DNA of 64,000 nucleotides, from the NCBI GenBank assembly GCA_021735445.1, contig JAIPHA010000001.1, forward strand, positions 24,396-88,395. The letters are read 5' to 3'. Positions within the stretch are counted from its first letter, which is position 1. Each line of letters starts with the position of its first letter. The position numbers and the translations under genes are program-made. The stretch comes from Candidatus Omnitrophota bacterium (GTDB taxonomy: Bacteria; Omnitrophota; Gorgyraeia; Duberdicusellales; 4484-171). The notes beneath the pieces were generated by a model. That model was not told the DNA's origin. It made no database searches and saw only the letters and a list, made by a program, of their open reading frames with translations. This document shows positions 1 to 64,000 of this stretch, one piece after another.

Positions 1-788
1 GGTTAGTTGACCTTTCCGCTTACCCTTTGTTAGCCGGCAATAAATATATCGAGAGAATAGTTAAATATAATCGGGCGGCTAAGGAATTTTTGAAAAAAGA
101 TAAATTTGATTTAGTAATTAACCTTGAAAAGGTCCCTGAAATTTGTTCGTTTTTAAAGGATTTGAAATACAATAAACTTTTAGGGTTTGACCCTCAAGGC
201 GGGGATAGAAAGCTTCGTGAAATCAGCAGAGATTTTGATAGCAAAAAAAACAATAGGCTTTGTTTCCAGGAAATATTAGCCGGCGCAATAGAAAAAAACT
301 GGCGGGGAGAACCCTACATACTGGGGTATGATCCGATAACAAAGCCTATTTATGATATAGGATTTAACTGGACTACCAGTAGGAAATGGTCGAATAAGGC
401 TTGGCCTCAAAAACATTGGAAGGAACTGGAAACTTTGCTTGGTTCCGGATATACAATATCTTGGCAGAGAGGGTTTAGTAACCTTTATGAGTATATTGAA
501 TGGATAAATGGATGCCGAATTATTGTTAGCGCCGATACTTTAGGGTTGCATATAGCTTTGGCTTTAAAAAAGAGGGTTGTAGCTTTGTTTGGGCCTACTG
601 TGCCTCAGGAGATATTTCTTTATAATTGCGGGTCTTTTTTAACTCCCGAAATTGAAAGAGAGTGTATTCCCTGCTGTCAACCTTATTGCCAAAGAGGGGA
701 CCCTTGTATAAATAGAATTTATCCAGAGCAGATTAAAGAAAAGATAAACCATGAGTTTAAGCAGATTAGTTGTCCCCGCGGCGTATAA
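1..788 (+). CDS. GT9 family ADP-heptose:LPS heptosyltransferase-like protein, 5'-truncated at the window edge, with a Cys-rich C-terminal tail
   Basis: The frame is open back to nt 3, and the ORF track starts it at a TTG at 27. The C-terminal half carries the GT9 signature SADTLGLHIALALKKRVVALFGPTVP (compare xNDSGPMHLAAAxGxPxVALFGPT). The tail CIPCCQPYCQRGDPC is atypical for GT9. Confidence 0.6.
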   Translation, partial: LVDLSAYPLLAGNKYIERIVKYNRAAKEFLKKDKFDLVINLEKVPEICSFLKDLKYNKLLGFDPQGGDRKLREISRDFDSKKNNRLCFQEILAGAIEKNWRGEPYILGYDPITKPIYDIGFNWTTSRKWSNKAWPQKHWKELETLLGSGYTISWQRGFSNLYEYIEWINGCRIIVSADTLGLHIALALKKRVVALFGPTVPQEIFLYNCGSFLTPEIERECIPCCQPYCQRGDPCINRIYPEQIKEKINHEFKQISCPRGV

Positions 789-1644
789 CTATATAGCTTG
801 TTTTTTAACTTTAGATTGTAATTTAAATTGCAACTATTGCATAAATTCATTCGGGAGGAAAAAAAATTTTTTTGCAGGTAATATTTCCGGAGAAAAATGG
901 GTCAAAGCATTAAACCGCCTTATTTCCCGGCCGGATTTACCGATTACCTTACAGGGAGGCGAGCCAAGCCTTCACTCTGATTTTATTTGGGTTATTAACC
1001 AGCTAAGGCCTGATTTACCAATCGATATTTTGACAAATTTGTGTTTTGATGTTGATAATTTTATAGCAAAGGTTAATTCCAGCCGCCTGCGGCGCAAAGC
1101 TCCTTATGCGAGTATTAGAGCCAGTTACCATCCACCTTATATGAATTTGGAAAAATTAATCGACTCTGCTTTAAAGTTAAAAAAAGCTGGATTTTCTGTT
1201 GGCATTTATGGCTTGAGGCATCCGGAATTTGAAAAGCAAAATCTTTTTGCCCAAAAAAAGTGTTTATCTTCAGGGATAGATTTCAGGATCAAAGATTTTT
1301 TGGGAAAGTTTAAGGGTAAAATCTATGGGAAATTTAAGTATCCTGAATCAATAGGCAGTAAAATCAAAAAAAGCTGCTTATGCCGAATTCCGGAGCTTAT
1401 AATCGGGCCGGATTGTTCGGTTTACAAATGCCACCGCGACCTTTATGGAGGGTATTGGCCAATTGGAAATCTTTTGGATAACAGTTTTAAAATAGAAAAT
1501 AAATTTAGAAAATGTTTTTCTTTTGGAGATTGTAACCCCTGTGATGTCAAAATAAAAACTAACAGGTTTGAGGCCTATGGGTATTGCTCGGCAGAAATTA
1601 AAGACATTAAGGAGAATAAAGGCAATAAGGCGGTAGAGGGATGA
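751..1644 (+). CDS. radical SAM protein with C-terminal Cys cluster (SPASM/twitch-like)
   Basis: N-terminal CNLNCNYC (CxxxCxxC), a GGEPSL glycine-rich SAM motif, and the C-terminal cysteines CLCRI...CSVYKCHRD...FGDCNPCD. Confidence 0.7.
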   Translation: MSLSRLVVPAAYNYIACFLTLDCNLNCNYCINSFGRKKNFFAGNISGEKWVKALNRLISRPDLPITLQGGEPSLHSDFIWVINQLRPDLPIDILTNLCFDVDNFIAKVNSSRLRRKAPYASIRASYHPPYMNLEKLIDSALKLKKAGFSVGIYGLRHPEFEKQNLFAQKKCLSSGIDFRIKDFLGKFKGKIYGKFKYPESIGSKIKKSCLCRIPELIIGPDCSVYKCHRDLYGGYWPIGNLLDNSFKIENKFRKCFSFGDCNPCDVKIKTNRFEAYGYCSAEIKDIKENKGNKAVEG

Positions 1645-2711
1645 GCAATGACTTTAATATGGACGGACAGAAGCTTATCTATCATATCCGGCGTTTAAAT
1701 GAATGGGTTAAGGGAGAAGAGGTTTATCCGATATATGCTGATATAGGGTTATCGGGAGGCTGTAATCAGCGTTGTATTTTTTGCACCTTCGATTACCTTG
1801 ATTATCAACCAGTATCTATCGATACAGAGTGTGTAAAAAACTTTATTGGCCAGGCGGCGGCAAAGGGGCTAAGGTCTGTGCTTTATGCAGGAGAAGGAGA
1901 GCCCCTCTTACACAACCAAGTAGGTGAAATAATAGAGTTTACTAAAAATAAAGGGGTAGACGCGGCTTTGTCTACTAATGGAGTCTTGTTAAATAAAAAA
2001 ATAGCGGGCAGAATATTGCCTTATTTAAGCTGGGTTAGGGTAAGCATAAACGCCGGAACTCCAAAAAAGTATAGTTTTATCCATGGCGCAAAACCAGATG
2101 ATTTTAAGCAAGTTTTAAAAAACCTTAAAAGCCTTGTAAAAATACGGGATAAAAATAATTATCCTTGCGCAATCGGGGCCCAGTCATTGCTGCTTCCTCA
2201 AAACTATAAAGATATTCTTAATTTAGCTGCGGCGGTAAGTGATATTGGAGTCGATTATTTGACGATAAAGCCTTTTTCCAGGCATCCCAGCAGCAAAAAA
2301 AAATTTGATTATAGCAATATTAGCCACAAAGAATTGTCCTTGTTGAAAGAAAAATTATCAGTTTATCAGCGAAGTGATTTTAAAGTCATTTACCGGCAAC
2401 GTTCTCTGGACAAGACAAGGGGCAGTAAGCCGTATAAAAAATGTTTGGGGTTTTCTTTTGCCACCCGGGTTACGGCTGAAGGCGATATCTTTCCTTGTAT
2501 TGCCTTTGAGGGCAAAAGAGGCTTTTTATTGGGAAATATCTACCAAAGCAGTTTTGATTCAATTTGGGAAGGCGCAAGGCGAAAGAAGGTGATAGATAAA
2601 ATATATTCGCAATGGGATGTCAATAACTGCAGAAAGCCCTGCCGTCTCGATGAAATTAACCGTTATTTGTGGAATTTTAAAAATCCGCCTAATCATGTTA
2701 ACTTCATATAG
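1641..2711 (+). CDS. radical SAM/SPASM domain protein
   Basis: CNQRCIFC motif, AGEGEPLL, and a C-terminal CIAFEG...NNCRKPCRLD cluster. The ATGA overlap with the upstream gene suggests an operon. Confidence 0.7.
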   Translation: MSNDFNMDGQKLIYHIRRLNEWVKGEEVYPIYADIGLSGGCNQRCIFCTFDYLDYQPVSIDTECVKNFIGQAAAKGLRSVLYAGEGEPLLHNQVGEIIEFTKNKGVDAALSTNGVLLNKKIAGRILPYLSWVRVSINAGTPKKYSFIHGAKPDDFKQVLKNLKSLVKIRDKNNYPCAIGAQSLLLPQNYKDILNLAAAVSDIGVDYLTIKPFSRHPSSKKKFDYSNISHKELSLLKEKLSVYQRSDFKVIYRQRSLDKTRGSKPYKKCLGFSFATRVTAEGDIFPCIAFEGKRGFLLGNIYQSSFDSIWEGARRKKVIDKIYSQWDVNNCRKPCRLDEINRYLWNFKNPPNHVNFI

Positions 2712-2730
2712 CCAGGTTTAATAAGCAGAA

Positions 2731-3594
2731 ATGAAAAAAGAAAAAATAAAGAAAAAAGCAAAAAAACCGGATTTAGAAAGCCTAAAAAGCAAAGCTTTAT
2801 GGTTAAGGAAAAAAGTGTTGGATATGGCGGTCAATTGCGGAACGGGCCATATAGCTCCTTCTTTTTCTTGTATAGAGATAGTTGTTGCTTTATATTATAC
2901 CTCTTTTTTAAAAACTAACCCTAAAAAACCAGAATGGAAAAACCGGGACCGATTCATTTTAAGCAAAGGCCATGCTTCTTTAGCTTTATATCCGGTTCTG
3001 GCTGATTTAGGTTTTTTCCCATTTTCTTATTTAGACAGATTTGGCAAAAATAATAACTATTTGGGAGTGCATGCTGAAAATGAAATAGCGGGGATAGATG
3101 TTTCAGTGGGCTCCTTAGGCCATGGGTTATCTATTGGAGCCGGCCTGGCCTTGGCAGCAAAAACGGATAAAAAAAAGTATCGAACCGTGGTTTTGGCAGG
3201 AGACGGCGAATGCCATGAAGGTTCTGTATGGGAAGCGGCTTTATTTGCCGCCAGCCATAAATTGAATAATTTGATTTTAATTATTGATTATAACCGTCTT
3301 TCTGCAATGGGGTTTTTAAAAGATTATCAAGATATAGAGCCGTTTGAGAAAAAATGGGAGTCATTTGGATGGGATAGCATTTTTGTTAACGGCCATTCTT
3401 TTGAAAGTATCCTCCCCGGGCTTCTTGAGGCAAACAGCCCGGGCAGAAAAGCCCCTTTAGCTATAATAGCAAAGACGATAAAAGGCAAAGGGGTACCGTT
3501 TATGGAAAATAAGCCTATTTGGCATTACCGGGTTCCCAAAGGCAGTAAGTTAGCTGCTGCGCGTCGGGAGTTAACTAAGGGGGATAATCGGTAA
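2731..3594 (+). CDS. transketolase, N-terminal (TPP-binding) subunit of a split transketolase
   Basis: GHIAPSFSCIEIV, LSKGHASLALYPVL, GSLGHGLSIGAGLALA and VLAGDGECHEGSVWEA are hallmark Transketolase_N motifs. The 287-aa size fits a split form. Confidence 0.8.
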   Translation: MKKEKIKKKAKKPDLESLKSKALWLRKKVLDMAVNCGTGHIAPSFSCIEIVVALYYTSFLKTNPKKPEWKNRDRFILSKGHASLALYPVLADLGFFPFSYLDRFGKNNNYLGVHAENEIAGIDVSVGSLGHGLSIGAGLALAAKTDKKKYRTVVLAGDGECHEGSVWEAALFAASHKLNNLILIIDYNRLSAMGFLKDYQDIEPFEKKWESFGWDSIFVNGHSFESILPGLLEANSPGRKAPLAIIAKTIKGKGVPFMENKPIWHYRVPKGSKLAAARRELTKGDNR

Positions 3595-3596
3595 AA

Positions 3597-4538
3597 ATGA
3601 AGAAAAAAAAGGAGGGGATGCGGGAAGTATTTTTTAAAGAGCTTTTTAAGTTAGCTAAAAAAAATAAAAAAATCATGCTGTTAAGTGCCGATATCGGGGC
3701 TCAATGCCATGATGATTTCAGAAAAAAATTAAAAAACCAATATATTAACGCCGGAGTAGCCGAACAAAATATGATTGGGGTAGCCGCTGGTTTAGCGATG
3801 GCAGGTAAGATTGTTTATGTTTATTCGATTACGCCTTTTGTAACTATGAGGTGTTATGAACAGATAAGGGTTGATTTATGCGGTATGAATTTACCGGTAG
3901 CGATAGTCAGTATAGGCGCGGGCCTGGATTATTCTACTTTAGGCTTTACCCATCATGGGACAGAAGACCTAACCTTAATGAAAGCATTGCCCGGGATGGC
4001 TGTGTATAGCCCTTGTGATAATACTATGGCAAAAATGTTGGTAAACGAAACCTATAAAGGCAAAACCCCGCAGTATGTAAGGCTGGATCGGCGGGGCTTT
4101 CCTTTAATTTATGAAAAGGAAAAAGATATAGATTTTCAGCAAGGATTTTCACATTTAAAAAAAGGCAAAGACCTTTATATAATTTCAACAGGAAGGATGT
4201 TGCTTAATGCTTTGGATGCAGCTAAAAGGCTGCCCCTAGATTGTGGTGTAATTGATTTATTCAGGGTAAAACCGTTTAATAAAGATAACTTAGAGCTTAT
4301 TCTCAAGAAAGTAAAGTATGTAGCCAGCTTGGAGGAGCATTTTACTGACGGCGGTATTGGTAGTTCAGTTTCTGGTTTATTGGCCGGATTAAAACACAGG
4401 CCCTTGTTTAAACCTATCGGCTTAAACAATCAGTTTTGCAGAAGCTATGGCAGCAGGAAGTATCTTCAAAATATTTGCGGGCTTGATGCCGAAAGTGTTG
4501 CCAAAAACATCTTGAATTGGATAAGCAATAATGGTTAA
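3597..4538 (+). CDS. transketolase, C-terminal (pyrimidine-binding) subunit
   Basis: GVAEQNMIGVAAGLAMAGK, EQIRVDLCGMNLPV and GFTHHGTEDLTLMKALPGM match the Transket_pyr and C-terminal domains. The gene sits immediately downstream of the N-terminal subunit. Confidence 0.8.
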   Translation: MKKKKEGMREVFFKELFKLAKKNKKIMLLSADIGAQCHDDFRKKLKNQYINAGVAEQNMIGVAAGLAMAGKIVYVYSITPFVTMRCYEQIRVDLCGMNLPVAIVSIGAGLDYSTLGFTHHGTEDLTLMKALPGMAVYSPCDNTMAKMLVNETYKGKTPQYVRLDRRGFPLIYEKEKDIDFQQGFSHLKKGKDLYIISTGRMLLNALDAAKRLPLDCGVIDLFRVKPFNKDNLELILKKVKYVASLEEHFTDGGIGSSVSGLLAGLKHRPLFKPIGLNNQFCRSYGSRKYLQNICGLDAESVAKNILNWISNNG

Positions 4539-7443
4539 TCAACCAAAATTAATATCGAATAGGTTTAAAATTAGCCAGGATTTTCTGGTTATTCTTCTTC
4601 TGGTTATTGTCGTATCTTCGCTTTTTCTTCCCATTGTTTTTGAAAGTAAAGGAATTTTTCATAACGACCAGGCGATGTCAGAATTTATGCATCGCTATTT
4701 TTTTGCCGATAATCTACAAAAAGGGATTATTCCTTTATGGGACCCTCACGTTTGGGCCGGCGCTAATTTTCACTATTCTTTTAGTTATGCCGGGGAAAAT
4801 TATTATTTTGCTCTTTGGCCTTTTTATCTTATGGCCGATTTAGATAATTTAGGCCATTCTTACTTTATGATTTCAATTCTGCCTCTTTTTATCCATTATC
4901 TATTAGCAGCTATAGGAATGTTTGTGCTATTGAGGAAAATTATAAAATGTAGCTGCCTTTCTTCTTTAACCGGGGCAATAATTTATTTATTTAGCCCGGC
5001 TTTAGTTTATTCCTACGTTTGCGAGAGCCGGGTAATTATAGAAAGTTTGCTGCCCTGGTTAATTATTATATATATGGGTAATACCTTCCGGCGGCAATGG
5101 CCGAGGCTATGCTTAGGAGGCCTTGTTTTTTTCTTTATTTGTGTATCAGGATGCATTCAAGACCTGCCTTTTGTATTGATTATTTGGGGAGGCTTTGTGG
5201 TTGCTTCAATTTGTATTAATTTAGCAAAAAAAAGAAAAAAAGCAGTAAGACAGTCATTAATTCCGGCTTTAATTATTTTTATTCTTGGAATATTGTTAAG
5301 CTCGGTCTATTTTTTTTCACTTTTAGACGGAGCTAAATATTTTAAGATAAGGCCGGAATTAGTTACCGGGATGAGGCTGGCATATTTACCGGCTAACCTA
5401 TCATTTTCTTATTTGATTACTCTTTTTATCCCTAATTTTTACGGAAGCATCTCCGGAGTTAATTTTATTTTTAGGCGGTTAATGTTTTGGTATGCCAACA
5501 TGAGCGGGGGGATGGGGATTTCTCTGGCAGTGGCTTTAGGTGTATTTTTGCCGATTTTTTTTGCCAGAAAAATGAAAAACAAGAATTATCTAATTTATGC
5601 AATTTTAGGGATTGCCTTGTATGTCCTTTCTATTTTGCTTAGTTTAGGAGCTAATTCGCCATTTTATAAATTATTTATCGGTTGGGTGCCGATAGTGGGG
5701 GGGGCAACTTATCCAATTCGTTACCGCTTTATCCAGTGTTTTTTTGCGGCGGTATTAGCGGCTTTGGGAATTCATTTTTTAACCAACTATGATTTCAGGC
5801 GGCTTAGGGAAATATTTCCTAAGTTTGTTTTAGGATACTTTATTTTTATTTTATTTTTTGTTTCTTTAGCGCTTTTTCTTCCCCGTCAGAGTTCCGGAGA
5901 ATTTTGGATTGGAAAAAGAGGAACAAAGAAAATAGAAGGGAGCGTGCCTTCCGGCGAATGGGCAGGGGTGTATACTTCAAGAAAGGCAAGAGTAAAAAAG
6001 GTCGGTTTATTTTTAAAGGAAAAATCAAAAGGCGAAATCCGCTATTCGGATAATCATTATGATTGTTCCTTAGATGAAAGTTTTTTAGTGAAAAAATATA
6101 ATATTCAAGAGAAGGGGTGGGTGGAATTCAACGTAGATGTTCCCGCCAATAAATTTCTTTGGGTTTTTAATGACGAAGGCAACCTTGGATTTTGGCAGGA
6201 TGATACTCCATCTTTTTTTTATAGCAAAGATAAATGGATAATCCAGCCGCAAGTTAATGCGATAAGCCTTTATCAAAAGGCTGGTCCGGGGGGCCCAGTA
6301 AGCCTGTTTTTTAAGTTAAAAAATTCCTATATTGAAAAGAAGCCGATAGTGAGGTCTTTTTTTTATTGGATTTTTGTTTCTTTTGTCTTAATAGCGGGAG
6401 GATACTTGTTTTTGCCTAAAAGCGTGGGGTTTTTATTGACTGTGATAATAGCAGGGGAGTCTTTAGTCTTTGGCATGACGGCTTTTTTTGGGTCTACATT
6501 TAATGAAGCCCAAACGAGAACCCGGGAGTTTTTGCCTCATAATGTAAGGGCGTTGAATCCTTTAGAACATCCGATGTTTCAGCGGATGAGTGAAAAAGTT
6601 CTTCCTTTGGTTGATAATAGCCAGCTGCGTATTGCTACTGATTATCCTTTTTATGATAATTTAGGTTATTTGACTGATAACTTTTTTTTAATGGGTGAGC
6701 CCGCCCATTTTCTTGACGCGAGGTTTAGGCGGGCGATAGAAGCGGCTTATCAGGAGCAGATGTCGATGGGGTTTTTTTATGATGGAGGCGGTTTTTTGCC
6801 AAAAGGAGGCGAATTTTTAAATAACTTTTCGGTAGGTTATTTTTTAAGCGGCCATAAGGGCCGAATATTTGATAAGGAAGAAGTTATTTCTTTTCAGGAC
6901 CAAAGAAAGTATTATTTTCATATTAACAAAAATGTTTTGCCGCGGGCCTATAGTGTTACCAGAGTGGTGCCGGCTTCAGAAGAGAGGCAGTTTGGAGAGT
7001 TAATTTCCGGGGATTTAGGCGAAGTTGTTTATGTACCGCTAGGTAGCGATATAGGAAATAAGCAAATTTCTCAAAAAGTTGTTTATAATTTTAACCAACT
7101 TCAGGAGAAAAACAAAATCAGAAAAATTAATTATGAGAACCCCAACAAGATAAGCGTAGATATCAACGTCACTGTTGCCTCTATGCTGGTTTTTAGCGAA
7201 GTGTGGCATCCGGGCTGGAAAGCTGCCGCCGGCGGGAGAGCAAAAAAAGTCTATAGAGTTAATTATTGCCAGCGGGGAGTTTGGTTAGATCCGGGAAATC
7301 ATAATTTAGTCCTTTTCTTTAACCCAAAAGGCTGGCAGACAGGAGGAAAAATTACTTTAATAACTATTATTTTTATTATTTTTCTATTGTCGGTTAAAGC
7401 GCTCGCCAAAAAAAAGAAACGGTTAAACGATTCGGAAATTTAA
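4531..7443 (+). CDS. large polytopic membrane protein, YfhO-like / GT-C fold glycosyltransferase candidate
   Basis: 970 aa with roughly 12 N-terminal TM helices. The N-terminal region (HNDQAMSEF...LWDPHVWAGANFHY) resembles the YfhO family. There is a large extracytoplasmic region, a late TM helix and a final C-terminal TM helix. Confidence 0.4.
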   Translation: MVNQPKLISNRFKISQDFLVILLLVIVVSSLFLPIVFESKGIFHNDQAMSEFMHRYFFADNLQKGIIPLWDPHVWAGANFHYSFSYAGENYYFALWPFYLMADLDNLGHSYFMISILPLFIHYLLAAIGMFVLLRKIIKCSCLSSLTGAIIYLFSPALVYSYVCESRVIIESLLPWLIIIYMGNTFRRQWPRLCLGGLVFFFICVSGCIQDLPFVLIIWGGFVVASICINLAKKRKKAVRQSLIPALIIFILGILLSSVYFFSLLDGAKYFKIRPELVTGMRLAYLPANLSFSYLITLFIPNFYGSISGVNFIFRRLMFWYANMSGGMGISLAVALGVFLPIFFARKMKNKNYLIYAILGIALYVLSILLSLGANSPFYKLFIGWVPIVGGATYPIRYRFIQCFFAAVLAALGIHFLTNYDFRRLREIFPKFVLGYFIFILFFVSLALFLPRQSSGEFWIGKRGTKKIEGSVPSGEWAGVYTSRKARVKKVGLFLKEKSKGEIRYSDNHYDCSLDESFLVKKYNIQEKGWVEFNVDVPANKFLWVFNDEGNLGFWQDDTPSFFYSKDKWIIQPQVNAISLYQKAGPGGPVSLFFKLKNSYIEKKPIVRSFFYWIFVSFVLIAGGYLFLPKSVGFLLTVIIAGESLVFGMTAFFGSTFNEAQTRTREFLPHNVRALNPLEHPMFQRMSEKVLPLVDNSQLRIATDYPFYDNLGYLTDNFFLMGEPAHFLDARFRRAIEAAYQEQMSMGFFYDGGGFLPKGGEFLNNFSVGYFLSGHKGRIFDKEEVISFQDQRKYYFHINKNVLPRAYSVTRVVPASEERQFGELISGDLGEVVYVPLGSDIGNKQISQKVVYNFNQLQEKNKIRKINYENPNKISVDINVTVASMLVFSEVWHPGWKAAAGGRAKKVYRVNYCQRGVWLDPGNHNLVLFFNPKGWQTGGKITLITIIFIIFLLSVKALAKKKKRLNDSEI

Positions 7444-7453
7444 CGAGGTTATT

Positions 7454-8728
7454 TTGGAAATATTCGATAAAATAAAATTTGATTCTAATAAAATCCCCCG
7501 CGGATGCCTTTATTTTTATTCTTCTCTTGTTATGACGAATTTTTTTAAAATCAAACCGGATAGTTTTAAGCGCGGCAAGCCTGTTTTTTTATTTGAAAAA
7601 AGATTTGCTGAATATTTCGGGGCTAAATTTGCTATAAGTTTTTCGTATGCGAGAACTTCTTTATATTATTTATTAAAGGTATTTAACTTTCCTGCCGGCA
7701 GCGAGGTCTTAACCACACCTGTCACTATCCCCGATATTATTAATGCTATTGTTTCCAATGGTTTAAAGCCGGTTTTTATAGATTTTTCTTCCAATACCGG
7801 AAGTGTTAAGGTTAAAGACATTGAAGCAAATATCAATAAAAATACGAAGTGCATACTAGTTACCCATCTAAACGGGGTGCCTTCTGATATAGATAAAATA
7901 AGAGAAATTGCCCGAAAAAATAAATTGATTCTCTTAGAAGACGCTTCTCAAGGAATAGGCGGAAAATTCGGCGCTCGCTATTTGGGAAGATGGGGGGAGG
8001 CTGGTATTTTCAGCTTATCGACCTTAAAGCCGTTGAGCACTTTTGTCGGTGGAATGGTTTTAACGGATAATAAAGTTTTAGCCGCAAAATTGAGAAAACA
8101 CGCTGTTGATAATGCCGAGAGAAAAAATTTCAGTTTTTTAACTCAGCTTTTTAAAGAATGGTTTTTATTTATTTTTTCCAATAAATACGTATTTTCTTTT
8201 TTTACTTTTTATTTTATAAAAATTATCTCTTGCCTATTTCCCGGTTTTATCGACAAGGCCCAACATCTAGATCGCGAACAGGTGAAGAAGTGGGAAGGAA
8301 TCCCTTCTAAATATAAGGCCCCTTTTACTAATTTCCAGGCTAATATAGGGCTAGGCGCCATCGAAAGATTAAAGCTTGATGCAGAAAAAAGAATCAAGCT
8401 AGGCGAAATATTATATTTTCAGTTAGATGAGGCCGGGGTTCCTGGATTAACAAAAGAATTTTTAAAACCGGGGTGCACTTTTTGGCGGTTTCCTTTATGG
8501 GTAAAAAACCCTAAAAAAATCAGAAGATACCTTTTAAATAACCATATTGATAGTACGGTATCGGGATTAAGGTGTTGCAGCAGAGAGCCGGCATTTAACA
8601 AATTTAACAAGTTAACCCCAGAGGCTTTTAAATTTATAGATAATATGATTTTTTTACCTATTCATTCTAATATGAATGTTACTCAGATTATAAATATTGC
8701 AAGGATAATCCGGGATTATTATGAATAA
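7454..8728 (+). CDS. DegT/DnrJ/EryC1/StrS-family PLP-dependent sugar aminotransferase
   Basis: LLEDASQGIGGKFG and GIFSLSTLKPLS (putative PLP lysine) in an aminotransferase fold-type I context. It carries an unusual hydrophobic insertion, FSFLTQLFKEWFLFIFSNKYVFSFFTFYFIKII. Confidence 0.6.
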   Translation: MEIFDKIKFDSNKIPRGCLYFYSSLVMTNFFKIKPDSFKRGKPVFLFEKRFAEYFGAKFAISFSYARTSLYYLLKVFNFPAGSEVLTTPVTIPDIINAIVSNGLKPVFIDFSSNTGSVKVKDIEANINKNTKCILVTHLNGVPSDIDKIREIARKNKLILLEDASQGIGGKFGARYLGRWGEAGIFSLSTLKPLSTFVGGMVLTDNKVLAAKLRKHAVDNAERKNFSFLTQLFKEWFLFIFSNKYVFSFFTFYFIKIISCLFPGFIDKAQHLDREQVKKWEGIPSKYKAPFTNFQANIGLGAIERLKLDAEKRIKLGEILYFQLDEAGVPGLTKEFLKPGCTFWRFPLWVKNPKKIRRYLLNNHIDSTVSGLRCCSREPAFNKFNKLTPEAFKFIDNMIFLPIHSNMNVTQIINIARIIRDYYE

Positions 8729-9836
8729 GATAAGAGGCTTGTTAAATAATGAAGTTTTTTTATCAGAAATTTTTCAAGCTTTTCCGAATTTAGCCGATAA
8801 TATAACTTCTTTTTTTCTTAATAGGCAGACTTTAGGCGGCCCGACTTTTTTAAGCTGGGTTTTAACTTATAATTGCCCTTTATCTTGCAGGCATTGTTAT
8901 ATTCAACCGCGTTCTGATATTTTATCAAAAGACGATAGATTGAAAATCGCTAAAAAAATAGGCCAGTCTTCTGTGTACTGGGTTTCTCTTATCGGAGGAG
9001 AACCGTTAATTACTCCTGAGATTATGGATATAGCAAAAATTTTAAAAAAAGAAAAGAAAAAAGTAACCATAACTACAAATGGTTTATTTTTAAATAATTT
9101 TATTCAAGAAATAATTGATTTGGATTTAGACGCAATTCAAATAAGTGTAGATAGCCATAAGAAAGAGCAGCATGATTATCTAAGGAATTCTCCGGGATTA
9201 TTTGAAAATGTTTTAAAATCGGTTATAGAAATAAGAAAAAAAAGAAAATCAAGCAAACCCTTTATAAAGTTGAGATGCACGTTGTCGCGAGAAAATTATT
9301 TAGAAGTTATTAATTATGTAAGGTTTTGGAAGGATAAGGCTGACGCGATTTATTTTCAACCTGTAGTTGATAATATAATGAATCGCGTAAGAGAAAGCGA
9401 GATCTTATTTAGGAAAGAAGAAGAGTCGTCTTTTAGAAAGGTATTTTCGGAATTACAAAAGGAATTTGCTAGTTTTTCTAATCTATATTATAATTTTATG
9501 CCTGATTATATTTTTCATAGAGAGCAATTGTGGAGGAAGCTAAAATTTAAGTGTATTCTTATTCCGGCTTCCGCATTATATATATTGCCTGATGGCAATA
9601 CAGCTGTTTGTTATGGCCGAAGAGATAAAACAGGAGGCAATTTAATCAATAAAAGCATTAAAGAAATCTGGAGAAGCAAGGAGGTTAAGGCTTTACAGGA
9701 TGATATAAAGAATAAACATTTAGAAGGTTTTGACCGTGAATGTTTTTGCTGGGAGCCTTATACGCTGCCTAACCTTTATTTGCTCAGTTTGTATAATTTT
9801 ATATCCAAGGTTATAGGTAAAAAATGGGAAGGATAG
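8721..9836 (+). CDS. radical SAM protein (SPASM/twitch-like C-terminus)
   Basis: CPLSCRHC motif, IGGEPLI, and C-terminal Cys residues (CILIP...AVCYG...ECFCWEP). Confidence 0.65.
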   Translation: MNKIRGLLNNEVFLSEIFQAFPNLADNITSFFLNRQTLGGPTFLSWVLTYNCPLSCRHCYIQPRSDILSKDDRLKIAKKIGQSSVYWVSLIGGEPLITPEIMDIAKILKKEKKKVTITTNGLFLNNFIQEIIDLDLDAIQISVDSHKKEQHDYLRNSPGLFENVLKSVIEIRKKRKSSKPFIKLRCTLSRENYLEVINYVRFWKDKADAIYFQPVVDNIMNRVRESEILFRKEEESSFRKVFSELQKEFASFSNLYYNFMPDYIFHREQLWRKLKFKCILIPASALYILPDGNTAVCYGRRDKTGGNLINKSIKEIWRSKEVKALQDDIKNKHLEGFDRECFCWEPYTLPNLYLLSLYNFISKVIGKKWEG

Positions 9837-10561
9837 ATAACAATTCTTTATCCGTCATCGTCCCGGCTTTTAATGAAGAGAATTATCTTAAGCCCACAGT
9901 TGAAATGGTTTCTGGTGTAGCAAAGAAACAATTTGATGATTATGAAATTATTATTTTTAATGATGGGAGTGTAGATAAAACAGGACAGATAGCTAATAAA
10001 TTAGGCAATCAATATAATCATGTTAGAGTGGTTCATCATAAGTCTCCTATTTGTCTTGGCGGTATTTATAAAGAAGGGATAAAATTGGCAAAGATGAACT
10101 ATGTTATTCTTGTAAATGGGAAGAATGATATTGTAAGTAGTGAATTGGAAAAGATATTATCTTTAAAAGGTAAGGCAGATATGATTGTTCCTTATACCAC
10201 AAATAGAGGGCAGAGATCTTTTAACCGTAGAACTCTCTCCATTATTTTTGTTTATTTTCTTAATTTTATTTTTAATTTAGATTTACGCTACTATAATCAC
10301 TATGTTTTACATAGAAGAGAGATAATAAGTATTATTAATATATACACTGATAGTTATGCGTTTCAGGCAGAAGCTCTAATAAAATTAATTAAATTGGGAT
10401 ATAGCTATATTCAGGTGGGGGTTGCTGACAATTTTGATAATGATGTTGCGACTAAGGCCTTCAGATTGAAGAATATTATTGGGATTAGTCTATTCTTTAT
10501 TAAAATAATATATGAAATCTATTTTACTAGGAGATATATATTGAAGGATAAAGGTCGTTAA
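9824..10561 (+). CDS. GT2 family glycosyltransferase (Dpm1/GtrB/CsbB-like polyprenyl-phosphate sugar synthase candidate)
   Basis: LSVIVPAFNEENYL and IIIFNDGSVDKT (DxD region), with a short C-terminal hydrophobic segment. Confidence 0.65.
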   Translation: MGRIDNNSLSVIVPAFNEENYLKPTVEMVSGVAKKQFDDYEIIIFNDGSVDKTGQIANKLGNQYNHVRVVHHKSPICLGGIYKEGIKLAKMNYVILVNGKNDIVSSELEKILSLKGKADMIVPYTTNRGQRSFNRRTLSIIFVYFLNFIFNLDLRYYNHYVLHRREIISIINIYTDSYAFQAEALIKLIKLGYSYIQVGVADNFDNDVATKAFRLKNIIGISLFFIKIIYEIYFTRRYILKDKGR

Positions 10562-10600
10562 TTTTGTGGAGAAATAGATCTTAAAGAAAACCGGGCTCTT

Positions 10601-11956
10601 ATGCGCTTGATTAAAAAAAAATCCGATATATTAAATCTTTGCGTTTATACATTAAGCTTTGCGGCTTTAATAATAGTATTTCTATTTGCTACCACTAGAT
10701 TTACTAATCCTCATTTTGGATGGGATATTAGTGCTAAAGTAGATAAATATCGCATTTTGTTTGGATTGTATGTTCTTTTGATGCCGGTTTTATATTTCAT
10801 GAAGATAAAACAAAGACAAGTTCTATTATTTATCTTGTCTTTGATGTTTTCAACTATAATGGTGGGAAAGTTGTCCTTCATTGTTTATCTGGGAAGTTTG
10901 TTCTATTATCTTCTTATATATGTTAAAATTAGGACTTTTGTTAAATTATTAATTGGAGCTATTGTATATATTGTCTTTGTTTTGCAGGTAATAAAGAGTT
11001 TTCAGTACTATCGACCTTCCTATTTATATATCTATATGTTTGTAACTCTTTTTCCTATGAGATACCTTCTTTTTTTTCATTATAACAGTAGTACTAATTT
11101 CAAGAAAGAACCAGTTCTTAATTACATAAATTATATATTTTTTCCAGCTTATCTTTTAATTCATCCTTTTATTATAATAATGCCAAAATATAGTAGTTTT
11201 AAGAATTCGTTTTCATATGGAAAGAATTATATTGCGTCTCTGAAGTCTGGAGTAATATATTTTTGTAAGGGACTTGCTATTTTATTAGTGTTAATGACGG
11301 TCGATTATTTTATAGAGAATGTTTTTGCAACATCTATTAGCAGAGAGACAGTAAATGATATATTGAGTGCAACATATATAATCCCTTATATATGGGTAAT
11401 CTCATATATATTAAGCTGTGGATATATTATACTTGGACTTATGCATGGTGTTGGTTGTCGGATAAAATCACCTTTTGGCAAGTTTGCATTACCTATGAAT
11501 ATAGTTGATTTCTATGGGCGTTTCTTACGGCATTTTAAAGATTATATTGTTAGTATATTCTATTTTCCAGTATTTCTTCTTACAAAATCATGGAATACTT
11601 ATGCTTCAATCTCTATTTCTGCTATAGCTGCTATAATGTTAGCAGGGATCTGCCATAGAGTATTGGGATTAGGTTTTCAGTTTTGTTCAATTATGCACTA
11701 TGAGGGTATAGATTTTGTTGAGAACTCGTTGGAGTTAGGTTTAGTTCAGGATGGTTTCTTTGATAAGCATTTAATTATAAAGATTATGTACCTACTTATC
11801 TTAAGTTTTATTTTCGCTATTCAGTTAATGTATAATCATGCTTCAAATTATGGGGCAGGGAAGCTTGCTTGGATTAAAAATACAAAAGATTCGTTAGTGT
11901 CTAAATTTCTACAGTTATTAATAGCAATGATAGTTGTAAGGTGCATATTTTTGTAA
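10601..11956 (+). CDS. MBOAT-like polytopic membrane O-acyltransferase (DltB/AlgI-like) candidate
   Basis: 451 aa with about 10 TM helices. A His-containing segment FYGRFLRHFKDYIVSIFYFPV resembles the MBOAT motif FWRRWH...RDYLYIPL. Its genomic context with a DltA-like ligase and DltC-like carrier supports the call. Confidence 0.45.
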   Translation: MRLIKKKSDILNLCVYTLSFAALIIVFLFATTRFTNPHFGWDISAKVDKYRILFGLYVLLMPVLYFMKIKQRQVLLFILSLMFSTIMVGKLSFIVYLGSLFYYLLIYVKIRTFVKLLIGAIVYIVFVLQVIKSFQYYRPSYLYIYMFVTLFPMRYLLFFHYNSSTNFKKEPVLNYINYIFFPAYLLIHPFIIIMPKYSSFKNSFSYGKNYIASLKSGVIYFCKGLAILLVLMTVDYFIENVFATSISRETVNDILSATYIIPYIWVISYILSCGYIILGLMHGVGCRIKSPFGKFALPMNIVDFYGRFLRHFKDYIVSIFYFPVFLLTKSWNTYASISISAIAAIMLAGICHRVLGLGFQFCSIMHYEGIDFVENSLELGLVQDGFFDKHLIIKIMYLLILSFIFAIQLMYNHASNYGAGKLAWIKNTKDSLVSKFLQLLIAMIVVRCIFL

Positions 11957-12122
11957 ATCTGAACTATAAAAACAAACTTAATTTTATCAAAATGCTTAAA
12001 AAAGCAATAAATACAAGTAAAGTTATTATAAATTATATTACAGGGTTTATTTTAACTTAAAATGGTTGATTCGTTAATAGGGAGCAGTATAGATGTTGTG
12101 ATTGAAGGGTTTTTCTAAAATT

Positions 12123-12128
12123 CAGGAG
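12123..12128 (+). promoter_or_regulatory. Shine-Dalgarno AGGAGG, 10 nt upstream of the 12139 ATG
   Basis: A perfect AGGAGG at the end of a 180-bp AT-rich intergenic region, which is the largest intergenic gap in the plus-strand block. Confidence 0.5.
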
Positions 12129-12138
12129 GTTATTTAAA

Positions 12139-12969
12139 ATGGTGTCATCTATCAGGAATTATAAAAGTTTAAAAGGATATTTAAAAGAATCTGAAACTAT
12201 GTCTTTTGTTGGTGTATATGATGTTTTTTCTGCTAAATTGGCTATTAAAGAATTTAAGGGAATATTCTTAAGTGGGTTTAGTTTTTCTGCAAGTTTTTTA
12301 GGTATGCCTGATACAGGTTGTTTCTCTAGCGAGGATATGATTGCTTTTGTTAAGAGATTAAGAACTTCTATTCCTGATGCATATCTTCTTGTAGATTGTG
12401 AAGATGGTTTTGGAGATGAAGAAAAAACTGTAGCGGTTGTAAAAGAACTAGAAGATTGTGGTGTGAGTGCTGTTATATTGGAAGATCAAAAGCGGCCTAG
12501 GAAATGTGGACAGTTGGATAATAAACTTCTTTCGTCATGTGAAGCTCAAGTTTCTAAGCTTAAAGCGGTTATAAAAGAGAGAAGGAATATGTTTATTATA
12601 GCAAGGACAGATGCGGCGGATCCTGATGAAGCTCATAGAAGAGTAGTTGAGTATTCAAAGTGTGGTGTAGATGCTATAATGATGGAAGGCATGAAAGAGC
12701 TTTCTCTTATAAGAAAGTTGAGGAAACGGGTGAATTGCCATCTGGTGGTTAATAAGATATATGGGGGAAAAACACCAAATTGGTCTGAGGACGAGCTTTA
12801 TAAGAATGGGGTGTCAATTGTAATATATAGCACTGTTTGTCTTTTCGCGGCTCAATACGCAATTCAGAGATACCTAAACAAATTAAAAGGAACGAAACTA
12901 ATACCTTCGCGAGAGACAGTTTCTCTTGTGGAATGTAACCGATTATTTGAAGATAAAAAAAATAAATAA
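12139..12969 (+). CDS. isocitrate lyase / PEP mutase (ICL/PEPM) superfamily enzyme
   Basis: VGVYDVFSAKLAIKEFKGIFLSGFSFSAS...LLVDCEDGFGDEEKTVAVVKELEDCGVSAVILEDQKRPRKCGQLDNKLL. The EDQ...RKCGQ loop resembles the lyase branch (PrpB/ICL KRCGH) more than PEP mutase (EDK...NS). Confidence 0.7.
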   Translation: MVSSIRNYKSLKGYLKESETMSFVGVYDVFSAKLAIKEFKGIFLSGFSFSASFLGMPDTGCFSSEDMIAFVKRLRTSIPDAYLLVDCEDGFGDEEKTVAVVKELEDCGVSAVILEDQKRPRKCGQLDNKLLSSCEAQVSKLKAVIKERRNMFIIARTDAADPDEAHRRVVEYSKCGVDAIMMEGMKELSLIRKLRKRVNCHLVVNKIYGGKTPNWSEDELYKNGVSIVIYSTVCLFAAQYAIQRYLNKLKGTKLIPSRETVSLVECNRLFEDKKNK

Positions 12970-12984
12970 GCAGGGGTAAGACGT

Positions 12985-14490
12985 ATGATTCAATTTTTGA
13001 ATGGTAAAATAGGTGAAATAGTTGATTATGAAAACGATGAAGAATGGTCAGCTGAAAAAATTATAAAAGAAGTAGATAAAAGAATTACATATCTTTTAGA
13101 GAAGAATGTTTTGCCTGAAGAAAAGATTATAATTATTCATGGGAATAATATTCAATTTTTTGCAGATCTTCTGGCCCTATGGTCTTTAAATGCTTGCGTA
13201 GTTTGTGTAGATCCAACTGTGGGAGCAAGAGAATTTAAAACAATAGCTAGATTTTGTGATTCTCGTATCGCATTATACAATGGCAAGGTGTCCAAAAAAT
13301 TGTCTTCATTGGTTGGTAGTTTAATAGAATTTGTAGATTTGAAGGAAATAGCCAAAGAATATAACCGGGGTTCAAAGATTCCTTTAAATAAAATTGATTT
13401 AGATAGACCTGCTCTTATTTTATTTACATCTGGAACTACCGGTAATCCTAAAGGGGTTGTTCATTCTTTAAGGACTTTAATAGCAAAATGGGAGATATTA
13501 AAAAAGCATGTACCATTGGGATATCTTGAGATATCATTGTGTCTTCTTCCGACACACTTTGGTCATGGACTTATCTGTAATTGTCTTTACCCTTTGTTAA
13601 ATGGAAAGAAACTTATTATATTACCAAGGTTTAATCTGAAATCAATTATGGAGCTAGGGCGTATAATAGATAGATACAAAGTTACATATATGAGTTCGGT
13701 TCCTGCTGTTTGGAAATCTGTTTCAAATTTAAGTGATTGTCCTCGGGGAAAGACATTACAACTTGTAACATGTGGTTCTGCTCCACTTGGGGCGAGATTA
13801 TGGAGAGATATCCAGAGATGGACTTCTACTTACAGGGTATGGAATACATACGGTATCACTGAGGTTGGAAGTTGGGTCGGTGGTTTGCAGCAAGATATAG
13901 TACGACCAGTAAGTGGATTGATTGGTTGTGGTTGGGGGGCAGACTTTATGATAACAAAAGAAGGAGCTGATTCTATAGAGGAAATTGTAGCAGAGAAGAG
14001 CCTACCGGTTGGAAGAGAAGGGCATATTTGGATTAATACAGCTGCTGTTATGTTGGGTTATTATAAAAGAGAGGATTTAACCTGTAGTGTAATGAGGGGG
14101 AAATGGTTTTATACTGGTGATATTGGATATGTAAGAAAAGACGGATTGCTTGTTCTTACTGGAAGGGTGCGCAATGAGATTAATTTTGCCGGATTAAAAA
14201 TAAGTCCGGAAGATATTGATTTAGTTATTGAAGAACATGAAGCTGTAAAAGAATCATGTGTGTTTGGAATGAATGATAAAATAACGGGAGAGATAGTAGC
14301 AGTAGCGGTTGTATTTAAAGATTATATAAATAAACCTACAATCCATGAAATGAAAAACTGGGTAAGCAATTATGTATCGGATTATAAAGTACCTAGGATA
14401 TGGTATGAGCTTAGAAACATACCAAAAACTTCACGAGGTAAATATAATAGAAAGAAAGTAGCTAAGTATTGTAAAGAACTTGGAAATTAA
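12985..14490 (+). CDS. AMP-dependent adenylating ligase (DltA / acyl-CoA synthetase family)
   Basis: The AMP-binding core FTSGTTGNPKGVVHS, plus YTGDIGYVRKDGLLVLTGRVRNEINFAGLKISPEDID (A8 motif). Length is 501 aa. Confidence 0.8.
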   Translation: MIQFLNGKIGEIVDYENDEEWSAEKIIKEVDKRITYLLEKNVLPEEKIIIIHGNNIQFFADLLALWSLNACVVCVDPTVGAREFKTIARFCDSRIALYNGKVSKKLSSLVGSLIEFVDLKEIAKEYNRGSKIPLNKIDLDRPALILFTSGTTGNPKGVVHSLRTLIAKWEILKKHVPLGYLEISLCLLPTHFGHGLICNCLYPLLNGKKLIILPRFNLKSIMELGRIIDRYKVTYMSSVPAVWKSVSNLSDCPRGKTLQLVTCGSAPLGARLWRDIQRWTSTYRVWNTYGITEVGSWVGGLQQDIVRPVSGLIGCGWGADFMITKEGADSIEEIVAEKSLPVGREGHIWINTAAVMLGYYKREDLTCSVMRGKWFYTGDIGYVRKDGLLVLTGRVRNEINFAGLKISPEDIDLVIEEHEAVKESCVFGMNDKITGEIVAVAVVFKDYINKPTIHEMKNWVSNYVSDYKVPRIWYELRNIPKTSRGKYNRKKVAKYCKELGN

Positions 14491-14504
14491 TAGTAGGAAC
14501 AATT

Positions 14505-14762
14505 ATGGAGATAGCAGAGATACAGAAGATTTTGAAAGATTTTATAATAGAATTATTAAATGAGAGAAATATACTAGATAATACCGCTCTTATTGAGTCT
14601 GGGTTAATAGATTCATTGAGCATAATTCATATTGTCTTGTTTATAGAATCCAGATTCTCTTGTAAGTTAAAGCCTTTTGATATTCAGATTGATGATTTTC
14701 AGACTATTAAAAAAATGGCTATAGTAGTTTTAAAAAAGATAGAGGCTAAAAAGTTAGATTAG
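14505..14762 (+). CDS. acyl/peptidyl carrier protein (DltC-like)
   Basis: 85 aa with the phosphopantetheine-attachment motif GLIDSLSII, located immediately downstream of the adenylating enzyme. Confidence 0.7.
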   Translation: MEIAEIQKILKDFIIELLNERNILDNTALIESGLIDSLSIIHIVLFIESRFSCKLKPFDIQIDDFQTIKKMAIVVLKKIEAKKLD

Positions 14763-14895
14763 TTAAAGAATATTAGATATAAAAGACTTTTATATTTGTA
14801 TAGTTGATTTGTGAAATATTATCAGCTTATCTGATATGGTTAGCAATATGTGTTCACGAAAATGCTTTAAGGAAATTTTGTTGTAGATATACAAA

Positions 14896-15846
14896 ATGAA
14901 AGTTCTTATTACTGGTGCTACGGGATTTATAGGAAAGAGGTTAGTACAACGACTTTTGCAAAATCATATTGAGGTGGTTTGCACGGGACGTTCTTTAAGT
15001 AAGCTAGATCATTATATAGGTAGAGTCAATATTTTATATCTTGATATACGAGATAAGGAGAAAGTTGAGGATGTATTTAAAAAAGAAAGGCCTAACCTTG
15101 TGTTTCATTGCGCTGCTAATACTACTAATAATAGTTTGAGAATATTAAGAAGAACTAATGTTCAAGGTACCAAAAATGTATTGGATGCGTGTTTAGAAGC
15201 TGGTGTAGATAAGGTTGTTTATCTTAGCTCTATAAGTGTTATAGCTGGCAATAAAGAGGCTTGTCTTAATGATTGCTTACCATATAAAGCTAGGAATAGG
15301 TATGGTAGATCAAAAATAGCGGCAGAGAAGTTGGCTCGGGAATATAGGAAGAGAGGGCTAGAAATTTCCATATTAAGGCCCTCTCTTGTGTATGGAGAAA
15401 GAGATTATCATAAGGTTTCTTTGATGGTAAGGTTAATTTCTAAGCGGCTGATTCCGATAGCAGGCAGAGGCGAAAATGAAGTTAGCCTTACCTATATAGA
15501 AAACCTTATAGATGTAATGATGATTGCGATTGATAAAAAATCCGCATATAAGGGAACCTATATTGTAGCGGATAAAGAAACGATAAGTTTTAAGGATTTG
15601 TTTTTATATATAGCAAAATTATTAGAAATAAAAAAATCCTGGTTTTTACCTGACTGGCTTGTTTCCATTTTTGCTTATTGCCCTTTTGTAGGAGGATATG
15701 CAAAAGTTTTTTTAGAAAATAATATTTGCAGTATAGATAGAATAAAAAATCAACTAAATTATATTCCTAAAATCTCTCTATATGAAGGTTTGAGAAGAAC
15801 TGTGGATGAACATAAAAAGAGGTATAAATTAAAAAGAAATTATTAG
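14896..15846 (+). CDS. NAD-dependent sugar epimerase/dehydratase (extended SDR)
   Basis: MKVLITGATGFIGKRL Rossmann motif and YGRSK (the YxxxK catalytic dyad). Confidence 0.8.
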   Translation: MKVLITGATGFIGKRLVQRLLQNHIEVVCTGRSLSKLDHYIGRVNILYLDIRDKEKVEDVFKKERPNLVFHCAANTTNNSLRILRRTNVQGTKNVLDACLEAGVDKVVYLSSISVIAGNKEACLNDCLPYKARNRYGRSKIAAEKLAREYRKRGLEISILRPSLVYGERDYHKVSLMVRLISKRLIPIAGRGENEVSLTYIENLIDVMMIAIDKKSAYKGTYIVADKETISFKDLFLYIAKLLEIKKSWFLPDWLVSIFAYCPFVGGYAKVFLENNICSIDRIKNQLNYIPKISLYEGLRRTVDEHKKRYKLKRNY

Positions 15847-15882
15847 CGGCGAGCATATTTTTTTTAAGCTTTTATTGACAAC

Positions 15883-17121
15883 ATGAAACAAATACCGCGT
15901 TTTATTCCTACATTAACGATATCAGAAATTATCCAGGCTATTTTTATTAATGTCAAAAATAGAAAAAAAATTGATTTTCTTAAATTATTTAGGGAAGAAT
16001 TCGCCAAATATATAGGTGTAAATCATGCTATCGCTGTGCCTTCGGCCCGAATTGGGCTGGCTGCTATCCTTTCAGCTTTGAAAATACCCAAAGGTAAAGA
16101 AGTTATTATTCCTAGCCTTACTCATCAGGCAATCCCTTATATATTTTGCGATTTTGGCCTAAAACCCCGGTTTGTCGACATTGATCCGGATAGATATTGT
16201 ATTGATGTTGATAAAATAGAAGAAGCAATCAATGAAACCACCGCTTTGATATTTCCTGTACACCTTTACGGAAGAGCGTGCAAGATGAAAGTTATTATGG
16301 AATTGGCCAAGAAGCACGGGTTGTTTGTGATTGAAGATTGCGCTCAGAGTTGCGGAGGGGGGTGCCTTGAGCAAAAATTAGGGAGTTTCGGTATTGCTTC
16401 AATTTTTTCTTTTCATCCCCATAAAAACATTTCTGTTTTAGGGTCAGGGATGGTAACGACTAATTCCCGGGAGATTTTTGAAGATATTACTCAATCGGTA
16501 AAACAATATGAGCGTATGTGTTGGAAAGGAGTTGTAAAAAGATTATTATATTCGGCCGGCTTAAGGTTTGCCACTCTTGCTGGGGTATGGAGAAATATTA
16601 CTGTTTTAATTTTAAAGATTTTTAACCGGCAAGGAGTCGATATTGTAGAATTTATGACCAATGAGGTTCCGGAAAAAGATAGGGAAAAAGCAAAAAAAAC
16701 CAAATGGTATTTACCCCAAAGCTATCATGGCGTTATCGGCTTGAAGCAGTTAGAAAGATTAGATTCATTAAATAAAAAACGCATCAATAACGGTAATATT
16801 TTACGGGAAGGACTAAAGAAGATAGAAGGGATTAATCTTGTTTCTCAGGCTCAATCGGATGAAAATATTTATACTACTTTTGTAGTGCGAGTTAACAACA
16901 GGGGCCGGTTTAGGCGCAGGATGCTTAGATTAGGGGTTGATACTCACTCTGGAAATATGTTTGCCGGCTCTACAATACCAGGATTTGAAAAAAGAGGTGA
17001 GTCTAAGGTCGCCGACGATATAGTAAACCGGATGGTTCATCTGCCGGTTTATCCGGATTTAAGCCGAAAAGATTTAAAAAAGATTATTGAAAGCGCGGAA
17101 AAAGCGATTAATAATGAATAA
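15883..17121 (+). CDS. DegT/DnrJ/EryC1-family PLP-dependent aminotransferase
   Basis: VIEDCAQSCGG and GSFGIASIFSFHPHKNISVLGSG (PLP lysine). Confidence 0.75.
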   Translation: MKQIPRFIPTLTISEIIQAIFINVKNRKKIDFLKLFREEFAKYIGVNHAIAVPSARIGLAAILSALKIPKGKEVIIPSLTHQAIPYIFCDFGLKPRFVDIDPDRYCIDVDKIEEAINETTALIFPVHLYGRACKMKVIMELAKKHGLFVIEDCAQSCGGGCLEQKLGSFGIASIFSFHPHKNISVLGSGMVTTNSREIFEDITQSVKQYERMCWKGVVKRLLYSAGLRFATLAGVWRNITVLILKIFNRQGVDIVEFMTNEVPEKDREKAKKTKWYLPQSYHGVIGLKQLERLDSLNKKRINNGNILREGLKKIEGINLVSQAQSDENIYTTFVVRVNNRGRFRRRMLRLGVDTHSGNMFAGSTIPGFEKRGESKVADDIVNRMVHLPVYPDLSRKDLKKIIESAEKAINNE

Positions 17122-18211
17122 AAAAAATATCCCTTGGTGGAAAACTGTTTTGGGACAAGAAGAGATAGAAGTAGTAAGGAAATCTATACTAAACCGAAAT
17201 ATTACCCAAGGAATTATTACTAAAGACTTTGAAAACCAATTGGCCGGTTTATTAGGTGTGCCTTATTTAGTTTTGGTAAATAGCGGCAGTTCTGCTCTTT
17301 TGGCCGCGTTAATTGCTTGCGGCATTGGGCCGGGAGATGAGGTTATTGTTCCCGGATTTACTTTTATCGCGACGGTTCAGGCTCCTTTAATTTTAGGGGC
17401 CAAAGTTAGACTGGTAGACGTTAAGCCCAACCGGCCGGTTATAGACGAAAACTCAATAGAAGCTGCAGTTAATTCAAAGACTAAAGCCATTATTCCGGTT
17501 CACCTGAATGGACGGGCGGCTAACCTGAAAAAAATCAATAAAATAGCTAAAAAATATAAAATATCGGTAATCGAAGATGCTGTTCAGGCCCTATGTTCTA
17601 AATGCAAAGGGGAGTTTTTAGGTACTCAATCAGACATTGGGGTGTTTTCTTTGGGGGTTACTAAATTTATCACTGCGGTTCAAGGAGGGTTTTTAGTTAC
17701 CAGAAAGAAAGATATTTTCAACAAGTTGCAAAAGATAAAAAATCATGGCTGCTTGTCTTTGGAAGGAGGGGTTTTGAAGTGTGAGACGCTAGGGTTTAAT
17801 TTTAAATTCAATGACCTCTTTGCCGGTATCGGCTTAAAACAACTAGAAAAAGTAAAAGATAAGATTAAATCATTTCAAAATATCTATAGTTTTTATAAAA
17901 AAGAACTTGTTTCGGTTAGTTGCATGGATTTGGTAGAGGTTAAGCAAGGAGAGGGTGAGCTTCCTCTGTGGATAGAGGTTATTAGTAAAAAAAGAGAAAA
18001 AGTTTTGCGCCTGTTAAAGCAAAAAAGGGTGGAGGCTAAGCCTTTTCATAAAAGTATTGGCGAAATTAGCTACATTAAGAATCGCAAAAAGCTCAAATAT
18101 TCTCAGTTTTATGCTAAAAAGGGATTGATTTTACCCAGCGGACCCGACCAGAAAAATAAAGATCTAAAGTATGTGATAAAGGCTATAAAAGAAATCGAAA
18201 AAGATTTATAA
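17114..18211 (+). CDS. DegT/DnrJ/EryC1-family PLP-dependent aminotransferase (perosamine-synthase-like)
   Basis: VIEDAVQAL and GVFSLGVTKFITAVQGG. I chose the ATG at 17114 (MNKKNIPWW), which overlaps the upstream stop, rather than the ORF-track start at 17087. Confidence 0.75.
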   Translation: MNKKNIPWWKTVLGQEEIEVVRKSILNRNITQGIITKDFENQLAGLLGVPYLVLVNSGSSALLAALIACGIGPGDEVIVPGFTFIATVQAPLILGAKVRLVDVKPNRPVIDENSIEAAVNSKTKAIIPVHLNGRAANLKKINKIAKKYKISVIEDAVQALCSKCKGEFLGTQSDIGVFSLGVTKFITAVQGGFLVTRKKDIFNKLQKIKNHGCLSLEGGVLKCETLGFNFKFNDLFAGIGLKQLEKVKDKIKSFQNIYSFYKKELVSVSCMDLVEVKQGEGELPLWIEVISKKREKVLRLLKQKRVEAKPFHKSIGEISYIKNRKKLKYSQFYAKKGLILPSGPDQKNKDLKYVIKAIKEIEKDL

Positions 18212-18236
18212 ATAGAGATAAAGAGGTGTCCTGAGT

Positions 18237-18734
18237 ATGGGGGTAGTGATTTTTAACAAAAAGAATATTTGTAAAATAAATAAAGAAGATATTAAAGACT
18301 TAAAAGAAAAAGCCAGACATGCAACAGACGGTAAAGCTAGGTTGTGCTTGCACAAAAGCAACGAAAACCTTTTGCATGAAATGATTATCGTTCTTAGAAA
18401 AGGTACGTATGTAAGGCCTCATGCGCATAAAAAAAAGACAGAGACTTTTCACCTTATTGAGGGGCGGGTTAAAGTTATAATATTTAAAGAATCAGGGTTA
18501 GTGAAAGATAGTTTGGTTATGGATAGTTTAGTCCAAAAAGGTGATTTTATCTGCAGGCTAGAAGAAGGGGTTTGGCATATGGTTATTCCGTTGTCTGATT
18601 TTTCCGTTTTCCATGAAGTAACCAATGGCCCTTACCTTGGCAAAGACGATAGCGTATTTGCCGGATGGGCCCCCTTTACTAAAGAAAAAGATAAAGTGAA
18701 GCTTTTTATGGAAGAGATATGCCGGTTAAAATAA
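18237..18734 (+). CDS. WbuC-like cupin-fold protein
   Basis: A small 165-aa protein with His-rich cupin motifs (LHKSNENLLHEMIIVLRKGTYVRPHAH...FHLIEGRVKV) in a sugar-aminotransferase context. Confidence 0.45.
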   Translation: MGVVIFNKKNICKINKEDIKDLKEKARHATDGKARLCLHKSNENLLHEMIIVLRKGTYVRPHAHKKKTETFHLIEGRVKVIIFKESGLVKDSLVMDSLVQKGDFICRLEEGVWHMVIPLSDFSVFHEVTNGPYLGKDDSVFAGWAPFTKEKDKVKLFMEEICRLK

Positions 18735-18741
18735 TTTTACA

Positions 18742-19821
18742 ATGAAAGGAATATATTCGTCTTTTAAAATATTTCATTATCCCGATAAGTTGAGCGATCT
18801 AGCCGGCGAGAAGGTATCTTCTCCTATCCATGTCAGGCTGAAGCCTACCAATAGGTGCAACCACAGGTGTAAATATTGTTGCTACAGAAACGAAAGTTTA
18901 TATTTAAGCCAACTGTTTAGTGAAAAAGACGAAACACCTTTGAATAAAATGAAACAAATTATAGATGATTTTAAATTTATCGGGGTAAAGGCGGTAACTA
19001 TCTCCGGAGGGGGAGAACCGTTGCTTTATCCACATTTGACAGAGATGGTGAGAAGGCTGTCAAAAAATAATATAAAAGTTGCTGTATTGACAAACGGCAG
19101 TTTGATGAATGGAGAAATTGCTGATGTTTTGGCAGAGGAAGCTAGCTGGGTCCGTATTTCAATGGATGCCGCCGATGCTGATAGTTATTCAAGGATAAGA
19201 AAAGTAAATTTAAAAGAATTTGATAAAGTTTGCAGCAATATATATGAGTTTGCAAAAAAACAAAACAAAAGATATCAACTTGGGATAAATTTTATTGTTA
19301 TGAGGGAAAACCATAAGGATGTTTATCAATTTTTGAAATTGATGAAAAAACTCGGAGTTAACCATGTTAAAGTTTCAGAATCTGTAATGAGCGTGGATAC
19401 GGAAGAAAACAGAAAATATCATTTTTCTATAATAAAATCCGTTAAGAGCCAAATCAAAAAAGCTATTACGGATTTGTCTAATAGCGGTTTTTCAATTATC
19501 GACAAAGTAGAAAATTTTAACAAAAAAGACGATAGTTACAACAAAACATATAACTGGTGCCCTTTTATCCAGTGTTTGACAGTTATTGGCGCAGATTTGA
19601 ATGTGTATAGTTGTCATGATAAAGCTTACACCAACAAAGGAAAATTAGGTTCTATTAAGAAAAAAAGTTTTAGAGATTTTTGGTTTAGCGATAAGGGCAA
19701 AGAAAAATTATTGAAATTAGATCCCAGCAAAGATTGTAATCACCATTGTACCCAACATGGCAAGAATTTAATGTTACTTGATTATTTTTGCCTGGATAAG
19801 AATCATTTAGATTTTATCTAA
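18742..19821 (+). CDS. radical SAM protein with SPASM/twitch-like C-terminus
   Basis: CNHRCKYC, ISGGGEPLL, and C-terminal cysteines WCPFIQC...YSCHD...CNHHC. Confidence 0.7.
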   Translation: MKGIYSSFKIFHYPDKLSDLAGEKVSSPIHVRLKPTNRCNHRCKYCCYRNESLYLSQLFSEKDETPLNKMKQIIDDFKFIGVKAVTISGGGEPLLYPHLTEMVRRLSKNNIKVAVLTNGSLMNGEIADVLAEEASWVRISMDAADADSYSRIRKVNLKEFDKVCSNIYEFAKKQNKRYQLGINFIVMRENHKDVYQFLKLMKKLGVNHVKVSESVMSVDTEENRKYHFSIIKSVKSQIKKAITDLSNSGFSIIDKVENFNKKDDSYNKTYNWCPFIQCLTVIGADLNVYSCHDKAYTNKGKLGSIKKKSFRDFWFSDKGKEKLLKLDPSKDCNHHCTQHGKNLMLLDYFCLDKNHLDFI

Positions 19822-19847
19822 ATTACTATAGAAAAGGGAGGTAGGTT

Positions 19848-20510
19848 GTGGCGTTTGTAGATTTCATTTCCCAGTTACATACAAAAACCAAGCGTAATTA
19901 CATAGAGAGGATGGCTAAATACGATAAGGCTCATTGCGCTCAAATAGCAAAAAAGCTTGATAAGGAGTATTGGGACGGAGAACGTAAATATGGTTACGGT
20001 GGTTATTATTATGATGGCAGGTGGAAGAAGGTAGCAGGGCAGATGAAGAAGCATTACAATTTATCTTCCGGGCAAAAAGTTTTAGATATAGGATGCGGGA
20101 AAGGATTTTTCCTTTATGATTTAAAATCCATTATGCCTGATATTGAAATCAGGGGGATAGATGTATCAGAATATGCTTTGACTCATGCCAAAGAAGAAGT
20201 AAAAGATTTTCTGGATTTAGGTTCGGCCTGCAACCTGCCGTATCCGGATAATTATTTTGATTTAGTGGTGTCGGTTAACACTTTGCATTATTTATATCTT
20301 AATGATTTAAAAAAAGCTTTAGAAGAAATATCAAGAGTTAGCAAAGGAGGTGGATATATAGTAGTAGAGTCTTACCGAAATGAAAAGGAAAAAGCAAATT
20401 TACTATGTTGGCAGCTAACTTGTGAGTGTTTTTTTACTCCGGGAGAATGGGAGTGGATTTTTTCTGAATTTGGATATAAGGGAGATTATTCATTTGTTTT
20501 TTTTGAATAA
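19848..20510 (+). CDS. class I SAM-dependent methyltransferase
   Basis: Motif I VLDIGCGKGFF. A GTG start is preceded by AAGGGAGG. Confidence 0.75.
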   Translation: MAFVDFISQLHTKTKRNYIERMAKYDKAHCAQIAKKLDKEYWDGERKYGYGGYYYDGRWKKVAGQMKKHYNLSSGQKVLDIGCGKGFFLYDLKSIMPDIEIRGIDVSEYALTHAKEEVKDFLDLGSACNLPYPDNYFDLVVSVNTLHYLYLNDLKKALEEISRVSKGGGYIVVESYRNEKEKANLLCWQLTCECFFTPGEWEWIFSEFGYKGDYSFVFFE

Positions 20511-20513
20511 AAT

Positions 20514-21566
20514 TTGATTATGAAATTTAGTGATTTACTATATTTTGGGCTGCAAATACCCCGGCTGCATTTACAACCATCTTTCCGGATTCCTTTAAGT
20601 ATGCATCTTGTGCTGACTAACCGCTGTAATAATCACTGCCTATATTGTAATACCCATAGTTTTCCGCAAGAGGATTTGCTTACTACAAAGTCGCTAAAAA
20701 ATATTTTATCCGAAATGAAAAAATGCGGTACCCGGCGTATTCAGTTTACAGGCGGGGAGCCGATGGTTAGGAAGGATATAGGAGCTTTGATAAATTTTGC
20801 CAAACAACTAGGTTTTTTTGTGGGGCTGTCTACTAACGGATATCAAATTGCTGAGCGAGTCGATGAATTAAAAGGTGTAGATATAGTTTTTCTTTCCTAT
20901 GACGGGCCGGGAGAAGCTCACATTTCCTTAAGGGGCCAATCCAGTTTGGGAGAGGTTTATGCTGCTTTAGGCGCTTTGAAAAAAGCCGGAATTAAAGCAT
21001 GGACTACGAGCGTTTTAACTAAAAAGAATAAAGATTATCTAGAGGATATTGTTGATTTCGCCAAAAAAAATAACATTTTAGCTAATTTTACGCGGTTAGA
21101 GTTTGTTTTAAAGAGAAGCCTTTCTCTTCATCCTTTTGTTGATAAAGTTAAAGAGTTAATCCTGTCTTTCGAAGAAAGAAGAGAAGTCTTTAGAAAATTA
21201 ATTGAATTGAAGGCCTCAGGAGGGCCGGTGGGCGATTCATTTCCATATTTAAAGAGTGTGCTAGAGTGGCCAGATAATAATCGTATAACAGATTCAGCGC
21301 CGGCTAAAAGGTATAAATGTTGGGCAGGGAAGGCTTATGGACATCTGGAAGCCGATGGTAAGCTATATTCTTGTGGGTGGGATTCTTTAAGGCAGGCTAA
21401 GGGCATAGACGTATTGGATAAGGGGTTTAAGTTTGCCTGGCAGAATTTAGTTTTTCCCAACAATTGCCGGTCATGTTCCCATGCTTGCGGAGTTGAGAAT
21501 AATCTTTTGTTTTCTTTGAATTATTCAAGCCTTTGGAATGCCTGCAAGAGTTTGAGAGGTAGTTAA
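20514..21566 (+). CDS. radical SAM/SPASM protein (paralog group with the 24578 and 25614 genes)
   Basis: CNNHCLYC, FTGGEPMV, and C-terminal CWAGK...YSCGW...NNCRSCSHACG. Confidence 0.75.
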   Translation: MIMKFSDLLYFGLQIPRLHLQPSFRIPLSMHLVLTNRCNNHCLYCNTHSFPQEDLLTTKSLKNILSEMKKCGTRRIQFTGGEPMVRKDIGALINFAKQLGFFVGLSTNGYQIAERVDELKGVDIVFLSYDGPGEAHISLRGQSSLGEVYAALGALKKAGIKAWTTSVLTKKNKDYLEDIVDFAKKNNILANFTRLEFVLKRSLSLHPFVDKVKELILSFEERREVFRKLIELKASGGPVGDSFPYLKSVLEWPDNNRITDSAPAKRYKCWAGKAYGHLEADGKLYSCGWDSLRQAKGIDVLDKGFKFAWQNLVFPNNCRSCSHACGVENNLLFSLNYSSLWNACKSLRGS

Positions 21567-21570
21567 AAAA

Positions 21571-23049
21571 ATGGGATTTTTATTTAAACACAGAAAAATA
21601 ATATTGGCCTGTATTATTTTGTTGGGCTTTGCTTTACGAATCTATTATATAAACACAAATGTTTGTTCAAACGATGACCCCCAGCATATTATAGCCGCAA
21701 GGCAGATTTCTTTAAATCCAAAAAATTTACAATTGCCTTTAGTCGACAAGCAAAAAGATAGCTGCCCGATGGGCATAAGGTATGTGATGCGTTTGGGGCT
21801 ATATCTTTTTGATAAACCGGTATTGGGAATAAAATTTCCCTGCATGCTTTTCCAGCTATTGGCTGTTTTTATGGTTTATTTTTTTGCAAAAAGATATTTT
21901 GGGATAGAGGTAGCTTTGCTTGCAGCTTTTTTGCTTTCTATAACCCAGTATAATATAGGGAATCCTTCTACAAACGGAGTTATGCATACTTTGACGATGA
22001 GTTATTTTTTGATTGTATTAAAGTCTATCGATGAAAATAAAAAAAAATGGTTATTATTATCTGGAGTTGTTTTAGGAATAGGTTTCTGGTTTAGGGAACA
22101 TGTCCCTTTAATCGCTTTAGCGGCTTTTTTGTTCCTGCTATTTTCAAAGGAAGATAGGCATTGGCTAAGGAGTAAATATCTCTGGTTTTCATTTGGTATA
22201 GCTTTTTTATTAGGGCTGCCTTTGCTTGTATCCAACTTCCGTCCGGAAATCAATCGGTTTGAATTTATATTAGAAGAATCCGCAATAGGGCCGAGTTTAA
22301 ATGCTATAGGAACTTATTTGGGAGAATTTATTTTACTGATTGTTAAACCTTTTCCCGAACTATTTCAACACGTAGCCAGCAGCCTGGACGCAGAGTATCC
22401 ACCGGTTAATTTTGTTCTAGGCGCGATCATATTAATATCGGTGGGATTGTCAGTAAAAAAAGCAAAGCCCGCGACTAGATTGTTGGTGACCTGCTTTTTG
22501 GTTAATTTCTTTTTGTTTAGCTTCATAAGGAGAAATGATGTTATTGAAAGTTTTTGGTCGTTGGGCAGCTTAGATTGGAGTGGTTTAGGTTTTACTTCAG
22601 GAATTATTTTAGCTGCCGATAGATTGATATATTGGAAAAATAAATACGGGATTCAAGCTAAAATCGCCATAGGATTAATAATTATTTTTACCTTGGCAAG
22701 AAGCTGGAGCTTTATTATTTTTCCCTTGAATGCGTATTTTCCCGTTAAGTATTACCGGGTAAAAATAGATAGTTTTGAAAATGCACAACATTTTCTTGAT
22801 AAGGGCTTAAGAAACGAATCTAAAAGGTTGCTTAGGGTTTTATGCCGGATATCAAAAAAAGGGACGCCTTATGCGGAACTTCATAGGCCAGCTGCCGCTA
22901 AGCTTGTTAAAATATTTTTAAAAGAAGGTCAATATAAAAAGGCGGGCAAGTACTTATACCGGATACTTAGCCGTAACCCTAACGATGCTTGGGCTTTATC
23001 CCTTATCGAAAAGCTTTCTTTTGCTAAAAAAGATTTTATTTGTGATTAA
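21571..23049 (+). CDS. GT-C membrane glycosyltransferase, PMT/ArnT-like (GT39/GT83-like), copy 1, with C-terminal TPR-like tail
   Basis: A polytopic N-terminus with the conserved first-loop segment ISLNPKNLQLPLVDK...RYVMRLGLYLFDKPVLGIKFP, and a helical C-terminus (YKKAGKYLYRILSRNPNDAWA). Confidence 0.55.
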   Translation: MGFLFKHRKIILACIILLGFALRIYYINTNVCSNDDPQHIIAARQISLNPKNLQLPLVDKQKDSCPMGIRYVMRLGLYLFDKPVLGIKFPCMLFQLLAVFMVYFFAKRYFGIEVALLAAFLLSITQYNIGNPSTNGVMHTLTMSYFLIVLKSIDENKKKWLLLSGVVLGIGFWFREHVPLIALAAFLFLLFSKEDRHWLRSKYLWFSFGIAFLLGLPLLVSNFRPEINRFEFILEESAIGPSLNAIGTYLGEFILLIVKPFPELFQHVASSLDAEYPPVNFVLGAIILISVGLSVKKAKPATRLLVTCFLVNFFLFSFIRRNDVIESFWSLGSLDWSGLGFTSGIILAADRLIYWKNKYGIQAKIAIGLIIIFTLARSWSFIIFPLNAYFPVKYYRVKIDSFENAQHFLDKGLRNESKRLLRVLCRISKKGTPYAELHRPAAAKLVKIFLKEGQYKKAGKYLYRILSRNPNDAWALSLIEKLSFAKKDFICD

Positions 23050-23064
23050 AATTAAAAAAAAGAA

Positions 23065-24568
23065 TATGTTTGACGAGAAATTATATAAATATAGAAAAGT
23101 AATATTATTATTCATTCTTCTTTTAGCTTTTGGGCTAAGGTTTTACGGAGCTTTGTCTATTCCGGCTCATGAAGATAATCTTATTCATGATTTTCCCTCT
23201 GCCCGCAAGATATCTTTAGAACCGGGAAATTTCAATATTCCTTTAGTTGAAACTATGGCCGAAAGCAGCGGTATGGGGTGGAAATATTTAATTCGAATAG
23301 GATGGTATCTTTTCGGCGATTCTTTAATAGGAGCAAGGCTTCCTTTTATTATTTTAGGCGTAGCTACTATTTTTTTAGTATATTTATTGGTAAATTATGG
23401 ATTAGGCAATTCGGTTGCTCTTTTTTCCTCTTTTCTCCTGGCTATCAGTTCTTATCATATTGGTTTAACCAGAAATGTAGATGATGTATCGGTTGGTTGC
23501 TTTTTTGCGTTAGGTTCTTTGTTTTTGTTGTATCAAGCGGTTCAAAAGTCAAAGCCAAAACTGCTTTTAGTTAATGGCTTGCTTATAGGGTTGTCGTTAT
23601 GGTTTAAAGAAATCAATATTTTTCTTATTCCTATTACGATTATTTTTCTTTACAGTTTGCCTCAATACAAAGGTTGGTTAAAAAATGGCTATCTCTGGTT
23701 GTCATTCTTTTTAGCTTGTATGGTAGCTTTGCCTTTAATTGTGCTAAATCTTAATCCAGAAGTTACCAGGTTTAATTATATAATGAATCAGGCGGATTTC
23801 GGCTTAAGTATAAATGCTATAGGGTTTTACCTGGGAGAATTGATATTGTTGGCTCTTAAGCCTTTTCCTGATTTGTTTAGTAAGATTGCGGTAACCGTTG
23901 ACGAAGCCCGCCCGTTTGTAAATTTTTTATTAGGAGGGGTAATTTTAGCATCGGTAGTTTTTTCATTTAGAGATAGACGGCCTTTTATCAGATTATTATT
24001 AGTGACTTTTTTATTCAATTTTGCCGTATTTAGCATTATTAGCCATATCGATAAAAGTTCTTGGTATTGGACTATGGAAAGTTCTGATTGGAGTGCTATG
24101 AGTTTTATTCCCGGAGTTATTTTAGCCGCCAATATGCTTATTGTTTTTTTAAGAAAATACAAAATCAAAGCTGCTCTATTATCAGGGGTGTTGTTATTTT
24201 TTGTGTTTATTCGTAGCTGGGCTATAGTTACCTATCCTTTAAATTATTATTTTCCGACAAGAGATTTTTACATTAAAAGATTTTTGCTGGAAGATGATAG
24301 CTGGATGGTAAAAAGTGATTTTATAAACGAAGCAAACGTTAATAAAATAAAAAAGACGAAAAAAGATGTTTTGAAACGAATTTATGATTTTTATGATCAG
24401 AATTATTTTTATAAAAGAATTTCTTCTTTTAAACTTGCTCAAATGATGATTGAAGAAAAGAGATTTAATGAGGCAAAAAAATATATCTATACGATGCTCT
24501 ATCTTAATCCTTGCGATAAAAAGGCGCGCAGGCTTTTAGAAACAATTAATAATCAAGGCGGATTTTAG
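23065..24568 (+). CDS. GT-C membrane glycosyltransferase, PMT/ArnT-like, copy 2
   Basis: ISLEPGNFNIPLVETMAESSGMGWKYLIRIGWYLFGDSLIGARLPF is paralogous to copies 1 and 3. I chose the ATG at 23065 (MFDEKLY) over the ORF-track start at 22985, which would overlap the upstream gene by 65 nt. Confidence 0.55.
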
Positions 24569-24577
24569 TTGGCAGCG

Positions 24578-25582
24578 ATGAAGTTTTTCAACAAGATAGA
24601 TACCGTTGGGAAAGTTTTAAAGGCGATAGCATTTAAAAAAAGGTTTCCTTTAGTAGCTACCTGGAATATTACTTATAAGTGCAACTTGCATTGTGGTTAT
24701 TGCGGCGCGCCCCAGTGCCGGATTCCTGAATTAGAAACAGCTAAGGTGTTAGGGGTTATCGATGAGTTAAAAAGCCTGGGGACTAGATTTATGAAATTTA
24801 GCGGGGGAGAGCCTTTATTAAGGGATGACTTTCCAGAGATTATAGATTTTTGTAAATCCAGGGGAATGGATGTGTTGATAAACTCAAATGGGGTTGTTTT
24901 TAAAGATAAATTCAGATTAGTTAAAAATAATATAGACGAGGTCCAATTTAGCCTGGATGGAGAAAAAGAGGTCCACGATAAGATAAGAGGCCAAGGCGTA
25001 TACGATAAAGTTATAGAGTCGATTGAATTATGTAAAATCCATAATATAAATGTATTTTTAAACACAGTGATATCTAAATATAACCTTAACAGCATTGACC
25101 ATATTTTGAAAATAACTAATAAGTATAATATTGGTGTTTATTTTCAACCGGCCGACCAACTTTATTCAACACATAGCAATAAAGACATACACTCTTTATT
25201 TAGCCCTAAGGAGAAAGATTACAAGCAAATAATAAAATTGATTATGACGGAAAAGAAAAAAGGCAATAAATCTATTTCTAATAGTTTAACAGGCCTTAAC
25301 CATCTCTATAAATGGCCGGCTCCCGTTAAAGTGTATTGTTTGGAATATTTATTGGGATGCTTGATAGAGCCGGATGGGAGTGTTTTTGTTTGTAATATGT
25401 TTGCTGATTATCAAAAATACCTGGTTCCTTTTTATGGTAATTTCAGGGATTCCTATAGGCAGGTAAAGCTGCCTCATGTTTGCAATTGTTGTTACTGCGG
25501 GAGCGAGGTAGAACTCCAGCTGCTAAAAAAAATGGACCCTAAAGCCATGTGGGGTATCTGGAGTAGATTTAGCCGGCAGTAA
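24578..25582 (+). CDS. radical SAM/SPASM protein (tandem paralog A)
   Basis: CNLHCGYC, FSGGEPLL, and C-terminal CLEY...VFVCNMF...CNCCYCG. I chose the ATG at 24578 over the TTG at 24569. Confidence 0.75.
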   Translation: MKFFNKIDTVGKVLKAIAFKKRFPLVATWNITYKCNLHCGYCGAPQCRIPELETAKVLGVIDELKSLGTRFMKFSGGEPLLRDDFPEIIDFCKSRGMDVLINSNGVVFKDKFRLVKNNIDEVQFSLDGEKEVHDKIRGQGVYDKVIESIELCKIHNINVFLNTVISKYNLNSIDHILKITNKYNIGVYFQPADQLYSTHSNKDIHSLFSPKEKDYKQIIKLIMTEKKKGNKSISNSLTGLNHLYKWPAPVKVYCLEYLLGCLIEPDGSVFVCNMFADYQKYLVPFYGNFRDSYRQVKLPHVCNCCYCGSEVELQLLKKMDPKAMWGIWSRFSRQ

Positions 25583-25613
25583 TATTTTGTTTGCCCCAAG
25601 GTATTTATAAAAT

Positions 25614-26606
25614 ATGAAATTATCAGAAAAAATTAGTATTTTTAACAAAATTGCACAAGCTGTTTTGTTTAAGAAAAAATACCCTTTAATAGCTGCTTGG
25701 AATATTACCTATAGATGTAACTGCGCTTGCAAATATTGCGGAATTAAAAGGGATAAAGATAAACGGGAAAAGCTTAATACCGGCGAAGTATTTGCGATAA
25801 TTAATCAATTATCTCAAGCCGGAGTTAAATTTATTAACTTTGGCGGCGGAGAACCTTTGATCAGAGATGATTTTGAAGAGATCCTAGATTACTGTAACCA
25901 GAAAAAAATTTATGTGGGAGTGATATCTAACGGTATATTAGCCGGTAAAAAAATTAAGGTATTAGAAAAGGTTAATAAGGTTCAATTAAGTTTAGATGGG
26001 CCCAGAGAAATAAATGATTTTGTGAGAGGCAAGGGGGTTTATGATAAAGTTATTGAAACGATTAACCTCTGTAAGAGAAATAATATCCGGGTAGGGCTGA
26101 TTACTGTAATATCGAAATATAATGTTGCCGATATTGCCGCTATTGTTGATATTTCTAAGCAATACGGAGTAGAGATGCATGTTCAGCCAGCGACTTCTAA
26201 TCTTTCTGGCGACAGCAAAAAAGATGTTTTGGAATCACCCTTAGAAGAAGACTATAAAAATGCGCTTCAGTATTTAATAGATGAAAAAAGAAAAGGCAAC
26301 CATTTAATTAACCATAGCATCTCCGGATTAAAACACATGTATGATTGGCCTAAAGCCAGGAAGATAAACTGTTTTGCAAGTTTATTATTTTTTAATATAG
26401 AGCCGGATGGGAGGATTTTTGTATGTAATATGTTTCCGGAATATCAAAAATATTTAATTCCGCTAGGGGATAATTTCAAAGAAACCTTTTATAAATTAAA
26501 ATTACCTCATTGTTGCAGTTGTTGTTGGAATAGTTCCATGGTTGAGTTTAATTTAATGGGAAATCTTAGGGTACCTTCTTTTTTAGAAATAGCAAAGAAA
26601 TTATAA
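25614..26606 (+). CDS. radical SAM/SPASM protein (tandem paralog B)
   Basis: CNCACKYC, FGGGEPLI, and C-terminal CFAS...IFVCNMF...CCSCCWN. It is colinear with the 24578 gene along its whole length. Confidence 0.75.
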   Translation: MKLSEKISIFNKIAQAVLFKKKYPLIAAWNITYRCNCACKYCGIKRDKDKREKLNTGEVFAIINQLSQAGVKFINFGGGEPLIRDDFEEILDYCNQKKIYVGVISNGILAGKKIKVLEKVNKVQLSLDGPREINDFVRGKGVYDKVIETINLCKRNNIRVGLITVISKYNVADIAAIVDISKQYGVEMHVQPATSNLSGDSKKDVLESPLEEDYKNALQYLIDEKRKGNHLINHSISGLKHMYDWPKARKINCFASLLFFNIEPDGRIFVCNMFPEYQKYLIPLGDNFKETFYKLKLPHCCSCCWNSSMVEFNLMGNLRVPSFLEIAKKL

Positions 26607-26629
26607 AAAGCTAATTTGGATTTATTTTT

Positions 26630-28042
26630 ATGCATAAGTGGTTATATAGATACAGAAGGCCGTTAATTTTATTTTTTTTGCTTGTTGCCTTTGCCCTGCG
26701 TTATTACGGCGCTGTCTCGATTCCTCCTGTCTGGGATGAGGTTTATAATGAATTTCCCGACGCCAGGCGTATCTCTTTTTCTAAAGGCAATATCAATATT
26801 CCCATTGTTGATACTACTCCCGAAGGAGGGGTTATGTTACCTAAATATGTAATATATTTAGGTTGGACGATTTTTGGTAATTCTCTTATTGGCGCCAGGT
26901 TGCCGTTTATCCTCAGCGGCGTTTTCCTTGTTTTATTAATATACCTAATCGTTAAAAAATATATAGGGATAGAAGCTGCTCTTATAAGCGCTTTATTGGC
27001 TTCAATAAGCCAGTATTGCGTTGGCGCCTCCCGTTGGTCTGACTCTCAATCCTTAAGCATGATTATCGCCCTTGTTTCATTATTTGTTTTTTACCGGGCT
27101 CTTCTTGATTCGAATAAATATATGATTTTATTAAACGGGCTGCTTATCGGGATAGCTTGTTGGTTTTATGAGAATCTAATTTTTTTAATTCCGATTTATA
27201 TAATATTTTTACTAGTATGCCCTAAATACCGGAGTTGGCTTAAAAGCAAATATTTGTGGTGGTCTTTTGTTATTGCTCTTTTTGCCGCGGCTCCTTTGGT
27301 TGTAATGACTTTGAATTCAGGCGCTGAGAGGTTTAAATACATTTACGCAGAGACAGCCGTGGGGTTAAGCCTTAATGCTATCGGACTGTATTTAGGTGAA
27401 TTGATATTATTAGTTATTAAAAATTTCCCTGATTTATTTGAATTTGTAGCCAAAAGCCTTGATTCAGAGGCCCCCCCGGCTAATTTTTTATTTGGCATTA
27501 TTATACTGGTTTCTGTTGTAAGGTCGTTTAAGAGCAAGCAACCTTTCATTAGGTTATTGGTAGTCTGGTTTATGTTTAATTTTATTGTGTTTAGTTTTTT
27601 AAGAAGAAATGACGTTATTCAAAGCATTTGGTCTTTAGGAAGCCTTGACTGGGGTAGTTTGGGGTTTATGGCTGGATTGATATTAGCTGCTAATCAATTG
27701 TATCTAATCGCTAAGAAAAAAGATAAACGGGGGGCAGCGATATTTATAATATTAGTTACTTTCATCTTGTTTAAAACATGGGATTTTGTCAGTTACCCGC
27801 TTAACAGTTATTTTCCGGTTAGAGAATATTTACTTAAAACGGCGCATTTTGGTGATGTTGCTTACTTAAAGAGTGCCGGGAAAACAGAGGATGCCAAGGA
27901 GATACTGAAAAGAATATATAAGCTTGCTAAAAATAAGAGAACTAAATACAGGGCTGCCTGGGAATTAGCGAATATTTTAAAAAGTGAAGGTAAAAATCAA
28001 GAAGCAGAAGAATACCTGTCTATTATCCAAAGAGGCAGTTAA
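26630..28042 (+). CDS. GT-C membrane glycosyltransferase, PMT/ArnT-like, copy 3
   Basis: ISFSKGNINIPIVDTTPEGGVMLPKYVIYLGWTIFGNSLIGARLPF, colinear with copies 1 and 2. Confidence 0.55.
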   Translation: MHKWLYRYRRPLILFFLLVAFALRYYGAVSIPPVWDEVYNEFPDARRISFSKGNINIPIVDTTPEGGVMLPKYVIYLGWTIFGNSLIGARLPFILSGVFLVLLIYLIVKKYIGIEAALISALLASISQYCVGASRWSDSQSLSMIIALVSLFVFYRALLDSNKYMILLNGLLIGIACWFYENLIFLIPIYIIFLLVCPKYRSWLKSKYLWWSFVIALFAAAPLVVMTLNSGAERFKYIYAETAVGLSLNAIGLYLGELILLVIKNFPDLFEFVAKSLDSEAPPANFLFGIIILVSVVRSFKSKQPFIRLLVVWFMFNFIVFSFLRRNDVIQSIWSLGSLDWGSLGFMAGLILAANQLYLIAKKKDKRGAAIFIILVTFILFKTWDFVSYPLNSYFPVREYLLKTAHFGDVAYLKSAGKTEDAKEILKRIYKLAKNKRTKYRAAWELANILKSEGKNQEAEEYLSIIQRGS

Positions 28043-28048
28043 AAAAAA

Positions 28049-29128
28049 ATGAAAGTTTTCCGGCGTCAATACTCTTTAAAAGAATTACTAATTTTTAAAA
28101 AATCATTAGTAAAGCTGCTTTTGAACCCTAAAAAAATAATTAATTTTATAATGGTTCAGGTGTCGCGTGTTTTTAAACTTAAAAAATGCTTGGGGCTGCC
28201 TTTTAATGTTTTAATAGAGCCTATTGCCGAATGTAATTATCAATGTATAAAGTGTGAAAAATTTTCCGATGTTTATAGAAATGACGGCCCTAAAGGCGGC
28301 ATTAAAGCTATGAATATTTTATTATACCGCAAGATCATTGATGAGATAGGAGATACTTTAATTTCGCTGCGCCTTTGGAATCAAGGGGAGCCATTAATGA
28401 ATGGTGCTATTTTTGAGATGATTAAATACGCCAAAAAGAAGGATGTCGTAGTCGCTGTAAGTTCTAACTTAGCGCTTTTGACCCAAGATAGGGCAAAAAG
28501 CATAGTTCAATCAGGATTAGATTATTTAATTGTTTCTTTTGACGGAGCTACCCGACAAAGCTATAAATTCCATCATGGCATTGATTGTTTCAAGAGAGTT
28601 TTAGATAATATCAGAATGATAGTTGATTTTAAGAAAAAAACAAATTCTTTTCTTCCCCTGATCGAGCTTCAGTTTATCGTTATGAAGGAAAACGAAAAAG
28701 ATATTAATAAAATGGCAGAAATAGCAAAAGAGTTGCATTTAGATAAGCTCACTTTTTTAAGGTTAGATACAACTTATATTAATTTTAACAAGTTTAAAAA
28801 TATTTCTTCTAAAAAGGATCTATTGCCGGATAACCGAAATTACAGGCTTGATATGGGTAAGATTAATGCTTTAAAAAGATGCAGGATTGCCTGGGAAGAA
28901 ACCTTAATCCGTTATTCGGGGTTGGTTTTGCCTTGCGCTACAGATTTAGGCCAAAAGCATAAGCTGGGCAGAGTATCTGAAAATGGAAAATATTTAGGAT
29001 TTAAGAAGTTATGGAATAATCATAACTACCAAAAATTCCGGCAAGAAGCCGGAAGCAAGGCGGATATCTGCCACAATTGCGCTAAAAGGGATAATAACAT
29101 CAAAGACCAAATAATTTTTAACAAGTAA
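28049..29128 (+). CDS. radical SAM protein with SPASM/twitch-like C-terminus
   Basis: CNYQCIKC, WNQGEPLM, and C-terminal CRIAW...LPCATD...CHNCAKRD. Confidence 0.65.
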   Translation: MKVFRRQYSLKELLIFKKSLVKLLLNPKKIINFIMVQVSRVFKLKKCLGLPFNVLIEPIAECNYQCIKCEKFSDVYRNDGPKGGIKAMNILLYRKIIDEIGDTLISLRLWNQGEPLMNGAIFEMIKYAKKKDVVVAVSSNLALLTQDRAKSIVQSGLDYLIVSFDGATRQSYKFHHGIDCFKRVLDNIRMIVDFKKKTNSFLPLIELQFIVMKENEKDINKMAEIAKELHLDKLTFLRLDTTYINFNKFKNISSKKDLLPDNRNYRLDMGKINALKRCRIAWEETLIRYSGLVLPCATDLGQKHKLGRVSENGKYLGFKKLWNNHNYQKFRQEAGSKADICHNCAKRDNNIKDQIIFNK

Positions 29129-29138
29129 CATTATTAAA

Positions 29139-30584
29139 ATGAAAAAGATGGATAAAGATTTAGTAGGCCTTATTTTAGCTGCGGGAAGGAGTGAGAGGTT
29201 TTCTTGTGTTGGCAGAGATAAACCGAAGGTGCTCTTTAAGGTAGGGGGACGCAGATTATTGTTAAGAAATATTGAATTAATGCGGGATCAATTAAATATA
29301 AAATACATATATATTGTTGTCGGTTATGGCAAAGAGTCGATAATCAATTTGTGTGGCAAGGGGGATAAATTAGGGGTATCAATTAATTATATTGTAAATA
29401 ACAATTTATCAAAAGGGCTGGCCTATGGATTGTTTTTGCTTAAAGAGTATGTTAATAAACCTTTTTGTGTGTTGTTGGGGGATGAATTTTATTATCGCTC
29501 TAACCATGCAAAGCTAGTTGATTTTTTAGGAGATAATTTTTTAGGGATATGCGGGGTAAAAAAGCAGGCAGAAGAAAGGTTGATAAAAAAGAATTACTCT
29601 GTTGAAATAAAAAATAACAGGATTGATGCGCTTAGCGAAAAGCCACCTATAGTCAAAAATGACTATTTAGGCTGCGGAACTTTTTTATTTTCTCCGAAAA
29701 TATTTTTTTATATCGAAAAAGCCTTGAAGTTCAAGGTAGCCAAAAAGATTGAAATTGCCGATGTCTTAAATCTAGCGGCTCAGGAAGGGGAAATAATTTA
29801 TCCTTTTTTTATCAAGGGAGAATATGTTAATGTTAATAGCTTAGGTGATTTAAACAGCGCAAAACAAATCGTAAGGGGCAGAAAACATCAAAGCAGTAAG
29901 GTGAGCTTAATCATTCCCGCAGATAATGAGGCTGAAGCTATCGGGGCCGTTTTAGATGATTTTAAAGATAAAGTTGATGAAATAATAGTAGCGGATAATA
30001 ATTCTCTGGATAATACTGCCAGCATCGCAAAAGACAAGGGGGCTTGTGTATTTACCAATAACTATAGCGGATATGGCGCGGCGCTAAAGTTTGCCGCTCA
30101 AAAAGCCTCCGGCGATATTTTAGTATTTGTAGAAGCAGATGGTTCGTTTCGGTCTTATGATTTAGAGAAGATTTTAAAATGCCTTAAAAATTATGATATG
30201 GTGATTGGGACAAGGACTGCTAAGGCGGTTAGCATGAATATTTTTTTAAGATATGGAAATATCCTGATGGCAAGATTGGTAAAATTTTTGTGGAAAAAGC
30301 ATTTTCCGCCCCGACTTTCGGATGTCGGTTGTACCTATAGAGCCATATGGAAAAGTTCATATTTAGAAATATCTTCTGATTTAAAAACAGATGGGCCCGA
30401 ATTTTCTTTAGAAATGATGATTGAATCGATAAAAAATAGTTTTAAAATAAGAGAAATCCCCGTGAGTTATTTCGAGAGGCAGGGAGGAGTTTCTAAGCAT
30501 TCAAAGAATTTACTCGGGGTTATAAAAACGGCGATGAGGATGTTAAGGGTAATAGGCTTGAAAAAGATTAAACTTTTTAGATGA
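29139..30584 (+). CDS. bifunctional fusion: N-terminal sugar-phosphate nucleotidyltransferase-like domain and C-terminal GT2 glycosyltransferase
   Basis: N-terminal GLILAAGRSERF...KPKVLF (NTP-transferase G-x-G-x-R loop) and C-terminal VSLIIPADNEAEAI...IIVADNNSLDNT...GYGAALK (GT2 / Dpm1-like). Confidence 0.55.
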   Translation: MKKMDKDLVGLILAAGRSERFSCVGRDKPKVLFKVGGRRLLLRNIELMRDQLNIKYIYIVVGYGKESIINLCGKGDKLGVSINYIVNNNLSKGLAYGLFLLKEYVNKPFCVLLGDEFYYRSNHAKLVDFLGDNFLGICGVKKQAEERLIKKNYSVEIKNNRIDALSEKPPIVKNDYLGCGTFLFSPKIFFYIEKALKFKVAKKIEIADVLNLAAQEGEIIYPFFIKGEYVNVNSLGDLNSAKQIVRGRKHQSSKVSLIIPADNEAEAIGAVLDDFKDKVDEIIVADNNSLDNTASIAKDKGACVFTNNYSGYGAALKFAAQKASGDILVFVEADGSFRSYDLEKILKCLKNYDMVIGTRTAKAVSMNIFLRYGNILMARLVKFLWKKHFPPRLSDVGCTYRAIWKSSYLEISSDLKTDGPEFSLEMMIESIKNSFKIREIPVSYFERQGGVSKHSKNLLGVIKTAMRMLRVIGLKKIKLFR

Positions 30585-31936
30585 ATTCATTTATCCTAAA
30601 TTTAGAGAATTTGTGGCAAGACAGCGTAGCTATAATGCTAAGGTGGTTTATTGAAACTTATGATGCTGAATATTGGATTCCGGTGCTGATAAATGTTTAT
30701 AACAGTATTTTTGAAAGAATATTGTTATTTACCGGAATTTTTACGGTATGGACGGTTTATTTTTTCATTATAAGAAAGAATTCCCGCAGGATTAAAAATA
30801 TTATTGTTTTATATATTATTTTTTTATTTTTATCGGGCGGGATAATTTATTTTTCGGATATAAAATATTTTGTAGAAATTTTTCTTTTTAACGCTGTTTT
30901 TTATATATTTTTATCTTTTCCTATAAAAAAAACCAGTTTTTTATTAAATACTTTGCGGATTATTTTTATTTTTTTTCTTTCTGGGCTAATTGCTTTTAGC
31001 GCTTATCCATTGCCGCCTAAGGCGGTTCCTGAAATTAATTATAAAGCAAATGTTAGGAAGATAGCGGATGGGGATTTTTCTAAAATAGAACCAGATTGGG
31101 CCAAAAAAAGATTATTTATCTCTGGTTTTGAACAGCCGACTTTGCTTGAATACAACCCTAAACAGCAGAGTCTTGATAAAATACCGGCGCTTAAAACCGG
31201 TTATGCTCAATATCATAAGATAAATCAGAAAAAAAGGGAAATTTATCTCTATAATAAAGAGATTAAGAAGCTGGTAGTCTTTGACTTAGACACTTTTTCT
31301 CTAAAAAGGATGTCTTCGCCTATTCCGATGGCTGTTGGCGATAATTTTATTGAGTATGACAATAAAAATGAGCTTATATTTATCGAATCAGAGATGAATA
31401 AAAAAGGAGGGTATAAATTTGCAGCTTTAAATATGAGTAGCTTAGAAGTCGAGAAAAGATTTGATATCAATGGCTATTTATTGATGAATCCCGAAAAAGA
31501 CAAGCTGTACGCTTATAGCTACTTTTGGCTTAAAAACCCCTGCTTTTATCTGCTTGATACAGATAAATTAGAAATTGTAAAAAGAAAAAAAATAACAATG
31601 CCTATTTTAGAGTATGTTGTTTCAAATAAGTATAAAAAAATATATTGTAGTTCTCCTTTTGCCAGAAAAATAATAATTTTAGATATAGTTAGCTTAAATA
31701 GAATTGGTGTTATCAAAATACCGTTTGGGATGAGAATATTAACTATTGATAAAAAAAGAAACCTTCTTTTTGTGGGGGGGTTTTTAGACGGTAAAGTTCA
31801 TATGATTGATATCAAGACAAAAAAAACGTTAAAACGGTACAATGTGGGATTTTGGTTAAGAGATTTTTGCCTGGATTCAAAAAAAAGGATTCTGTATGTA
31901 GTTGGTAAATATGGGCTGTATCAAATTAATTATTAA
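30581..31936 (+). CDS. membrane-anchored protein with C-terminal beta-propeller-like (YVTN-type) repeats
   Basis: About four N-terminal TM helices, then repeated about 40-aa units (KLYAYSY..., KIYCSSPFARKIIILDI..., LLFVGGFLDGKVHMIDI..., ILYVVGKYGLYQI). Confidence 0.35.
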   Translation: MNSFILNLENLWQDSVAIMLRWFIETYDAEYWIPVLINVYNSIFERILLFTGIFTVWTVYFFIIRKNSRRIKNIIVLYIIFLFLSGGIIYFSDIKYFVEIFLFNAVFYIFLSFPIKKTSFLLNTLRIIFIFFLSGLIAFSAYPLPPKAVPEINYKANVRKIADGDFSKIEPDWAKKRLFISGFEQPTLLEYNPKQQSLDKIPALKTGYAQYHKINQKKREIYLYNKEIKKLVVFDLDTFSLKRMSSPIPMAVGDNFIEYDNKNELIFIESEMNKKGGYKFAALNMSSLEVEKRFDINGYLLMNPEKDKLYAYSYFWLKNPCFYLLDTDKLEIVKRKKITMPILEYVVSNKYKKIYCSSPFARKIIILDIVSLNRIGVIKIPFGMRILTIDKKRNLLFVGGFLDGKVHMIDIKTKKTLKRYNVGFWLRDFCLDSKKRILYVVGKYGLYQINY

Positions 31937-31980
31937 AATATTTTTCTAACCAGGGTTTAGATATTAAGGAGTTAAGGTAG

Positions 31981-32901
31981 GTGGCAATTGCAAAGAAAGG
32001 TTTGAATTATAAAGCGGCGTTAAGAGTTGTTTTTTCTGTTTCGATAACTTTTATTATCTTTTTTTTGATTTTTAGAAATGTTGATATAAAAGCGGTCAAA
32101 AGTTCGATAAGCAGGGCGGATTTATATCTTTTTTTGCTTGCGGCAATACTTTCTGTAATCGAGGCAGTTTTTTTAGCTTCTTTTAGGTGGAGGCTAATGT
32201 TAAGGAGGCTGGGTTATAAAATCGGCTTTAAAGAAGCTTTGGTTGTTGTGATCGGCTCAGAACCGGTTGGGAACTTTTTCCCTTTAAAAACCGGAGAATT
32301 TTTTAAAGTTTTATACCTAAGGCGTGCCCGGGGGGTTCCTGTAGCAAAAACTACGCTACTTGTTTTATGTGAACAGTTGTTGAATTTCTTGTCTTTATTT
32401 ATCTTTGTCATTTTAGGCGGGATTTTATCTCTTAAAGCGTTATTGTTTAACTTTTTTTTGATAAATACACCGATAGATAAAAGCGGCCTGAGGGGCAAGG
32501 CTAAAACTATCTGTAAAAAAATATCTAATTTTTTTAAAATAGAATACACAAACGCTATTAAGATATTTCAAGATAAGCAGATAATATTTTATTCTTTTTT
32601 GATATTTGCATTTGAATTGTTCATTGTCTACCTGTTAGCGGAATCTTTAGGGATATTTATCCCGGCGGTAAATATATTAGTTTTTGTCCCCTTGGTGGTG
32701 ATAGTAAGCAGCCTGCCTTTTACGGTTGCCGGTACGGGGATAAGAGAAGTTTCTCTATTGTTTTTTTTCGCTCAATTCGGTTCTCCGGAGGCTTTGCTGT
32801 CGCTAGGTTTATTGTATTCATTCGTTGAATATCTATTGCCTTTATTGATGGGCTTGTTATGGGTGGGCCGGTTCTGGAGAGGGATAGTTTTTAAAGATTA
32901 G
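31981..32901 (+). CDS. polytopic membrane protein, UPF0104/LPG-synthase-TM-like ('flippase-like') candidate
   Basis: 306 aa with about 8 TM helices and a GTG start after AAGGAG. Proteins of this type are commonly found next to GT2 genes, but no diagnostic motif was verified. Confidence 0.3.
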   Translation: MAIAKKGLNYKAALRVVFSVSITFIIFFLIFRNVDIKAVKSSISRADLYLFLLAAILSVIEAVFLASFRWRLMLRRLGYKIGFKEALVVVIGSEPVGNFFPLKTGEFFKVLYLRRARGVPVAKTTLLVLCEQLLNFLSLFIFVILGGILSLKALLFNFFLINTPIDKSGLRGKAKTICKKISNFFKIEYTNAIKIFQDKQIIFYSFLIFAFELFIVYLLAESLGIFIPAVNILVFVPLVVIVSSLPFTVAGTGIREVSLLFFFAQFGSPEALLSLGLLYSFVEYLLPLLMGLLWVGRFWRGIVFKD

Positions 32902-32930
32902 GCGCTAAAGATAAGGGTGGTTTTAAGAGA

Positions 32931-34286
32931 GTGGCAGAAAAAGTGTTATTGATTAATGCTCCGTCTGAAAATAGGTATTTTCCCGGGATGTTGCCTCCTT
33001 TGGGAGCTTTGTACCTAACTGCTGTTTTAAGAAAAAACTTAATAAGCACAGATTTCATTGATCTTAATCTTAGCCGGAATTGGATAAAAGAGTTAAGGGT
33101 ATCGATAAATTCATTTAAGCCCCGGTTGGTGGGGATATCTTCGAATATTTCCAATACCCGCCAGGCTTTAACGGCTGCTTTTATTATTAAATCGATAAAT
33201 AAAGATTTAATTGTATTTTTAGGAGGGCCAGGGCCTACGGCCAGGCTTGAGGATTATTTATCCGGTAGCATAGATTTTATAATTCCTTTTGAAGCAGAAA
33301 GGATAATAACTGATTTTGTGCGGGCGCAAGATAGAGGTTTAATTGAAGGGGTTATCCGATGCAATGATGGCCAAATAGTATCAGGGATGGAGAACCTAGA
33401 GAGAATGCCGGTAGAAAATCTCGATGATTTGCCTTTTCCGGCCTATGATTTGTTAGATATAAAAGGTTATTATGAAACTACTTATAAAAGGAGGCCGATT
33501 GTTTCGATGGTTACATCGAGAGGCTGTCCTTCTAATTGTATATTTTGTTCCCGAGCGGTATCAGGAAATAAATGGCGGGCCCGTTCTGCTGAAAATGTAG
33601 TCGATGAAATGGAATGGCTAAAAAAAGAAATCGGGGCCAGAGAAATAGCCATACAAGATGATAATTTTACTCTTGATCAGGAGAGAGCGCAAAAGATATG
33701 TGAATTAATAAAAAAGAGAAAATTAAACATATCTTGGCAATTAGATAATGGTGTCAGGGTAGACAAGTTGTCTAAAGATTTATTAGCCTTAATGAAGGAA
33801 TCCGGATGCTGGAAGATAGTTATTGCCCCTGAGGTCGGAGATAAAAAAGAAGCAAAATATATAAAAAAAGGCATATCCTTTAATAAATTTATGGAAGCAT
33901 CATCCTGGTGCAAAGAAATTGGTATGGTTTATCATGCCAATTTTATCATGGGGTTTCCTTTTCAAAATAAAGAGAGTTTAGAAAAACAGATAGATTTTGC
34001 TATAGAATTAGATCCTTTAATTGTTAGCTTTGCTAAGCTTACTGTTTTTCCCGGGACAGAATTGTTTGATAAAAAAAAGAAATATAAAAGAAGAGATACC
34101 TTTAATGATTTTTCTGACAAAAATAATCTTTTGGGAAAAATGTTTTGCAAAGCGCATTTTAACTTTTATTTCCGGCCCAGAAAGATAATTGAGATTATAA
34201 AAACAATAGGAATAAAATTGTTTATCAGAGGCGCTTTATTTGTAACGAGGGCCTTTTTTAGGGGGCAAGCTAATGGAAAAGTATAA
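32931..34286 (+). CDS. B12-binding-domain radical SAM protein
   Basis: An N-terminal Rossmann-like B12-binding region (VLLINAPSEN...LGALYL...LVGISS) followed by SRGCPSNCIFC. Confidence 0.7.
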   Translation: MAEKVLLINAPSENRYFPGMLPPLGALYLTAVLRKNLISTDFIDLNLSRNWIKELRVSINSFKPRLVGISSNISNTRQALTAAFIIKSINKDLIVFLGGPGPTARLEDYLSGSIDFIIPFEAERIITDFVRAQDRGLIEGVIRCNDGQIVSGMENLERMPVENLDDLPFPAYDLLDIKGYYETTYKRRPIVSMVTSRGCPSNCIFCSRAVSGNKWRARSAENVVDEMEWLKKEIGAREIAIQDDNFTLDQERAQKICELIKKRKLNISWQLDNGVRVDKLSKDLLALMKESGCWKIVIAPEVGDKKEAKYIKKGISFNKFMEASSWCKEIGMVYHANFIMGFPFQNKESLEKQIDFAIELDPLIVSFAKLTVFPGTELFDKKKKYKRRDTFNDFSDKNNLLGKMFCKAHFNFYFRPRKIIEIIKTIGIKLFIRGALFVTRAFFRGQANGKV

Positions 34287-35667
34287 CTTAACGCAACTTT
34301 CCGATATCAGCGATTTAGCGCAGCAAGAGGTTATTGGTTATTACAAAAAATATATAAATCCCGGGATTGCTTTCTTTTTAAAGGTGTTAGGGTTTGCTCA
34401 GCATAAAATTGTAAAATCCGAAGGGATGTACCTATACACCGAATCCGGGAAAAAGATAATGGACTTTTTAGGGGGGATGAGTGTTTTAAATCACGGCCAT
34501 AACCACCCCCGTATTTTAAAAGCCAGGCGAAATTTTAATAAAAATAAAAGGCTAGAGATTTGTAAGGCTTTTATCTCTCAATACCAGAGCGTGTTGGCTA
34601 AAAATTTGGCTGAAATTTTTCCGGAAAATTTACAATACTCTTTTTTTTGTAATAGCGGAGCCGAAGCTAATGAAGGGGCTTTAAAGATAGCTCTTTTGTA
34701 TCAGAGGACAAAAAGTAAGGATAAGGTGGTTTATACGGATTTAGGCTATCACGGGAAAACTTTTGCAACGATGTCGGTTTCGGGTTCTTTTTCCCGCCCG
34801 CATCGCGAACTTTTTAAACAAATTCCCGGTTGTATAGAAATTCCTTTTGGAGACATCGACACATTTGCTAAAATCAGCAAAGAGCGTAATGACTTAGCCG
34901 TAGTTATCCTGGAGGCAATTAAGGCTGATTTAGCTTTATTGCCTCCTCCGGGGTATTTAAAAGAACTTTATTCTTTGTGCCAAAAAAATGGTATTCTTTT
35001 GATTGTTGATGAAATTTTTGCCGGTTTCGGCCGGACCGGTAAGATGTTTTCTTTTGAATATGGCGATATTGTGCCGGATATAGTAACTTTTTCTAAATCT
35101 TTAGGCGGCGGCAAAGCATCGATAGCCGGTTATATAGTGAAGCCTCAAATATTTAAAAAAACATACGGGCAGTTAGGAAATTGCACTATTCATACTACAA
35201 CTTTTGGCGGATTGGGAGAGGAGTGCGCTACGGCTATCGAGGCTTTAAATATTATAAACGACGACGGGTTGGTAGAGAACGCGAGAGTTCAGGGTGAATA
35301 CTTGCTTTCCCAAATGAGATATTTGAAAGCGAAATACCCTCAATACATAAAAGAGGTAAGGTCTGTGGGCTTGTTGGGGACTTTTCAGTTTAGGAATTCT
35401 GCCGATATATTTGGGCCGGCTTTTTTAAAGAGAATCCCCGGCCTAAAAAAAGGGATGACTGGTTTATTTCCTGCGGCAGTGGCTTCTGAACTATTTAAAA
35501 AACATAATATCTTAATTTATAGCGGAGGCAAGGAAGATTATCTTCCGGTAAATCCTGCCTTAATCGTAAAAAGGGGCGAAATCGATTCTTTCATAAAAGC
35601 GATGGATGATGTTTTAGGAAGAAATATTTTTAATTTGGCAATGAAGTTAACTCTAAATGTGGTATAG
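34273..35667 (+). CDS. class III (AT-III) PLP-dependent aminotransferase
   Basis: DEIFAGFGRTGKMF and TFSKSLGGG (PLP lysine) are typical of the acetylornithine/GABA aminotransferase family. Confidence 0.8.
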   Translation: MEKYNLTQLSDISDLAQQEVIGYYKKYINPGIAFFLKVLGFAQHKIVKSEGMYLYTESGKKIMDFLGGMSVLNHGHNHPRILKARRNFNKNKRLEICKAFISQYQSVLAKNLAEIFPENLQYSFFCNSGAEANEGALKIALLYQRTKSKDKVVYTDLGYHGKTFATMSVSGSFSRPHRELFKQIPGCIEIPFGDIDTFAKISKERNDLAVVILEAIKADLALLPPPGYLKELYSLCQKNGILLIVDEIFAGFGRTGKMFSFEYGDIVPDIVTFSKSLGGGKASIAGYIVKPQIFKKTYGQLGNCTIHTTTFGGLGEECATAIEALNIINDDGLVENARVQGEYLLSQMRYLKAKYPQYIKEVRSVGLLGTFQFRNSADIFGPAFLKRIPGLKKGMTGLFPAAVASELFKKHNILIYSGGKEDYLPVNPALIVKRGEIDSFIKAMDDVLGRNIFNLAMKLTLNVV

Positions 35668-35696
35668 CGATTATACCTTAAAATGGGTGGTAAAAA

Positions 35697-36326
35697 ATGA
35701 AGGCTAGCAACAAGGGGCAAGTTATTGAAGGTTATTTTAAGAGAGGATCTGATTATGTTTTTGCGGTTATTTTGCTTTTTATCTTTTTTCCTTTTTTTAT
35801 AATTATTCCTTTGCTCCTAAAGTTTATCTGTCGGGATTCGCCATTATTTGTGCAAAAAAGGCTGGGCTATAAAGGTAAAGAGTTTAAAATGTATAAATTT
35901 AAAACAATGAAAGGGGGAGCAGCCTCCGGTGAGAAAAACCTTCAAATTGCGGAATTAGGCCAAAAGGCGAGATTCTATGATCACAAAGTCAATTCTGCAA
36001 TTACTCCTTTGGGAAGATTTTTAAGAAGATCCAGCTTAGACGAGCTGCCTCAATTATTTAATGTTTTAAGAGGGCAGATGAGCTTGGTGGGGCCGCGCCC
36101 TTTTATGCCCAATAAAGAGTTAAGGCAGGATCCTTTGTATGGGATTAGGTCTTCTAGACTGCCGGGGATAACCGGGCTGCCTCAGATAAAAGGCCGCGGC
36201 GATTTAACTATAAAAGAGTGGTTGCTGCTTGACGCAAGGTATGTGGATAATTGGTCTCTTTTTTTTGATTTTAAGATTATTCTTTTAACAGTTCCGGTGG
36301 TCTTGAGCAGAAAAGGCGCATATTGA
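35697..36326 (+). CDS. small PglC/WbaP-C-terminal-type priming phosphoglycosyltransferase (bacterial sugar transferase)
   Basis: One N-terminal re-entrant hydrophobic helix, YKFKTM, and RRSSLDELPQLFNVLRGQMSLVGPRP. Confidence 0.85.
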   Translation: MKASNKGQVIEGYFKRGSDYVFAVILLFIFFPFFIIIPLLLKFICRDSPLFVQKRLGYKGKEFKMYKFKTMKGGAASGEKNLQIAELGQKARFYDHKVNSAITPLGRFLRRSSLDELPQLFNVLRGQMSLVGPRPFMPNKELRQDPLYGIRSSRLPGITGLPQIKGRGDLTIKEWLLLDARYVDNWSLFFDFKIILLTVPVVLSRKGAY

Positions 36327-36333
36327 TGATTTT

Positions 36334-37749
36334 TTAATTGGTTTTTTTTGTTAAAAGAATCTTTAATAACTGTATATTTTTTAAACTCAATTCCTTAAAA
36401 GCTATTAGCGCGGCTATATATATTGCCAAAAAGGATATTGTGGCAGTAAAAGCAGAGAGGCCAAGCCAGGATAGAAAGAGGTAAATTATTAAAGATATAC
36501 CGGCTGGTTTCAGGGAAGAGTTAAACATACTTTGGGAATAATCTTTGGTGGCTAAGATGAAATACCCTAAAATCGGGCCGGCGGCTGCAGCGATAAGGGT
36601 TGCGGCCGCAGCTCCCGTGAAGCTAAAACGGGGTATTAATAAAAGATTAAGCCCTATATTTACTCCCGCCGATACTCCGGTAAATAAAGGGTCCAGCCTT
36701 TGTTTGTTTGAGGCAACTAATATTTGCCGGTTAACCATGCCGAAGAAATAGAATATTTGGGCAAAAATTAGGATATTTAAAGCCGGCGCGGCCGATGAGA
36801 ATTCTTGGCCGTAGATATTTATTATAATTTCCCGGGAAGAAAGGTTAATCAAGAAGGCCAACGGTATTATCAATATGGCCAGGTATTTAAAGCTTAAGCG
36901 GTAGATAGATTTAAACCTCTTGGGTTGGCGGTTATGGTATTTCGATAAGAGAGGCAACAGAGAAGCTGATAAAGCTAAAGCAATGATGTTAAATGATTCA
37001 GCGATTTTTACCGAAGCCGCATAAGTTCCCAGATAGCTGCTGCCTTTTATTTGATATAACATTAGCTGGTCTATCCTGTGCATAAAAGCAACAAATAAGG
37101 CGGTAAGAGCCAAAGGAGCCGAATGCCTGAATATTTTTTTTGATAATCGGTAGTCTATTTTAAAAACAGGTTTGATAATTTTATTTCCGGATAATACCAG
37201 AACGGTTAAAAGTAAGATATGGATAAAAATCATTGCCGTAAAAATAGAATAGATATTTCCTTTAATGATAATTATTAGGATGATGGCAGCCAAGAAAACT
37301 AAATTGGTAATAGTTTTTGAAAGAGCATATCGCTTCATGCGAAGAAATGCTTTAAAGACAGTTTTGTAGGAAGAGATTAAACTGTTTAAAATTAACAAGG
37401 TAACTATTAAAACCAGATAAGCCGGATTGATAGAACCATTTAGCGAGATGAAAATAGCAAAGACTAAAGCCAGCAAGATATGGAATAAGGCTATATTGCC
37501 TATTATTTTTTCTTTTACCGGGCTGTAGTTATTTTTGACTAATTCTTTTACGGCAACCGGCTCCAGCCAGGTATTAGCAATCATTAAGAAAAAATGGATT
37601 ATTGCTAAAATTAAAGCGTAGTCGCCAAAGTTAGCTTTACCTAAATATCTGGCTAAGATAATAGTTAAACAGAGGGAAGTTAGGGCGGTAACTATTTTTT
37701 CGGCTAAAACGAATCCGCTATTGCTGGTTATAGTTTTTAATAAATTCAT
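36334..37749 (-). CDS. Wzx-like oligosaccharide flippase (MOP superfamily)
   Basis: About 12-14 TM helices with a polysaccharide-biosynthesis-protein-like N-terminus. I chose the ATG at 37749, which forms an ATGA overlap with the upstream GT2 stop. Confidence 0.6.
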   Translation of the reverse strand: MNLLKTITSNSGFVLAEKIVTALTSLCLTIILARYLGKANFGDYALILAIIHFFLMIANTWLEPVAVKELVKNNYSPVKEKIIGNIALFHILLALVFAIFISLNGSINPAYLVLIVTLLILNSLISSYKTVFKAFLRMKRYALSKTITNLVFLAAIILIIIIKGNIYSIFTAMIFIHILLLTVLVLSGNKIIKPVFKIDYRLSKKIFRHSAPLALTALFVAFMHRIDQLMLYQIKGSSYLGTYAASVKIAESFNIIALALSASLLPLLSKYHNRQPKRFKSIYRLSFKYLAILIIPLAFLINLSSREIIINIYGQEFSSAAPALNILIFAQIFYFFGMVNRQILVASNKQRLDPLFTGVSAGVNIGLNLLLIPRFSFTGAAAATLIAAAAGPILGYFILATKDYSQSMFNSSLKPAGISLIIYLFLSWLGLSAFTATISFLAIYIAALIAFKELSLKNIQLLKILLTKKTN

Positions 37750-38582
37750 TTTTTTTTGGTTTTGTAGAAATTGTAATCCAGCCAACTGTGGTAAAAACCC
37801 ATAAAGAGATCTAAAAATAATAAATTAAAATTAGCGCTGGAGGCGTCTCGGGCAAAAAAAGAGAGAGAAAGGCGGAAATTCCGGATAATTTTTTTTATCA
37901 AGCAACTCATAGTAACCGGCTGAGGGTATTGAAAAAAAATCCACCTCCAGAATGCAGTAAGAACTGTTGTTACCGTATCTTTTCGATAGTGGTATGCTTT
38001 AGCCGAAGGCGTATAGATTAATTGATATTTGCTTTTCATGATTTTTTTTGAGATAGCGTAATCTTCATAATTGGTTTTGTATTTATTGTTATAGCCGCCC
38101 ATTTTTTTTAAAATTTCCTTTTTGTAGAGGCAGTTGTTCCCATAGAGAAAAGGAGGGTTTTTTAGGGTTTTATCTCCCCAGGATTGCCGCATGTGGACAT
38201 CCCTCCATTTGTTAGCGAGGCCTTTTTTATTTGTTTCAATCAACCTTCCTCCTGCCCCGGCTACATTTTTTCTTTTGATTTGTTTGATCAGATTTTCCAG
38301 CCAGTTGGGGCTGGCTGCAGTGTCTGCATCCAATGAAGCAAGCAGATTATTTTTTGCATTTTTTAAGGCAGTGTTTCTTGCCGCGGCGATACCTTTGTTT
38401 TTTTTATGGGTTATGATTTTTACCGGATAGTTTGATGCAATTTTTTCTAAATTGCCGCTGGAACCGTCATCTATTAGGATTATTTCATCAACCGGATAAG
38501 TCTGGATAAGTACGCTGTCTAGGCATTTTTTTAAATATTGCCTATGGTTATAGACAGGAATATAAAGACTAATTTTTTTCAT
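37746..38582 (-). CDS. GT2 family glycosyltransferase
   Basis: ISLYIPVYNHRQYL and IILIDDGSS. Confidence 0.75.
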   Translation of the reverse strand: MKKISLYIPVYNHRQYLKKCLDSVLIQTYPVDEIILIDDGSSGNLEKIASNYPVKIITHKKNKGIAAARNTALKNAKNNLLASLDADTAASPNWLENLIKQIKRKNVAGAGGRLIETNKKGLANKWRDVHMRQSWGDKTLKNPPFLYGNNCLYKKEILKKMGGYNNKYKTNYEDYAISKKIMKSKYQLIYTPSAKAYHYRKDTVTTVLTAFWRWIFFQYPQPVTMSCLIKKIIRNFRLSLSFFARDASSANFNLLFLDLFMGFYHSWLDYNFYKTKKK

Positions 38583-39666
38583 TTGCGCCTAATTCTTGAT
38601 AGAGGTTTTCTAAATTTGTAATTATTTTTTCCCAGTTGTATTCTAATTTTACTTTTTGCCGGGCTTTTTTGCCAAGGTTTTCAACTAAACCAGGATTATT
38701 AATTAGATATTTTAACTTATTTTTTAAGTCAGTACAATTACCGGATTCAAACAATATACCGGAGTTTTCCACAATCTCCTGATTTTCTTTAATTTTGCTG
38801 GTTAAAACACAGAGGCCATAACTCATTGCTTCTAATAAAGAAAGAGGCGAGCCTTCGATGCTTGAGGGTAAAATAAAAAGATAAGCGTTGCGGTAAAGGC
38901 CATCAAGAGCTTTTTCTTTTATGAATCCGGGAAATTCAATTTTTGGCCCGGCAATTCGTTTAAGGTTTAAGAAGTATTTTTTATAATAGGAAGCGGTTCC
39001 GGCTATAACCAGTTTTAGGTTTGTATTAAGCTGATTAAATGCCCGGATTAATAGATCTATTTCTTTTTCCGGGGTTAATCTCCCGACAAACAAGATATAT
39101 TTTTTTTCTTTTTTCAAAGGAGAATTGCCTATTACCGGGATATTAGTGCCATTGGGGATGTAGAAAAAACTTTTTTTAAATTTATCGTGAAAATAAGATT
39201 TAAGGTTTTTAGATACTACTATTGTTCTATCGGGAAAATAACCGGCCGCGTATTCACCAATTTTTAAGACAATTTTAGGTACAATACCCCATTTTTTTCT
39301 TTGCCAATCCAGGCCGTGGACAGTAACTACTACTTTTTTATTAAATATTTTAGGCAGAAAAGAAAATAGAGCCGGGCCCAAAGCGTGAATGTGTACGATA
39401 TCGACATTAAAATTAAAAAAGAGAAGGTGAAGAAGTGATAAAACAGTGTGGCTGCAGGTCTCTAAGTACCTGTTTTTTAAAGCCGGCAGATAAATCAGTT
39501 TTATATTTTTATGATTAATTTTTTGAAAATAATTATGGTTGTTTTGACAATAGGCATGGATTAAATGGCCGCGGTTTGCCAGGCGCAGAGCGGTTTCTTT
39601 TAGAGATTTTTCTATCCCTGAATATTGAGAAGTTATGCCTCTTGTGCCGATGATTGCTATTTTCAT
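38569..39666 (-). CDS. GT4 family glycosyltransferase (GT-B)
   Basis: FVGRLTPEKEIDLL and SSIEGSPLSLLEAMSYGLCVLTS (the E-x7-E region). Confidence 0.8.
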   Translation of the reverse strand: MKIAIIGTRGITSQYSGIEKSLKETALRLANRGHLIHAYCQNNHNYFQKINHKNIKLIYLPALKNRYLETCSHTVLSLLHLLFFNFNVDIVHIHALGPALFSFLPKIFNKKVVVTVHGLDWQRKKWGIVPKIVLKIGEYAAGYFPDRTIVVSKNLKSYFHDKFKKSFFYIPNGTNIPVIGNSPLKKEKKYILFVGRLTPEKEIDLLIRAFNQLNTNLKLVIAGTASYYKKYFLNLKRIAGPKIEFPGFIKEKALDGLYRNAYLFILPSSIEGSPLSLLEAMSYGLCVLTSKIKENQEIVENSGILFESGNCTDLKNKLKYLINNPGLVENLGKKARQKVKLEYNWEKIITNLENLYQELGANEKN

Positions 39667-39672
39667 TCGATT

Positions 39673-41130
39673 TTATCGATTAATTAAGTATTTTAAAAAT
39701 CTTAATAGGGATTTTACCCTGAAATTAAATTGAGCTAGTGAATTAATTTTAGCCAGTTCTTTAAGAATAAAACGGGCCGATAAATATTGCCGAAGATAAT
39801 TCATTTTTACTATTTTTTTTAATTCTTTCGCCGAGATATTAGGCAGGTTTAGCTGAGCCTGGCGGAGATTGTCAGAAGGGATAAAATCTTTGTATTTAAG
39901 CCATCCGTTTTTCTTTGCCGTTTGATACAAGAATGTATTGGGCAGGGGGGAGGCAATCGCATAATGGACAAAAAAGGATTTATTTTTTTTAACCTTTTTA
40001 ATATTTTCTGATATGGTTTCTTTTGTCTCCAGCTGAGAACATCCCAGAAGAAGCGAGATCTCGGCTTCTATTTTACAATCTTTAACCAGCTTGATCGCTT
40101 TGTAAATATCGGCCAGATTAAGGCCTTTTTTAATATCATTAAGTATCGATTGATTAAAAGATTCAGTACCGATATATATCAGGCTGCAGCCGGCTTCTCT
40201 CATCAAAGCAAGGATTTGTTTATCTTTTAGGTAATCGGCGCGGGCGCAACAGATCCATTTTAAATTTAATTTTTTAATTGCTTCACAGATTGCTATTGTC
40301 CTTTCTTTATCCCAGATAAATTGGTTGTCGCAAATCTCTACCGCTTGGTAGCCCAGAGAAGCTATTTGTTTGAATTCTTCAATCACTTTCCGGGCCGATT
40401 TCAGCCTAAGAGGAGGTTTTTCCGGATTTGATTTTTTATACTCCAGCTCTATAGCCTGGTCTATAGCCTGGGGGGCGCAATAGCTGCAGCCATACTTGCA
40501 GCCTCGGGAAGCAGAGAGGATAGTGGCCGGCCCCTGGCTGAGCCTGTTGAAGAAGTATTTTCCTTTTATTAGTTGATAATCGGGAGAACAAAGTTTATCT
40601 AAATTAATTAACTTTCCGCAAGGATTAGAGATAACTTTATTTTTTTTTAAAAAGGATAAATTGTTAAGATTAAAATAGCCGGATTTACCTTCTATTATTG
40701 TTTCTGTTAAACGGCTGAAAGGCCTTTCCGGTTCTCCCCTGATAACAAAATAGTTTTTCTTTTTTAAAAACAACTCTGGTTTCCAGGTGGGATAGGCGCC
40801 GCTAAAAATTATTTTTACATCTTTTATTCGGTTTGAAATTATTTCGGCAGCTAAAAGATCTTCTTTTAACGATAGCCATACACTGAAAAAAACAACTATT
40901 TTTATAGATAGATTTTTTTTGATAAAGGCGGTAAAATCTTTTAAATTATATCCTTCTGCGGGGCAATCAAGAAAACGTGTTTTATAGTTTGCCTCTTTTG
41001 CAAGAGTAGCTAGCTGGATGAGGTGAATCGAGGGCTTATAATCAAAGCCATAGTTGCATCCATAGACTCTATCTACCGGCATTTTTTTCGAATTTAACTG
41101 TTTGGGGGGGATAAGGAATAGAATATCCAT
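39673..41130 (-). CDS. B12-binding-domain radical SAM protein
   Basis: An N-terminal B12-binding-like domain, then SASRGCKYGCSYC. Confidence 0.7.
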   Translation of the reverse strand: MDILFLIPPKQLNSKKMPVDRVYGCNYGFDYKPSIHLIQLATLAKEANYKTRFLDCPAEGYNLKDFTAFIKKNLSIKIVVFFSVWLSLKEDLLAAEIISNRIKDVKIIFSGAYPTWKPELFLKKKNYFVIRGEPERPFSRLTETIIEGKSGYFNLNNLSFLKKNKVISNPCGKLINLDKLCSPDYQLIKGKYFFNRLSQGPATILSASRGCKYGCSYCAPQAIDQAIELEYKKSNPEKPPLRLKSARKVIEEFKQIASLGYQAVEICDNQFIWDKERTIAICEAIKKLNLKWICCARADYLKDKQILALMREAGCSLIYIGTESFNQSILNDIKKGLNLADIYKAIKLVKDCKIEAEISLLLGCSQLETKETISENIKKVKKNKSFFVHYAIASPLPNTFLYQTAKKNGWLKYKDFIPSDNLRQAQLNLPNISAKELKKIVKMNYLRQYLSARFILKELAKINSLAQFNFRVKSLLRFLKYLINR

Positions 41131-42378
41131 TTATTTAGCTAGTGGCAATTCGTTTTTGATTAGTTGTCTGTATATTTTTATTATTTTTTGGTAATGGCTG
41201 TTTTCATTGTTAAAGGTATCTATTTTTTCTTTTGCATTTTGCCCGATTTTTTTAGCTATTTCCGGATTGGCCAGCAGGTATTTAATTTTTTCGGCAAGCT
41301 CACGATGGTTGCCCGGTGAAAATAATATGCCGGTTTTATTATCAGTTATTATTTCAGGGAGAGCTCCTATTTTTGACGCAAGAATGGGCTTACTCGCCTT
41401 AGAGGCTTCGTAGGCAACTAAGCTGGAGGCCTCCGGCCATAGGGAAGGGATGATAACTAGATAAGCATTTTTTACGATGCCGGCCAATTCGTTATTTTTT
41501 TTATAGCCTAAAAATCCGACATTCTTTAGCCGGTAAGTTTTAACTAAATTTTTTAAGTTTTGCTGGTAAGGGCCGGAACCGGCGATTTTTACGGCGGTGG
41601 TAGGTATGTATTGCGCGGCTTTTAATAAAACCTGGACACCTTTTTTATGGGTCAGATTCCCAAAGTAGAGGATATAATGGCCTTTGCTGTATCCTGAGTC
41701 GAATTTTTTTAAATTTATCGCATGGGGAAGATAAGTTATCTTGTCTTTTTTGATGCCAAAATCAATTAATCTTTTTTTTACAAAGCGGGAAGGGGCAATA
41801 AATAAATCTATATTTTTTGTATATATTTTTGTGATTTTACAAAAATACATTTCCAGGCAAGCCAGAAAGCTTTTTAGGTAGGAATTTTTTATGCATCTGT
41901 ACCTGACCGCATTAAAATATTTATGCCTTCGGCATTTCTGGCAATATTGATTATTGGTAAAGAGTGAATAATTTGGGCAGATAATCTTATAGTCGTGGAT
42001 AGTCATAACTGTAGGTATTTTTTTCTTCTTAAGCAGGCAGAGAATAGAGCTGGACAGATGGTGGTAGATGTTATGGATATGGGCAAGGTCGGGCCGGACA
42101 TCGTCTATTAACCGGGCGATTTTTCTTTTAGCGGAAAAAGAATAGATTAAATCCAAAGAGAGTTTTAGATTATAAATAATTCCTTTTTGCCCGGAGCTGT
42201 TGAAGTCTTTTTGGCTAACAAAGTATTTAGAATAAGGGGAAGGTTGATTCCGGTTGTTTTGGCTGGCGAAGGTGATTATCTTGTTACCATTTTTTTTTAA
42301 GATTTTTTTTAAATCAAATAAGTATCTTTCTGTCCCTCCTGCTAAAAAGTTGAATTTATTACAAATTAGTATTTTCAT
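41131..42378 (-). CDS. GT4 family glycosyltransferase with an inserted Cys cluster
   Basis: LYFGNLTHKKGVQVLL and WPEASSLVAYEASKASKPILASKIGALPEI. A CPNY...CQKCRRH...C insertion lies in the N-terminal domain. Confidence 0.75.
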   Translation of the reverse strand: MKILICNKFNFLAGGTERYLFDLKKILKKNGNKIITFASQNNRNQPSPYSKYFVSQKDFNSSGQKGIIYNLKLSLDLIYSFSAKRKIARLIDDVRPDLAHIHNIYHHLSSSILCLLKKKKIPTVMTIHDYKIICPNYSLFTNNQYCQKCRRHKYFNAVRYRCIKNSYLKSFLACLEMYFCKITKIYTKNIDLFIAPSRFVKKRLIDFGIKKDKITYLPHAINLKKFDSGYSKGHYILYFGNLTHKKGVQVLLKAAQYIPTTAVKIAGSGPYQQNLKNLVKTYRLKNVGFLGYKKNNELAGIVKNAYLVIIPSLWPEASSLVAYEASKASKPILASKIGALPEIITDNKTGILFSPGNHRELAEKIKYLLANPEIAKKIGQNAKEKIDTFNNENSHYQKIIKIYRQLIKNELPLAK

Positions 42379-42431
42379 TATTTTTAATCATTTTAATGAA
42401 ATGGAAACACTTGTCAACCAAGACTAGGTTA

Positions 42432-43271
42432 TTATCTAGTTAATAGCCCGGTGAAATAGCCAAAGCTTAAAATTGTTTTAAAGAGGAAAGTGAGTTGGAA
42501 AGTAACCAGAAACCGGATTGGATTGATAATTAAAATTAGAAAATTTTGGCAGATAGTTTTGTATTTTCTATTTATTTTAGCTAAAAAGTAACCTTCCCGA
42601 TAGCTTCTTTTTAAGAGAGAGGCAATTCTTAACTTAGATTGGCTAATAGCATGAAAGACAACCGCCTTTTTGCTAAAGCCCATTTTAAAGTTGTTTTCTA
42701 AAGCTTTGGCGGCCCTGTCAATATCTTCGCCATATTGTGAGTATTTGGCAATAAGCGGTGAAAAGCGGCCCCGGATAGGCATTTCCCGAACCGGTTTTAA
42801 GACATAATCCCGATAAGCTACATTAGAACCTAAAGGCAGTAACTTATGGTTTACTTCATCCTGTAAGCCTATTAACCAATTCAGTGAAGGCTGCCACCAC
42901 CAGGGGAAATTTATTTTGTTGCCGAGTTTAACGGCCCCTCCGATAAAATCATAATTTTTTAGGGTGTTTTCAAGGTTTTTTAGCCAGTCCTGAGAAGGCC
43001 GGCAATCATCGTCGGTAAAAGCGATTATCTTTCCCCGGCAGTTATTTATTCCGAGGTTTTTGCAAGTTCTTAGATTTGTCCTTCGGTGAAGGGGTATGAA
43101 TTTAATTCTATTTAAAAAGTTATTTTTTATAAAAGAAGTTGTTTTATCGCAAGAGCCGTTATCGATAACGATTATTTCGTAAGCGCTGTTTATGTTTTGG
43201 GTTAGAAGAGATTCCAGGCATTTTGTTAAAAGGTACTTCCTGTTGTAGGTTACTACTATTATACTGATCAT
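42432..43271 (-). CDS. GT2 family glycosyltransferase
   Basis: ISIIVVTYNRKYLL and IIAFTDDDC. Confidence 0.75.
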   Translation of the reverse strand: MISIIVVTYNRKYLLTKCLESLLTQNINSAYEIIVIDNGSCDKTTSFIKNNFLNRIKFIPLHRRTNLRTCKNLGINNCRGKIIAFTDDDCRPSQDWLKNLENTLKNYDFIGGAVKLGNKINFPWWWQPSLNWLIGLQDEVNHKLLPLGSNVAYRDYVLKPVREMPIRGRFSPLIAKYSQYGEDIDRAAKALENNFKMGFSKKAVVFHAISQSKLRIASLLKRSYREGYFLAKINRKYKTICQNFLILIINPIRFLVTFQLTFLFKTILSFGYFTGLLTR

Positions 43272-45538
43272 TTAAGATTTATTTTTAGGGATAAAAGTCT
43301 GTTTTTGCCTTTTGACAAAAAGATTTTACCTTCTTTGCTTTGGTAGTTTATCCAGCGCAGCCTTTTGTTGTATCTTAACATTTTTTTTATTTTGAATTTG
43401 TTAATCGTTAGAGTAGATTCTATTTTAGGAAAATGATGGTAAGGGCTGTTTATAGTTATTGAGTTGTCTTGGGAAACAAAATATTTTTCGCTATATTGAA
43501 GAACTTTTTTTACGCGAAAATCCCCGTTTTTTTCGTTTGCCCGGTATTGTTTATAGAAGTGAGGAAAAATTAAAGCAAACGAAGGTTGTGTTATTAAGGC
43601 GTCTTTGGTTGCGATAAAATCCAGGTTAAAGATTAATGTTTGGCTGTCTTTTAAGTAAAAACTCCATCTTTCTTTTATGGAAACGCCGGGCCAGGCCGCG
43701 GTTGCCTCCAGGCTATTTGCGCTTTTTTCGGTAATGTTCCATTTTGCGTTGGTGGTAAAAAACGTTTTATTTTTATATTTAAATCTGCCGAAAGCTCCTG
43801 TTGAGGCTAATAAAGGCACTTTTTTAGAGAGCAGGTGCAGAAAACCATCCCGGAAGTAGAGGCTTAAGCCATTTTTTGATATTTTTACAGGCTTCTTTTT
43901 TCTTTTAAATATCAGAAAATTATTCCCCGATAAATAAGGAACTTTCCCAAGGAAAGAAAAATTAGATTTTTTTTCCTTAAATGTTTTTCTCGTGGATATA
44001 AACTTTGATTTTAATTGCGGCATTTCGCTTATTTCGTTTATCTCTTTCTCCGGCATTCTCTCCAGCATAACTAGATAATCAGCGGCATTTATAAGGGTGG
44101 CGGGGGAATCTATTTCCTGATAAGAAGTTTCTTCGCTTAAAGAGGTTGAGGTCGTATAAAAAGGATAATTTTTTATAGCGCTAAGGTAAGCCATTGGTTC
44201 ATAAGTGTTTGGAGCAGGGCTGAGAAAGAAGATATTCCGATAGTAAGGAAGGGTTTGTGAGTCATGCTTAGAAATTAGCGACAATATTTTTTGGTTGGGA
44301 TAAACATTACGGCTTGGGGTAGAAGTTTTAGCTTGGCTGTTGCGAAAAATAAGGTCATTCTTTTTGGGCCAAAAACCGAATCCGTAGGAGATTGCAAGCT
44401 GTTGGAGGATGCCAAATATGACAATTATTGTGATGCCCAGATTTCTAATTTTTTTATGGCTTATCTTTGTTATGGCAATAGCTGAAATGATTGCCATTGC
44501 CGGGAGGATAGGCATAAGGTATCTTTGATCTTTGGGAAGGTAGAAAAGCGCGCCCAAAAGCAATAATGGCGCAATTAACCAAAGGTAGATTATTTTTTTA
44601 TAGAGAGGTTTAATTTTTATCCGGATAAAGGATATTAAACTAAGGGAAAAAACTATCGAAAATAAAGGAAGCAAAGAGTTGTTAAATATTTCTTGAATTG
44701 ACCAGAAGATAAATTTTAGGCTTGTTGCCAGCCAATGGGTTATTAAGGCCAAGACTGAGCCGTGGGGGGCCGAATAGGTAGGATTGAGCCAGGAGGAAAA
44801 AGTAAGGCGTGACCATATCTCATATATTTTTAATTTTAAAAAGGGGAAGGTAAATATAGCAATTATAGCTATGCCGGCTGCGGCAACTGTTATCTTTTTT
44901 GTTTTGTTACCAGCTGATTTTGTGGCTTTAATTAGAACCAGCAAAAAAGGAGCAGCCAGCATTCCCAAAAAATTAATAGATTTTATCAATAAGCCCAGAG
45001 CCGCCGAGGCAAAGAAAAGGAGGGTGTATTTATAGTTAGAGAATAATTTTGATTTTATCAGAAAATAGACAGCAAGGCTGACTGTAGCAGTAAGCGGTAA
45101 ATCCAACATATATATTTTTAGGTGATTAAATATCAGCGGATAAACGCTGATTATAAATGCTGCCAGAATTCCGGCTTTTTTGTTGGCTAAGTTTTTCGCG
45201 ATTCCATAAGTAGAAAGGATGAGAATAGTTATAAATATTGCGCTATTTACCAAGACGCCCGAGTCTTGGCTAATACCGGTAAGAAAATAAAAAGGAGCTG
45301 TTAGGTAGGCTATTAAAACACCGTGCCAGCGGTAATGAATTAACCGGTCAAGAACACGGGGGAGGAGAGGGATAAGATTGCTCTTAATTTCATCAAATAC
45401 AGAAAGGCTTAAAAGAAAATGGTGGTGGGAGTCATGTATTAAATAAGTTTGGTCAATATTTAACCAAATTATAAGATTAATTATCTGTAATAAAATGACA
45501 ATAAGCAGAACTAGCGGTACGGTTATTTTTTTCGGCAT
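43268..45538 (-). CDS. GT-C membrane glycosyltransferase (ArnT/PMT-like) with large C-terminal soluble domain
   Basis: 756 aa with about 11 N-terminal TM helices and an ArnT-like loop (RWHGVLIAYLTAPFYFLTG), followed by roughly 350 aa of non-membrane sequence. Confidence 0.5.
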   Translation of the reverse strand: MPKKITVPLVLLIVILLQIINLIIWLNIDQTYLIHDSHHHFLLSLSVFDEIKSNLIPLLPRVLDRLIHYRWHGVLIAYLTAPFYFLTGISQDSGVLVNSAIFITILILSTYGIAKNLANKKAGILAAFIISVYPLIFNHLKIYMLDLPLTATVSLAVYFLIKSKLFSNYKYTLLFFASAALGLLIKSINFLGMLAAPFLLVLIKATKSAGNKTKKITVAAAGIAIIAIFTFPFLKLKIYEIWSRLTFSSWLNPTYSAPHGSVLALITHWLATSLKFIFWSIQEIFNNSLLPLFSIVFSLSLISFIRIKIKPLYKKIIYLWLIAPLLLLGALFYLPKDQRYLMPILPAMAIISAIAITKISHKKIRNLGITIIVIFGILQQLAISYGFGFWPKKNDLIFRNSQAKTSTPSRNVYPNQKILSLISKHDSQTLPYYRNIFFLSPAPNTYEPMAYLSAIKNYPFYTTSTSLSEETSYQEIDSPATLINAADYLVMLERMPEKEINEISEMPQLKSKFISTRKTFKEKKSNFSFLGKVPYLSGNNFLIFKRKKKPVKISKNGLSLYFRDGFLHLLSKKVPLLASTGAFGRFKYKNKTFFTTNAKWNITEKSANSLEATAAWPGVSIKERWSFYLKDSQTLIFNLDFIATKDALITQPSFALIFPHFYKQYRANEKNGDFRVKKVLQYSEKYFVSQDNSITINSPYHHFPKIESTLTINKFKIKKMLRYNKRLRWINYQSKEGKIFLSKGKNRLLSLKINLK

Positions 45539-45620
45539 GGCTTAAAAATTATATCTTGAACAGGCATCAGACGCAACCATTATATGTTTTCTTTCTTTTT
45601 CTTTCTTTTTTAAAGTGGTC

Positions 45621-45629
45621 TGATATAAT
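45621..45629 (+). promoter_or_regulatory. extended -10 element TGaTATAAT in a divergent intergenic region
   Basis: An exact TGnTATAAT in the 174-bp gap between the divergently transcribed operons. Confidence 0.3.
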
Positions 45630-45652
45630 TAAAAAATTGACGGTAAACAGCT

Positions 45653-45681
45653 TTGACAAAAAATAGGAAAAGAGATATGAT
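45653..45681 (+). promoter_or_regulatory. sigma70-like promoter candidate, TTGACA-17 nt-TATGAT
   Basis: A consensus -35, a 17-nt spacer and a near-consensus -10, lying 32 nt upstream of the 45713 ATG (Wzm-like gene). Confidence 0.4.
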
Positions 45682-45712
45682 TTATTCTAAGTTTTAAGCA
45701 AAAAATAGTAAG

Positions 45713-46492
45713 ATGATTATAAACAGAATAAAAAAACTCTTTTATCAGCGCGATATCTTAGCGGAGATGGTTTTTAAGCAGTTTAGGGCCAGTTATTCCG
45801 GAGCGATGTTGGGGGTCTGGTGGGCTATAATCATTCCTTGTATTCTCGCTGTCTGTATAAATATAATTTTTACCACTGTTTTTAAAATAAACATCGAAAA
45901 TTTCACTTTTTTTGTGCTTTCGGGGATATTGCCCTGGTTGTTTTTTTCGGCAGCGGTGGTTGAGGCTACTAACTCATTTTTAACCGATGCCGCAATGTTT
46001 AGGCAAAAAATGCTGCCTTTGGAGTTTGTGCCGTTTAAATCTGTATTATCTAATTTTTTAAGTTTTTTAATCGGCATCGGTTTTCTTTTGCCTTTTTTTA
46101 TTATTTCTAATATCCAAATTATTAAAGTTTTACCGGCTTTAATTTTTGTGTTTATCTTTAATTTAATTTTTATTTTGGGGTTGTCTCTTATTTTTGCCGT
46201 GATCAATGTTTATTCCCGGGACATAATTCATTTTCTCTCTGTGGGCCTGATGGTTTGGTTTTGGATTACTCCTGTTTTTTATTCTTTGAATATGGTGCCT
46301 TATCCCTACCGTTGGATATCTATTTTAAATCCCATGACCTATTATGTAACTTCTTACCGCAGTATTTTATTTTACGGTAAGCTCCCTTCTTTACCGGTAG
46401 CAGTTACGGGCATTGTTTTAGCTTTAATTTTTATTATAGCCGGGAATTTATTTTTAATTAAAAAAGAACCGTCACTATTAAAACAACTATGA
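45713..46492 (+). CDS. ABC-2 type transporter permease (Wzm/TagG-like polysaccharide exporter)
   Basis: 259 aa with 6 TM helices, and the ABC-2 start DILAEMVFKQFRASYSGAMLGVWWAII. Confidence 0.75.
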   Translation: MIINRIKKLFYQRDILAEMVFKQFRASYSGAMLGVWWAIIIPCILAVCINIIFTTVFKINIENFTFFVLSGILPWLFFSAAVVEATNSFLTDAAMFRQKMLPLEFVPFKSVLSNFLSFLIGIGFLLPFFIISNIQIIKVLPALIFVFIFNLIFILGLSLIFAVINVYSRDIIHFLSVGLMVWFWITPVFYSLNMVPYPYRWISILNPMTYYVTSYRSILFYGKLPSLPVAVTGIVLALIFIIAGNLFLIKKEPSLLKQL

Positions 46493-49400
46493 AAGCAGTA
46501 AATTTAGATAATATTTGGGAGAAATACCGGATTAAATTCGTTAAAGAAAACGGAGTTAGCTGGCGGGAGGTTTGGGCTCTTAGGGAAGTCAATTTTGCGG
46601 TTGAGCAAGGAGAGGTCTTAGGAATAATCGCCCAAAACGGCGCAGGTAAGACAACTTTATTAAAAATTATAGCCGGGATGTTGATGCCGGATCGCGGCAA
46701 AGTCAATGTCAGGGGAAAAGTTTCTACCTTAATGGAATTAGGGGCCGGCTTTAACCGTGAATTTACCGGCCGGGAAAATATTATTCTTAATGCCCGGATT
46801 TATGGATTGAGCAAAAAAGATATCAACATAAAGATGCAAGAGGTTATTGAATTTGCCGGATTGGGAGAGTTTATTGACGCGCCGATTAAGTATTATTCGC
46901 AAGGAATGTACCTGCGCCTTGCTTTTTCTTTAGCTATTTCTCTTGATCCCGATATTCTCTTGATAGATGATATTATCGCTGTAGGCGATGAAGCTTCTTC
47001 TTGCCGCTGTATCGATAAAATAAGGCAATTAAAAAAAGAGGGTAAGACAATAATTTTGGTTACTCATCAGATGGATATGGTGGCTCAGATGTGCGACCGG
47101 GTGATTCATCTAAATAAAGGAAAAATTATCGATGCGGGAAGTCCGGGAAAAATTATTCCGGCCTATCTGGAAACCGTAGGCAGAAAGGAAGGGATAAAAG
47201 TTTTTGAAAAATATGATTTTCGGGTTGTTTTTAACAACGGACGGTTAAGCTTATCTTATGCCGGTAATCCTTTGACCGGTAAAATGGGAGTGTCTGCGGT
47301 TTGGTTTAACCCCCGGATTAATGGCTGGGTAAGTTCAAAGGATTTAAATTGGCAAAATATAGCCAAAGATAATGCTAGTTTTATTTTTGAAGGCAGCCAT
47401 CAGGGTTTCGATAGCCTGCAGGTTTGGACAATTAGTTTAGAGAAAGATATTTTGGAATGGACAGTTAAATTTGAAGGCAAAGAAATTCAAAATCCTCATT
47501 TTGATCTCGGGTTTAGGGCCTTATATGACCATTGGGTGGTTGAAAAAAAAGAAGAAGAATTTCTTCCTTTTCTTTCTAAACTTAATTGGCAGGATTTGGG
47601 TACCCATGATTGTTTTTTTGGAGGCGTGGGCATGTTTTCTTCTCAAAAATCAGGCAGCTTGCCGGCATTTATTTTTGGTCAAAAAAAGCAAGCTCAAAAA
47701 ATCAAATTATTTAATACCGGCTACCATAATGAAACCAGAGTGGCCCAATCTTTACTTGATTCTAATTGTGCTGAATTTTATATTAGGTTATTTTCCCAAA
47801 AAAGAAATTTACTCAAATACATGGAGAAGAAGAAAAAAGAACTTCCCGCTTCATATAGATTCTGCCGGTTGGAGTATAAACATCTTCGAATAGAAGCAAG
47901 CGGACGAGAAAAAACAATAAAAATTTATTATCGAGGCAGGGAAGTTACTGCCGGCTGCGGCATGTCTGTATCTTTTCAGAGAAAAGAAGAATGGTATAGC
48001 GCCGTAAGTGCCAGGTGGAAGCTTGTTCAAAAAGAGGATTGTATTCAGGGGGAATTATTTTGGCCCGATTTTAGGCTTCGCCAGGTGTGGGAAATTAGTA
48101 TCAAAGAAGGAGGAGTATGTTGGAAGGCGGATATCGATACAGCTAAGATTAACGAGATAGACGATTTTAAAATGGGAATATTGGTAAGAGAAGAGTATAA
48201 AAGGTATGTTTCCGGACACCAGGAAGGCGTTTTCCCCAAAGATTTTACCAACTGGATGGATATCGACTTAGAAGATAAAAAAGCTGAGCATTTAGGAACT
48301 AACGCTAGCGGTGATTTACCGGGGATTATTTTAACTAATAAAGGCAGATGGATGAATGTCGTTGAAAATAGCGATAAAAAAAACCGCTGCCGGGCTTTGC
48401 AATTTAGGTTACCTTTTCGAAATTTTAAAGAGAAAGGATTTTCCACTGAGATTAATATTTTTAAAGATAATTTATTTGCGGGCAAATGCGTCGAAGAAAA
48501 AAAACCATTTTGGCCTTCCAATTTAGTTTCTGTATCCGCGGCAGCCGTTAAAGTGGGTATTGATTTAGATGCGAAAAAAATAAGATTGTTTTATCAAGGC
48601 CGGGAAATCAGCGAAAGGGCTTGTTTGCGTAACCATTTATTGATTTCGGAAAAAGGGTTTGAGTCACGGTTTATGGGTTGGCAAGTTGAGCAGATATCAA
48701 AAGATAAAGCAGTGTTAACCATGAGTATAAAAAATTTTCCCGTAGTTGAAAGATGGGAGTTTTTTTGCGGAGAAGATAATTCTTTAAAAATCAGGATAGA
48801 TTTAGAAGTTGGAAAAAAAGTAAGGATAATCGATAATGGCTTAAGCCTGGAGCTTAAAGACGGTTATCAAAGTTGGTTTACCGCCGGCGAAAAGGGAGAC
48901 TTTATTGCTAAAAAATATGAAAATGATACCGGCGCCATCCGGATGAAAGATAGTAATGTCTCGGCTATTTGCTTAAAGTCCGGTGAGAGTAAAAATTTCC
49001 CCGATTTGACTTTTGCTTTTAATCCTTCTTGCCAGGATAGAATTATTAATTTGTACAAAAAGAGGCCGGGAAATGACTATGGCTCTTCAATTGGCATATA
49101 TACAGCAAAATTATCGACCAGAAAAAAATCTTTTTTTAAGCCGGGTAGTTACAATTTATTAGAAGGTAAGATGTTTTTTGGGAAACAACCGGGATTAAGC
49201 AGTTTTCAAAAGAAAACCAATAAAGTTAAACTAGCCAGGCCGGGTTTGGAGTTGAATTTTTACCAAGGGAAAGGGAGGTTATATTGGAAGGGAAAAGAGA
49301 TAACAGCAGGTTTAGGGATCTATAGCTGCTTTTGCCATTTTGGAATTTGGCATGATTCTTCTCTTGCTGCCTGGGAAGTAATAGAGCAAAATCGGGATAA

Positions 49401-49869
49401 TTTGAGCCTGGCAGGCGATTGGGCCCACCTTCCTGTTTCTCAGGTGTGGAAGATAAAACTAAGAGAAGATAAGCGAATAATTTGGGAGGTAGAAACTGAA
49501 GTCCATCAAGAGTTAGAGTTGGAGGCAATACAAAATAATCTTATGGTTTCACCTCTATATAAAGAGTGGGCGGCGCCTGGCTTTAGCCGGGGTGAATTTA
49601 GCGAGATTTTTACCGGTAGTTATGATATATTGCCCTTTAGGGCCTGGAGCGGGCCGGCTGACAAACTATTAGTTAAAAGCAGAGAGTTACCTGATTTGAG
49701 TTTTAGGCGGGATAAAACAAGCGGGGGGCTGCAAGGGCTTTTAGAAAATAGTGATTATTTTTACCGGTCTCGTTTGATTCAGTACCAACAGATTGGTGTC
49801 GAAAAATTGAAGCCGGGTAAATATAGTAATTTTAAAGGAGTGGTTGAAATTGAGCCGAAAGAAAATTAA
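46489..49869 (+). CDS. Wzt/TagH-like ABC ATPase with an about 870-aa C-terminal extension of four tandem repeat domains
   Basis: Walker A AQNGAGKTT, signature YSQGMYLRLAF (the Wzt/KpsT YSxGM type), Walker B ILLIDDIIAVGD and H-loop VTHQ, followed by four repeats of about 200 aa each. Confidence 0.8.
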   Translation: MKAVNLDNIWEKYRIKFVKENGVSWREVWALREVNFAVEQGEVLGIIAQNGAGKTTLLKIIAGMLMPDRGKVNVRGKVSTLMELGAGFNREFTGRENIILNARIYGLSKKDINIKMQEVIEFAGLGEFIDAPIKYYSQGMYLRLAFSLAISLDPDILLIDDIIAVGDEASSCRCIDKIRQLKKEGKTIILVTHQMDMVAQMCDRVIHLNKGKIIDAGSPGKIIPAYLETVGRKEGIKVFEKYDFRVVFNNGRLSLSYAGNPLTGKMGVSAVWFNPRINGWVSSKDLNWQNIAKDNASFIFEGSHQGFDSLQVWTISLEKDILEWTVKFEGKEIQNPHFDLGFRALYDHWVVEKKEEEFLPFLSKLNWQDLGTHDCFFGGVGMFSSQKSGSLPAFIFGQKKQAQKIKLFNTGYHNETRVAQSLLDSNCAEFYIRLFSQKRNLLKYMEKKKKELPASYRFCRLEYKHLRIEASGREKTIKIYYRGREVTAGCGMSVSFQRKEEWYSAVSARWKLVQKEDCIQGELFWPDFRLRQVWEISIKEGGVCWKADIDTAKINEIDDFKMGILVREEYKRYVSGHQEGVFPKDFTNWMDIDLEDKKAEHLGTNASGDLPGIILTNKGRWMNVVENSDKKNRCRALQFRLPFRNFKEKGFSTEINIFKDNLFAGKCVEEKKPFWPSNLVSVSAAAVKVGIDLDAKKIRLFYQGREISERACLRNHLLISEKGFESRFMGWQVEQISKDKAVLTMSIKNFPVVERWEFFCGEDNSLKIRIDLEVGKKVRIIDNGLSLELKDGYQSWFTAGEKGDFIAKKYENDTGAIRMKDSNVSAICLKSGESKNFPDLTFAFNPSCQDRIINLYKKRPGNDYGSSIGIYTAKLSTRKKSFFKPGSYNLLEGKMFFGKQPGLSSFQKKTNKVKLARPGLELNFYQGKGRLYWKGKEITAGLGIYSCFCHFGIWHDSSLAAWEVIEQNRDNLSLAGDWAHLPVSQVWKIKLREDKRIIWEVETEVHQELELEAIQNNLMVSPLYKEWAAPGFSRGEFSEIFTGSYDILPFRAWSGPADKLLVKSRELPDLSFRRDKTSGGLQGLLENSDYFYRSRLIQYQQIGVEKLKPGKYSNFKGVVEIEPKEN

Positions 49870-50260
49870 AGAAGCTGAAATATTTAAGAATCAGTTAAGA
49901 GTTAATTTTAAAGATAAAGCAATCCATATTTTTTGGCAAGGGAATAAGATAACTGAAAAAATAGGCCTAAATTCAGCGATAAGTACTTTTGGCCTATGGA
50001 CTAATTCTTCTTTTGCCGAATGGGAGGTAGTTGGCAGCGGCGAGAGCTGGATGAAATTAAAAGCCAGATGGAGTTATCTGCCGGTTATCCAATATTGGTC
50101 TCTAAAATTAGGCGATAATTATCAGATTGATTTAGAGATAGATATGGAGGTAGAGGAAGAGCTTTGTATTAAAGAGACTAAGCTATTGTTGTTGGTTTCT
50201 CCGCTTTATAAAAACTGGTTTAGCGGGTTTAGGGAGGAAAATTTTCCTCAGCTTAACGGT
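47230..50260 (+). repeat. five tandem divergent copies (about 0.55-0.65 kb each) of a protein-domain-coding repeat spanning the Wzt 3' region and the next gene's 5' end
   Basis: Visible by eye in the translations (FYQGREI..., LYWKGKEITAG..., IFWQGNKITEK... and recurring W-E-V/I...LPV-Q-W-I-L blocks). The copies are diverged at the nucleotide level. Confidence 0.55.
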
Positions 50261-52114
50261 TGGCAAGAGTTGTATAATTTTAGAGGCCACTCTGTTTTAA
50301 CCGGTGTGCGTTTTCCTCTTGACGGCGCGGTTCTTCCTCCGGTAGCTTTAGAATTTAAGCCTAAGAAGGGCTTAGAAAATTATACTTTTATCGAGAATCC
50401 TTCCGCGGAAATAAATACGCGTTTTCTGGGTGAAAAAATATTATTTAAGGGCAAGGAAAGGTATTTTTCTCCCGGATATCATAGCTGGTTTAGGACAAAA
50501 ATTAAAGTATTTGAAACTGAACAAGAAGTTAGCCGGTATATCGAGAGGCAGCGGAAGAAGTATTTTAGGAAAAAGAAACAAAATGTTTTAAAAAATAAAC
50601 CTTTAAATTATAAGCCTGCTGAGAAAGTGTTGTTAGCAAATATGCCTTGGCAGGATAAGGCGCGTCAGGGGGTGCGGTCGGGATCGCGTTGGCCGCATAT
50701 GAAAGATAAAAGCGAAGGCAAATATTTGCCTTTTCCTTTTTTTTTAGCCTATAGCGCTTCTTTATTAAGGGCTAATGGGGTTAAGACGGATTTAATCGAT
50801 GCGATTGCAGAAAGAATGCAATCTGATGATTTTATCGAAACTCTTGCCGGTAAAAATATCGATTACTTGGTTGTAGAGACTTCGGTCCCTTCTTTTGATT
50901 ATGACATTAAATTATTGGAGAGAATTTCTTTATTGGGGATTAATATTATTTTATGCGGCCCTCATCCTTTGATAGCCTCTTCTGATTTTTTAGCTGAAAA
51001 TGATTTTATTGATTTTGTTATTTTTGGCGAATATGAAGTTACTCTGCTTGAGCTGCTTAAGTTTTTTTCTAAAAATGACAAAGATTTTTCCTCGATTAAA
51101 GGCTTGGTTTGGCGCAGGAGAAGCGGAGAGGTGGTAAAGAATGAAGCCAGGCCGCCTTTTGACATAAATATTTTGCCTTGGCCGCATCGGGAAAGTTTGC
51201 CGATGGAAAATTATTGGGACCTTCCCGGAGATATTCCTTATCCTTCGGTTCAGATGGTCGCATCCCGGGGATGCCCTTTTGGCTGTAATTTCTGCCTCTG
51301 GCCGCAAGTGCTTTTTGGAGGCAGCAGTTATCGGATTAGGAATATTAAAGATTGTATTGATGAGATGGAGTTTATGGTGAGAAAAAAGGGTTACAAATCA
51401 GTATATTTTGACGATGACACTTTTAATATCGGGAAAAGAAGGATGATTGAATTTTGTAATGAGATAATTAAAAGAGGGTTGGAAGATACCCCTTGGGCGA
51501 TTATGGCCAAGGCTGACCTGATGGATGAAGAAATTTTAGATAATATGAAAAAAGCCGGATTGTGCGCTGTAAAATATGGGGTAGAAAATGCCGAACAAAG
51601 TTTAGTTGACCGGTGCGGCAAGGGATTGGATTTAGCTAAAGCAAAAAGGATGATTGATTACACTAAAAGCTTGGGGATTAAGGTGCATCTTACTTTTTCT
51701 TTTGGCTTACGCGGCGAAACTAAAGAGACTATTGAAAAGACTATCGATTATGCCTTGAAATCAGACCCTGATTCGATACAGTTTTCCATAATCACTCCTT
51801 TTCCGGGGACACGGCTTTTTGAGGAATTGGAAAAGGAAGGAAAAATTTTAACCAGGGATTGGTCTTTATATGACGGGCATAACAGCTGTGTGTTTGCGCC
51901 CGATAACCTTTCCTGGCAGGATTTAAAAGATGCTAAAGATTACGCTTATAGGCTATGGGCTGATTGGCAGATGCGCAAAAGAGGCTGGCGGGGGAATCTT
52001 AATAGATTTTATAATTACAGTAAGTCCGGCGGGGTAAAAAAAGCTTTGTTAAAGAGCGGAAAATATTTAGGCTATCTTGTTTTCAAGCGAAGAAAATTTA
52101 TGGGAAAAATTTAA
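49844..52114 (+). CDS. B12-binding radical SAM protein with an N-terminal copy of the Wzt repeat domain
   Basis: The N-terminal approximately 150 aa are homologous to Wzt repeat 4 (LVSPLYKNWFSGF versus MVSPLYKEWAAPGF). They are followed by a B12-binding-like domain and VASRGCPFGCNFC. Confidence 0.7.
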   Translation: MKLSRKKIKEAEIFKNQLRVNFKDKAIHIFWQGNKITEKIGLNSAISTFGLWTNSSFAEWEVVGSGESWMKLKARWSYLPVIQYWSLKLGDNYQIDLEIDMEVEEELCIKETKLLLLVSPLYKNWFSGFREENFPQLNGWQELYNFRGHSVLTGVRFPLDGAVLPPVALEFKPKKGLENYTFIENPSAEINTRFLGEKILFKGKERYFSPGYHSWFRTKIKVFETEQEVSRYIERQRKKYFRKKKQNVLKNKPLNYKPAEKVLLANMPWQDKARQGVRSGSRWPHMKDKSEGKYLPFPFFLAYSASLLRANGVKTDLIDAIAERMQSDDFIETLAGKNIDYLVVETSVPSFDYDIKLLERISLLGINIILCGPHPLIASSDFLAENDFIDFVIFGEYEVTLLELLKFFSKNDKDFSSIKGLVWRRRSGEVVKNEARPPFDINILPWPHRESLPMENYWDLPGDIPYPSVQMVASRGCPFGCNFCLWPQVLFGGSSYRIRNIKDCIDEMEFMVRKKGYKSVYFDDDTFNIGKRRMIEFCNEIIKRGLEDTPWAIMAKADLMDEEILDNMKKAGLCAVKYGVENAEQSLVDRCGKGLDLAKAKRMIDYTKSLGIKVHLTFSFGLRGETKETIEKTIDYALKSDPDSIQFSIITPFPGTRLFEELEKEGKILTRDWSLYDGHNSCVFAPDNLSWQDLKDAKDYAYRLWADWQMRKRGWRGNLNRFYNYSKSGGVKKALLKSGKYLGYLVFKRRKFMGKI

Positions 52115-52118
52115 CTAA

Positions 52119-55100
52119 ATGGAATATTGGGATAAATTATTTGCGGCAATAGAAGAAGGCAGCGGCCGCCTTTGCGGGCCGCATACTTTACAAATTGACC
52201 TTACCGATAGGTGCAACAACGATTGTATAGGCTGTTGGGTCCACTCTCCTTTATTAGATAAAAAAGAAATTTTTCCAAATGGCAAAAAGGACCTCCCGTT
52301 TAGCCAGGTAAGGCATTTGATAGAAGACAGCGCTAAATTAGGAGTTAGAGAAATTATTCTTTCCGGTTCGGGAGAGCCTTTTCTTTATCCGGAGATAGAA
52401 GAAGTAATAAAGTTGATAAAAAACCGTGGAATTTATTTAAATATTATTACCAATGTTTTATTAATGGAGGAAAAGCTAGCCGAGCTATTAGTTAAATATC
52501 AAGTTGATTTGATAACCGCAAGCATTTGGGCTGGAAGCCCTGAAATTTATTCTTTGACTCATCCCGGCAAAAAAGAGAAAGATTTTTGGAAAATTAAAAA
52601 AAATTTATTAAAGTTAGCTTACTATAAGAAAAAATATAAATCATTATCGCCGCATTTAAAAATATACAATGTAATTTGCAGTAAAAATTATAGCGATCTG
52701 GAGGCAATGGTAGAGTTTGCTAAAGCTAGCGACAGTGACTCGGTAGAGTTTCAGGTTGTCGATATTATTCCCGGCCGGACCGATTCTTTAGCCTTAGACA
52801 GAAAACACAAGGAAGAAATAACTAATCAGCTGAAAAAAATAAGGCAGAAAGAGGAGATGGTATTTTTCAACTTTCCTCGGGATGTTGACTTAGAAGAGTT
52901 AATCGAAAAAGAAAATCTTGATTTTGGCAAAGTTTGGAAAAACAGAAAAAAAGGTTTTAGCGCTAAACAACTGCCTGATTCCTTGGTTTGCCCCAAAGGT
53001 TATCAGATTGATGAGCAACGGGAAATCGTTTCTGAGTCTATTTCTGTTACTGAGACAAAACCGGCTGTGTTTTGGTATAAATTTAAAAGCGATTTTTGCA
53101 ATAGTTGTGAAGATAACAACAGCTGCCTGGCTCGAGATAAAGCAATTAGCGTAAAGCTTCTTAGTATTTTGGGGATAGGCACTTTGTTAAGAAGAATATT
53201 TCGTTCTGATTTAGAAAAAGGTATTTATGAAAAACAAATTAATTATTTTCCTTGTTATATCGGTTGGTATTATGCCCGGATTTTAACCGACGGGACTATA
53301 ACGCCTTGTTGTAAAGCAGTCAATTTTCCTTTAGGTAATATCGGCAAAGATTCTTTTTTTAATACCTGGAACTCGCCGGCTTACAATGAATTTAGAAAAA
53401 AAGCTAAGGATTTAAATAAAAGCGACCCATACTTTGCCTCGATAGATTGCCTAAGGAGTTGTGATAATTGGGGGATGAATCTTACGGTAGGCAAAAGGCT
53501 AAAACAATTTAAAAACATCAATCCTTTAATAGTTAAAAATCAAGGCCAAAGGATAGTTATACTCGCGAAAAGTTTTACGGCCGGAAATCTTAATATCGGA
53601 GATCATAACTTTGGCAAAAATATAGTTGTAGACGGAGGCCAAAAAGAAGGCTTTGCCCGTTATCTGTTTAAGGTGCGGCAAGCAAAGAATTTTGAGTTGT
53701 GGGCTCGTTATGCTAGTGGAAGTTTTCGCCCGGTAGATATTTATATCGACGGAAAAATAGTTAAAAAGTCTGGGCTGAGTGAAATAACCGGGGGGTGGAC
53801 GGTTAATTATTTGAAATGGAATAAAGAAGCGGAAGTTAAATTAACTGAAGGAGAACACATTTTAGAGATAAGCTCAAAACAATGTATCCCTCATATTGAA
53901 CAATTAGGGTTATTCGAAACGGGAGCGTTACCCCGTCAGTTAAAGAAGGAAAGCAAAGCCGGTTATTGGCGGATGTTTAGCGAACATATTCTTGATAAAG
54001 GCTTGGCCGGCGCCTTAAGGAGAGTGCTTGATAATCTCGCTCCGGATCAGATTAAAGACCGTTATCTGGAGATGCTAGGCATTTATGACCGGCGGTATGG
54101 TTATAAAGGCCCTTTTCATCTACAGATAGATTTAACTAATGATTGCAATAACAATTGTATTGCTTGTTGGTGCAACTCTTCGCTTTATAAAAAGCCGCGT
54201 TTGTCTAAAGAAGAAAAAAAACAATACCTTCCCTTTAGGTTAGTTAAAGAGCTTTTAGATGATGCTTCTCGAATGGGGGCAACCGAGGTATATTATTCCG
54301 GGTCAGGAGAACCTTTTATGCATCCCCGAATTATGGATATTTTAGAGTATACTAAAAAAAAGGGGTTAATTTGCCATGTAAATACTAATTTTACTCTCCT
54401 AAATAAAGAAAGGCTGGACCGCCTTATCAAGATAGGCTTGGATTACCTGACAGTAAGCACCTGGGCCGGAAGCAAAGAGATATATGCCAAGACTCACCCT
54501 AATAAAACCGAATCCGAGTTTGAGAAAATAAAAGATAATCTTATTTATCTTAACAAAAACAAAAAATGTGCCCCCTCAATTAAGCTTTATAATGTGCTTT
54601 TTAATATGAATTATTTTGAAATTGATAAGATGATTGAGTTTGCGAAAAAAACCGCTTCGGAGTCGGTGGAGTTTACTTTAGTCGACACTATCCCCGGTGT
54701 TACCGACGTGTTAGCTTTAGGCGAGAGCCAGTTAAAGGAGCTTAAAAGAAGATGTGAGGATATTCAATATAAGTTAGAGCAGGAAAGTAAACTAAAAGGA
54801 AGCAGTTTGACCCTTTTTCAGTTTGATCAGTTTTTACGGCGAGTTTCGAATTCGGCCGATGCCAAACAGGCAAAATATGATAAAGGGGTAATCGATAGCA
54901 TGCCTTGTTATATTGGTTGGCTTTTTGCCCGGATAGTGCCTAACGGAGAGGTCCATTCCTGCTTAAAAGCGCACCGGATACCGACCGGTTCTTTATACTC
55001 TAAAAAGTTTTCAGAGATTTGGAATTCGCCTCAGCAAGCTAATTTTCGAAAAAAAACCTGTGTTTACCGTAAAGATGACCCTTTTTTTAGATTAATTGGC

Positions 55101-56378
55101 AATGATCCGGAAACAAAGGAAGCGGGGTGCTATAAAAGCTGTGACGATATTGGCAGGAACAGCTGGATGCATAAAAGAATGACGATGTTGACCCGGCCGG
55201 AAAAAGCTTTTTTAAAAGTTGCCGCTAAGGGCTTAAAATTGGCCAGGAAGATTAATCTGCCTCGAAAGACTTCTTTAAGACAAGGTAAGAATCTCCGCAT
55301 CGCGGGGATTCGGCAGGGGCGTCAAGCTTTTCAAGGGCCTGAACAGGTAGTGGTTGATTTAACCAATAGATGTAATTTGCGTTGCCTGTCTTGTTGGCTC
55401 TATTCTCCTTTGCTTGCCGGAAGCCAACCATCTTATGATTCATTAAATCAAGAGTTACCCGGGAAGAAGGTGTTTAAACTTATTGATGATTTAGCCTCTA
55501 TGGGCACCGAACGGATACGTTTTACCGGGGGAGGAGAGCCTCTTATCCATAAAGATTTTTTTCGCTTAGTTGAATATGCGCATAAGCGGGGATTATTGGT
55601 AGGGGTTACCACTAATTTCGGCTTAATTGATAAAAAGGGAATTTCCAGGCTTGTAAACGCAGGTTTAGAAGAGTTGTGCATTAGTATTTGGGCCTCTAAC
55701 CTTGGTACTTATTGTAAGGTTCACCCGGGGACTGATTCCCGCTATTTTGAAAAACTAAAAAATAATTTAGCTTACTTACAAAAAATGAAAACAGGTAAAC
55801 CGCGGATTACTTTTGCTAATGTAATTATGAATAAAAATGTTAACGATTTTACGGAGATGTATAATTTCGGGCGTAAATTCGGGGCAGATGCTTTGTATTT
55901 TACTATAGTAGATATTTTATCCGGCCAGACCGATTCTCTTTTGTTAAATCCCAAACAGCGGGATCAGCTAAAAGCAGAAGCCTTAGCGGTTGAAGAAAAA
56001 GCCGGTAGAGAGGGGATAGAATTAGAGTTTTTTGAAGGGTTTATGAATAGGTTGGACCAAGATAAAGAAGATTTTCAAAAAGGAGAATATGATAAATCTT
56101 TAGTCAACCAGATACCTTGTTATGTGGGATGGATATTTTCCCGTATTTTGGCCGATGGGAGCATAGCGCCTTGCTGCAGGGGGGTTAAGAAGATAATGGG
56201 AAATATTAATAAAGAAAGTTTTAAAAATATATGGTTTTCGGATAAATACAATGAATTTAGGGCTAAAGCTAAATATTTATCCAAACAAGATAGTTATTTT
56301 AAAGAAATAGGCTGCACTAAAGAGTGTGATAATCTTATGCATAATCAGGAAATGGAGAGAAGGATTTTAGAAGGGTGA
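52119..56378 (+). CDS. triple radical SAM/SPASM fusion protein (1419 aa) with an inserted beta-sandwich (CBM-like) domain
   Basis: Three colinear units carry CNNDCIGC, CNNNCIAC and CNLRCLSC. Each is followed by SGSGEP or GGGEP and a SPASM-like C-Y-I/V-G-W...PCC/SC...C...C block. The insert lies at about aa 470-620. Confidence 0.75.
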   Translation: MEYWDKLFAAIEEGSGRLCGPHTLQIDLTDRCNNDCIGCWVHSPLLDKKEIFPNGKKDLPFSQVRHLIEDSAKLGVREIILSGSGEPFLYPEIEEVIKLIKNRGIYLNIITNVLLMEEKLAELLVKYQVDLITASIWAGSPEIYSLTHPGKKEKDFWKIKKNLLKLAYYKKKYKSLSPHLKIYNVICSKNYSDLEAMVEFAKASDSDSVEFQVVDIIPGRTDSLALDRKHKEEITNQLKKIRQKEEMVFFNFPRDVDLEELIEKENLDFGKVWKNRKKGFSAKQLPDSLVCPKGYQIDEQREIVSESISVTETKPAVFWYKFKSDFCNSCEDNNSCLARDKAISVKLLSILGIGTLLRRIFRSDLEKGIYEKQINYFPCYIGWYYARILTDGTITPCCKAVNFPLGNIGKDSFFNTWNSPAYNEFRKKAKDLNKSDPYFASIDCLRSCDNWGMNLTVGKRLKQFKNINPLIVKNQGQRIVILAKSFTAGNLNIGDHNFGKNIVVDGGQKEGFARYLFKVRQAKNFELWARYASGSFRPVDIYIDGKIVKKSGLSEITGGWTVNYLKWNKEAEVKLTEGEHILEISSKQCIPHIEQLGLFETGALPRQLKKESKAGYWRMFSEHILDKGLAGALRRVLDNLAPDQIKDRYLEMLGIYDRRYGYKGPFHLQIDLTNDCNNNCIACWCNSSLYKKPRLSKEEKKQYLPFRLVKELLDDASRMGATEVYYSGSGEPFMHPRIMDILEYTKKKGLICHVNTNFTLLNKERLDRLIKIGLDYLTVSTWAGSKEIYAKTHPNKTESEFEKIKDNLIYLNKNKKCAPSIKLYNVLFNMNYFEIDKMIEFAKKTASESVEFTLVDTIPGVTDVLALGESQLKELKRRCEDIQYKLEQESKLKGSSLTLFQFDQFLRRVSNSADAKQAKYDKGVIDSMPCYIGWLFARIVPNGEVHSCLKAHRIPTGSLYSKKFSEIWNSPQQANFRKKTCVYRKDDPFFRLIGNDPETKEAGCYKSCDDIGRNSWMHKRMTMLTRPEKAFLKVAAKGLKLARKINLPRKTSLRQGKNLRIAGIRQGRQAFQGPEQVVVDLTNRCNLRCLSCWLYSPLLAGSQPSYDSLNQELPGKKVFKLIDDLASMGTERIRFTGGGEPLIHKDFFRLVEYAHKRGLLVGVTTNFGLIDKKGISRLVNAGLEELCISIWASNLGTYCKVHPGTDSRYFEKLKNNLAYLQKMKTGKPRITFANVIMNKNVNDFTEMYNFGRKFGADALYFTIVDILSGQTDSLLLNPKQRDQLKAEALAVEEKAGREGIELEFFEGFMNRLDQDKEDFQKGEYDKSLVNQIPCYVGWIFSRILADGSIAPCCRGVKKIMGNINKESFKNIWFSDKYNEFRAKAKYLSKQDSYFKEIGCTKECDNLMHNQEMERRILEG

Positions 56379-56411
56379 TTTAAACTAATCTGTATTAAGA
56401 GGAGTTATCAG

Positions 56412-59150
56412 ATGGAACTTAAAGATAAAAGAACAGAGAAAGAAAGCAGTTTTAAACCGGCTTTTATTCAGATAGACTTTCAGATTACCGCTAAATGCAA
56501 CGCTAAATGTATGTTTTGCCAGTGTTGGCGGGATAGCGCTAATCTTGGCGCTAAGGATTTACCGGGAGAAAAATGGATAGAGTCTGCTCAAAAGTTAAAA
56601 GATTTTACTAATCTGGATTTGGTTTGCATTGGGGGCGGCGAACCCTTGCTTTATCCGCATCTTTTTCAGGTGTTAAAGGGGCTGCGCCGCCTGGAAATAC
56701 CTTCTGTGGTAGTCACCAACGGGAGCCTCTTTTCAGAGGAGAATTGCAAAAAAATTATTGATTCAGGGGTAGGGCATATTGATTTTTCTCTGGATTCTTT
56801 TTCTGAGAAGCATAACCGGATGCGTGGATTTCCCGGATTGTTTGAAAAGTGCTGTGAAGCGATGGATACTTTAAAAAGAATTTCTCCCAAGATAAGCCTG
56901 GGGGTATCTACTTTAATTTGCGGGGAAAATATTTCTGAATTACCTGAGTTTACTGAATGGAGTTTAGGCAATTTACCGATTGATGCTATCAATTTTCAGG
57001 CTTACAACCAGGTCGTGGATTATTCCGGCAATAATTGGTGGGAAAAATCACTTTTATGGCCAAAGAATAGAGAAACCGTAATTAGAGTAATGGATTGTCT
57101 GATAAAAAAAGGAGAAGAAGGAGCAAGGATAGCCAATAATCCCATTCAGCTGGAGAAATTTAAAAGGTATTTTCTAAATCCGGAAAGTAAACTTAATATA
57201 AAATGCCCGGCCGGAGCTTTTAATTTTTCTGTTAGCCATCAGGGTAATATAATCGGATGTATCGCAGAATCGCCGCTGGGAAATATTAAAGAGAGTAATC
57301 CTGTCGATGTATACAAGCAAAAATTCGGCAATATTAGGCAGAAAGCCAGCCAGTGCAAGGAAAACTGCCATTTTTTAATTAACTGTTATTTTCCTCTTCA
57401 TTGGAAGCGCTGGAATAGTATAGTCAAAGATATGGTAAAAGAAGGCGAGGAGGATTATAAGCCGGGTAAGGTGATTTTGCCTCCGGAGATAAAAGAAATT
57501 ACTTCTGTCCCGGTTGAGGGGTATCCGGATTTAATCAATCATAAAGACTATAGCCATTTGGATTCAATCGGAAAATATAAAGATAGCTTTGAAAACAGAA
57601 AGATGCCCTGTACTCCGGAAGGTTTGCCCCAAATTTACCTTTGCGGGGATAGTTCGGAGGTTCACCGCTGGGGAGTGGATTTAGAAGAAAATGATTTTTT
57701 TAAGCAGTTAGATAAGCTTAAACAGTTATCCCGAGAGAAGTTGGTATATCATACGGTAGTTGGAGTAAGGAGGACGAATTTTTACCGTTTAGGGAAAATA
57801 TATAATTTGATAAGAAGAGTGAAGGAAGAAAAGGAAGTTGATTTTCCCAAGTTCAACATTAAACCGTTTAAAGACGTAAAAGAACGGTTTTACCGGTATT
57901 TAACTGTGATAAATAGCTTTACAAAGAAAGAGGGAGTAGAATTCAGGATAACAGACAAGCGGTTGGATCAATTGTTAGGCATTATTGAAGAAAGCCAAAA
58001 ACAAAAAGGTTTAGAAGAAAATGATTTTTGGCGCGCTTTGGGCCCGGTATGCAAGGATGCGTTTATTGGACCGCGTTTTATTTTGCTTGATTTAGCCGGC
58101 CGTTGCAACCTTGATTGCGTCTATTGTAGAAGATTCTCTCCTTGGAATAAAGAATATTGGCGGAAGCAGCATCCGGAGCTTTCCGGGTTTATAGATTTTG
58201 AGGTTGTTAAAAATGTGCTTTTAGACGCTAAGGAGATGGGGGTAGAAACAGTGCTTTTGGTAGGAGGCGGAGAGCCGACTCTTCATCCTAAATTTAAAGA
58301 AATAATTGAGCTTATCAGCAAATTGGGAATGAAGTTTAATTTTTCCACCAACGGAGTTTTGCTGGGTTTATATAATAATTATTTAGTAGACGGCCATTGT
58401 GACAGCGTTACCGTTAGCCTTTCTTTTGCCAGCAAAAAATCATTTTCTTCTATCCGTCCGACTTCTAATAGCAAGGTTATGAAAAATATAGAAAAAAATG
58501 TAAAAAAATTAGCAAAATTAAAGGCGAGCCGAAAAGCTGCCTATCCCGGGATTATTGCTTTGTATGCTATTTGTAAATATAATTATAAAGAGATTTTAAA
58601 GATGGTAGCTCAGGCAAAAAAAATAGGCGCAGATACGATATGGTTTCAGTTGACTCATTTAGAAGATTTCAGCCGGGACAAGCTTTATATTGAAGCTAAG
58701 GAGATGGAAAAGGTAAAAGAGTTATTGAGCCGGGCAAAAGCTCTTGCTCAGAAAAAAGGATTGTCTTTTAATTCGTTTATCGAATTTGAGATGAATCATT
58801 ATGACCAAAAACGGGGCGATTGGTCTAAGAAGGGATTGTTGAAGCAAGGCTGTTTTGTCGGCTGGCATTTTTCTTTTATTCATCTAAGGCAGGAAGTTTT
58901 TATGTGCTGCGGGGCCAAAACCGTGGGTATTTTAGATAAAGGAGGAAGAGGCTTTAAAGACCTTTGGTTTTCCGATGCATATCGCCGCTACCGCAATGAC
59001 GGCCTTATAATGCATAGAGAAAATCCTCTTACCATCTATGGTAAACCTTTGTATGAAAAATATTGTGATTCCTGTGACAACCATGACCAAAATACGAAAA
59101 TGTTAAAGTTGATAAAAAAATATAAGTTAGCTGAATTTGTGCAGCGGTGA
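56412..59150 (+). CDS. double radical SAM fusion protein (912 aa)
   Basis: Unit 1 has CNAKCMFC with GGGEPLL and a CPAG...GCIA...CKENCH cluster. Unit 2 has CNLDCVYC with GGGEPTL and GCFVGW...MCCG...CDSCDNHD. A strong SD (AAGAGGAG) precedes the gene. Confidence 0.75.
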   Translation: MELKDKRTEKESSFKPAFIQIDFQITAKCNAKCMFCQCWRDSANLGAKDLPGEKWIESAQKLKDFTNLDLVCIGGGEPLLYPHLFQVLKGLRRLEIPSVVVTNGSLFSEENCKKIIDSGVGHIDFSLDSFSEKHNRMRGFPGLFEKCCEAMDTLKRISPKISLGVSTLICGENISELPEFTEWSLGNLPIDAINFQAYNQVVDYSGNNWWEKSLLWPKNRETVIRVMDCLIKKGEEGARIANNPIQLEKFKRYFLNPESKLNIKCPAGAFNFSVSHQGNIIGCIAESPLGNIKESNPVDVYKQKFGNIRQKASQCKENCHFLINCYFPLHWKRWNSIVKDMVKEGEEDYKPGKVILPPEIKEITSVPVEGYPDLINHKDYSHLDSIGKYKDSFENRKMPCTPEGLPQIYLCGDSSEVHRWGVDLEENDFFKQLDKLKQLSREKLVYHTVVGVRRTNFYRLGKIYNLIRRVKEEKEVDFPKFNIKPFKDVKERFYRYLTVINSFTKKEGVEFRITDKRLDQLLGIIEESQKQKGLEENDFWRALGPVCKDAFIGPRFILLDLAGRCNLDCVYCRRFSPWNKEYWRKQHPELSGFIDFEVVKNVLLDAKEMGVETVLLVGGGEPTLHPKFKEIIELISKLGMKFNFSTNGVLLGLYNNYLVDGHCDSVTVSLSFASKKSFSSIRPTSNSKVMKNIEKNVKKLAKLKASRKAAYPGIIALYAICKYNYKEILKMVAQAKKIGADTIWFQLTHLEDFSRDKLYIEAKEMEKVKELLSRAKALAQKKGLSFNSFIEFEMNHYDQKRGDWSKKGLLKQGCFVGWHFSFIHLRQEVFMCCGAKTVGILDKGGRGFKDLWFSDAYRRYRNDGLIMHRENPLTIYGKPLYEKYCDSCDNHDQNTKMLKLIKKYKLAEFVQR

Positions 59151-59159
59151 TAAACAATT

Positions 59160-60617
59160 ATGGCAGTTAACAATGATCCAGCTAGAAAAGTTTTGATAGC
59201 GGTATGCCCGATGTGGGACATAAGATGGCCGCCTCTGGGGTTAAGCTATTTGGCTTCTTATCTTGAGAGCCAGGGTATTGCCGTTGATATTTTAGATATA
59301 AATATAGATGTTTATTCAAATTCGTCCACCGAGCGAAAAGAACTTTGGAGGATGGAGAGTTATAATCATTGGTTTTTTGAAGATAAATTCGAACGATTGG
59401 CTTTTCAGGATCAGATAGACCAATATGCGCAAAACATTTTAGATAAGGGTTATCAAGTAGTAGGTTTTTCTTTATATGCGGCTAATATTTTATTTTCGGT
59501 TAAACTGGCTACTATTTTAAAAAAAGCAAACCCCGAGCTATTCATTATCTTCGGCGGGCCGGCTTGCTGGTTCCTTCACGACCATCCTAAGATGCCTATC
59601 CAATATATGGTTTCACCTAAAACCAGCGAATCCTTCATTGAACCCGGCGTGGTAGATGTTTTTGTAAGAGGAGAAGGGGAAGAGGCGGCTAAAAGGGTAA
59701 TACTATCACATTTTAATAGTTATAAAGACAAGGTTCCCGGCACAGTAGTTTATTCGCAAGGAAGATATATTATCCAGGAGCCGCCGCAGCGGATAAATGA
59801 CTTAGATAAATTACCCTATCCGGATTGGGAAAGGGTTTCCCTGGACCTCTACCGGGAAGAGATAGGGGTGCCGATATTATTTAGCAGGGGGTGTGTTAAC
59901 AGATGCGCTTTTTGTATTGATTGGAAAATCTGGCAGAAAAAATACCGGGTTAGGTCCGCCGAAAATATTTTTCAGGAAATGAGGGAAGTAGTAGAAAAAT
60001 ATAAGGTGAATGTATTTGTATCCAATGATTTATTGTTTAACGCAAGATTAGATGTATTGGAAGATTTAGCCGGCTTTATTATAAATTCGGGATTAAAGAT
60101 ATCCTGGAATGTCCAGGGGTTGATAAGGGCGGACATGGGGTTTCCTTTATTAAGAAAAATGCGGGTAAGCGGCCTTGAGAGGGTGACTTATGGAGTTGAG
60201 AGTTTATCTGACAAAGTGCTTAAAGATATGGGGAAGCCGTATAATTTTTCCGATATTCAAAAGGTATTAAGAAACAGCAAAAAAGCCGGAATTGTTACCG
60301 CTTTTAACCTTATTGTGGGTTTTCCGACAGAAAGTGAAAAGGATTTTATCCAAACAAAAGAAAGGCTGGCTTTGATAAAAGATGATGTTGACATGATAGC
60401 CGGATTACAGGGTTGCGGCTTAAAAGACGGTTCTGATATATATATGCATCCTGAAAAATATTCTATTTTACCGGAGCTAAAAAATGATTTTTGGAAAAGC
60501 CTGAGAGGGAATAATAATTTAGAAGTCAGACAAAGAAGGATTAATGAGTTGTCTGATTTTGCTCAAAAATTAGGTTTAAAGATTGAATTTAAAGGGATTC
60601 CCGCTCCAAGCAGTTAA
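59160..60617 (+). CDS. B12-binding-domain radical SAM protein
   Basis: N-terminal KVLIAVCPMWD...LGLSYL...VVGFSL (B12-binding-like), then FSRGCVNRCAFC. Confidence 0.7.
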   Translation: MAVNNDPARKVLIAVCPMWDIRWPPLGLSYLASYLESQGIAVDILDINIDVYSNSSTERKELWRMESYNHWFFEDKFERLAFQDQIDQYAQNILDKGYQVVGFSLYAANILFSVKLATILKKANPELFIIFGGPACWFLHDHPKMPIQYMVSPKTSESFIEPGVVDVFVRGEGEEAAKRVILSHFNSYKDKVPGTVVYSQGRYIIQEPPQRINDLDKLPYPDWERVSLDLYREEIGVPILFSRGCVNRCAFCIDWKIWQKKYRVRSAENIFQEMREVVEKYKVNVFVSNDLLFNARLDVLEDLAGFIINSGLKISWNVQGLIRADMGFPLLRKMRVSGLERVTYGVESLSDKVLKDMGKPYNFSDIQKVLRNSKKAGIVTAFNLIVGFPTESEKDFIQTKERLALIKDDVDMIAGLQGCGLKDGSDIYMHPEKYSILPELKNDFWKSLRGNNNLEVRQRRINELSDFAQKLGLKIEFKGIPAPSS

Positions 60618-60629
60618 AATGGTTTATCT

Positions 60630-63600
60630 ATGAAAACAGAAAAAAAATCTTTTCCCAGATATTTATCTATTCAAACCACTTCTTTATGTAATGCTTCTTG
60701 CCTGTTTTGCCCTTACGATGAGGTGAAGAGTTTATTCCCGGCTAAAGTTATGGAGCCCGGCCTCTATAAAAAAATAATAGATGAATCGAGCGAGCATAAG
60801 GAAATAGAAAGAATTATACTGTATATGAACAACGAGCCTTTAACTGATCCGGATATTATAGGAAGGATTAATTATGCAAAAGAAAAGTTGCCTGGGGCAA
60901 GCGTGCATCTTTTGACTAACGGAACGTTGCTTGATGAGAGGATGGCGGATCAGCTTATAAAATCCCGGCTGGATTGGCTGGGGATTAGCTTTCATGGAAT
61001 AAGGAAAGAAACAATTGAAAAAACAATGGGGATTTCTTATGATTTAGCCTTTAGCCGGATTAATAAATTTATCGAAAAGGTTAAAAAAAGTAAAAAATTA
61101 AAAGAATACTTGATGGTTACTTTGATAAAGCATAAATATTTAAGCGAAGAGGAAAAAAATCAGGCGATAAAATTTTGGAAAAGGAAGGGAATAGAAAGAA
61201 TATCTTATTTTAAAAGGCCAATTTCGCGGGCAGGCAACATTAAGAGGTTACCTAAAGTATACAACCAAGGCAAGATTACCGGTTGTAAATCTATCTGGGC
61301 CGATGAAATGCTGCATGTTGTAGAAGACGGGAAAGTGGTTTTGTGTTGTATGGACTGGAAGAGGGAAGTTGTTTTGGGAGACCTTAACAATCAGACGGTT
61401 AAAGAAGTATGGCAGGGCAGAAGAAAAAAAACATGGGAGATGATTCAGAGGCAAAGCCAAATGCCGGCTGACTTTTTGTGCAGGAGGTGCGAGGAAGCGG
61501 TTGTTGAGGAGCCGGCAAATGTTTTACTGGTGAACCTTCCTCCCTGGGGTGTAGATAACCCACCTTTGGCGGTAGCTTGCCTGGGTGGCTATCTCCAGGC
61601 AAAAAATATCGAAGTTGATATTTTCGATATGAATATAGAACTTTTCAATAATAGCCCTGCCAAAGATAGGCATCTTTGGAGCATGAACTATTCTCATCTT
61701 TGGCGGCAGAAAAAAGATTATGAAAAGATACGGAGATTGCTGGATAGCCAAATTAATTATTTAATTGAAAAAGTTATAAATTCTGATAAAAAAATAGTTG
61801 GTTTTTCTCTGCCGACTAATTGCTCGCTTTTTATCCTGAGAGAGATAACAGAAAAGCTTAAAAATAGCGGCAGCAAAAAGATAATTATTGCCGGGGGAGG
61901 GTCGGTTTCGATAAAAGAACAAAGAGAAGAACTACACCATATAGCCGGACAATTTATAGATTACTATGTTGCCGGTGAAGGAGAGGAGGTTCTTTATAAA
62001 ATTATTGAATGCCTGAATCAAAAAAACCCAGCTGGTATAGAAAGTTTAGAGGGGGTATTTACAAAAGGAAAAAATAAGGAGTCCGGCTTAGCCCAGATAA
62101 AGGATTTAAATTCTTTGCCTTATCCTTCTTTTGATAAGTTGGATTTAAAAAATTACCAAGCGCCGGAAAGTTTGCCGATGGAGTTTTCCCGGGGGTGTGT
62201 GGGCAGGTGTACTTATTGCGCTTTTAAAACGGTTTCGCCTCTTTTTAGAATAAAATCAGCTTCTTACTTATTTCATCAAATCAGGTCTCACCAGCAAAAA
62301 TACGGAATGAAGCATGTGAGTTTTTCTGATGCTGCGATTAATGGTAATCCGGCTGTTTTAGGGGAGTTGTGCGATTTGTTAATTAAAGAAAAAGTAGAGG
62401 TGAAGATGTCGGCTTTGGCGATCCCCCGCCCAGAGATGACTTTGGTTTTTTTAAAAAAAATGGGCCGGGCCGGATTTTACCGCCTGGAGTATGGAGCAGA
62501 AAGCGGCTCCGATAAAGTTTTAGGCCTTATGCGCAAAATTTTTACGGTTAAGTCCGCCCAACAGGTAATAGAAGATTCGTCGAAGGCGGGAATCAAAGTT
62601 TACCTTTATTTTATTGTAGGGTATCCGGGCGAATCAAAAGAAGACTTTTTAAAGACTAAAAAATTTTTGAAAAAAGTTGCTCCTTTTGTAACTATGATTA
62701 AATCAATCAACCCTCTTTTTGTTATGGCCGGTTCGGAGTTATCTTGTTTGCCTGAAAAATACGGCATTAATTTCGGCGAAAAAAACCGGGATATTAATTG
62801 GTTTACCAAGGATAATACTATTGATATCAGGAAAAGACGGGTTGAGGAGTTAAAGAATTATGCAAGGCAAATAAGAATCCCTTTTACCGAAGAAGGTGAG
62901 CATTTGGAATTTACCGGATTTTTTCCTGCAAAAAGGTGTGAAATTTTATTTCTTAACTTACCTCCCTGGGCTCAGGATAATCCTCATATCGGGGTAGGAT
63001 ACCTTTGTTCATATTTGCGTAAGCGGGGTGTTTTTCCTAGGGTGATTGACTTAAACAAGAGGTTTTTTCTAAATTATCCCGAATATAAAATGCTCTGGCA
63101 TGTGGAAAATAAAAATTTCTGGTCTAATCCAGACACTTATCCTTTAGTTGCGGATATATTTAAAGAGGGGATGAATCAGGCTATCTCTGAGGTTGTTAAG
63201 GTAAATCCCCTATTGGTAGGAATTTCTGTGGTGGACCCTAAGGAAAGGTTGGCTATAGATTTTATTAAACGGATAAAAAGGCGGCTTCCGGACAGTAAAA
63301 TAATATTGGGCGGGCCGGCTGTTTCTACCGCCAAGCAACGACAAATTTTTTTAGATCAAGCCGGCAGAGATATTGATTTGTTTGTTATCGGAGAAGGGGA
63401 AGAACGGTGCTATACAGCTGTAAACAGAGCAAAAGAGAAAAAAAGTTTAGCGAAAATAAACGGAACTATAGTTAAGACAGCAGACGGCTGGGAAGAAACT
63501 TTTCTTAAACCAAGCAAAACTATCGCGCAGATTCCGTTTCCTACTTACCAAGAGTTTGATATGGAAAGTTACGGAAAATCTCTCTTGGTAGAGTGGTCAA

Positions 63601-64000
63601 GGGGCTGCCATAACCGTTGTTCATTTTGTAAAAATTGGCGCCTTTTTCCTTTTTACCGGCCTAAGGCGCCGGAGAAAGTCCTGGATGAGTTAAAATACCA
63701 GATTAATATCTACGGGATAAGAAAATTTACGGTAGTGGATTCTATCTTAAATGGAGACCCTGATAAGCTTTATCAAGTTTGTTCTTTGATTATTGATAAT
63801 GATTTGGATATAGATTGGAGTGGCCAGATAGCGCCCAGTGAAAAAATGAGTTATAGCTTTTTTAAACATATGCGTCAGTCTGGGTGCCGGCAGCTACAGA
63901 TTGGGGTTGAAAGCGCAGATAACAGAGTGTTAAAAAAGATGCGTAAAAGTTATACGGCCGAAATGAGCCAAAAGGCGGTACGAAACGCCAAAAGAGCGGG
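60630..64000 (+). CDS. multi-domain radical SAM fusion, 3'-truncated by the window end (more than 1123 aa)
   Basis: Absent from the ORF track because it has no in-window stop. My codon-by-codon translation from the ATG at 60630 finds no stop through 64000. Rounded to codon boundaries, domain 1 is about 60630-61515, domain 2 about 61516-62943 and domain 3 about 62944 to beyond 64000. Domain 1 carries CNASCLFC with a C-terminal CC...CRRC cluster. Domain 2 has a B12-binding-like N-terminus followed by FSRGCVGRCTYC. Domain 3 has a second B12-binding-like N-terminus followed by WSRGCHNRCSFC. Confidence 0.7.
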   Translation, partial: MKTEKKSFPRYLSIQTTSLCNASCLFCPYDEVKSLFPAKVMEPGLYKKIIDESSEHKEIERIILYMNNEPLTDPDIIGRINYAKEKLPGASVHLLTNGTLLDERMADQLIKSRLDWLGISFHGIRKETIEKTMGISYDLAFSRINKFIEKVKKSKKLKEYLMVTLIKHKYLSEEEKNQAIKFWKRKGIERISYFKRPISRAGNIKRLPKVYNQGKITGCKSIWADEMLHVVEDGKVVLCCMDWKREVVLGDLNNQTVKEVWQGRRKKTWEMIQRQSQMPADFLCRRCEEAVVEEPANVLLVNLPPWGVDNPPLAVACLGGYLQAKNIEVDIFDMNIELFNNSPAKDRHLWSMNYSHLWRQKKDYEKIRRLLDSQINYLIEKVINSDKKIVGFSLPTNCSLFILREITEKLKNSGSKKIIIAGGGSVSIKEQREELHHIAGQFIDYYVAGEGEEVLYKIIECLNQKNPAGIESLEGVFTKGKNKESGLAQIKDLNSLPYPSFDKLDLKNYQAPESLPMEFSRGCVGRCTYCAFKTVSPLFRIKSASYLFHQIRSHQQKYGMKHVSFSDAAINGNPAVLGELCDLLIKEKVEVKMSALAIPRPEMTLVFLKKMGRAGFYRLEYGAESGSDKVLGLMRKIFTVKSAQQVIEDSSKAGIKVYLYFIVGYPGESKEDFLKTKKFLKKVAPFVTMIKSINPLFVMAGSELSCLPEKYGINFGEKNRDINWFTKDNTIDIRKRRVEELKNYARQIRIPFTEEGEHLEFTGFFPAKRCEILFLNLPPWAQDNPHIGVGYLCSYLRKRGVFPRVIDLNKRFFLNYPEYKMLWHVENKNFWSNPDTYPLVADIFKEGMNQAISEVVKVNPLLVGISVVDPKERLAIDFIKRIKRRLPDSKIILGGPAVSTAKQRQIFLDQAGRDIDLFVIGEGEERCYTAVNRAKEKKSLAKINGTIVKTADGWEETFLKPSKTIAQIPFPTYQEFDMESYGKSLLVEWSRGCHNRCSFCKNWRLFPFYRPKAPEKVLDELKYQINIYGIRKFTVVDSILNGDPDKLYQVCSLIIDNDLDIDWSGQIAPSEKMSYSFFKHMRQSGCRQLQIGVESADNRVLKKMRKSYTAEMSQKAVRNAKRA

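Follow-up and report, generated by a model that had tools for sequence, protein, structure and literature searches.

Five successive + strand open reading frames (g1-g5) occupied positions 49844-64000 of the window, by which we mean the whole 64-kb stretch of DNA that was analysed, immediately after the genes for a Wzm/Wzt-type ABC exporter. Their spacing ranged from -26 to +33 bp, with a 26-bp overlap between wzt and g1 followed by gaps of 4, 33, 9 and 12 bp along g1-g5. An earlier note on this DNA had described five genes of these sizes on one strand with gaps of 50 bp or less, and the ORF coordinates confirmed this description, the largest gap being 33 bp. The best sigma-70-like promoter match (11/12, consensus match only) lay in the divergent intergenic region upstream of wzm, and no terminator-like site was found inside the short gaps downstream of this putative promoter. 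Genes and exporter features were as follows:

35697-36326: Bac_transf phosphoglycosyl transferase (Pfam)
37746-45538: GT2, GT4 and GT-C genes (Pfam)
43268-45538, - strand: GT-C (PMT_2) glycosyltransferase (PF13231), divergent from wzm
45653-45681, + strand: best sigma-70-like promoter match
45713-46492, + strand: Wzm, ABC-2 permease (PF01061, E 1.8e-10)
46489-49869, + strand: Wzt (PF00005), overlapping wzm and directly upstream of g1
46489-47193, + strand: Wzt nucleotide-binding domain (PF00005 over aa 31-161)
47194-49863, + strand: Wzt C-terminal extension, four tandem ~220-aa supersandwich repeats
47194-47853, 47875-48522, 48535-49191 and 49204-49863, + strand: the Wzt repeats, approximate limits (self-BLAST, alignment A1)
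49844-52114, + strand: g1, 756 aa, TTG start
52119-56378, + strand: g2, 1419 aa, three rSAM units plus an internal module of predicted CBM35 fold
56412-59150, + strand: g3, 912 aa, two rSAM units
59160-60617, + strand: g4, 485 aa, class-B-type (Rossmann plus rSAM; PF02310 49.5 bits, PF04055 81.5 bits)
60630 to beyond 64000, + strand: g5, >1123 aa in the window, passing the window end

The window was rich in nucleotide-sugar enzymes (three DegT aminotransferases, an epimerase/dehydratase and an NTP-transferase). The best NCBIfam match of Wzm was the galactan Wzm/RfbD model, below cut-off, and the best matches of Wzt were TagH and Wzt/RfbE, below their equivalog cut-offs; a Pfam scan of Wzt gave no match to Wzt_C (PF14524). 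Judged by their domain content, these genes appear to form a gene set for Wzm/Wzt ABC-transporter-dependent glycan export.

A regular expression for CxxxCxxC located 1+3+2+1+3 = 10 motifs in g1-g5 and 20 across the 64-kb window, in agreement with the ten and at least 20 counted previously. When the fusions were cut into units, PF04055 scored above its gathering score in 10/10 units, covering profile positions 2-166 of 166 in most of them, and the motif stood at the start of every match, within the rSAM core. These matches support intact rSAM cores at the level of the protein sequence. Complete g5 proteins were 1317 aa long in L001 and 1273-1311 aa in three more genomes, with three rSAM units each, and ten is therefore the full count. 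The units and domains were:

49850-50575, + strand: g1 supersandwich N-domain
50744-51055, + strand: g1 Rossmann 'B12-binding' domain (PF02310)
51257-51751, + strand: g1 rSAM core (CPFGCNFC at aa 477)
52119-53483, + strand: g2 unit 1 (rSAM CNNDCIGC at aa 32; twitch/SPASM-like cluster domain at aa 379-448; Cys-containing insert)
53484-54068, + strand: g2 module of predicted CBM35/CBM6 fold (aa 456-650)
54084-55313, + strand: g2 unit 2 (rSAM CNNNCIAC at aa 676; twitch-like domain)
55314-56378, + strand: g2 unit 3 (rSAM CNLRCLSC at aa 1085; twitch-like domain)
56412-57386, + strand: g3 rSAM unit 1
57387-58046, + strand: g3 middle domain, ~220 aa, uncharacterised
58047-59147, + strand: g3 rSAM unit 2
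60630-61529, + strand: g5 unit 1, twitch/SPASM rSAM (best match BtrN, E 2e-10)
61530-62969, + strand: g5 unit 2, class-B-type
62970 to beyond 64000, + strand: g5 unit 3, class-B-type (matches QCMT and OxsB)

PF02310 (B12-binding) was above cut-off in g1 (34.4 bits; gathering score 32.1), g4 (49.5 bits) and units 2 and 3 of g5 (36.8 and 33.6 bits), and in all four a Rossmann-type B12-binding domain preceded the rSAM core, which is the class B layout. The designation 'B12-rSAM' is a domain-family label, and a PF02310 match is no proof of bound cobalamin. The closest solved relative of g1, AprD4 (E 5e-21, PDB search), possesses a B12-type domain yet does not bind cobalamin (PMC12931638).

The label 'SPASM' needed a similar qualification. 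PF13186 (SPASM) was above cut-off in g2 units 1-3 and g5 unit 1, and the g3 units, scanned singly, reached 14.5 and 16.0 bits, under the cut-off of 21.5. SPASM domains carry seven C-terminal Cys and two auxiliary clusters, and the twitch domain is a shortened one-cluster form. Across 53 full-length homologues of g2 (44-60% identity), every one of the nine CxxxCxxC Cys was invariant, as were four auxiliary-cluster Cys per unit in the pattern Cx12Gx4C...CxxxC (for unit 1, the invariant Cys were C32, C36, C39, C379, C397, C444 and C448). Because only four C-terminal Cys per unit were invariant, the g2 cluster domain would fit a one-cluster, twitch-like domain better than a full SPASM domain, although PF13186 is above cut-off in all three units.

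An exact-sequence look-up of g2 returned no record and its context was therefore taken from homologues; full-length matches fell into about 70 protein clusters at 43-94% identity (NCBI, JGI, ENA and Logan assemblies). Against the PDB, the full-length g2 query gave weak BtrN and MoaA matches only, unit 2 alone gave nothing at E 1e-3 (phmmer), and the best match of the unit 3 cluster domain was the twitch domain of BtrN (4m7t, E 1e-6). Pfam returned no match passing E 0.1 for the internal module, which was predicted by modelling to adopt a CBM6/35-type beta-sandwich fold. Homology of the g3 middle domain (aa 326-545) to this linker was considered and rejected at 13% identity. An intact g3 orthologue of 903 aa was found in L011 and split forms in L060 and L063.

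Full-length matches to g1 comprised >120 protein clusters. Against HpnJ, the hopanoid cyclitol-ether synthase (TIGR03471), g1 scored 239.9 bits relative to an equivalog cut-off of 577.6; with this score and with hopanoid genes missing from the window Pfam scans, identity with HpnJ was rejected. Weak matches to Tes, GDGT-MAS and a 'ladderane' B12 rSAM model were all far below cut-offs. The best PDB match of g4 was 9ccb (E 3e-11), identified as QCMT in PMC12931638, and QCMT, which methylates a protein, was the closest solved relative of g4 and of g5 units 2 and 3; their best NCBIfam model was the RiPP C-methyltransferase subfamily TIGR03975, below cut-off. Nothing in the NCBIfam scans exceeded any family cut-off except the N_Twi_rSAM subfamily score when summed over three domains. 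Sugars are the substrates of most of the closest characterised relatives (HpnJ, AprD4, BtrN, BlsE, DesII and OxsB), but with scores below the family cut-offs no unit is an orthologue of any of the six, and with scores this far below no specific reaction can be assigned.

The supersandwich (galactose-mutarotase-like) domain was common to Wzt (four copies; A2 HMM iE 2e-46 to 3e-59 per repeat), g1 (one) and the C-terminus of the GT-C protein, where nt 43274-43906 encode the sixth copy (aa 546-756, iE 1.2e-10). By modelling it is predicted to be a carbohydrate-fold domain, and both accessory domains (supersandwich and CBM35-like) were small with a confident fold in silico. The family had 629 representatives among 1.84 billion proteins; in a global sample of 59 its sole Pfam partners were rSAM/SPASM/B12, ABC_tran and GT-C families, the last of these three classes being PMT_2/PMT/GT22. 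In the fetched loci, the domain was fused to Wzt in 35 proteins, to g1-type enzymes in 43 and to twitch-type rSAMs in 25. YidC P1 and an NDH subunit share this fold without any known sugar binding, and the domain could therefore be a protein-protein scaffold. Identity between the g1 N-domain and the Wzt repeats was no higher within genomes than between them; thus there was no co-evolution signal for a shared ligand, and concerted evolution of the two was unsupported by this comparison.

A cassette of Wzm, Wzt, B12-type rSAM and twitch rSAM recurred across Omnitrophota and was not confined to them, its other carriers being Patescibacteria, DPANN archaea and further phyla. The units were fused in many orders, and single loci contained 1-13 rSAM motifs. 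The order Wzm-Wzt-g1-g2-further rSAM fusions-GT4-GT4 was retained in L002 (59% identity) and L004 (44%), the Kaelpia locus L005 had the same gene set with g1 fused to g2, and L001 (~93% nucleotide identity) started inside g1 and retained g1-g5 followed by two GT4 genes. Of 80 sampled loci, all from species-representative genomes, 71 were informative, and at 55 of these a g2-type unit was fused or adjacent to the g1-type enzyme; the g2 unit 2 type was the commonest neighbour or fusion partner of the g1-type enzyme elsewhere. This core pair of a g1-type enzyme and a twitch unit was compact. Wzt lay ≤6 kb upstream of the g1-type gene in 27/53 loci and farther in others, with intervening rSAM genes, and it was undetected near that gene in roughly one quarter to one half of loci with sufficient upstream sequence. 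The proposed link to Wzm/Wzt, followed up by a search for syntenic loci, proved to be conserved synteny and not a one-off. Identical unit types were fused in many orders across genomes; such variable fusion orders are a classic sign of cooperating proteins. In L003, a relative in which Wzt_C was present, five or more rSAM units were fused in one protein. GT4-rSAM-SPASM fusions (P0077, P0080 and P0081) had 48-52% identity to a g2 unit, and one of them adjoined a canonical Wzm/Wzt pair bearing Wzt_C. The statement that multi-rSAM fusions are very rare did not hold inside this clade, where such fusions are the rule; a tendency to join enzymes into long fused proteins marks the whole phylum Omnitrophota (bioRxiv 10.64898/2026.06.07.730766).

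On balance, g1-g5 probably constitute a glycan-tailoring module of a Wzm/Wzt-dependent surface-polysaccharide pathway in Omnitrophota. A glycan substrate, as had been proposed, is backed by the shared carbohydrate-fold domain, the CBM35-fold module and the GT4-rSAM fusions; the processive, assembly-line-like mode of action proposed with it is pure conjecture. On the cytoplasmic side of the membrane, the neighbouring GT4 and GT2 enzymes would assemble a polymer on a lipid carrier, which the phosphoglycosyl transferase (35697-36326) could prime, and the ten rSAM units would then act on the polymer, with a 5'-deoxyadenosyl radical taking hydrogen from unactivated sugar carbons. BtrN is a twitch dehydrogenase, AprD4 a diol dehydratase and HpnJ a ring-contraction enzyme. 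The twitch-type units (g2, g3 and g5 unit 1) might catalyse an oxidation like that of BtrN, or else a related deoxygenation, decarboxylation or epimerisation. C-methylation would be the most likely reaction of g4 and of g5 units 2 and 3, which have the Rossmann-plus-rSAM layout, and g1 might perform an HpnJ/AprD4-like rearrangement or dehydration. The carbohydrate-fold modules (g1 supersandwich, g2 CBM35-fold) may hold the enzymes on the polymer or on each other; Wzt, with four supersandwich copies replacing the usual Wzt_C, would recognise and export the tailored chain, and the GT-C protein, with its own supersandwich copy, would deal with the chain on the periplasmic side.

More tentatively, the rSAM sets might dock via their glycan-binding modules on the lipid-linked polysaccharide and on Wzt and edit C-H bonds along the chain before export, as combinatorially shuffled and horizontally exchanged sets; we regard this fuller version as possible but somewhat doubtful. 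Editing at the polymer level, which would be for carbohydrates what proteusin hypermodification is for peptides, could comprise C-methylation, oxidation, epimerisation, deoxygenation and rearrangement along the chain, and the exchange of enzyme sets among ultra-small anaerobes (Omnitrophota, DPANN archaea and Patescibacteria) would diversify their cell surfaces.

The substrates could alternatively be nucleotide sugars or short lipid-linked oligosaccharides and not polymer. That the rSAM enzymes tailor nucleotide sugars or a lipid-linked primer before polymerisation, with the sugar-fold domains only assembling a membrane-associated complex with Wzt, is in our judgement unlikely, even though the characterised sugar-acting rSAM relatives (BtrN, DesII, AprD4, BlsE and GenK-type) all act on small molecules (PMC12931638), rSAM enzymes do so in aminoglycoside and deoxysugar pathways, nucleotide-sugar enzymes abound in the window, and the enzyme-borne and Wzt-borne supersandwich copies lack co-evolution. 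Chains of oligo- or polysaccharide are the typical ligands of CBM35/CBM6 modules and of mutarotase-like supersandwich domains, the supersandwich domain is also carried by the exporter ATPase and the periplasmic-facing GT-C protein, both of which handle finished chains, and the core rSAM genes come after wzt and before the GT4 genes, not beside the nucleotide-sugar genes. It is very unlikely that a RiPP-like or other protein-modifying system, in which a hypermodified peptide or protein leaves through the ABC-2 transporter, is encoded here. SPASM enzymes are mostly peptide maturases, TIGR03975 and the protein methylase QCMT were the best NCBIfam and PDB matches of g4/g5, and L001 and L002 have a small ORF after g5; however, this ORF encodes a 122-130-aa signal-peptide protein at only these two closest loci, no conserved precursor gene was found, and the Pfam scans contained no RRE/PqqD. 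The transporter is moreover of the ABC-2/Wzt type and not a C39-peptidase ABC exporter, every score falls well short of its family cut-off, the fused accessory domains are of carbohydrate fold, the neighbouring genes encode glycosyltransferases, and direct GT4-rSAM fusions occur in relatives.

Modification of a membrane lipid or polyprenyl carrier (of the HpnJ, Tes/GDGT-MAS or 'ladderane' type), flipped by the ABC transporter, appears highly improbable. The closeness of g1 to HpnJ, the weak matches to the other lipid models, the hydrophobic N-terminal helix in many g1 homologues and the 'ladderane-like' gene clusters called in Omnitrophota MAGs (PMC9902471) would suit such chemistry, but each of these scores falls far short of its cut-off, no squalene-hopene cyclase or hpnH/G/I/K turned up when the 45 window ORFs of ≥150 aa were scanned with Pfam, and the sugar-fold modules and glycosyltransferase context favour a carbohydrate moiety. 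The substrate of HpnJ itself is a hopanoid, on whose sugar head-group the enzyme works. As for assembly or frameshift artefacts or decaying pseudogenes, a 7-bp deletion at ~57118 does frameshift and split g3 in L001 (a 93%-identical contig). The chance that the fusions arose in this way is nevertheless close to nil, and for the window copy this reading was refuted: the ORFs are uninterrupted, g2 is full length in ~70 independent clusters and g1 in >120, g3 and g5 have full-length orthologues, the best match of each unit is its positional counterpart in other genomes, and the catalytic Cys are invariant.

To our knowledge, the only carbohydrate substrates known for rSAM chemistry are small molecules such as aminoglycosides, nucleotide sugars and a hopanoid head-group. 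No polysaccharide-directed rSAM enzyme was found in the searchable literature, among it a review from 2026 on B12-dependent rSAM enzymes, and we found no prior description of this cassette in the literature on Omnitrophota rSAM, on rSAM with Wzt, polysaccharide, CBM or DPANN, or on multi-domain rSAM. If glycan tailoring is correct, the locus would represent a new class of glycan modification, in which polymers contain C-methylated, rearranged or deoxygenated sugars, and a new glycan-recognition module coupling tailoring to ABC export. It would also shed light on the surface chemistry of nanobacteria and archaea that are uncultured and host-dependent.

As in the Wzm/Wzt O-antigen pathways of E. 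coli O9a and Klebsiella O12, permease and ATPase are encoded with cytoplasmic glycosyltransferases, and Wzt has a C-terminal extension placed like a chain-reading module. The Wzt_C module reads the finished chain before ABC export. Unlike those systems, the present Wzt carries four galactose-mutarotase-like domains and no Wzt_C jelly-roll, and domain-sharing rSAM genes come next, not a WbdD-type kinase/methyltransferase terminator; the literature on rSAM with Wzt, O-antigen or polysaccharide yielded no description of rSAM tailoring in a Wzm/Wzt pathway. The chemistry would resemble that of BtrN, AprD4, DesII, BlsE, GenK/Fom3-type enzymes, OxsB and HpnJ, in which a 5'-deoxyadenosyl radical takes hydrogen from a sugar carbon, but the BtrN/AprD4/DesII-type enzymes are single-domain and act on small molecules, whereas up to three units are fused here, together with modules of glycan-binding fold, in an export operon. 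In the proteusin pathway to polytheonamide, several rSAM enzymes, among them the epimerase PoyD, functionalise many C-H positions of a single polymer ahead of its export. Both systems include several rSAM enzymes, with class-B methyltransferase-type members (PoyB and PoyC, listed as class B methylases in PMC12931638), but the proteusin enzymes act on a leader-bearing ribosomal peptide, and here we found no conserved precursor gene and the predicted recognition modules have carbohydrate folds.

The two-core rSAM fusions FbiC (equivalent to CofG plus CofH) and MJ0619 each serve one pathway, with small cofactor substrates. Like FbiC (mentioned in PMC11917521) and MJ0619, the fusions described here have more than one rSAM core per polypeptide; unlike them, they contain three to at least five cores with interspersed binding modules, in a fusion order that varies from genome to genome.

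Five consecutive radical SAM (rSAM) genes, here g1 to g5, occupy positions 49844-64000, and ORF coordinates confirmed the claim of the earlier note that they are co-directional and separated by short gaps. An ABC exporter had also been placed directly upstream, and this position is indeed taken by the genes for Wzm and Wzt, the permease and ATPase of a glycan exporter. The domain content listed for g1 to g5 is that assigned by Pfam.

45713-46492, + strand: Wzm, directly upstream of wzt and g1
46489-49869, + strand: Wzt, 1126 aa, directly upstream of g1
49844-52114, + strand: g1, 756 aa; B12-binding domain and rSAM core
52119-56378, + strand: g2, 1419 aa; three rSAM-SPASM units
56412-59150, + strand: g3, 912 aa; two rSAM units, SPASM signals weak
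59160-60617, + strand: g4, 485 aa; B12-binding domain and rSAM core
60630 to window end, + strand: g5, >1123 aa; rSAM-SPASM unit, then two B12-type units

The wzt and g1 genes overlap by 26 bp, and the gaps from g1 to g5 are, in order, 4, 33, 9 and 12 bp. Over 45000-64000 (19 kb scanned), the best promoter-like match lay in the divergent intergenic region before wzm, at 45653, and no terminator-like sites were found in the short gaps between genes. A regular-expression search returned 1+3+2+1+3 = 10 CxxxCxxC motifs in g1 to g5 and 20 across the window, matching the ten and at least twenty counted previously, and Pfam agreed with the architecture proposed for each gene, with one Radical_SAM domain per motif. 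In L001, a metagenome contig 93% identical to the window, g5 is 1317 aa long, and its orthologues in three further genomes (1273-1311 aa) have three units each, as in g5. Because these complete relatives hold three units, ten rSAM units is the complete count.

Frameshifts or assembly chimerism had been raised as what might explain the fusions, and the check showed the fusions to be genuine. The triple fusion of g2 is represented by about 70 full-length protein clusters (43-94% identity), and those with a source name all come from Candidatus Omnitrophota/Omnitrophica or, in extended forms of 1913-1954 aa with a fourth, B12-type unit, from Ca. Kaelpia; g1 has >120 full-length homologues. Across 53 aligned full-length g2 homologues (44-60% identity), none of the nine motif cysteines varied, nor did four more C-terminal cysteines per unit. 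A single difference between the window and L001 disrupts a reading frame, and it is the sole frameshift seen: L001 lacks 7 bp of an AG-rich run (AAAGGAGAAG[AAGGAGC]AAGGATAG; window ~57118, L001 ~6373), which splits its g3. Population variation, slippage and an assembly error are all possible explanations. In the window g3 is intact, and L011, another homologous locus, encodes a 903-aa orthologue. An artefactual origin was thus excluded for the window copy by the full-length homologues, the invariant cysteines and the intact g3. The SPASM label was upheld only in part: Pfam does return SPASM matches, but the Cx12Gx4C...CxxxC pattern of the g2 units appears consistent with one auxiliary cluster, and because the four invariant C-terminal cysteines fit one cluster these units are better called twitch-like than full SPASM. 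The best match of each unit in other genomes was its positional counterpart, pairwise identity among the window units was 27-43%, and the units of the window are, judged from their sequences, old paralogues.

A survey of one genome per GTDB species, with the g1 alignment as query, showed that a g1 relative is encoded in at least 380 genomes; 80 loci were fetched. These were mostly labelled Omnitrophota, and the cassette was also present in MAGs of Woesearchaeota, Patescibacteria, Aminicenantes, Margulisiibacteriota and Caldisericota, as well as in a DPANN archaeon with a closed genome, GW2011_AR15 (L060, CP010425.1). In the latter, 2-13908 encodes Wzm-Wzt together with orthologues of g3 (52-57% identity), of the catalytic part of g1 (48%) and of a g2-type unit (40%), which implies that the cassette was transferred between Bacteria and Archaea. 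The order Wzm, long Wzt, g1, g2, more rSAM fusions and two GT4 genes was found in L002 (59% identity) and L004 (44%), and L001, which starts within g1, retains g1 to g5 followed by two GT4 genes. In the two closest loci, and only there, the last rSAM gene is followed by a gene for a 122-130-aa signal-peptide protein (L001, 13840-14232; L002, 16904-17272). A BLAST-based parse of 71 informative loci showed a g2-type twitch unit fused to a g1-type enzyme in 29 and next to one in 26 more. Of 53 loci, 27 had Wzt no more than 6 kb upstream; in some others it was farther upstream, with arrays of additional rSAM genes between. Each ~22-kb locus held 1 to 13 rSAM motifs, with ~340-aa genes resembling g3 unit 1 in tandem arrays in some loci (L038, L058, L077).

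Fusion order varied widely from genome to genome. A Ca. Kaelpia locus (L005) joins the catalytic part of g1 to g2 in a protein of 1917 aa with four rSAM cores. In L029 and L042, for example, the conserved core pair of a g1-type and a g2 unit 2-type enzyme forms one fused protein of 900 aa. A 2.2-Mb contig (L003, ERZ21862645 ctg38498l, 15989-22451) encodes a 2742-aa protein, of which the 2190 visible aa contain at least five rSAM motifs. It is preceded by a canonical Wzm/Wzt (with Wzt_C), a phosphodiesterase and a GT4-rSAM-SPASM fusion. The recurrence of fusions in many different orders is an argument for a physical complex in which the units act together.

The supersandwich domain, a galactose-mutarotase-like fold carried at the N-terminus of g1 (aa 1-245) and in four tandem copies on Wzt, belongs to a family with only 629 representatives in 1.84 billion proteins. 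In a sample of 59 of these, its sole Pfam partners were Radical_SAM/SPASM/B12-binding domains, ABC_tran and GT-C families (PMT_2, PMT, GT22). Within the fetched loci it occurred on 35 Wzt proteins (1-5 copies), 43 g1-type enzymes and 25 twitch-type rSAMs, or standalone. The GT-C (PMT_2) gene divergent from wzm (43268-45538, - strand) also has a copy at its C-terminal end (43274-43906), GT-C families being one of just three partner classes of the domain globally. Between both rSAM units of g3 lies a middle domain of ~220 aa (57387-58046, g3 aa 326-545) with no Pfam match and no similarity to the CBM35-like module at aa 456-650 of g2; elsewhere (L060, L063, L077) it goes with the second unit, as the N-terminal domain of that unit. 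Many g1 orthologues (P0119, P0120, P0130, P0140 and others) extend ~40 aa further at the N-terminus, where a hydrophobic stretch such as GGLFYAFFRGIKYFIFLLR may serve as a membrane anchor; g1 of the window lacks it.

Taken as a whole, the window forms a single glycan island of very large size. Its upstream part encodes, on the + strand, a GT9 heptosyltransferase, a split transketolase, a YfhO-like protein, DegT aminotransferases, a PEP-mutase-family protein, an AMP-ligase, an epimerase, a methyltransferase, three PMT_2 (GT-C) proteins, an NTP-transferase-GT2 fusion, nine further rSAM proteins and a class III aminotransferase, and nearer the exporter are:

35697-36326: phosphoglycosyl transferase (Bac_transf)
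36334-45538, - strand: Wzx-like flippase, GT2, GT4, B12-type rSAM, GT4, GT2 and 756-aa GT-C protein

The PEP-mutase-family protein adjoins the AMP-dependent ligase (12139-14490), a pair that may hint at a phosphonate or another unusual substituent. The transketolase is split into N-terminal and pyrimidine/C-terminal halves (2731-4538) followed by the 970-aa YfhO-like membrane protein (4531-7443), with rSAM and DegT genes around, which suggests two-carbon branching of a sugar. Pfam gave no match for two 451-aa ORFs of the island (10601-11956 and 30581-31936).

The nearest characterised relatives were HpnJ (240 bits) and AprD4 (E 5e-21) for g1, BtrN for g5 unit 1 and the cluster domain of g2 unit 3, and QCMT (9ccb) and OxsB for g4 and g5 units 2 and 3; g2 and g3 gave weaker matches to BlsE, DesII, MoaA, SkfB and viperin. 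Most of these relatives act on sugars; QCMT is a protein methylase. PhpK-like P-methyltransferase models matched the B12-type units weakly. All unit scores against NCBIfam were far below family cut-offs, and none of the units is orthologous to a characterised enzyme. In three protein clusters a GT4 is fused to an rSAM-SPASM unit with 48-52% identity to a g2 unit, and one such fusion adjoins a canonical Wzm/Wzt pair that has Wzt_C. These GT4 fusions, the restricted partners of the supersandwich domain and the sugar chemistry of most relatives are evidence that the substrate is a glycan.

The chain made by ABC-transporter-dependent pathways is finished on its lipid carrier in the cytoplasm, and the Wzt C-terminal module licenses export; the cytoplasm is also where SAM and reductant are available to rSAM enzymes. 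Since both are cytoplasmic, we therefore propose tailoring before export, in which the rSAM units would work on the lipid-linked chain. The supersandwich and CBM35-like modules would tether them to the chain or to Wzt, on which the four repeats may stand in for Wzt_C, and the GT-C enzyme with its own copy would handle the exported chain in the periplasm. By analogy with their relatives, twitch units would most plausibly perform BtrN-like oxidation or related redox-neutral chemistry and QCMT-like class-B units C-methylation, and g1 would catalyse an HpnJ/AprD4-like rearrangement or dehydration.

Tailoring at the monomer level, with the supersandwich and CBM35-like domains as scaffolds, is a possible alternative, in line with which the g1 domain and the Wzt repeats of its own genome showed no co-evolution. 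A lipid chemistry would draw on sub-threshold matches only, and the case for a RiPP-type system is weak: a conserved precursor gene was not found, the ORF after g5 encodes a signal-peptide protein confined to close relatives, the Pfam scans gave no RRE match, and the cluster has a Wzt-type transporter.

Literature searches turned up neither an account of this cassette nor any rSAM-CBM fusion or case of rSAM tailoring within Wzm/Wzt pathways, and the word 'polysaccharide' is absent from a review on B12-dependent rSAM enzymes published in 2026. An Omnitrophota preprint (bioRxiv 10.64898/2026.06.07.730766) describes the co-occurrence of rSAM and sugar-metabolism domains in very long proteins and gene fusion as a trait of the phylum, so that fusion per se is less significant here. 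Overall, all components fall within known superfamilies; what is new relative to known systems is how they combine at the level of the system and the sharing of a recognition domain, and there is a substantial chance that the system will form a new category once its chemistry is known.

Follow-up and report, generated by a model that had tools for sequence, protein, structure and literature searches.

The radical SAM enzyme BtrN, a 2-deoxy-scyllo-inosamine dehydrogenase, contains a Twitch domain (PDB 4m7t/4m7s), and the sugar-nucleoside enzymes BlsE and DesII (PDB 7vob, 8hzv) act as a radical SAM decarboxylase and a deaminase-dehydrogenase, respectively. All characterized sugar-acting radical SAM enzymes of the Twitch or related types, as established for BtrN, DesII and BlsE, work on small molecules, and no radical SAM enzyme is known, also from the literature searched, to have demonstrated activity on a polysaccharide polymer. 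In proteusin clusters such as that for polytheonamide (PoyB/C/D), many radical SAM enzymes, including B12-dependent ones, remodel one polymer, which can serve as an analogy only. A polypeptide with two radical SAM domains is known from FbiC, the fused CofG/CofH FO synthase (PMC11917521). Here, we describe a 1419-aa Omnitrophota protein, which combines three different radical SAM units with one carbohydrate-binding-type module. The analysis suggests, without proving it, that radical chemistry remodels a cell-surface sugar polymer.

Three homologous radical SAM units in one polypeptide

The window, the whole 64,000-nucleotide stretch of DNA analysed, contains an open reading frame with an ATG start at positions 52119..56378, which, like all features described here, lies on the + strand. 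It encodes unit 1, a CBM6/35-like module, unit 2 and unit 3, in this order. Pfam detected three Radical_SAM stretches (E 6.8e-52) and three SPASM stretches (E 1.9e-33) in the protein, confirming the three-unit reading frame described in an earlier note on this DNA. The 1419-residue protein is soluble and has no TM-like segment. When aa 1-470, 638-1030 and 1031-1419 were aligned with one another, the units proved 36-40% identical, and 61 columns were invariant, among them CX3CX2C, G-GEP and the block PCY-GW...C...C-x3-CD. The motifs quoted in the note are all present, except that unit 3 reads VVVDLTNRCNLRCLSCW and not LQIDLT. The CX3CX2C motifs of all three units and all auxiliary cysteines are 100% conserved in 64 orthologs, a degree of conservation that is far beyond chance.

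Unit 1 (aa 1-470; 52119..53528) consists of a radical SAM core, a Cys-rich insertion and a Twitch-like auxiliary domain. Its radical SAM cluster motif, C32-x3-C36-x2-C39 (52212..52235), is invariant in the 64 orthologs, and the Twitch-like auxiliary-cluster domain (53226..53483) has the pattern C379-x12-G-x4-C397 C398 ... C444-x3-C448. The unit-1-specific insertion of around 85 aa (aa ~250-340; 52866..53138) carries four conserved cysteines, C291 and C327-x2-C330-x5-C336; this CX2CX5C motif sits upstream of the hairpin and recurs in all units of the U1 type, even in distant ones and in those that belong to other architectures. The insertion is a candidate for an extra Fe-S site; it had not been mentioned in the earlier note.

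Unit 2 (aa 655-1030; 54081..55208) contains the radical SAM cysteines C676/C680/C683 and a Twitch-like domain with C930, C948, C1004 and C1008, and it is the most conserved of the units (57-70% identity between orthologs). The corresponding residues of unit 3 (aa 1031-1419; 55209..56375) are C1085/C1089/C1092 and C1334, C1352, C1353, C1399 and C1403. All three units possess the first SPASM half-motif, CX9-15GX4C, whereas the second, CX2CX5CX3C, is reduced to C-x3-C. Since only four auxiliary-domain cysteines are conserved in units 2 and 3, with a fifth in unit 3 only, these parts are BtrN-like Twitch half-domains rather than 7-Cys SPASM domains, and four conserved cysteines would be enough for one auxiliary cluster. 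The SPASM-like blocks reported before are reflected in the PCY-GW block and the Pfam SPASM matches, but units 2 and 3 are of the Twitch type. The best solved match of the unit 3 auxiliary domain is the Twitch domain of BtrN (E 3.5e-4); the first two ligand cysteines align, and the C-x3-C and C-x2-C pairs are adjacent.

By sequence, unit 3 is closest among solved structures to MoaA, followed by the sugar-acting enzymes BlsE and BtrN. In the fold search with the unit 2 model, BlsE was the top match (E 4.3e-13) and DesII the fourth; however, the peptide-modifying enzymes PqqE, SuiB, CteB and anSME rank about level with them, and SkfB and ChlB are likewise among the top matches, so the fold does not discriminate between sugar- and peptide-acting relatives. 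The triple-rSAM protein could accordingly be a peptide or protein maturase, either of the RiPP type (PqqE, sactisynthases, SuiB) or anSME-like, with a ribosomal peptide or a protein encoded elsewhere as its substrate; the CBM-like module would then bind a glycosylated peptide or mediate protein-protein interaction. Most characterized SPASM/Twitch radical SAM enzymes do modify peptides, and the units weakly match NCBIfam peptide-maturase models, but all of these models score far below their cut-offs. None of the units passed any curated NCBIfam cut-off; the best model, TIGR04317, scored 102-114 bits, whereas its cut-off is 380. Together with the genomic context described below, this makes a maturase function unlikely.

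A CBM6/CBM35-like module between units 1 and 2

The segment that separates unit 1 from unit 2 (NIGDHNFGKNIVVDGG...RYASGSFRPVDIYIDG..., aa ~473-600; 53535..53918) forms a beta-sandwich of the CBM6/CBM35 fold. A helical linker (aa ~601-654; 53919..54080) connects it to unit 2; in the model, residues 141-159 of the module are helical, with a lower pLDDT. In a Foldseek search of the PDB with the AF2 model (pLDDT 89.4), the top 50 matches were all CBM35 or CBM6 domains, with TM scores of 0.66-0.79 (normalised to the target) and 2w47 as the best match (E 2.4e-9). A profile search against PDB sequences also retrieved CBM6E and CBM35 chains (E 2e-4 to 2e-2). Pfam CBM_6 was matched by 10 of 32 orthologous inserts (best E 4.7e-6), but not by the window's own copy, for which no Pfam match was obtained even at E<=10. 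The earlier note had named non-homologous units and an insert devoid of beta-sandwich or CBM similarity as findings that would speak against it; the units are homologous, and its assignment of the insert to the CBM6/35 type holds.

Conservation across 201 copies of the domain is highest at R537, W560 and H592; of these, the tryptophan and arginine align with TGxW and xRP in the CBM35 chains 2w47 and 2vzp. R537, W560 and P591-H592 may form a putative binding site. In place of the canonical region-C Asn of CBM6/35 domains, the module seems to have an invariant His (P-H-I-E/D), and the canonical N-terminal Glu, a Ca2+ ligand, seems to be replaced by Lys; carbohydrate binding by the module is therefore not guaranteed. 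The module is present in 54 of 64 full-length orthologs at 30-50% identity, cleanly absent in the other 10 and duplicated in one (P0009). It is a discrete unit of the protein and, given its recurrent loss, single doubling and a variant in which the protein is split, an accessory one, which is not essential as the enzyme is kept in the 10 orthologs lacking it. Elsewhere, members of this CBM subfamily occur in fusions with PMT_2, GT1 and GH123 proteins, and the subfamily most commonly accompanies PSCyt/PSD1 planctomycete proteins, whose function is unassigned.

The dispensability of the module would fit with units that belong to the glycan pathway but have soluble nucleotide sugars or lipid-linked monosaccharides as substrates rather than a polymer, with the CBM-like module serving only to dock the enzyme to the assembly/export complex or to sense the product. 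The nearest structures, BtrN, DesII and BlsE, belong to enzymes with small-molecule substrates, and genes for nucleotide-sugar enzymes are numerous in the window: an epimerase/dehydratase, three DegT proteins, a transketolase pair and an NTP-transferase. However, a CBM6/35-type module with a conserved aromatic and basic site typically recognizes polymers or oligomers, fusions of U2-type units to GT4 and the adjacency to an exporter place the enzymes at the stage of chain assembly, and at least 19 radical SAM domains in 64 kb exceed the needs of known nucleotide-sugar routes. We regard action on small molecules as a possible, though not a favored, explanation.

An exporter operon rich in radical SAM enzymes

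The first gene of the operon encodes an ABC-2 (Wzm-like) permease (45713..46492), directly 5' of which lies the best sigma-70-like site (45653-45681). It is followed by a gene for a Wzt-like ABC ATPase of 1126 aa (46489..49869), with a nucleotide-binding domain similar to A. aeolicus Wzt (E 3e-62) and a C-terminal part that comprises four repeats of ~220 aa with unassigned fold. A B12-binding radical SAM protein of 756 aa (49844..52114) is a conserved upstream neighbour of the triple-rSAM gene in orthologous loci. Downstream are genes for a 912-aa protein with two radical SAM domains (56412..59150), the second of which is 27% identical to unit 3, a B12-binding radical SAM protein of 485 aa (59160..60617) and a further multi-rSAM polypeptide of more than 1123 aa (60630..64000), which runs past the end of the window. 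As judged from its translation, this last polypeptide begins with a radical SAM unit that has a Cys-rich tail, and two additional radical SAM units with CX3CX2C motifs come after it.

The window further encodes GT2, GT4, PMT_2 and Bac_transf proteins in addition to ABC2_membrane, the Wzt-like ATPase and the sugar-nucleotide enzymes. The gene order around the triple-rSAM gene is repeated in two other loci, L001 and L002; the conserved operon runs from the Wzm-like permease through the giant Wzt-like ATPase, the B12-rSAM and the triple-rSAM gene to further radical SAM genes and is flanked by glycosyltransferases. In L003, GT4::U2-type fusions adjoin a canonical Wzm/Wzt(+Wzt_C) pair. The family comprises ~70 orthologs, which stem from Omnitrophota wherever the source gives a name, and relatives contain up to five radical SAM units per chain.

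This context bears on the maturase function raised above. Glycosyltransferases, PMT_2 and B12-rSAMs are conserved neighbours in three independent loci, and the transporter is of the ABC-2/Wzt type and not a peptidase-containing peptide exporter. No precursor peptide gene was found in the operon, which lacks small ORFs and, with a gene spacing of -26 to +33 nt, has no room for one. Likewise, there is no room for an RRE/PqqD-like leader-recognition domain in the triple-rSAM protein, since the radical SAM motif starts at residue 32 and the leaders of units 2 and 3 are only ~40 aa long.

Modification of a polyprenyl carrier or of membrane-spanning lipids, with the ABC-2 transporter moving the lipid product, would be conceivable as Tes/GDGT-type radical SAM enzymes are reported in Omnitrophota-containing communities and literature mentioning both Omnitrophota and radical SAM mostly concerns lipid producers. 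The tetraether lipid synthase model NF045702 reaches 90 bits summed over the three units, which is far below its cut-off of 450; moreover, the protein is soluble without TM segments, and the CBM fold, the GT fusion and the Wzt-like nucleotide-binding domain point to carbohydrates, making a lipid substrate highly improbable.

The proposal of the earlier note that the substrate is a glycan rather than a peptide is supported by the Wzm/Wzt-type operon with its glycosyltransferases, the fusions of GT4 to unit 2 and the lack of a precursor gene or leader domain, but not by the undiscriminating fold search. Placement of the triple-rSAM enzyme in a glycan pathway is thus supported by context, yet unproven. 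It seems rather probable to us that the protein is a cytoplasmic, CBM-tethered three-unit enzyme, which tailors a surface polysaccharide before Wzm/Wzt-type export. What the analysis establishes is the domain anatomy, the conserved cluster ligands, the fold of the CBM module, the context of the operon and the fusion partners, whereas we infer that the module binds glycan and that the enzyme acts on the polymer, as well as how many clusters it has and which types of reaction it catalyses. Cytoplasmic glycosyltransferases would build a lipid-linked surface polysaccharide, and the module between units 1 and 2 would keep the enzyme attached to the growing oligo- or polysaccharide. Each of the three paralogous, distinct catalytic units would have its own [4Fe-4S] cluster for SAM cleavage and an auxiliary cluster in a BtrN-type Twitch domain, and unit 1 probably one more on its Cys...CX2CX5C insertion (~7 clusters in total). 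Hydrogen abstraction from a sugar C-H by each unit would lead to different tailoring steps before the ABC transporter exports the polymer. By analogy to BtrN, DesII and BlsE, epimerisation, oxidation to a keto sugar or deoxygenation/decarboxylation would be the likeliest steps, and the adjoining B12-rSAM enzymes would plausibly add C-methyl groups.

Comparison with known systems

The triple-rSAM protein resembles BtrN in its predicted single auxiliary [4Fe-4S] site per Twitch domain, with four cysteines in a C-x17-C...C-x2/3-C arrangement, and potentially in its substrate class, as BtrN acts on a carbohydrate-like compound. However, BtrN is a single 250-aa enzyme with a small aminocyclitol substrate, whereas three units of ~390 aa are fused here, and the two proteins are similar in sequence only within the Twitch region. 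BlsE and DesII are sugar-acting and match the fold of unit 2, BlsE also by sequence, but identity is only 13-16%, and both are single-domain enzymes for nucleotide-linked monosaccharides, lacking a CBM and a fusion. With the SPASM maturases anSME, PqqE, SuiB and CteB, the protein shares the Pfam SPASM model, the CX9-15GX4C half-motif and the overall fold; it differs from them in the shortened second half-motif, the position of CX2CX5C in unit 1, the lack of an RRE domain and a precursor peptide and the glycan-related context.

The module has the beta-sandwich fold of CBM35 and CBM6 domains, such as C. thermocellum Rhe-CBM35 (2w47), the CBM35 of CsxA (2vzp) and S. degradans CBM6E (8j3x), and the motif RYAxGxxxxRPxxIxVNG...TGxW is common to both. 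Judged by published region signatures (PMC9843283), an equivalent of the region-A Trp and the basic Arg are conserved, whereas the region-C Asn is apparently His and the window copy escapes Pfam. These CBMs usually reside on secreted glycoside hydrolases, lyases and esterases, while the module described here lies inside the chain of a cytoplasmic Fe-S enzyme. The C-terminal domain of Wzt, whose canonical form Wzt_C occurs in the related locus L003, provides a precedent from the same type of pathway: a cytoplasmic beta-sandwich that recognizes the completed lipid-linked polysaccharide. It belongs, however, to a different fold family outside the top 50 fold matches and is part of a transporter and not of a tailoring enzyme. 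FbiC makes a cofactor from small molecules, and the tailoring enzymes of proteusin clusters are individual proteins with a peptide substrate, whereas here three radical SAM units, and up to five in relatives, are joined per chain in a glycan locus.

Architecture of the triple radical SAM polypeptide

The open reading frame at 52119-56378 on the plus strand starts with ATG and encodes a protein of 1419 amino acids, in which no transmembrane-like hydrophobic window was found. The Pfam models PF04055 (Radical_SAM; 176 bits, cut-off 29.5, E 6.8e-52) and PF13186 (SPASM; 115 bits, cut-off 21.5, E 1.9e-33) each match it in three stretches, in agreement with the triple radical SAM polypeptide that an earlier note had proposed from the sequence alone. 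Based on its CX3CX2C motifs and its Pfam score, the protein can be assigned to the radical SAM superfamily. A three-way alignment of amino acids 1-470, 638-1030 and 1031-1419 revealed a mutual identity of 36-40% and 61 invariant columns; the units are thus homologous, as that note had supposed. Among the invariant columns are those of CX3CX2C, of G-GEP, which is the SAM-binding motif, and, C-terminally, of the block PCY-GW...G-x4-C...C-x3-CD. All motifs quoted in the note were found, except that unit 3 reads VVVDLTNRC where LQIDLT had been given. The cysteines of the radical SAM clusters are C32, C36 and C39 in unit 1, C676, C680 and C683 in unit 2, and C1085, C1089 and C1092 in unit 3, and all nine are 100% conserved when 64 full-length sequences are aligned with MAFFT; the other cysteine counts are based on this alignment as well. 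The units resemble one another more than they resemble any other radical SAM gene of the window, where identity does not exceed 31%. All three are real, active-looking and distinct units.

Members of the SPASM subfamily possess two auxiliary clusters and the seven-cysteine motif CX9-15GX4C...CX2CX5CX3C...C. The Twitch subfamily, as represented by BtrN and MoaA, has a truncated SPASM-like domain with one auxiliary cluster, which is fully or partly ligated by cysteines. The first half of the SPASM motif is present in the units as C-x12-G-x4-C, and its second half, CX2CX5CX3C, has shrunk to C-x3-C. The full seven-cysteine motif was found in none of the three units, which conserve only four (unit 2) or five (units 1 and 3) auxiliary cysteines. 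These residues, C379, C397, C398, C444 and C448 in unit 1, C930, C948, C1004 and C1008 in unit 2, and C1334, C1352, C1353, C1399 and C1403 in unit 3, are 100% conserved (n=64), and the four that are invariant in every unit have a BtrN-like spacing. Among PDB sequences, the unit 3 auxiliary domain is matched best by BtrN, through the Twitch domain of the latter (E 3.5e-4); ligand cysteines one and two align (SC/PC), and the CxxxC pair falls next to the CxxC pair. Since the second SPASM half is reduced and the BtrN Twitch domain is the best solved match, units 1 to 3 are read as Twitch-type units with one auxiliary cluster each. The 'SPASM-like' blocks of the earlier note are consequently borne out by the three PF13186 matches but not by the seven-cysteine motif, and the annotation can be refined in that SPASM matches in this family probably denote Twitch-type units.

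Unit 1 contains a specific insertion of around 85 amino acids (52866-53138, plus strand; aa 250-340), which is missing from units 2 and 3 and for which no Pfam match was obtained at E<=10. It harbors C291 and the motif C327-x2-C330-x5-C336, four cysteines with a conservation of 100, 100, 88 and 100%, respectively (n=64). The CX2CX5C motif lies about 50 amino acids upstream of the hairpin in every unit-1-type domain examined, including those of distant Planctomycetota and of Ca. Lernaella giants, and was never seen in the unit-2-type domains examined. We infer that the insertion holds an extra Fe-S site, which would bring the polypeptide to approximately seven clusters. The CX2CX5C motif could be a candidate for a permuted second SPASM cluster site.

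None of the units reaches a curated NCBIfam cut-off. The best model, TIGR04317 (W_rSAM_matur), scores 102-114 bits per unit against a cut-off of 380, and at such a score the role of a tungsten-cofactor maturase, which the top NCBIfam name would imply, was rejected. Per-unit scores are 57-76 against 170 for NF033640 (N_Twi_rSAM) and 49-65 against 381 for the PqqE model; the whole-protein score of 175 for NF033640, against a cut-off of 170, is an artefact of summing over three units. An AlphaFold2 model of unit 2 (pLDDT 82.9) has BlsE as its best fold match (E 4.3e-13), closely followed by PqqE, SuiB, DesII, CteB, anSME, SkfB, MoaA and BtrN. The predicted fold confirms the SPASM/Twitch subclass; the search did not tell sugar-acting and peptide-acting relatives apart, as both were found at E values of 1e-13 to 1e-10.

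A dispensable CBM6/35-like module

The segment between units 1 and 2 (aa 473-600) had been likened in the earlier note to CBM6/35-type jelly-roll modules. The window's own copy yields no Pfam match at E<=10, which is why the assignment was made via ortholog profiles and structure prediction. The segment is kept at 30-50% identity in most orthologs, and ten of 32 orthologous inserts match Pfam CBM_6 (best E 4.7e-6). An AlphaFold2 model based on a 32-sequence alignment (pLDDT 89.4) comprises nine beta-strands. Compared with the PDB by Foldseek, it has 111 matches with E<=1e-3, of which the best 50 are all CBM35 or CBM6 (E 2.4e-9 to 3.6e-5). Among the matches are 2w47 (2.4e-9), 2vzp (3.1e-8), 2cdo/2cdp, 8j3x, 4qb1 and 5fui, with a TM-score to the target of up to 0.79. 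At the sequence level, the insert profile retrieves CBM6E (E 2e-4), the CBM35 of C. thermocellum (3e-4) and the CBM35 of CsxA (0.02) from the PDB, and the motif RYAxGxxxxRPxxIxVNG...TGxW is common to the insert and CBM6/35 chains. The insert is thus predicted to adopt the CBM6/CBM35 beta-sandwich fold, and the proposed likeness stands.

Binding sites of CBM6/35 modules comprise a tryptophan in region A and an invariant asparagine in region C, to which CBM35 adds a basic arginine near region E (PMC9843283). Across 201 copies of the insert-family domain, the best-kept positions are R537 (180 copies), W560 (158) and P591-H592; at the H592 position, histidine is found in 152 and asparagine in eight of the 201 copies. 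W560 aligns with the TGxW tryptophan of 2w47 and 2vzp, and R537 with the corresponding residue of CBM35. In our reading, which refers to motif position rather than superposition, H592 occupies the place of the usual asparagine of the (P)N(I)D motif. The insert is best described as a domain of predicted CBM6/35 fold and His-variant type whose candidate binding site is conserved. When 1.84 billion representatives were searched with the profile, 1475 proteins were found at E<=1e-3. The annotation is also refined in that the insert represents a His-variant subfamily of CBM6/35, which numbers more than 1400 cluster representatives. Among the top 65 of the 1475, partner domains are PSCyt1/PSCyt2/PSD1 in 13 to 15 proteins, radical SAM/SPASM in 13, canonical CBM_6 and CBM_35 in three each, PMT_2 in two, and GT1 and GH123 in one each. 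Within the protein set P0105-P0170, the commonest carriers of the subfamily are the PSCyt1/PSCyt2/PSD1 (DUF1549/DUF1553) 'planctomycete cytochrome' proteins, which sometimes carry up to eight copies of the domain. A second CBM copy, for example in the Wzt extension, was not found in the window.

Ten of the 64 orthologs cleanly lack the module and have a linker of about 48 amino acids instead, and two orthologs, P0009 and P0105, contain two copies. In a neighbor-joining tree of the catalytic regions, every deep branch bears the module. Forms without the CBM occur in different places of the tree, each as sister to proteins that have it, which implies several independent losses. The module is accessory and dispensable, and, given its repeated loss, the pattern fits a role in targeting or affinity rather than a catalytic part. 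In a first rival reading, which is plausible, the enzyme would act on monomeric sugar precursors and the CBM module would be a docking domain.

Genomic setting and evolution of the units

The target gene comes fourth in a run of closely packed genes on the plus strand, separated by -26 to +33 nt. The run begins with an ABC-2 permease gene (PF01061; start at 45713), followed by a Wzt-like ABC ATPase of 1126 amino acids (46489-49869) and a B12-type radical SAM protein of 756 amino acids (start at 49844). Directly downstream of the target gene are genes for a two-radical-SAM protein (start at 56412), a second B12-type radical SAM protein (start at 59160) and a multi-radical-SAM protein of more than 1123 amino acids, whose reading frame (60630-64000) runs off the window end; its translation starts with a radical SAM unit with a cysteine-rich tail, followed by two further CX3CX2C units. 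Among relatives, P0094 (2344 amino acids) has five CX3CX2C motifs, and the one at 15989-22451 of the related locus L003 comprises 2742 amino acids. The permease gene is preceded at a short distance by the best sigma-70-like site of the region, in a scan that overall did not exceed shuffle expectation.

The nucleotide-binding domain of the ATPase (aa 24-255) is closest to Wzt of A. aeolicus (E 3.4e-62), followed by TarH/TagH and RfbE, and precedes four tandem repeats of around 220 amino acids each (pairwise blastp E 3e-15 to 0.09). In canonical Wzt proteins, Wzt_C is a carbohydrate-binding domain. It is absent from the window ATPase, which has the four novel repeats in its place, and present in L003. 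Neither the C-terminal extension of the ATPase nor the N-terminus of the 756-aa B12-type protein has a Pfam match. The large size of the ATPase is kept in orthologous loci (1155-1165 amino acids).

The rest of the window encodes Bac_transf, GT2 and GT4 proteins, an NTP-transferase::GT2 fusion, five PMT_2 proteins, an epimerase/dehydratase, three DegT aminotransferases, a split transketolase, a PEP mutase, an AMP-binding enzyme and a methyltransferase; three plus-strand reading frames (4531-7443, 10601-11956 and 30581-31936; 970, 451 and 451 amino acids) are without a Pfam family at E<=1e-5. The density of radical SAM genes is extraordinary: over the entire 64 kb, at least 19 radical SAM domains, stand-alone, SPASM-type, B12-type or fused, are interleaved with the glycosyltransferases and sugar-nucleotide enzymes. 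Judged by its predicted gene content, the rest of the window is a glycoconjugate super-locus, and the co-occurrence of the permease, the Wzt-type nucleotide-binding domain and the GT2, GT4 and Bac_transf proteins assigns the locus to Wzm/Wzt ABC-transporter-dependent glycan assembly.

The PEP mutase, AMP-binding enzyme and split transketolase genes lie within the glycan locus (12139-14490 and 2731-4538, plus strand). PEP mutase is an enzyme of phosphonate biosynthesis, and transketolase provides two-carbon branches in some sugar pathways; these genes hint at phosphonate-decorated or branched sugars. PMT_2 proteins are GT-C glycosyltransferases that depend on polyprenyl-phosphate sugars. At least four of their genes are located at 21571-24568, 26630-28042 and 43268-45538, and two unrelated proteins combine PMT_2 with a domain of the CBM subfamily, which suggests that glycan decoration also takes place in the periplasm.

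Approximately 70 full-length orthologs with 44-94% identity were retrieved by database search. Those for which a source gives the organism belong to Candidatus Omnitrophota/Omnitrophica, including Ca. Kaelpia, and one genome-collection record is labelled Planctomycetia; the scan of genome contigs yielded three loci, too few for a taxonomic census. The contig index has no entry for the exact window protein, and neighborhoods were drawn from the orthologs P0003, P0024, P0081 and P0105. The order of permease, giant ATPase, B12-type radical SAM protein, triple radical SAM protein, further radical SAM proteins and glycosyltransferases is kept in the orthologous loci L001 and L002, only one of which has the CBM. 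In L003, a fusion of GT4 with a unit-2-type domain is found beside a canonical Wzm/Wzt pair with Wzt_C, a further GT4, epimerases and the 2742-aa multi-radical-SAM gene.

This setting bears on the rival reading of the protein as a RiPP-type peptide or protein maturase, which would be in line with the peptide-acting fold matches of unit 2. Neither an adjacent precursor peptide gene nor an RRE/PqqD-like domain was found at the target operon: no two neighboring operon genes are separated by more than 33 nt, and some overlap, which leaves no room for a precursor gene, and the radical SAM motif begins at aa 32, leaving no room for an RRE domain, for which there is no Pfam match either. In addition, the transporter is of the wrong type, and the neighbors in L001, L002 and L003 are transporters, glycosyltransferases and radical SAM proteins. 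The proposal of the earlier note that the substrate is a glycan and not a peptide is therefore favored by the Wzm/Wzt locus and the missing precursor gene and RRE, but not by the fold of unit 2, which does not discriminate.

A recent tandem triplication of the units was ruled out because the closest relatives of each unit type lie in other architectures. Unit-2-type domains are fused to the C-terminus of GT4 glycosyltransferases in P0077, P0080 and P0081, and unit-1-type domains form the C-terminus of B12-type radical SAM giants in Planctomycetota and Ca. Lernaella. In the locus L004 (3434-8142; Logan ERR15087771 contig), unit 1 with two CBM copies (775 amino acids) and units 2 and 3 (794 amino acids) are encoded as separate proteins by genes overlapping by 4 nt, showing the point of fusion behind the CBM to be labile in evolution. 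A further rival reading, according to which the protein modifies a lipid, is disfavored: the CBM and the glycosyltransferase fusion point elsewhere, the score of the Tes model falls far short of its cut-off, and the protein is predicted to be soluble.

A possible role in surface-glycan tailoring

Taken together, the earlier interpretation is supported overall, with three refinements, namely the Twitch-type nature of the units, the extra cysteine site of unit 1 and the His-variant, dispensable character of the CBM. The best-supported reading is that the protein is a Twitch-type radical SAM enzyme of the cytoplasm, with multiple clusters and three catalytic units, which acts in an ABC-transporter-dependent surface-glycan pathway. 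The CBM6/35-like module may tether the enzyme to the nascent glycan chain, and the three units would carry out different tailoring steps, each begun by abstraction of a hydrogen atom. By analogy to BtrN, DesII and BlsE, these steps might include epimerization, oxidation, deoxygenation and decarboxylation.

It is tempting to speculate, with clearly less than even confidence, that Omnitrophota and some neighboring lineages possess a radical tailoring line for polysaccharides that acts on the polymer itself. Fused multi-radical-SAM chains with three to five SAM-radical active sites each would be tethered by internal His-type CBM6/35 modules to the nascent lipid-linked glycan and, prior to export by Wzm/Wzt, would change the stereochemistry, oxidation state and C-methylation of its sugars at the polymer level. 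If true, the surface glycans of this little-known and largely uncultured phylum could be chemically unusual and contain rare epimers, deoxy/keto sugars or C-methyl sugars, and their study would also yield biocatalysts for unactivated C-H bonds of carbohydrates.

Neither the target family nor a radical SAM enzyme with a polysaccharide substrate is described in the literature searched, and a 2026 preprint describes only the co-occurrence of radical SAM and glycosyltransferase domains in long Omnitrophota proteins. The parts of the system are of known kinds; their combination and genomic setting are new. The conserved family of about 70 orthologs, in which one chain of a polysaccharide export operon unites three radical SAM sites with a module of glycan-binding type, provides a concrete, clonable test case for whether bacteria apply radical chemistry to polysaccharides. 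To our knowledge, the radical SAM enzymes described as sugar-acting are confined to small molecules, aminoglycosides and nucleoside antibiotics for example, and radical tailoring of a polymer has been described only for peptides. If the proposed tailoring line exists, polysaccharides would for the first time be seen as targets of radical SAM chemistry, and the line would be a carbohydrate counterpart of the tailoring of proteusins such as polytheonamide.

Follow-up and report, generated by a model that had tools for sequence, protein, structure and literature searches.

A single gene on the plus strand of an uncultured Candidatus Omnitrophota bacterium, whose 5' 85% closes our window (the whole stretch of DNA analysed, 64,000 nucleotides), encodes three radical SAM modules, the last two of them with B12-binding domains, and ends in a basic and hydrophobic tail. 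Inferring topology, substrate and reaction types, we give a probability of about 0.65 to the reading that its product serves in the serial radical tailoring of a lipid-linked surface polysaccharide, as a three-site enzyme tethered to the membrane.

One gene that runs past the window

60630..64000, plus strand: tri-modular radical SAM gene, first 1123 of 1319 codons (open frame; identical contigs; MCF7875011.1)
61205-61390, 61248-61460, 61399-61602 and 61524-61751, minus strand: four short overlapping antisense ORFs (61-75 aa), not genes (opposite a coding sequence with dN/dS 0.14)
62606..62809, minus strand: 67-aa antisense ORF, not a gene (opposite a coding sequence with dN/dS 0.14)

A sequence-only reading of the window had claimed that the frame from 60630 to 64000 contains no stop and was missing from the ORF track for want of one. 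Translation leaves all 1123 codons open, the other two forward frames hold 89 and 101 stops, and the ORF tool does skip frames that run off the window. An exact-sequence look-up of the upstream 485-aa protein recovered three contigs (two NCBI MAGs and one Logan assembly) that match the window without a single difference over 3371 nt, and these supply the stop that the earlier reading had wanted sought by extension: in each the full frame spans 3960 nt and 1319 aa, with none internal. The stop would fall at window coordinate 64589, beyond the window. The exact protein is already on record at NCBI as MCF7875011.1, labelled generically 'radical SAM protein'. An exact-match scan of a metagenome collection with the window's last 54 nt and the gene's first 50 nt returned no matches. 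A scan of species-representative genomes found none with module A above 67% identity, and the window's species is therefore absent from those representatives.

Against a 91.8%-identical orthologue the protein aligns with zero indels and a dN/dS of 0.141 overall (0.158 in module A, 0.135 in B1 and 0.137 in B2); selection is uniform across the junctions between modules, and the junction sequences are conserved. With every module at about 0.14 and no indels, the frameshift artefact that the sequence-only reading had wanted checked is excluded. An assembly chimera, or a sequencing error erasing the stops between three adjacent genes, was an a priori worry of that reading only, to which the unusual length of other genes in the cluster might be added, but its probability is negligible beside identical DNA in three independent assemblies, these undisturbed junctions and the same fusion in more than 60 distinct proteins (JGI, ENA, NCBI and Logan data), dozens of them assembled independently at 36-91% identity. 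The minus-strand ORFs had rightly been called spurious, since none exceeds 75 aa and all lie opposite a coding sequence under strong purifying selection; the supposed single ORF at 61205-61751, however, dissolves into four short ones in different frames.

Three radical SAM modules and a C-terminal tail

60630..61517, plus strand: module A, aa 1-296, BtrN-like Twitch radical SAM by prediction (Pfam Radical_SAM and SPASM; profile; fold)
60687..60710, plus strand: CX3CX2C of module A (C20, C24, C27), predicted radical SAM [4Fe-4S] site (sequence motif)
61284..61490, plus strand: putative auxiliary-cluster (Twitch) region of module A, C219-x14-G234-x4-C239, C240, C284-x2-C287 (alignment)
61518..62939, plus strand: module B1, aa 297-770, type 5, assigned to class B radical SAM (Pfam B12-binding and Radical_SAM; module typing)
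62196-62219, plus strand: CX3CX2C of B1, C523-C530 (sequence motif)
62940..64000, plus strand: module B2, aa 771-1123 of about 1245 (cut by the window), type 4, assigned to class B (Pfam; typing; fold of the orthologue)
63606-63629, plus strand: CX3CX2C of B2, C993-C1000 (sequence motif)

Domain parsing, together with the identical contigs and the orthologue, bears out the proposed fusion of a non-B12 radical SAM module to two B12-binding ones in one gene. Pfam finds Radical_SAM in three stretches (PF04055, 189 bits), which places the protein in the superfamily, B12-binding in two (PF02310, 65.7 bits) and SPASM in one, all above gathering cutoffs. Every motif quoted earlier is present: CNASCLFC (C20-C27) and LCC...CRRC (C239, C240, C284, C287), the pair LLVNLPPWGVDNPPLAVACLGGYL...FSRGCVGRCTYC with its CX3CX2C at C523-C530, and the pair ILFLNLPPWAQDNPHIGVGYLCSYL...WSRGCHNRCSFC with its CX3CX2C at C993-C1000. 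The three CX3CX2C motifs are kept in at least 18 of 19 A-B-B proteins (37-91% identity). The sequence-only reading counted two full B12-radical SAM modules; two there are, but the second is incomplete in the window: some 125 aa of the module, and then a tail of 70 aa, lie past 64000.

It had also called the N-terminal module 'SPASM-type'. The non-B12 radical SAM part of this holds: C20 and C24 are found in 18 of the 19 A-B-B proteins and C27 in all 19, and all three are invariant across 28 module-A sequences. The Pfam SPASM match reaches 37.7 bits against a cutoff of 21.5, but a full SPASM domain (PF13186, seven cysteines and two auxiliary clusters, CX9-15GX4C ... CX2CX5CX3C ... C) is not what we find, the CX2CX5CX3C block being absent. 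Module A is better described as a BtrN-like Twitch module, that is, a half-SPASM in which four cysteines are predicted to ligate one auxiliary [4Fe-4S] cluster. C219, C239, C240, C284 and C287 are invariant in both the 19 A-B-B proteins and the 28 module-A sequences; the cysteines of BtrN align with C219, C239 (the GX4C position), C284 and C287, and the extra invariant C240 aligns with a phenylalanine.

Among solved structures, BtrN, the 2-deoxy-scyllo-inosamine dehydrogenase of butirosin biosynthesis (PDB 4M7T), comes nearest to module A by profile (E 6e-21 over core and Twitch domain, next match 1.4e-5) and by fold, as the top Foldseek match of an AF2 model with pLDDT 91.9; SuiB, CteB and SkfB are among the further fold matches. 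The two share a size class (about 250-300 aa) and, for their one auxiliary cluster, the C-x(n)-G-x4-C ... C-x2-C pattern, and we count the carbohydrate-type substrate of BtrN as a further likeness. They differ in that module A carries C240 beside a ligand cysteine, is fused to B12-radical SAM modules and a membrane tail rather than free-standing, and lies in a surface-glycan rather than an aminoglycoside cluster. At about 17% identity in structural alignment and in this glycan context it does not qualify as a BtrN orthologue (DOIA dehydrogenase); we identified no 2-deoxystreptamine pathway genes in the annotated window, and the best NCBIfam score of the module is 73.7 against a cutoff of 380.

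B1 and B2, which are anciently diverged from each other, classify as class B (cobalamin-dependent) radical SAM modules. Cobalamin binding is predicted for both: each conserves the S-x-L/V ... GG spacing (S393...G422G423 and S866...G894G895), and the best B12-binding stretch of B2 in Pfam is 849-926. Their profile matches in the PDB are OxsB, MgmA (9ccb), CysS and TokK, the fold of the orthologous B2 module matches TsrM, OxsB, MgmA, TokK and CysS, and fold and profile matches taken together span the whole solved class B set. TsrM, TokK, CysS, MgmA, GenK/GenD1 and OxsB have, like B1 and B2, an N-terminal B12-binding Rossmann domain and a radical SAM barrel. However, the known class B members are soluble with one module per polypeptide, whereas here a Twitch module is followed in the same chain by one to four diverged modules, and the protein is by prediction anchored in the membrane.

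The closest solved relative of the B modules by sequence is OxsB, and AprD4 also matches. OxsB catalyses a ring contraction, not a methylation, and AprD4 is a B12-less dehydratase; 'methyltransferase' is therefore only the commonest outcome for this fold. The closest PDB matches mix methylases with OxsB/BchE-type enzymes, and we know of no sequence motif that separates the two. Among the named NCBIfam families (TIGR03975 rSAM_ocin_1, TIGR04479 PhpK, TIGR03471 HpnJ, TIGR02026 BchE, TIGR04072, TIGR04317 and others) none is reached at its curated cutoff by any module, the best being TIGR03975 for B1 (119.8 bits against 281.85) and TIGR04479 for B2 (136.3 against 600), so no function can be transferred from these equivalogs.

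The full-length protein ends in KRKKQRRKRS followed by a hydrophobic 19-mer (Kyte-Doolittle mean 2.06). This basic and hydrophobic tail is matched in most tail-type relatives and is modelled as a helix (822-849) in one of them, P0012. It is a predicted single C-terminal membrane helix, with a topology that we likewise infer.

A modular family in a surface-glycan locus

As judged from its sequence, the protein belongs to a modular family centred on Omnitrophota, A-Bn-tail with n = 0-4, defined by an N-terminal BtrN-like module A, one to four class B modules and a type-4 module next to the basic and hydrophobic tail. The window protein is an A-5-4-tail member, with a plan common to relatives at 36-91% identity. 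The B modules can be sorted into discrete types, which follow one another in fixed orders (5-4, 8-4, 10-4, 5-10-4, 10-5-4, 3-8-7-6 and others); type 4, that of B2, is conserved next to the tail throughout the family. FbiC (a CofG and CofH fusion) likewise has several complete radical SAM domains in its chain, each with its own CX3CX2C, but it joins two fixed partners of one reaction, whereas in this family lineages differ in the number (0-4) and type of their B modules while the orders are fixed. Searches of the literature on Omnitrophota, on multi-domain or BtrN/Twitch radical SAM enzymes and on glycan tailoring found no description of the family: the sequence is known, the architecture class has not previously been described.

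Module A is also fused to GT4 glycosyltransferases, in three architectures and across phyla, and a B12-radical SAM-GT4 fusion exists as well. A-B4 relatives outside Omnitrophota have GT4-radical SAM and carbamoyltransferase-radical SAM fusions and a sugar epimerase/dehydratase as neighbours. Related forms occur in Deltaproteobacteria-type MAGs, Bacteroidota, Acidobacteriota, DPANN and CPR, with a GT4-GT4-A form in cultured Lewinella and Neolewinella.

In the window, the gene closes the following run:

45713-46492, plus strand: Wzm-like ABC-2 permease (Pfam)
46489-49869, plus strand: 1126-aa Wzt/TagH-like ATPase with a C-terminal extension of about 880 aa without family match (Pfam; NCBIfam TagH/Wzt-like)
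49844..52114, plus strand: 756-aa B12-radical SAM protein, same operon (Pfam; NCBIfam HpnJ 239.9 bits against a cutoff of 577.6)
52119..56378, plus strand: 1419-aa protein with three radical SAM and SPASM/Twitch modules, same operon (Pfam Radical_SAM three times, SPASM three times)
56412..59150, plus strand: 912-aa protein with two radical SAM modules and a C-terminal SPASM match, same operon (Pfam; CX3CX2C at 29 and 565)
59160..60617, plus strand: free-standing 485-aa B12-radical SAM protein, type 10, 12 nt upstream of the target (Pfam; typing)

Behind Wzm and the long Wzt this same-strand run holds 10 radical SAM modules over five genes. The strongest promoter-like site of the region (45653-45681) lies at its head, in a promoter/terminator scan that gave 50 sites against 48.7 expected from shuffles. 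There are 19 radical SAM modules in the 64 kb, and the glycan-biosynthesis cluster extends over more than 64 kb. Around the operon are GT2 and GT4 glycosyltransferases, a Bac_transf-type initiating sugar transferase and sugar-nucleotide enzymes; the window also holds genes for four aminotransferases (three DegT-type, one class-III), for a nucleotidyltransferase-GT2 fusion and for an epimerase/dehydratase. Relatives conserve the synteny with Wzm/Wzt, GT2/GT4, PMT_2, Wzy_C and sugar epimerases, and in them the 912-aa protein is likewise kept upstream and the 1419-aa protein (NCBIfam N_Twi_rSAM, 175.1 bits, above the cutoff of 170) is syntenic.

The 485-aa protein is 52-54% identical to the middle module of P0005, P0007 and P0014 and about 30% identical to B1 and B2. 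Three-module relatives carry its type, 10, as a fused module between types 5 and 4, which makes a functional partnership with the target probable.

Like ABC-transporter-dependent (Wzm/Wzt) O-antigen, teichoic-acid and glycan pathways, the operon opens with an ABC-2 permease and a TagH/Wzt-like ATPase. However, the characterised pathways tailor their products with conventional SAM methyltransferases, kinases and acyltransferases, whereas this locus devotes its 19 modules to radical chemistry, and their Wzt proteins differ from the one here in its long unmatched extension. The fusions of module A and of a B12-radical SAM module to GT4, with the conserved Wzm/Wzt/glycosyltransferase synteny, support a link of the family to glycans.

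Candidate substrates and the proposed role

In the tailoring that we favour, each module would carry out its own radical step ahead of export by the ABC transporter, acting on the sugars of a polysaccharide linked to undecaprenyl or on precursors of that polysaccharide. Module A would abstract a hydrogen from a sugar C-H and so turn a secondary alcohol into a ketone, as in BtrN, or might instead epimerise, if the extra invariant Cys240 gives a hydrogen atom back. B1, B2 and the free-standing type-10 enzyme would each methylate an unactivated carbon via methyl-cobalamin, with a cobalamin-dependent rearrangement as the less likely outcome. GenK, GenD1 and MoeK5 are class B radical SAM enzymes able to C-methylate sugars.

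Several observations run counter to a glycan role. A lipid substrate would be just as compatible with the membrane anchor, the scores of lipid-type B12-radical SAM models (ladderane-type, HpnJ, HpnR) are about those of the other models, and the similarity to BtrN is low in absolute terms.

It is rather improbable that the enzyme acts on soluble precursors, such as nucleotide-activated sugars or an aminoglycoside-like small molecule, and that the tail only positions it near the assembly machinery. By fold, the nearest characterised analogues are BtrN, GenK/GenD1-type enzymes, DesII and BlsE, all of which use small soluble sugar substrates, and the aminotransferases, epimerase/dehydratase and nucleotidyltransferase-GT2 fusion of the window are typical of NDP-sugar pathways. 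Yet the conserved C-terminal anchor and the GT4 fusions of module A suggest that the enzyme acts at the glycosyl-transfer step or later, and the gene belongs to the Wzm/Wzt operon, not to the precursor genes.

A membrane lipid is a weaker candidate still: by analogy with the Hbs/Hgm/Grs trio, the enzyme might act on hydrocarbon chains or a glycolipid head group by cross-linking, cyclisation or methylation. Hbs is a SPASM/Twitch radical SAM enzyme, Hgm and Grs are B12-radical SAM enzymes, and the three are archaeal and bacterial. Homologues of Hbs and Mss are reported from Omnitrophota, and Hbs, Hgm and Grs cluster together (10.1101/2023.10.20.563219). The predicted anchor, an LPG_synthase_TM gene within the window, and TIGR04072, HpnJ and HpnR among the sub-threshold NCBIfam matches (the upstream 756-aa protein being the most HpnJ-like) would fit such a role. 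However, the lipid-family scores lie far under cutoff (for example 97-101 bits against 360), neither the 64-kb window nor the annotated related loci yielded a lipid synthase of Tes or Mss type, and against the Tes model's cutoff of 450 the 912-aa and 1419-aa neighbours reach only 69-90 bits. Besides the repeated GT4 fusions of module A, every lineage examined surrounds the gene with glycosyltransferases, a flippase/ABC exporter, Wzy_C and sugar-modifying enzymes.

Peptide maturation, with a SPASM-type cross-linker or epimerase and B12-dependent C-methylases as in polytheonamide-type pathways, has very little probability. SPASM/Twitch enzymes are common RiPP maturases and SuiB, CteB and SkfB do match module A in fold, but by sequence profile BtrN outscores every peptide maturase by 15 orders of magnitude. 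The best match of B1 and of the upstream gene is TIGR03975, 'RiPP maturation radical SAM C-methyltransferase', with ApyD among the other models that score, but the TIGR03975 scores are 119.8-128.6 per module, against 281.85. The protein's Pfam matches include no RRE/PqqD-type peptide-recognition domain, and no precursor-like gene evidently adjoins the target in the window's strain; the small ORF conserved downstream in relatives, which this strain lacks, encodes a signal-peptide protein.

P-methylation of a phosphonoglycan came to mind from a 'PEP_mutase' Pfam match (12139-12969) and PhpK/Sden_1168-like scores of the B modules. We rejected it as unsupported, since PEP mutase scores 83.6 against 319.55 and PhpK 136 against 600; the best match of the 12139-12969 gene is methylisocitrate-lyase-like (152 against 354).

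To our knowledge, radical SAM and B12-radical SAM enzymes are nearly always soluble and single-module, and most of those known belong to pathways for antibiotics, cofactors, lipids and peptides. The locus points to an unexplored use, in which multi-site membrane-tethered radical SAM enzymes with interchangeable modules would work in the surface-glycan clusters of Omnitrophota. More tentatively, and on balance doubtfully, A-Bn-tail proteins, their free-standing paralogues and the neighbouring two- and three-module radical SAM proteins may form a combinatorial membrane-bound line for the radical tailoring of surface polysaccharides. Number, type and order of the cobalamin modules would then set a lineage-specific pattern of C-methylation or other radical changes, diversified by module gain, loss and fission like PKS/NRPS, and the products would be heavily C-branched sugars unlike any so far described from a bacterial envelope. 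The family offers natural fusion and fission experiments that show which radical SAM enzymes work together, with the GT4-GT4-A form of cultured Lewinella and Neolewinella as a tractable entry for biochemistry. If serial tailoring of a lipid-linked polysaccharide is indeed the role, these bacteria would make polysaccharides with several radical-installed modifications (C-methyl, keto/amino and epimerised sugars), and such chemistry could shape the surface properties of the organisms.

An open reading frame completed on identical contigs

A sequence-only reading had proposed that an open-ended gene on the forward strand, 60630-64000, encodes a SPASM-type radical SAM (rSAM) unit fused to two B12-dependent rSAM modules. 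The open frame holds: translation gives 1123 codons with zero stops, and the remaining two forward frames contain 89 and 101 stops over the same interval. All the motifs quoted are there, namely CNASCLFC (C20-C27), the LCC...CRRC tail (C239, C240, C284 and C287) and two 'NLPPW...' starts followed by FSRGCVGRCTYC (C523-C530) and WSRGCHNRCSFC (C993-C1000). Domain parsing with Pfam agrees, returning Radical_SAM (three stretches, 189 bits), B12-binding (two stretches) and SPASM (residues 224-288), plus a sub-threshold match to Radical_SAM_N2. The gene is indeed missing from the supplied ORF track, because the ORF tool leaves out ORFs that run off the source. The antisense ORFs said to lie inside it do exist, but 61205-61751 is not one ORF: it resolves into four short ORFs that overlap one another and use different frames.

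Modules of the target protein
aa 1-296: module A, at the start
aa 297-770: module B1, in the middle
aa 771 to ~1245: module B2, after B1

Exact-match scans of the window DNA against a metagenome collection gave no match. The stop was recovered through an exact-sequence lookup of the complete upstream 485-aa protein, which is found on three contigs: GCA_021735145.1 and GCA_021735085.1 from NCBI, and the Logan assembly of SRR12088349. Each contig matches the target ORF at 100% identity over 3371 nt, and each (3/3) carries a stop at 3960 nt, giving a 1319-aa protein without internal stops; the gene end would thus be window coordinate 64589. Over window 49160-64000, the NCBI contig JAIPHO010000001.1 (L089) shows only 6 mismatches in 14,841 nt. 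The exact protein already has database entries, MCF7875011.1 and three others, whose only name is 'radical SAM protein [Candidatus Omnitrophica/Omnitrophota bacterium]'; since the sequence is public under this generic name, the ORF itself is not new.

Compared with P0001, a 91.8%-identical orthologue at locus L001, the target has zero indels, differences of 62/42/171 per codon position and a dN/dS of 0.141 overall (0.158 in A, 0.135 in B1, 0.137 in B2). The lack of indels, this dN/dS and the stop-free 1319 aa exclude the frameshift or sequencing error that the earlier reading had named as its possible undoing, and an artefactual origin of the long ORF is extremely unlikely.

A modular family with a BtrN-like first module

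All three CX3CX2C motifs are kept in at least 18 of 19 A-B-B proteins (37-91% identity), and module A has five further cysteines that are invariant among these 19. A module A profile (28 sequences) searched against the PDB hits BtrN at E 6e-21, the next entry being at 1.4e-5. The match takes in both the rSAM core and the auxiliary-cluster domain at the C-terminus; in the alignment C219, C239, C284 and C287 meet BtrN cysteines, C239 at the GX4C position, and C240 lies opposite a BtrN phenylalanine. AlphaFold predicts module A with high confidence (pLDDT 91.9, pTM 0.90), and the best PDB fold match of this model is again BtrN, followed by SuiB, anSME, BlsE, MoaA and DesII. Of the label 'SPASM-type', the Pfam match stands and the full SPASM does not, as the CX2CX5CX3C block is absent from module A. 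The label should therefore be sharpened to a BtrN-like Twitch module with one auxiliary cluster and one extra invariant cysteine.

For the B modules, a profile built from A-B-tail proteins matches OxsB (1e-20), MgmA/9ccb (1.5e-16), CysS, AprD4 and TokK in the PDB. The closest minimal relative, the A-B-tail protein P0012, was modelled at pLDDT 80 with fold matches to TsrM, OxsB, MgmA, TokK and CysS; in this model the A-B linker (277-313) is of low confidence and residues 822-849 form a terminal helix. No module of the target reaches the NCBIfam curated cutoffs. The target's tail consists of KRKKQRRKRS and then a hydrophobic segment (Kyte-Doolittle 19-mer mean 2.06 at residue 1281). Because a basic stretch precedes a single terminal helix, the positive-inside rule suggests that the catalytic modules are cytoplasmic and membrane-held.

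A homologue search returned 72 proteins, nearly all from Omnitrophota MAGs and none (0/72) with an informative name. Mapping the window's modules onto them reveals one shared plan with a varying number of B modules: A-B-tail (~845 aa), A-B-B-tail (~1320 aa) and A-B-B-B-tail (~1820 aa), alongside A-B with a different C-terminus (~1020 aa), A-X-B and A-GT4. Further forms came from scanning species-representative genomes: A by itself (~290 aa; DPANN, CPR and others), A fused straight to the tail, A-B4 giants (2300-2540 aa) and, in Desulfatiglandales, a 2778-aa protein containing six rSAM stretches. In a profile census, relatives of module A form 961 clusters (50% identity) at E <= 1e-30; most top matches are free-standing proteins of ~300 aa, so the A-containing fusions make up one sub-branch within a broad family.

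Distance clustering of 157 B modules yields discrete, numbered types in fixed orders, type 4 always being adjacent to the tail. The target is A-5-4, the remaining two-module forms are 8-4 or 10-4, the three-module forms are 5-10-4, 10-5-4 or 8-10-4, and all six A-B4 proteins are 3-8-7-6, which suggests positional orthology of the B modules. One further type is encoded next door:

59160-60617, forward: free-standing type-10 B12-rSAM, 485 aa, 12 nt upstream of the target

Its product shares 52-54% identity with the middle module of the fused homologues P0005, P0007 and P0014, versus only ~30% with B1 and B2 of the window. Elsewhere one fused protein thus carries the module set that the window divides between two adjacent genes, so that fusion or fission naturally links them. 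P0012, 81-85% identical to the target in A, B2 and the tail, has no B1, evidence that a module was gained or lost recently.

A glycan cluster rich in radical SAM domains

Rosetta-stone fusions provide independent evidence that ties module A to sugar polymers. A-GT4 fusions occur in P0071 and an Auribacterota MAG, and GT4-GT4-A proteins in Lewinella, Neolewinella, Acidobacteriota, Bacteroidota and a gammaproteobacterial MAG; there is also a B12-rSAM-GT4 fusion. The Neolewinella GT4-GT4-A gene adjoins a GT9. At loci L069-L077 and L083 (e.g. L072 7682-10843, Neolewinella aquimaris DSM 105137) the proteins are ~1050 aa long, with two GT4 domains and a C-terminal module-A-like Twitch rSAM. A non-Omnitrophota A-B4 giant (2314 aa) is flanked by a sugar epimerase/dehydratase and, at L057 152-6238, by GT4-rSAM-SPASM (905 aa) and carbamoyltransferase-rSAM-SPASM (928 aa) proteins, more cases of rSAM fused to sugar-tailoring enzymes.

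The whole window is one glycan-biosynthesis cluster. It encodes GT9, GT2 and GT4 glycosyltransferases, a Bac_transf initiating transferase and a Wzx-like flippase, together with aminotransferases of the DegT type and of class III, an epimerase/dehydratase, a split transketolase and a nucleotidyltransferase fused to a GT2. Nineteen rSAM modules score above the Pfam cutoff, with one sub-threshold match at 751-1644. Several are strung together inside single genes, and their density is far above that of ordinary O-antigen or capsule loci.

Further features of the cluster
2731-3594: split transketolase, N-terminal TPP domain
3597-4538: split transketolase, Pyr and C domains
12139-12969: Pfam 'PEP_mutase' superfamily protein
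21571-24568, 26630-28042, 43268-45538 (-): PMT_2-type (GT-C, ArnT/PMT-like) membrane glycosyltransferases, four to five in the window
46489-49869, forward: Wzt/TagH-like ABC ATPase, 1126 aa
49844-52114, forward: B12-rSAM, 756 aa, with an unassigned ~280-aa N-terminal extension
52119-56378, forward: triple rSAM and SPASM/Twitch protein, 1419 aa, CX3CX2C at aa 32, 676 and 1085
56412-59150, forward: double-rSAM protein, 912 aa

Transketolase-type enzymes are able to make branched-chain or two-carbon-extended sugars. The PEP_mutase-superfamily product scores best as methylisocitrate-lyase-like, well under the true PEP mutase cutoff, and neighbours an AMP-binding enzyme (12985-14490) and a 451-aa ORF without a family (10601-11956). 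Small rSAM genes (20514, 24569, 25614) are interleaved with the PMT_2-type genes, an arrangement suggesting that modified sugars are transferred in the periplasm from polyprenyl-phosphate carriers.

From 45713 to the window end every gene is on the forward strand, with gaps of at most 33 nt or small overlaps, in the order Wzm, Wzt, 756-aa B12-rSAM, triple rSAM-SPASM, double rSAM, 485-aa B12-rSAM and target. This block is syntenic in relatives, where more glycosyltransferases and WecA/MraY-type transferase, Wzy_C, polysaccharide deacetylase and carbamoyltransferase genes follow on its 3' side. Wzt matches a known family only in its first ~245 residues; the remaining ~880 aa have no Pfam match, are kept in relatives of 1126-1165 aa and could be a very large glycan-recognition module. 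The 756-aa protein has HpnJ as its best match, at 240 bits below the 577.6 cutoff; HpnJ performs sugar-ring contraction in hopanoid head groups. The 1419-aa protein exceeds the NCBIfam N_Twi_rSAM cutoff (175.1 vs 170) and is syntenic in relatives at 1412-1431 aa. In L001, the 91%-related strain, the 912-aa orthologue (5668-8399) is called as two genes (237 and 572 aa) separated by a small antisense ORF, which may be strain-level disruption or fission.

Directly 3' of the target synteny is lost (L089 15525-19970 vs L001 13840-22168). The window's own strain has an AsnB-like amidotransferase, polysaccharide deacetylase, GT2, epimerase and carbamoyltransferase; the 91%-identical relative has a 130-aa signal-peptide protein, GT4s, GT2s, amine oxidase, WecA-type transferase and Wzy_C. 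A variable glycan cassette seems to have its boundary here, which fits the hypervariable polysaccharide cassettes reported from Omnitrophota (10.64898/2026.06.07.730766).

Proposed activity and alternatives

We infer the reactions of the modules by analogy. Like BtrN, module A would abstract H at a hydroxyl-bearing sugar carbon to give a keto sugar, which the cluster's aminotransferases could then aminate; alternatively, Cys240 might return an H atom so that the centre is inverted, cysteines in radical SAM epimerases being H-atom donors. B1, B2 and the type-10 partner would each add one methyl group to a distinct unactivated carbon via methyl-cobalamin, a reaction known on sugars from GenK, GenD1 and MoeK5. 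Rearrangement or dehydration may take the place of methylation, since the solved relatives nearest to the B modules include OxsB and AprD4.

In ABC-transporter-dependent pathways, Und-PP-linked glycans are assembled on the cytoplasmic side of the membrane, where the catalytic modules are predicted to sit, and action on such a polymer is the more probable reading. That the enzyme tailors soluble precursors and not the polymer seems improbable. A lipid-tailoring role, for which one may cite the analogy to Hbs/Hgm/Grs and sub-threshold lipid-family scores, sits poorly with a uniformly glycan context and the GT4 fusions and is quite unlikely. We give very little credence to a RiPP maturase: RiPP C-methylase is the best NCBIfam label, but it falls below cutoff, and neither an RRE nor a precursor gene was found.

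Our literature search found no description of the architecture class to which this glycan-associated protein belongs. That class combines a BtrN-like Twitch module, between one and four typed cobalamin-rSAM modules and a membrane tail, and its genes lie in surface-glycan operons with an extraordinary wealth of radical SAM domains. The GT4-GT4-A proteins of cultured Bacteroidota would be a tractable experimental entry point.
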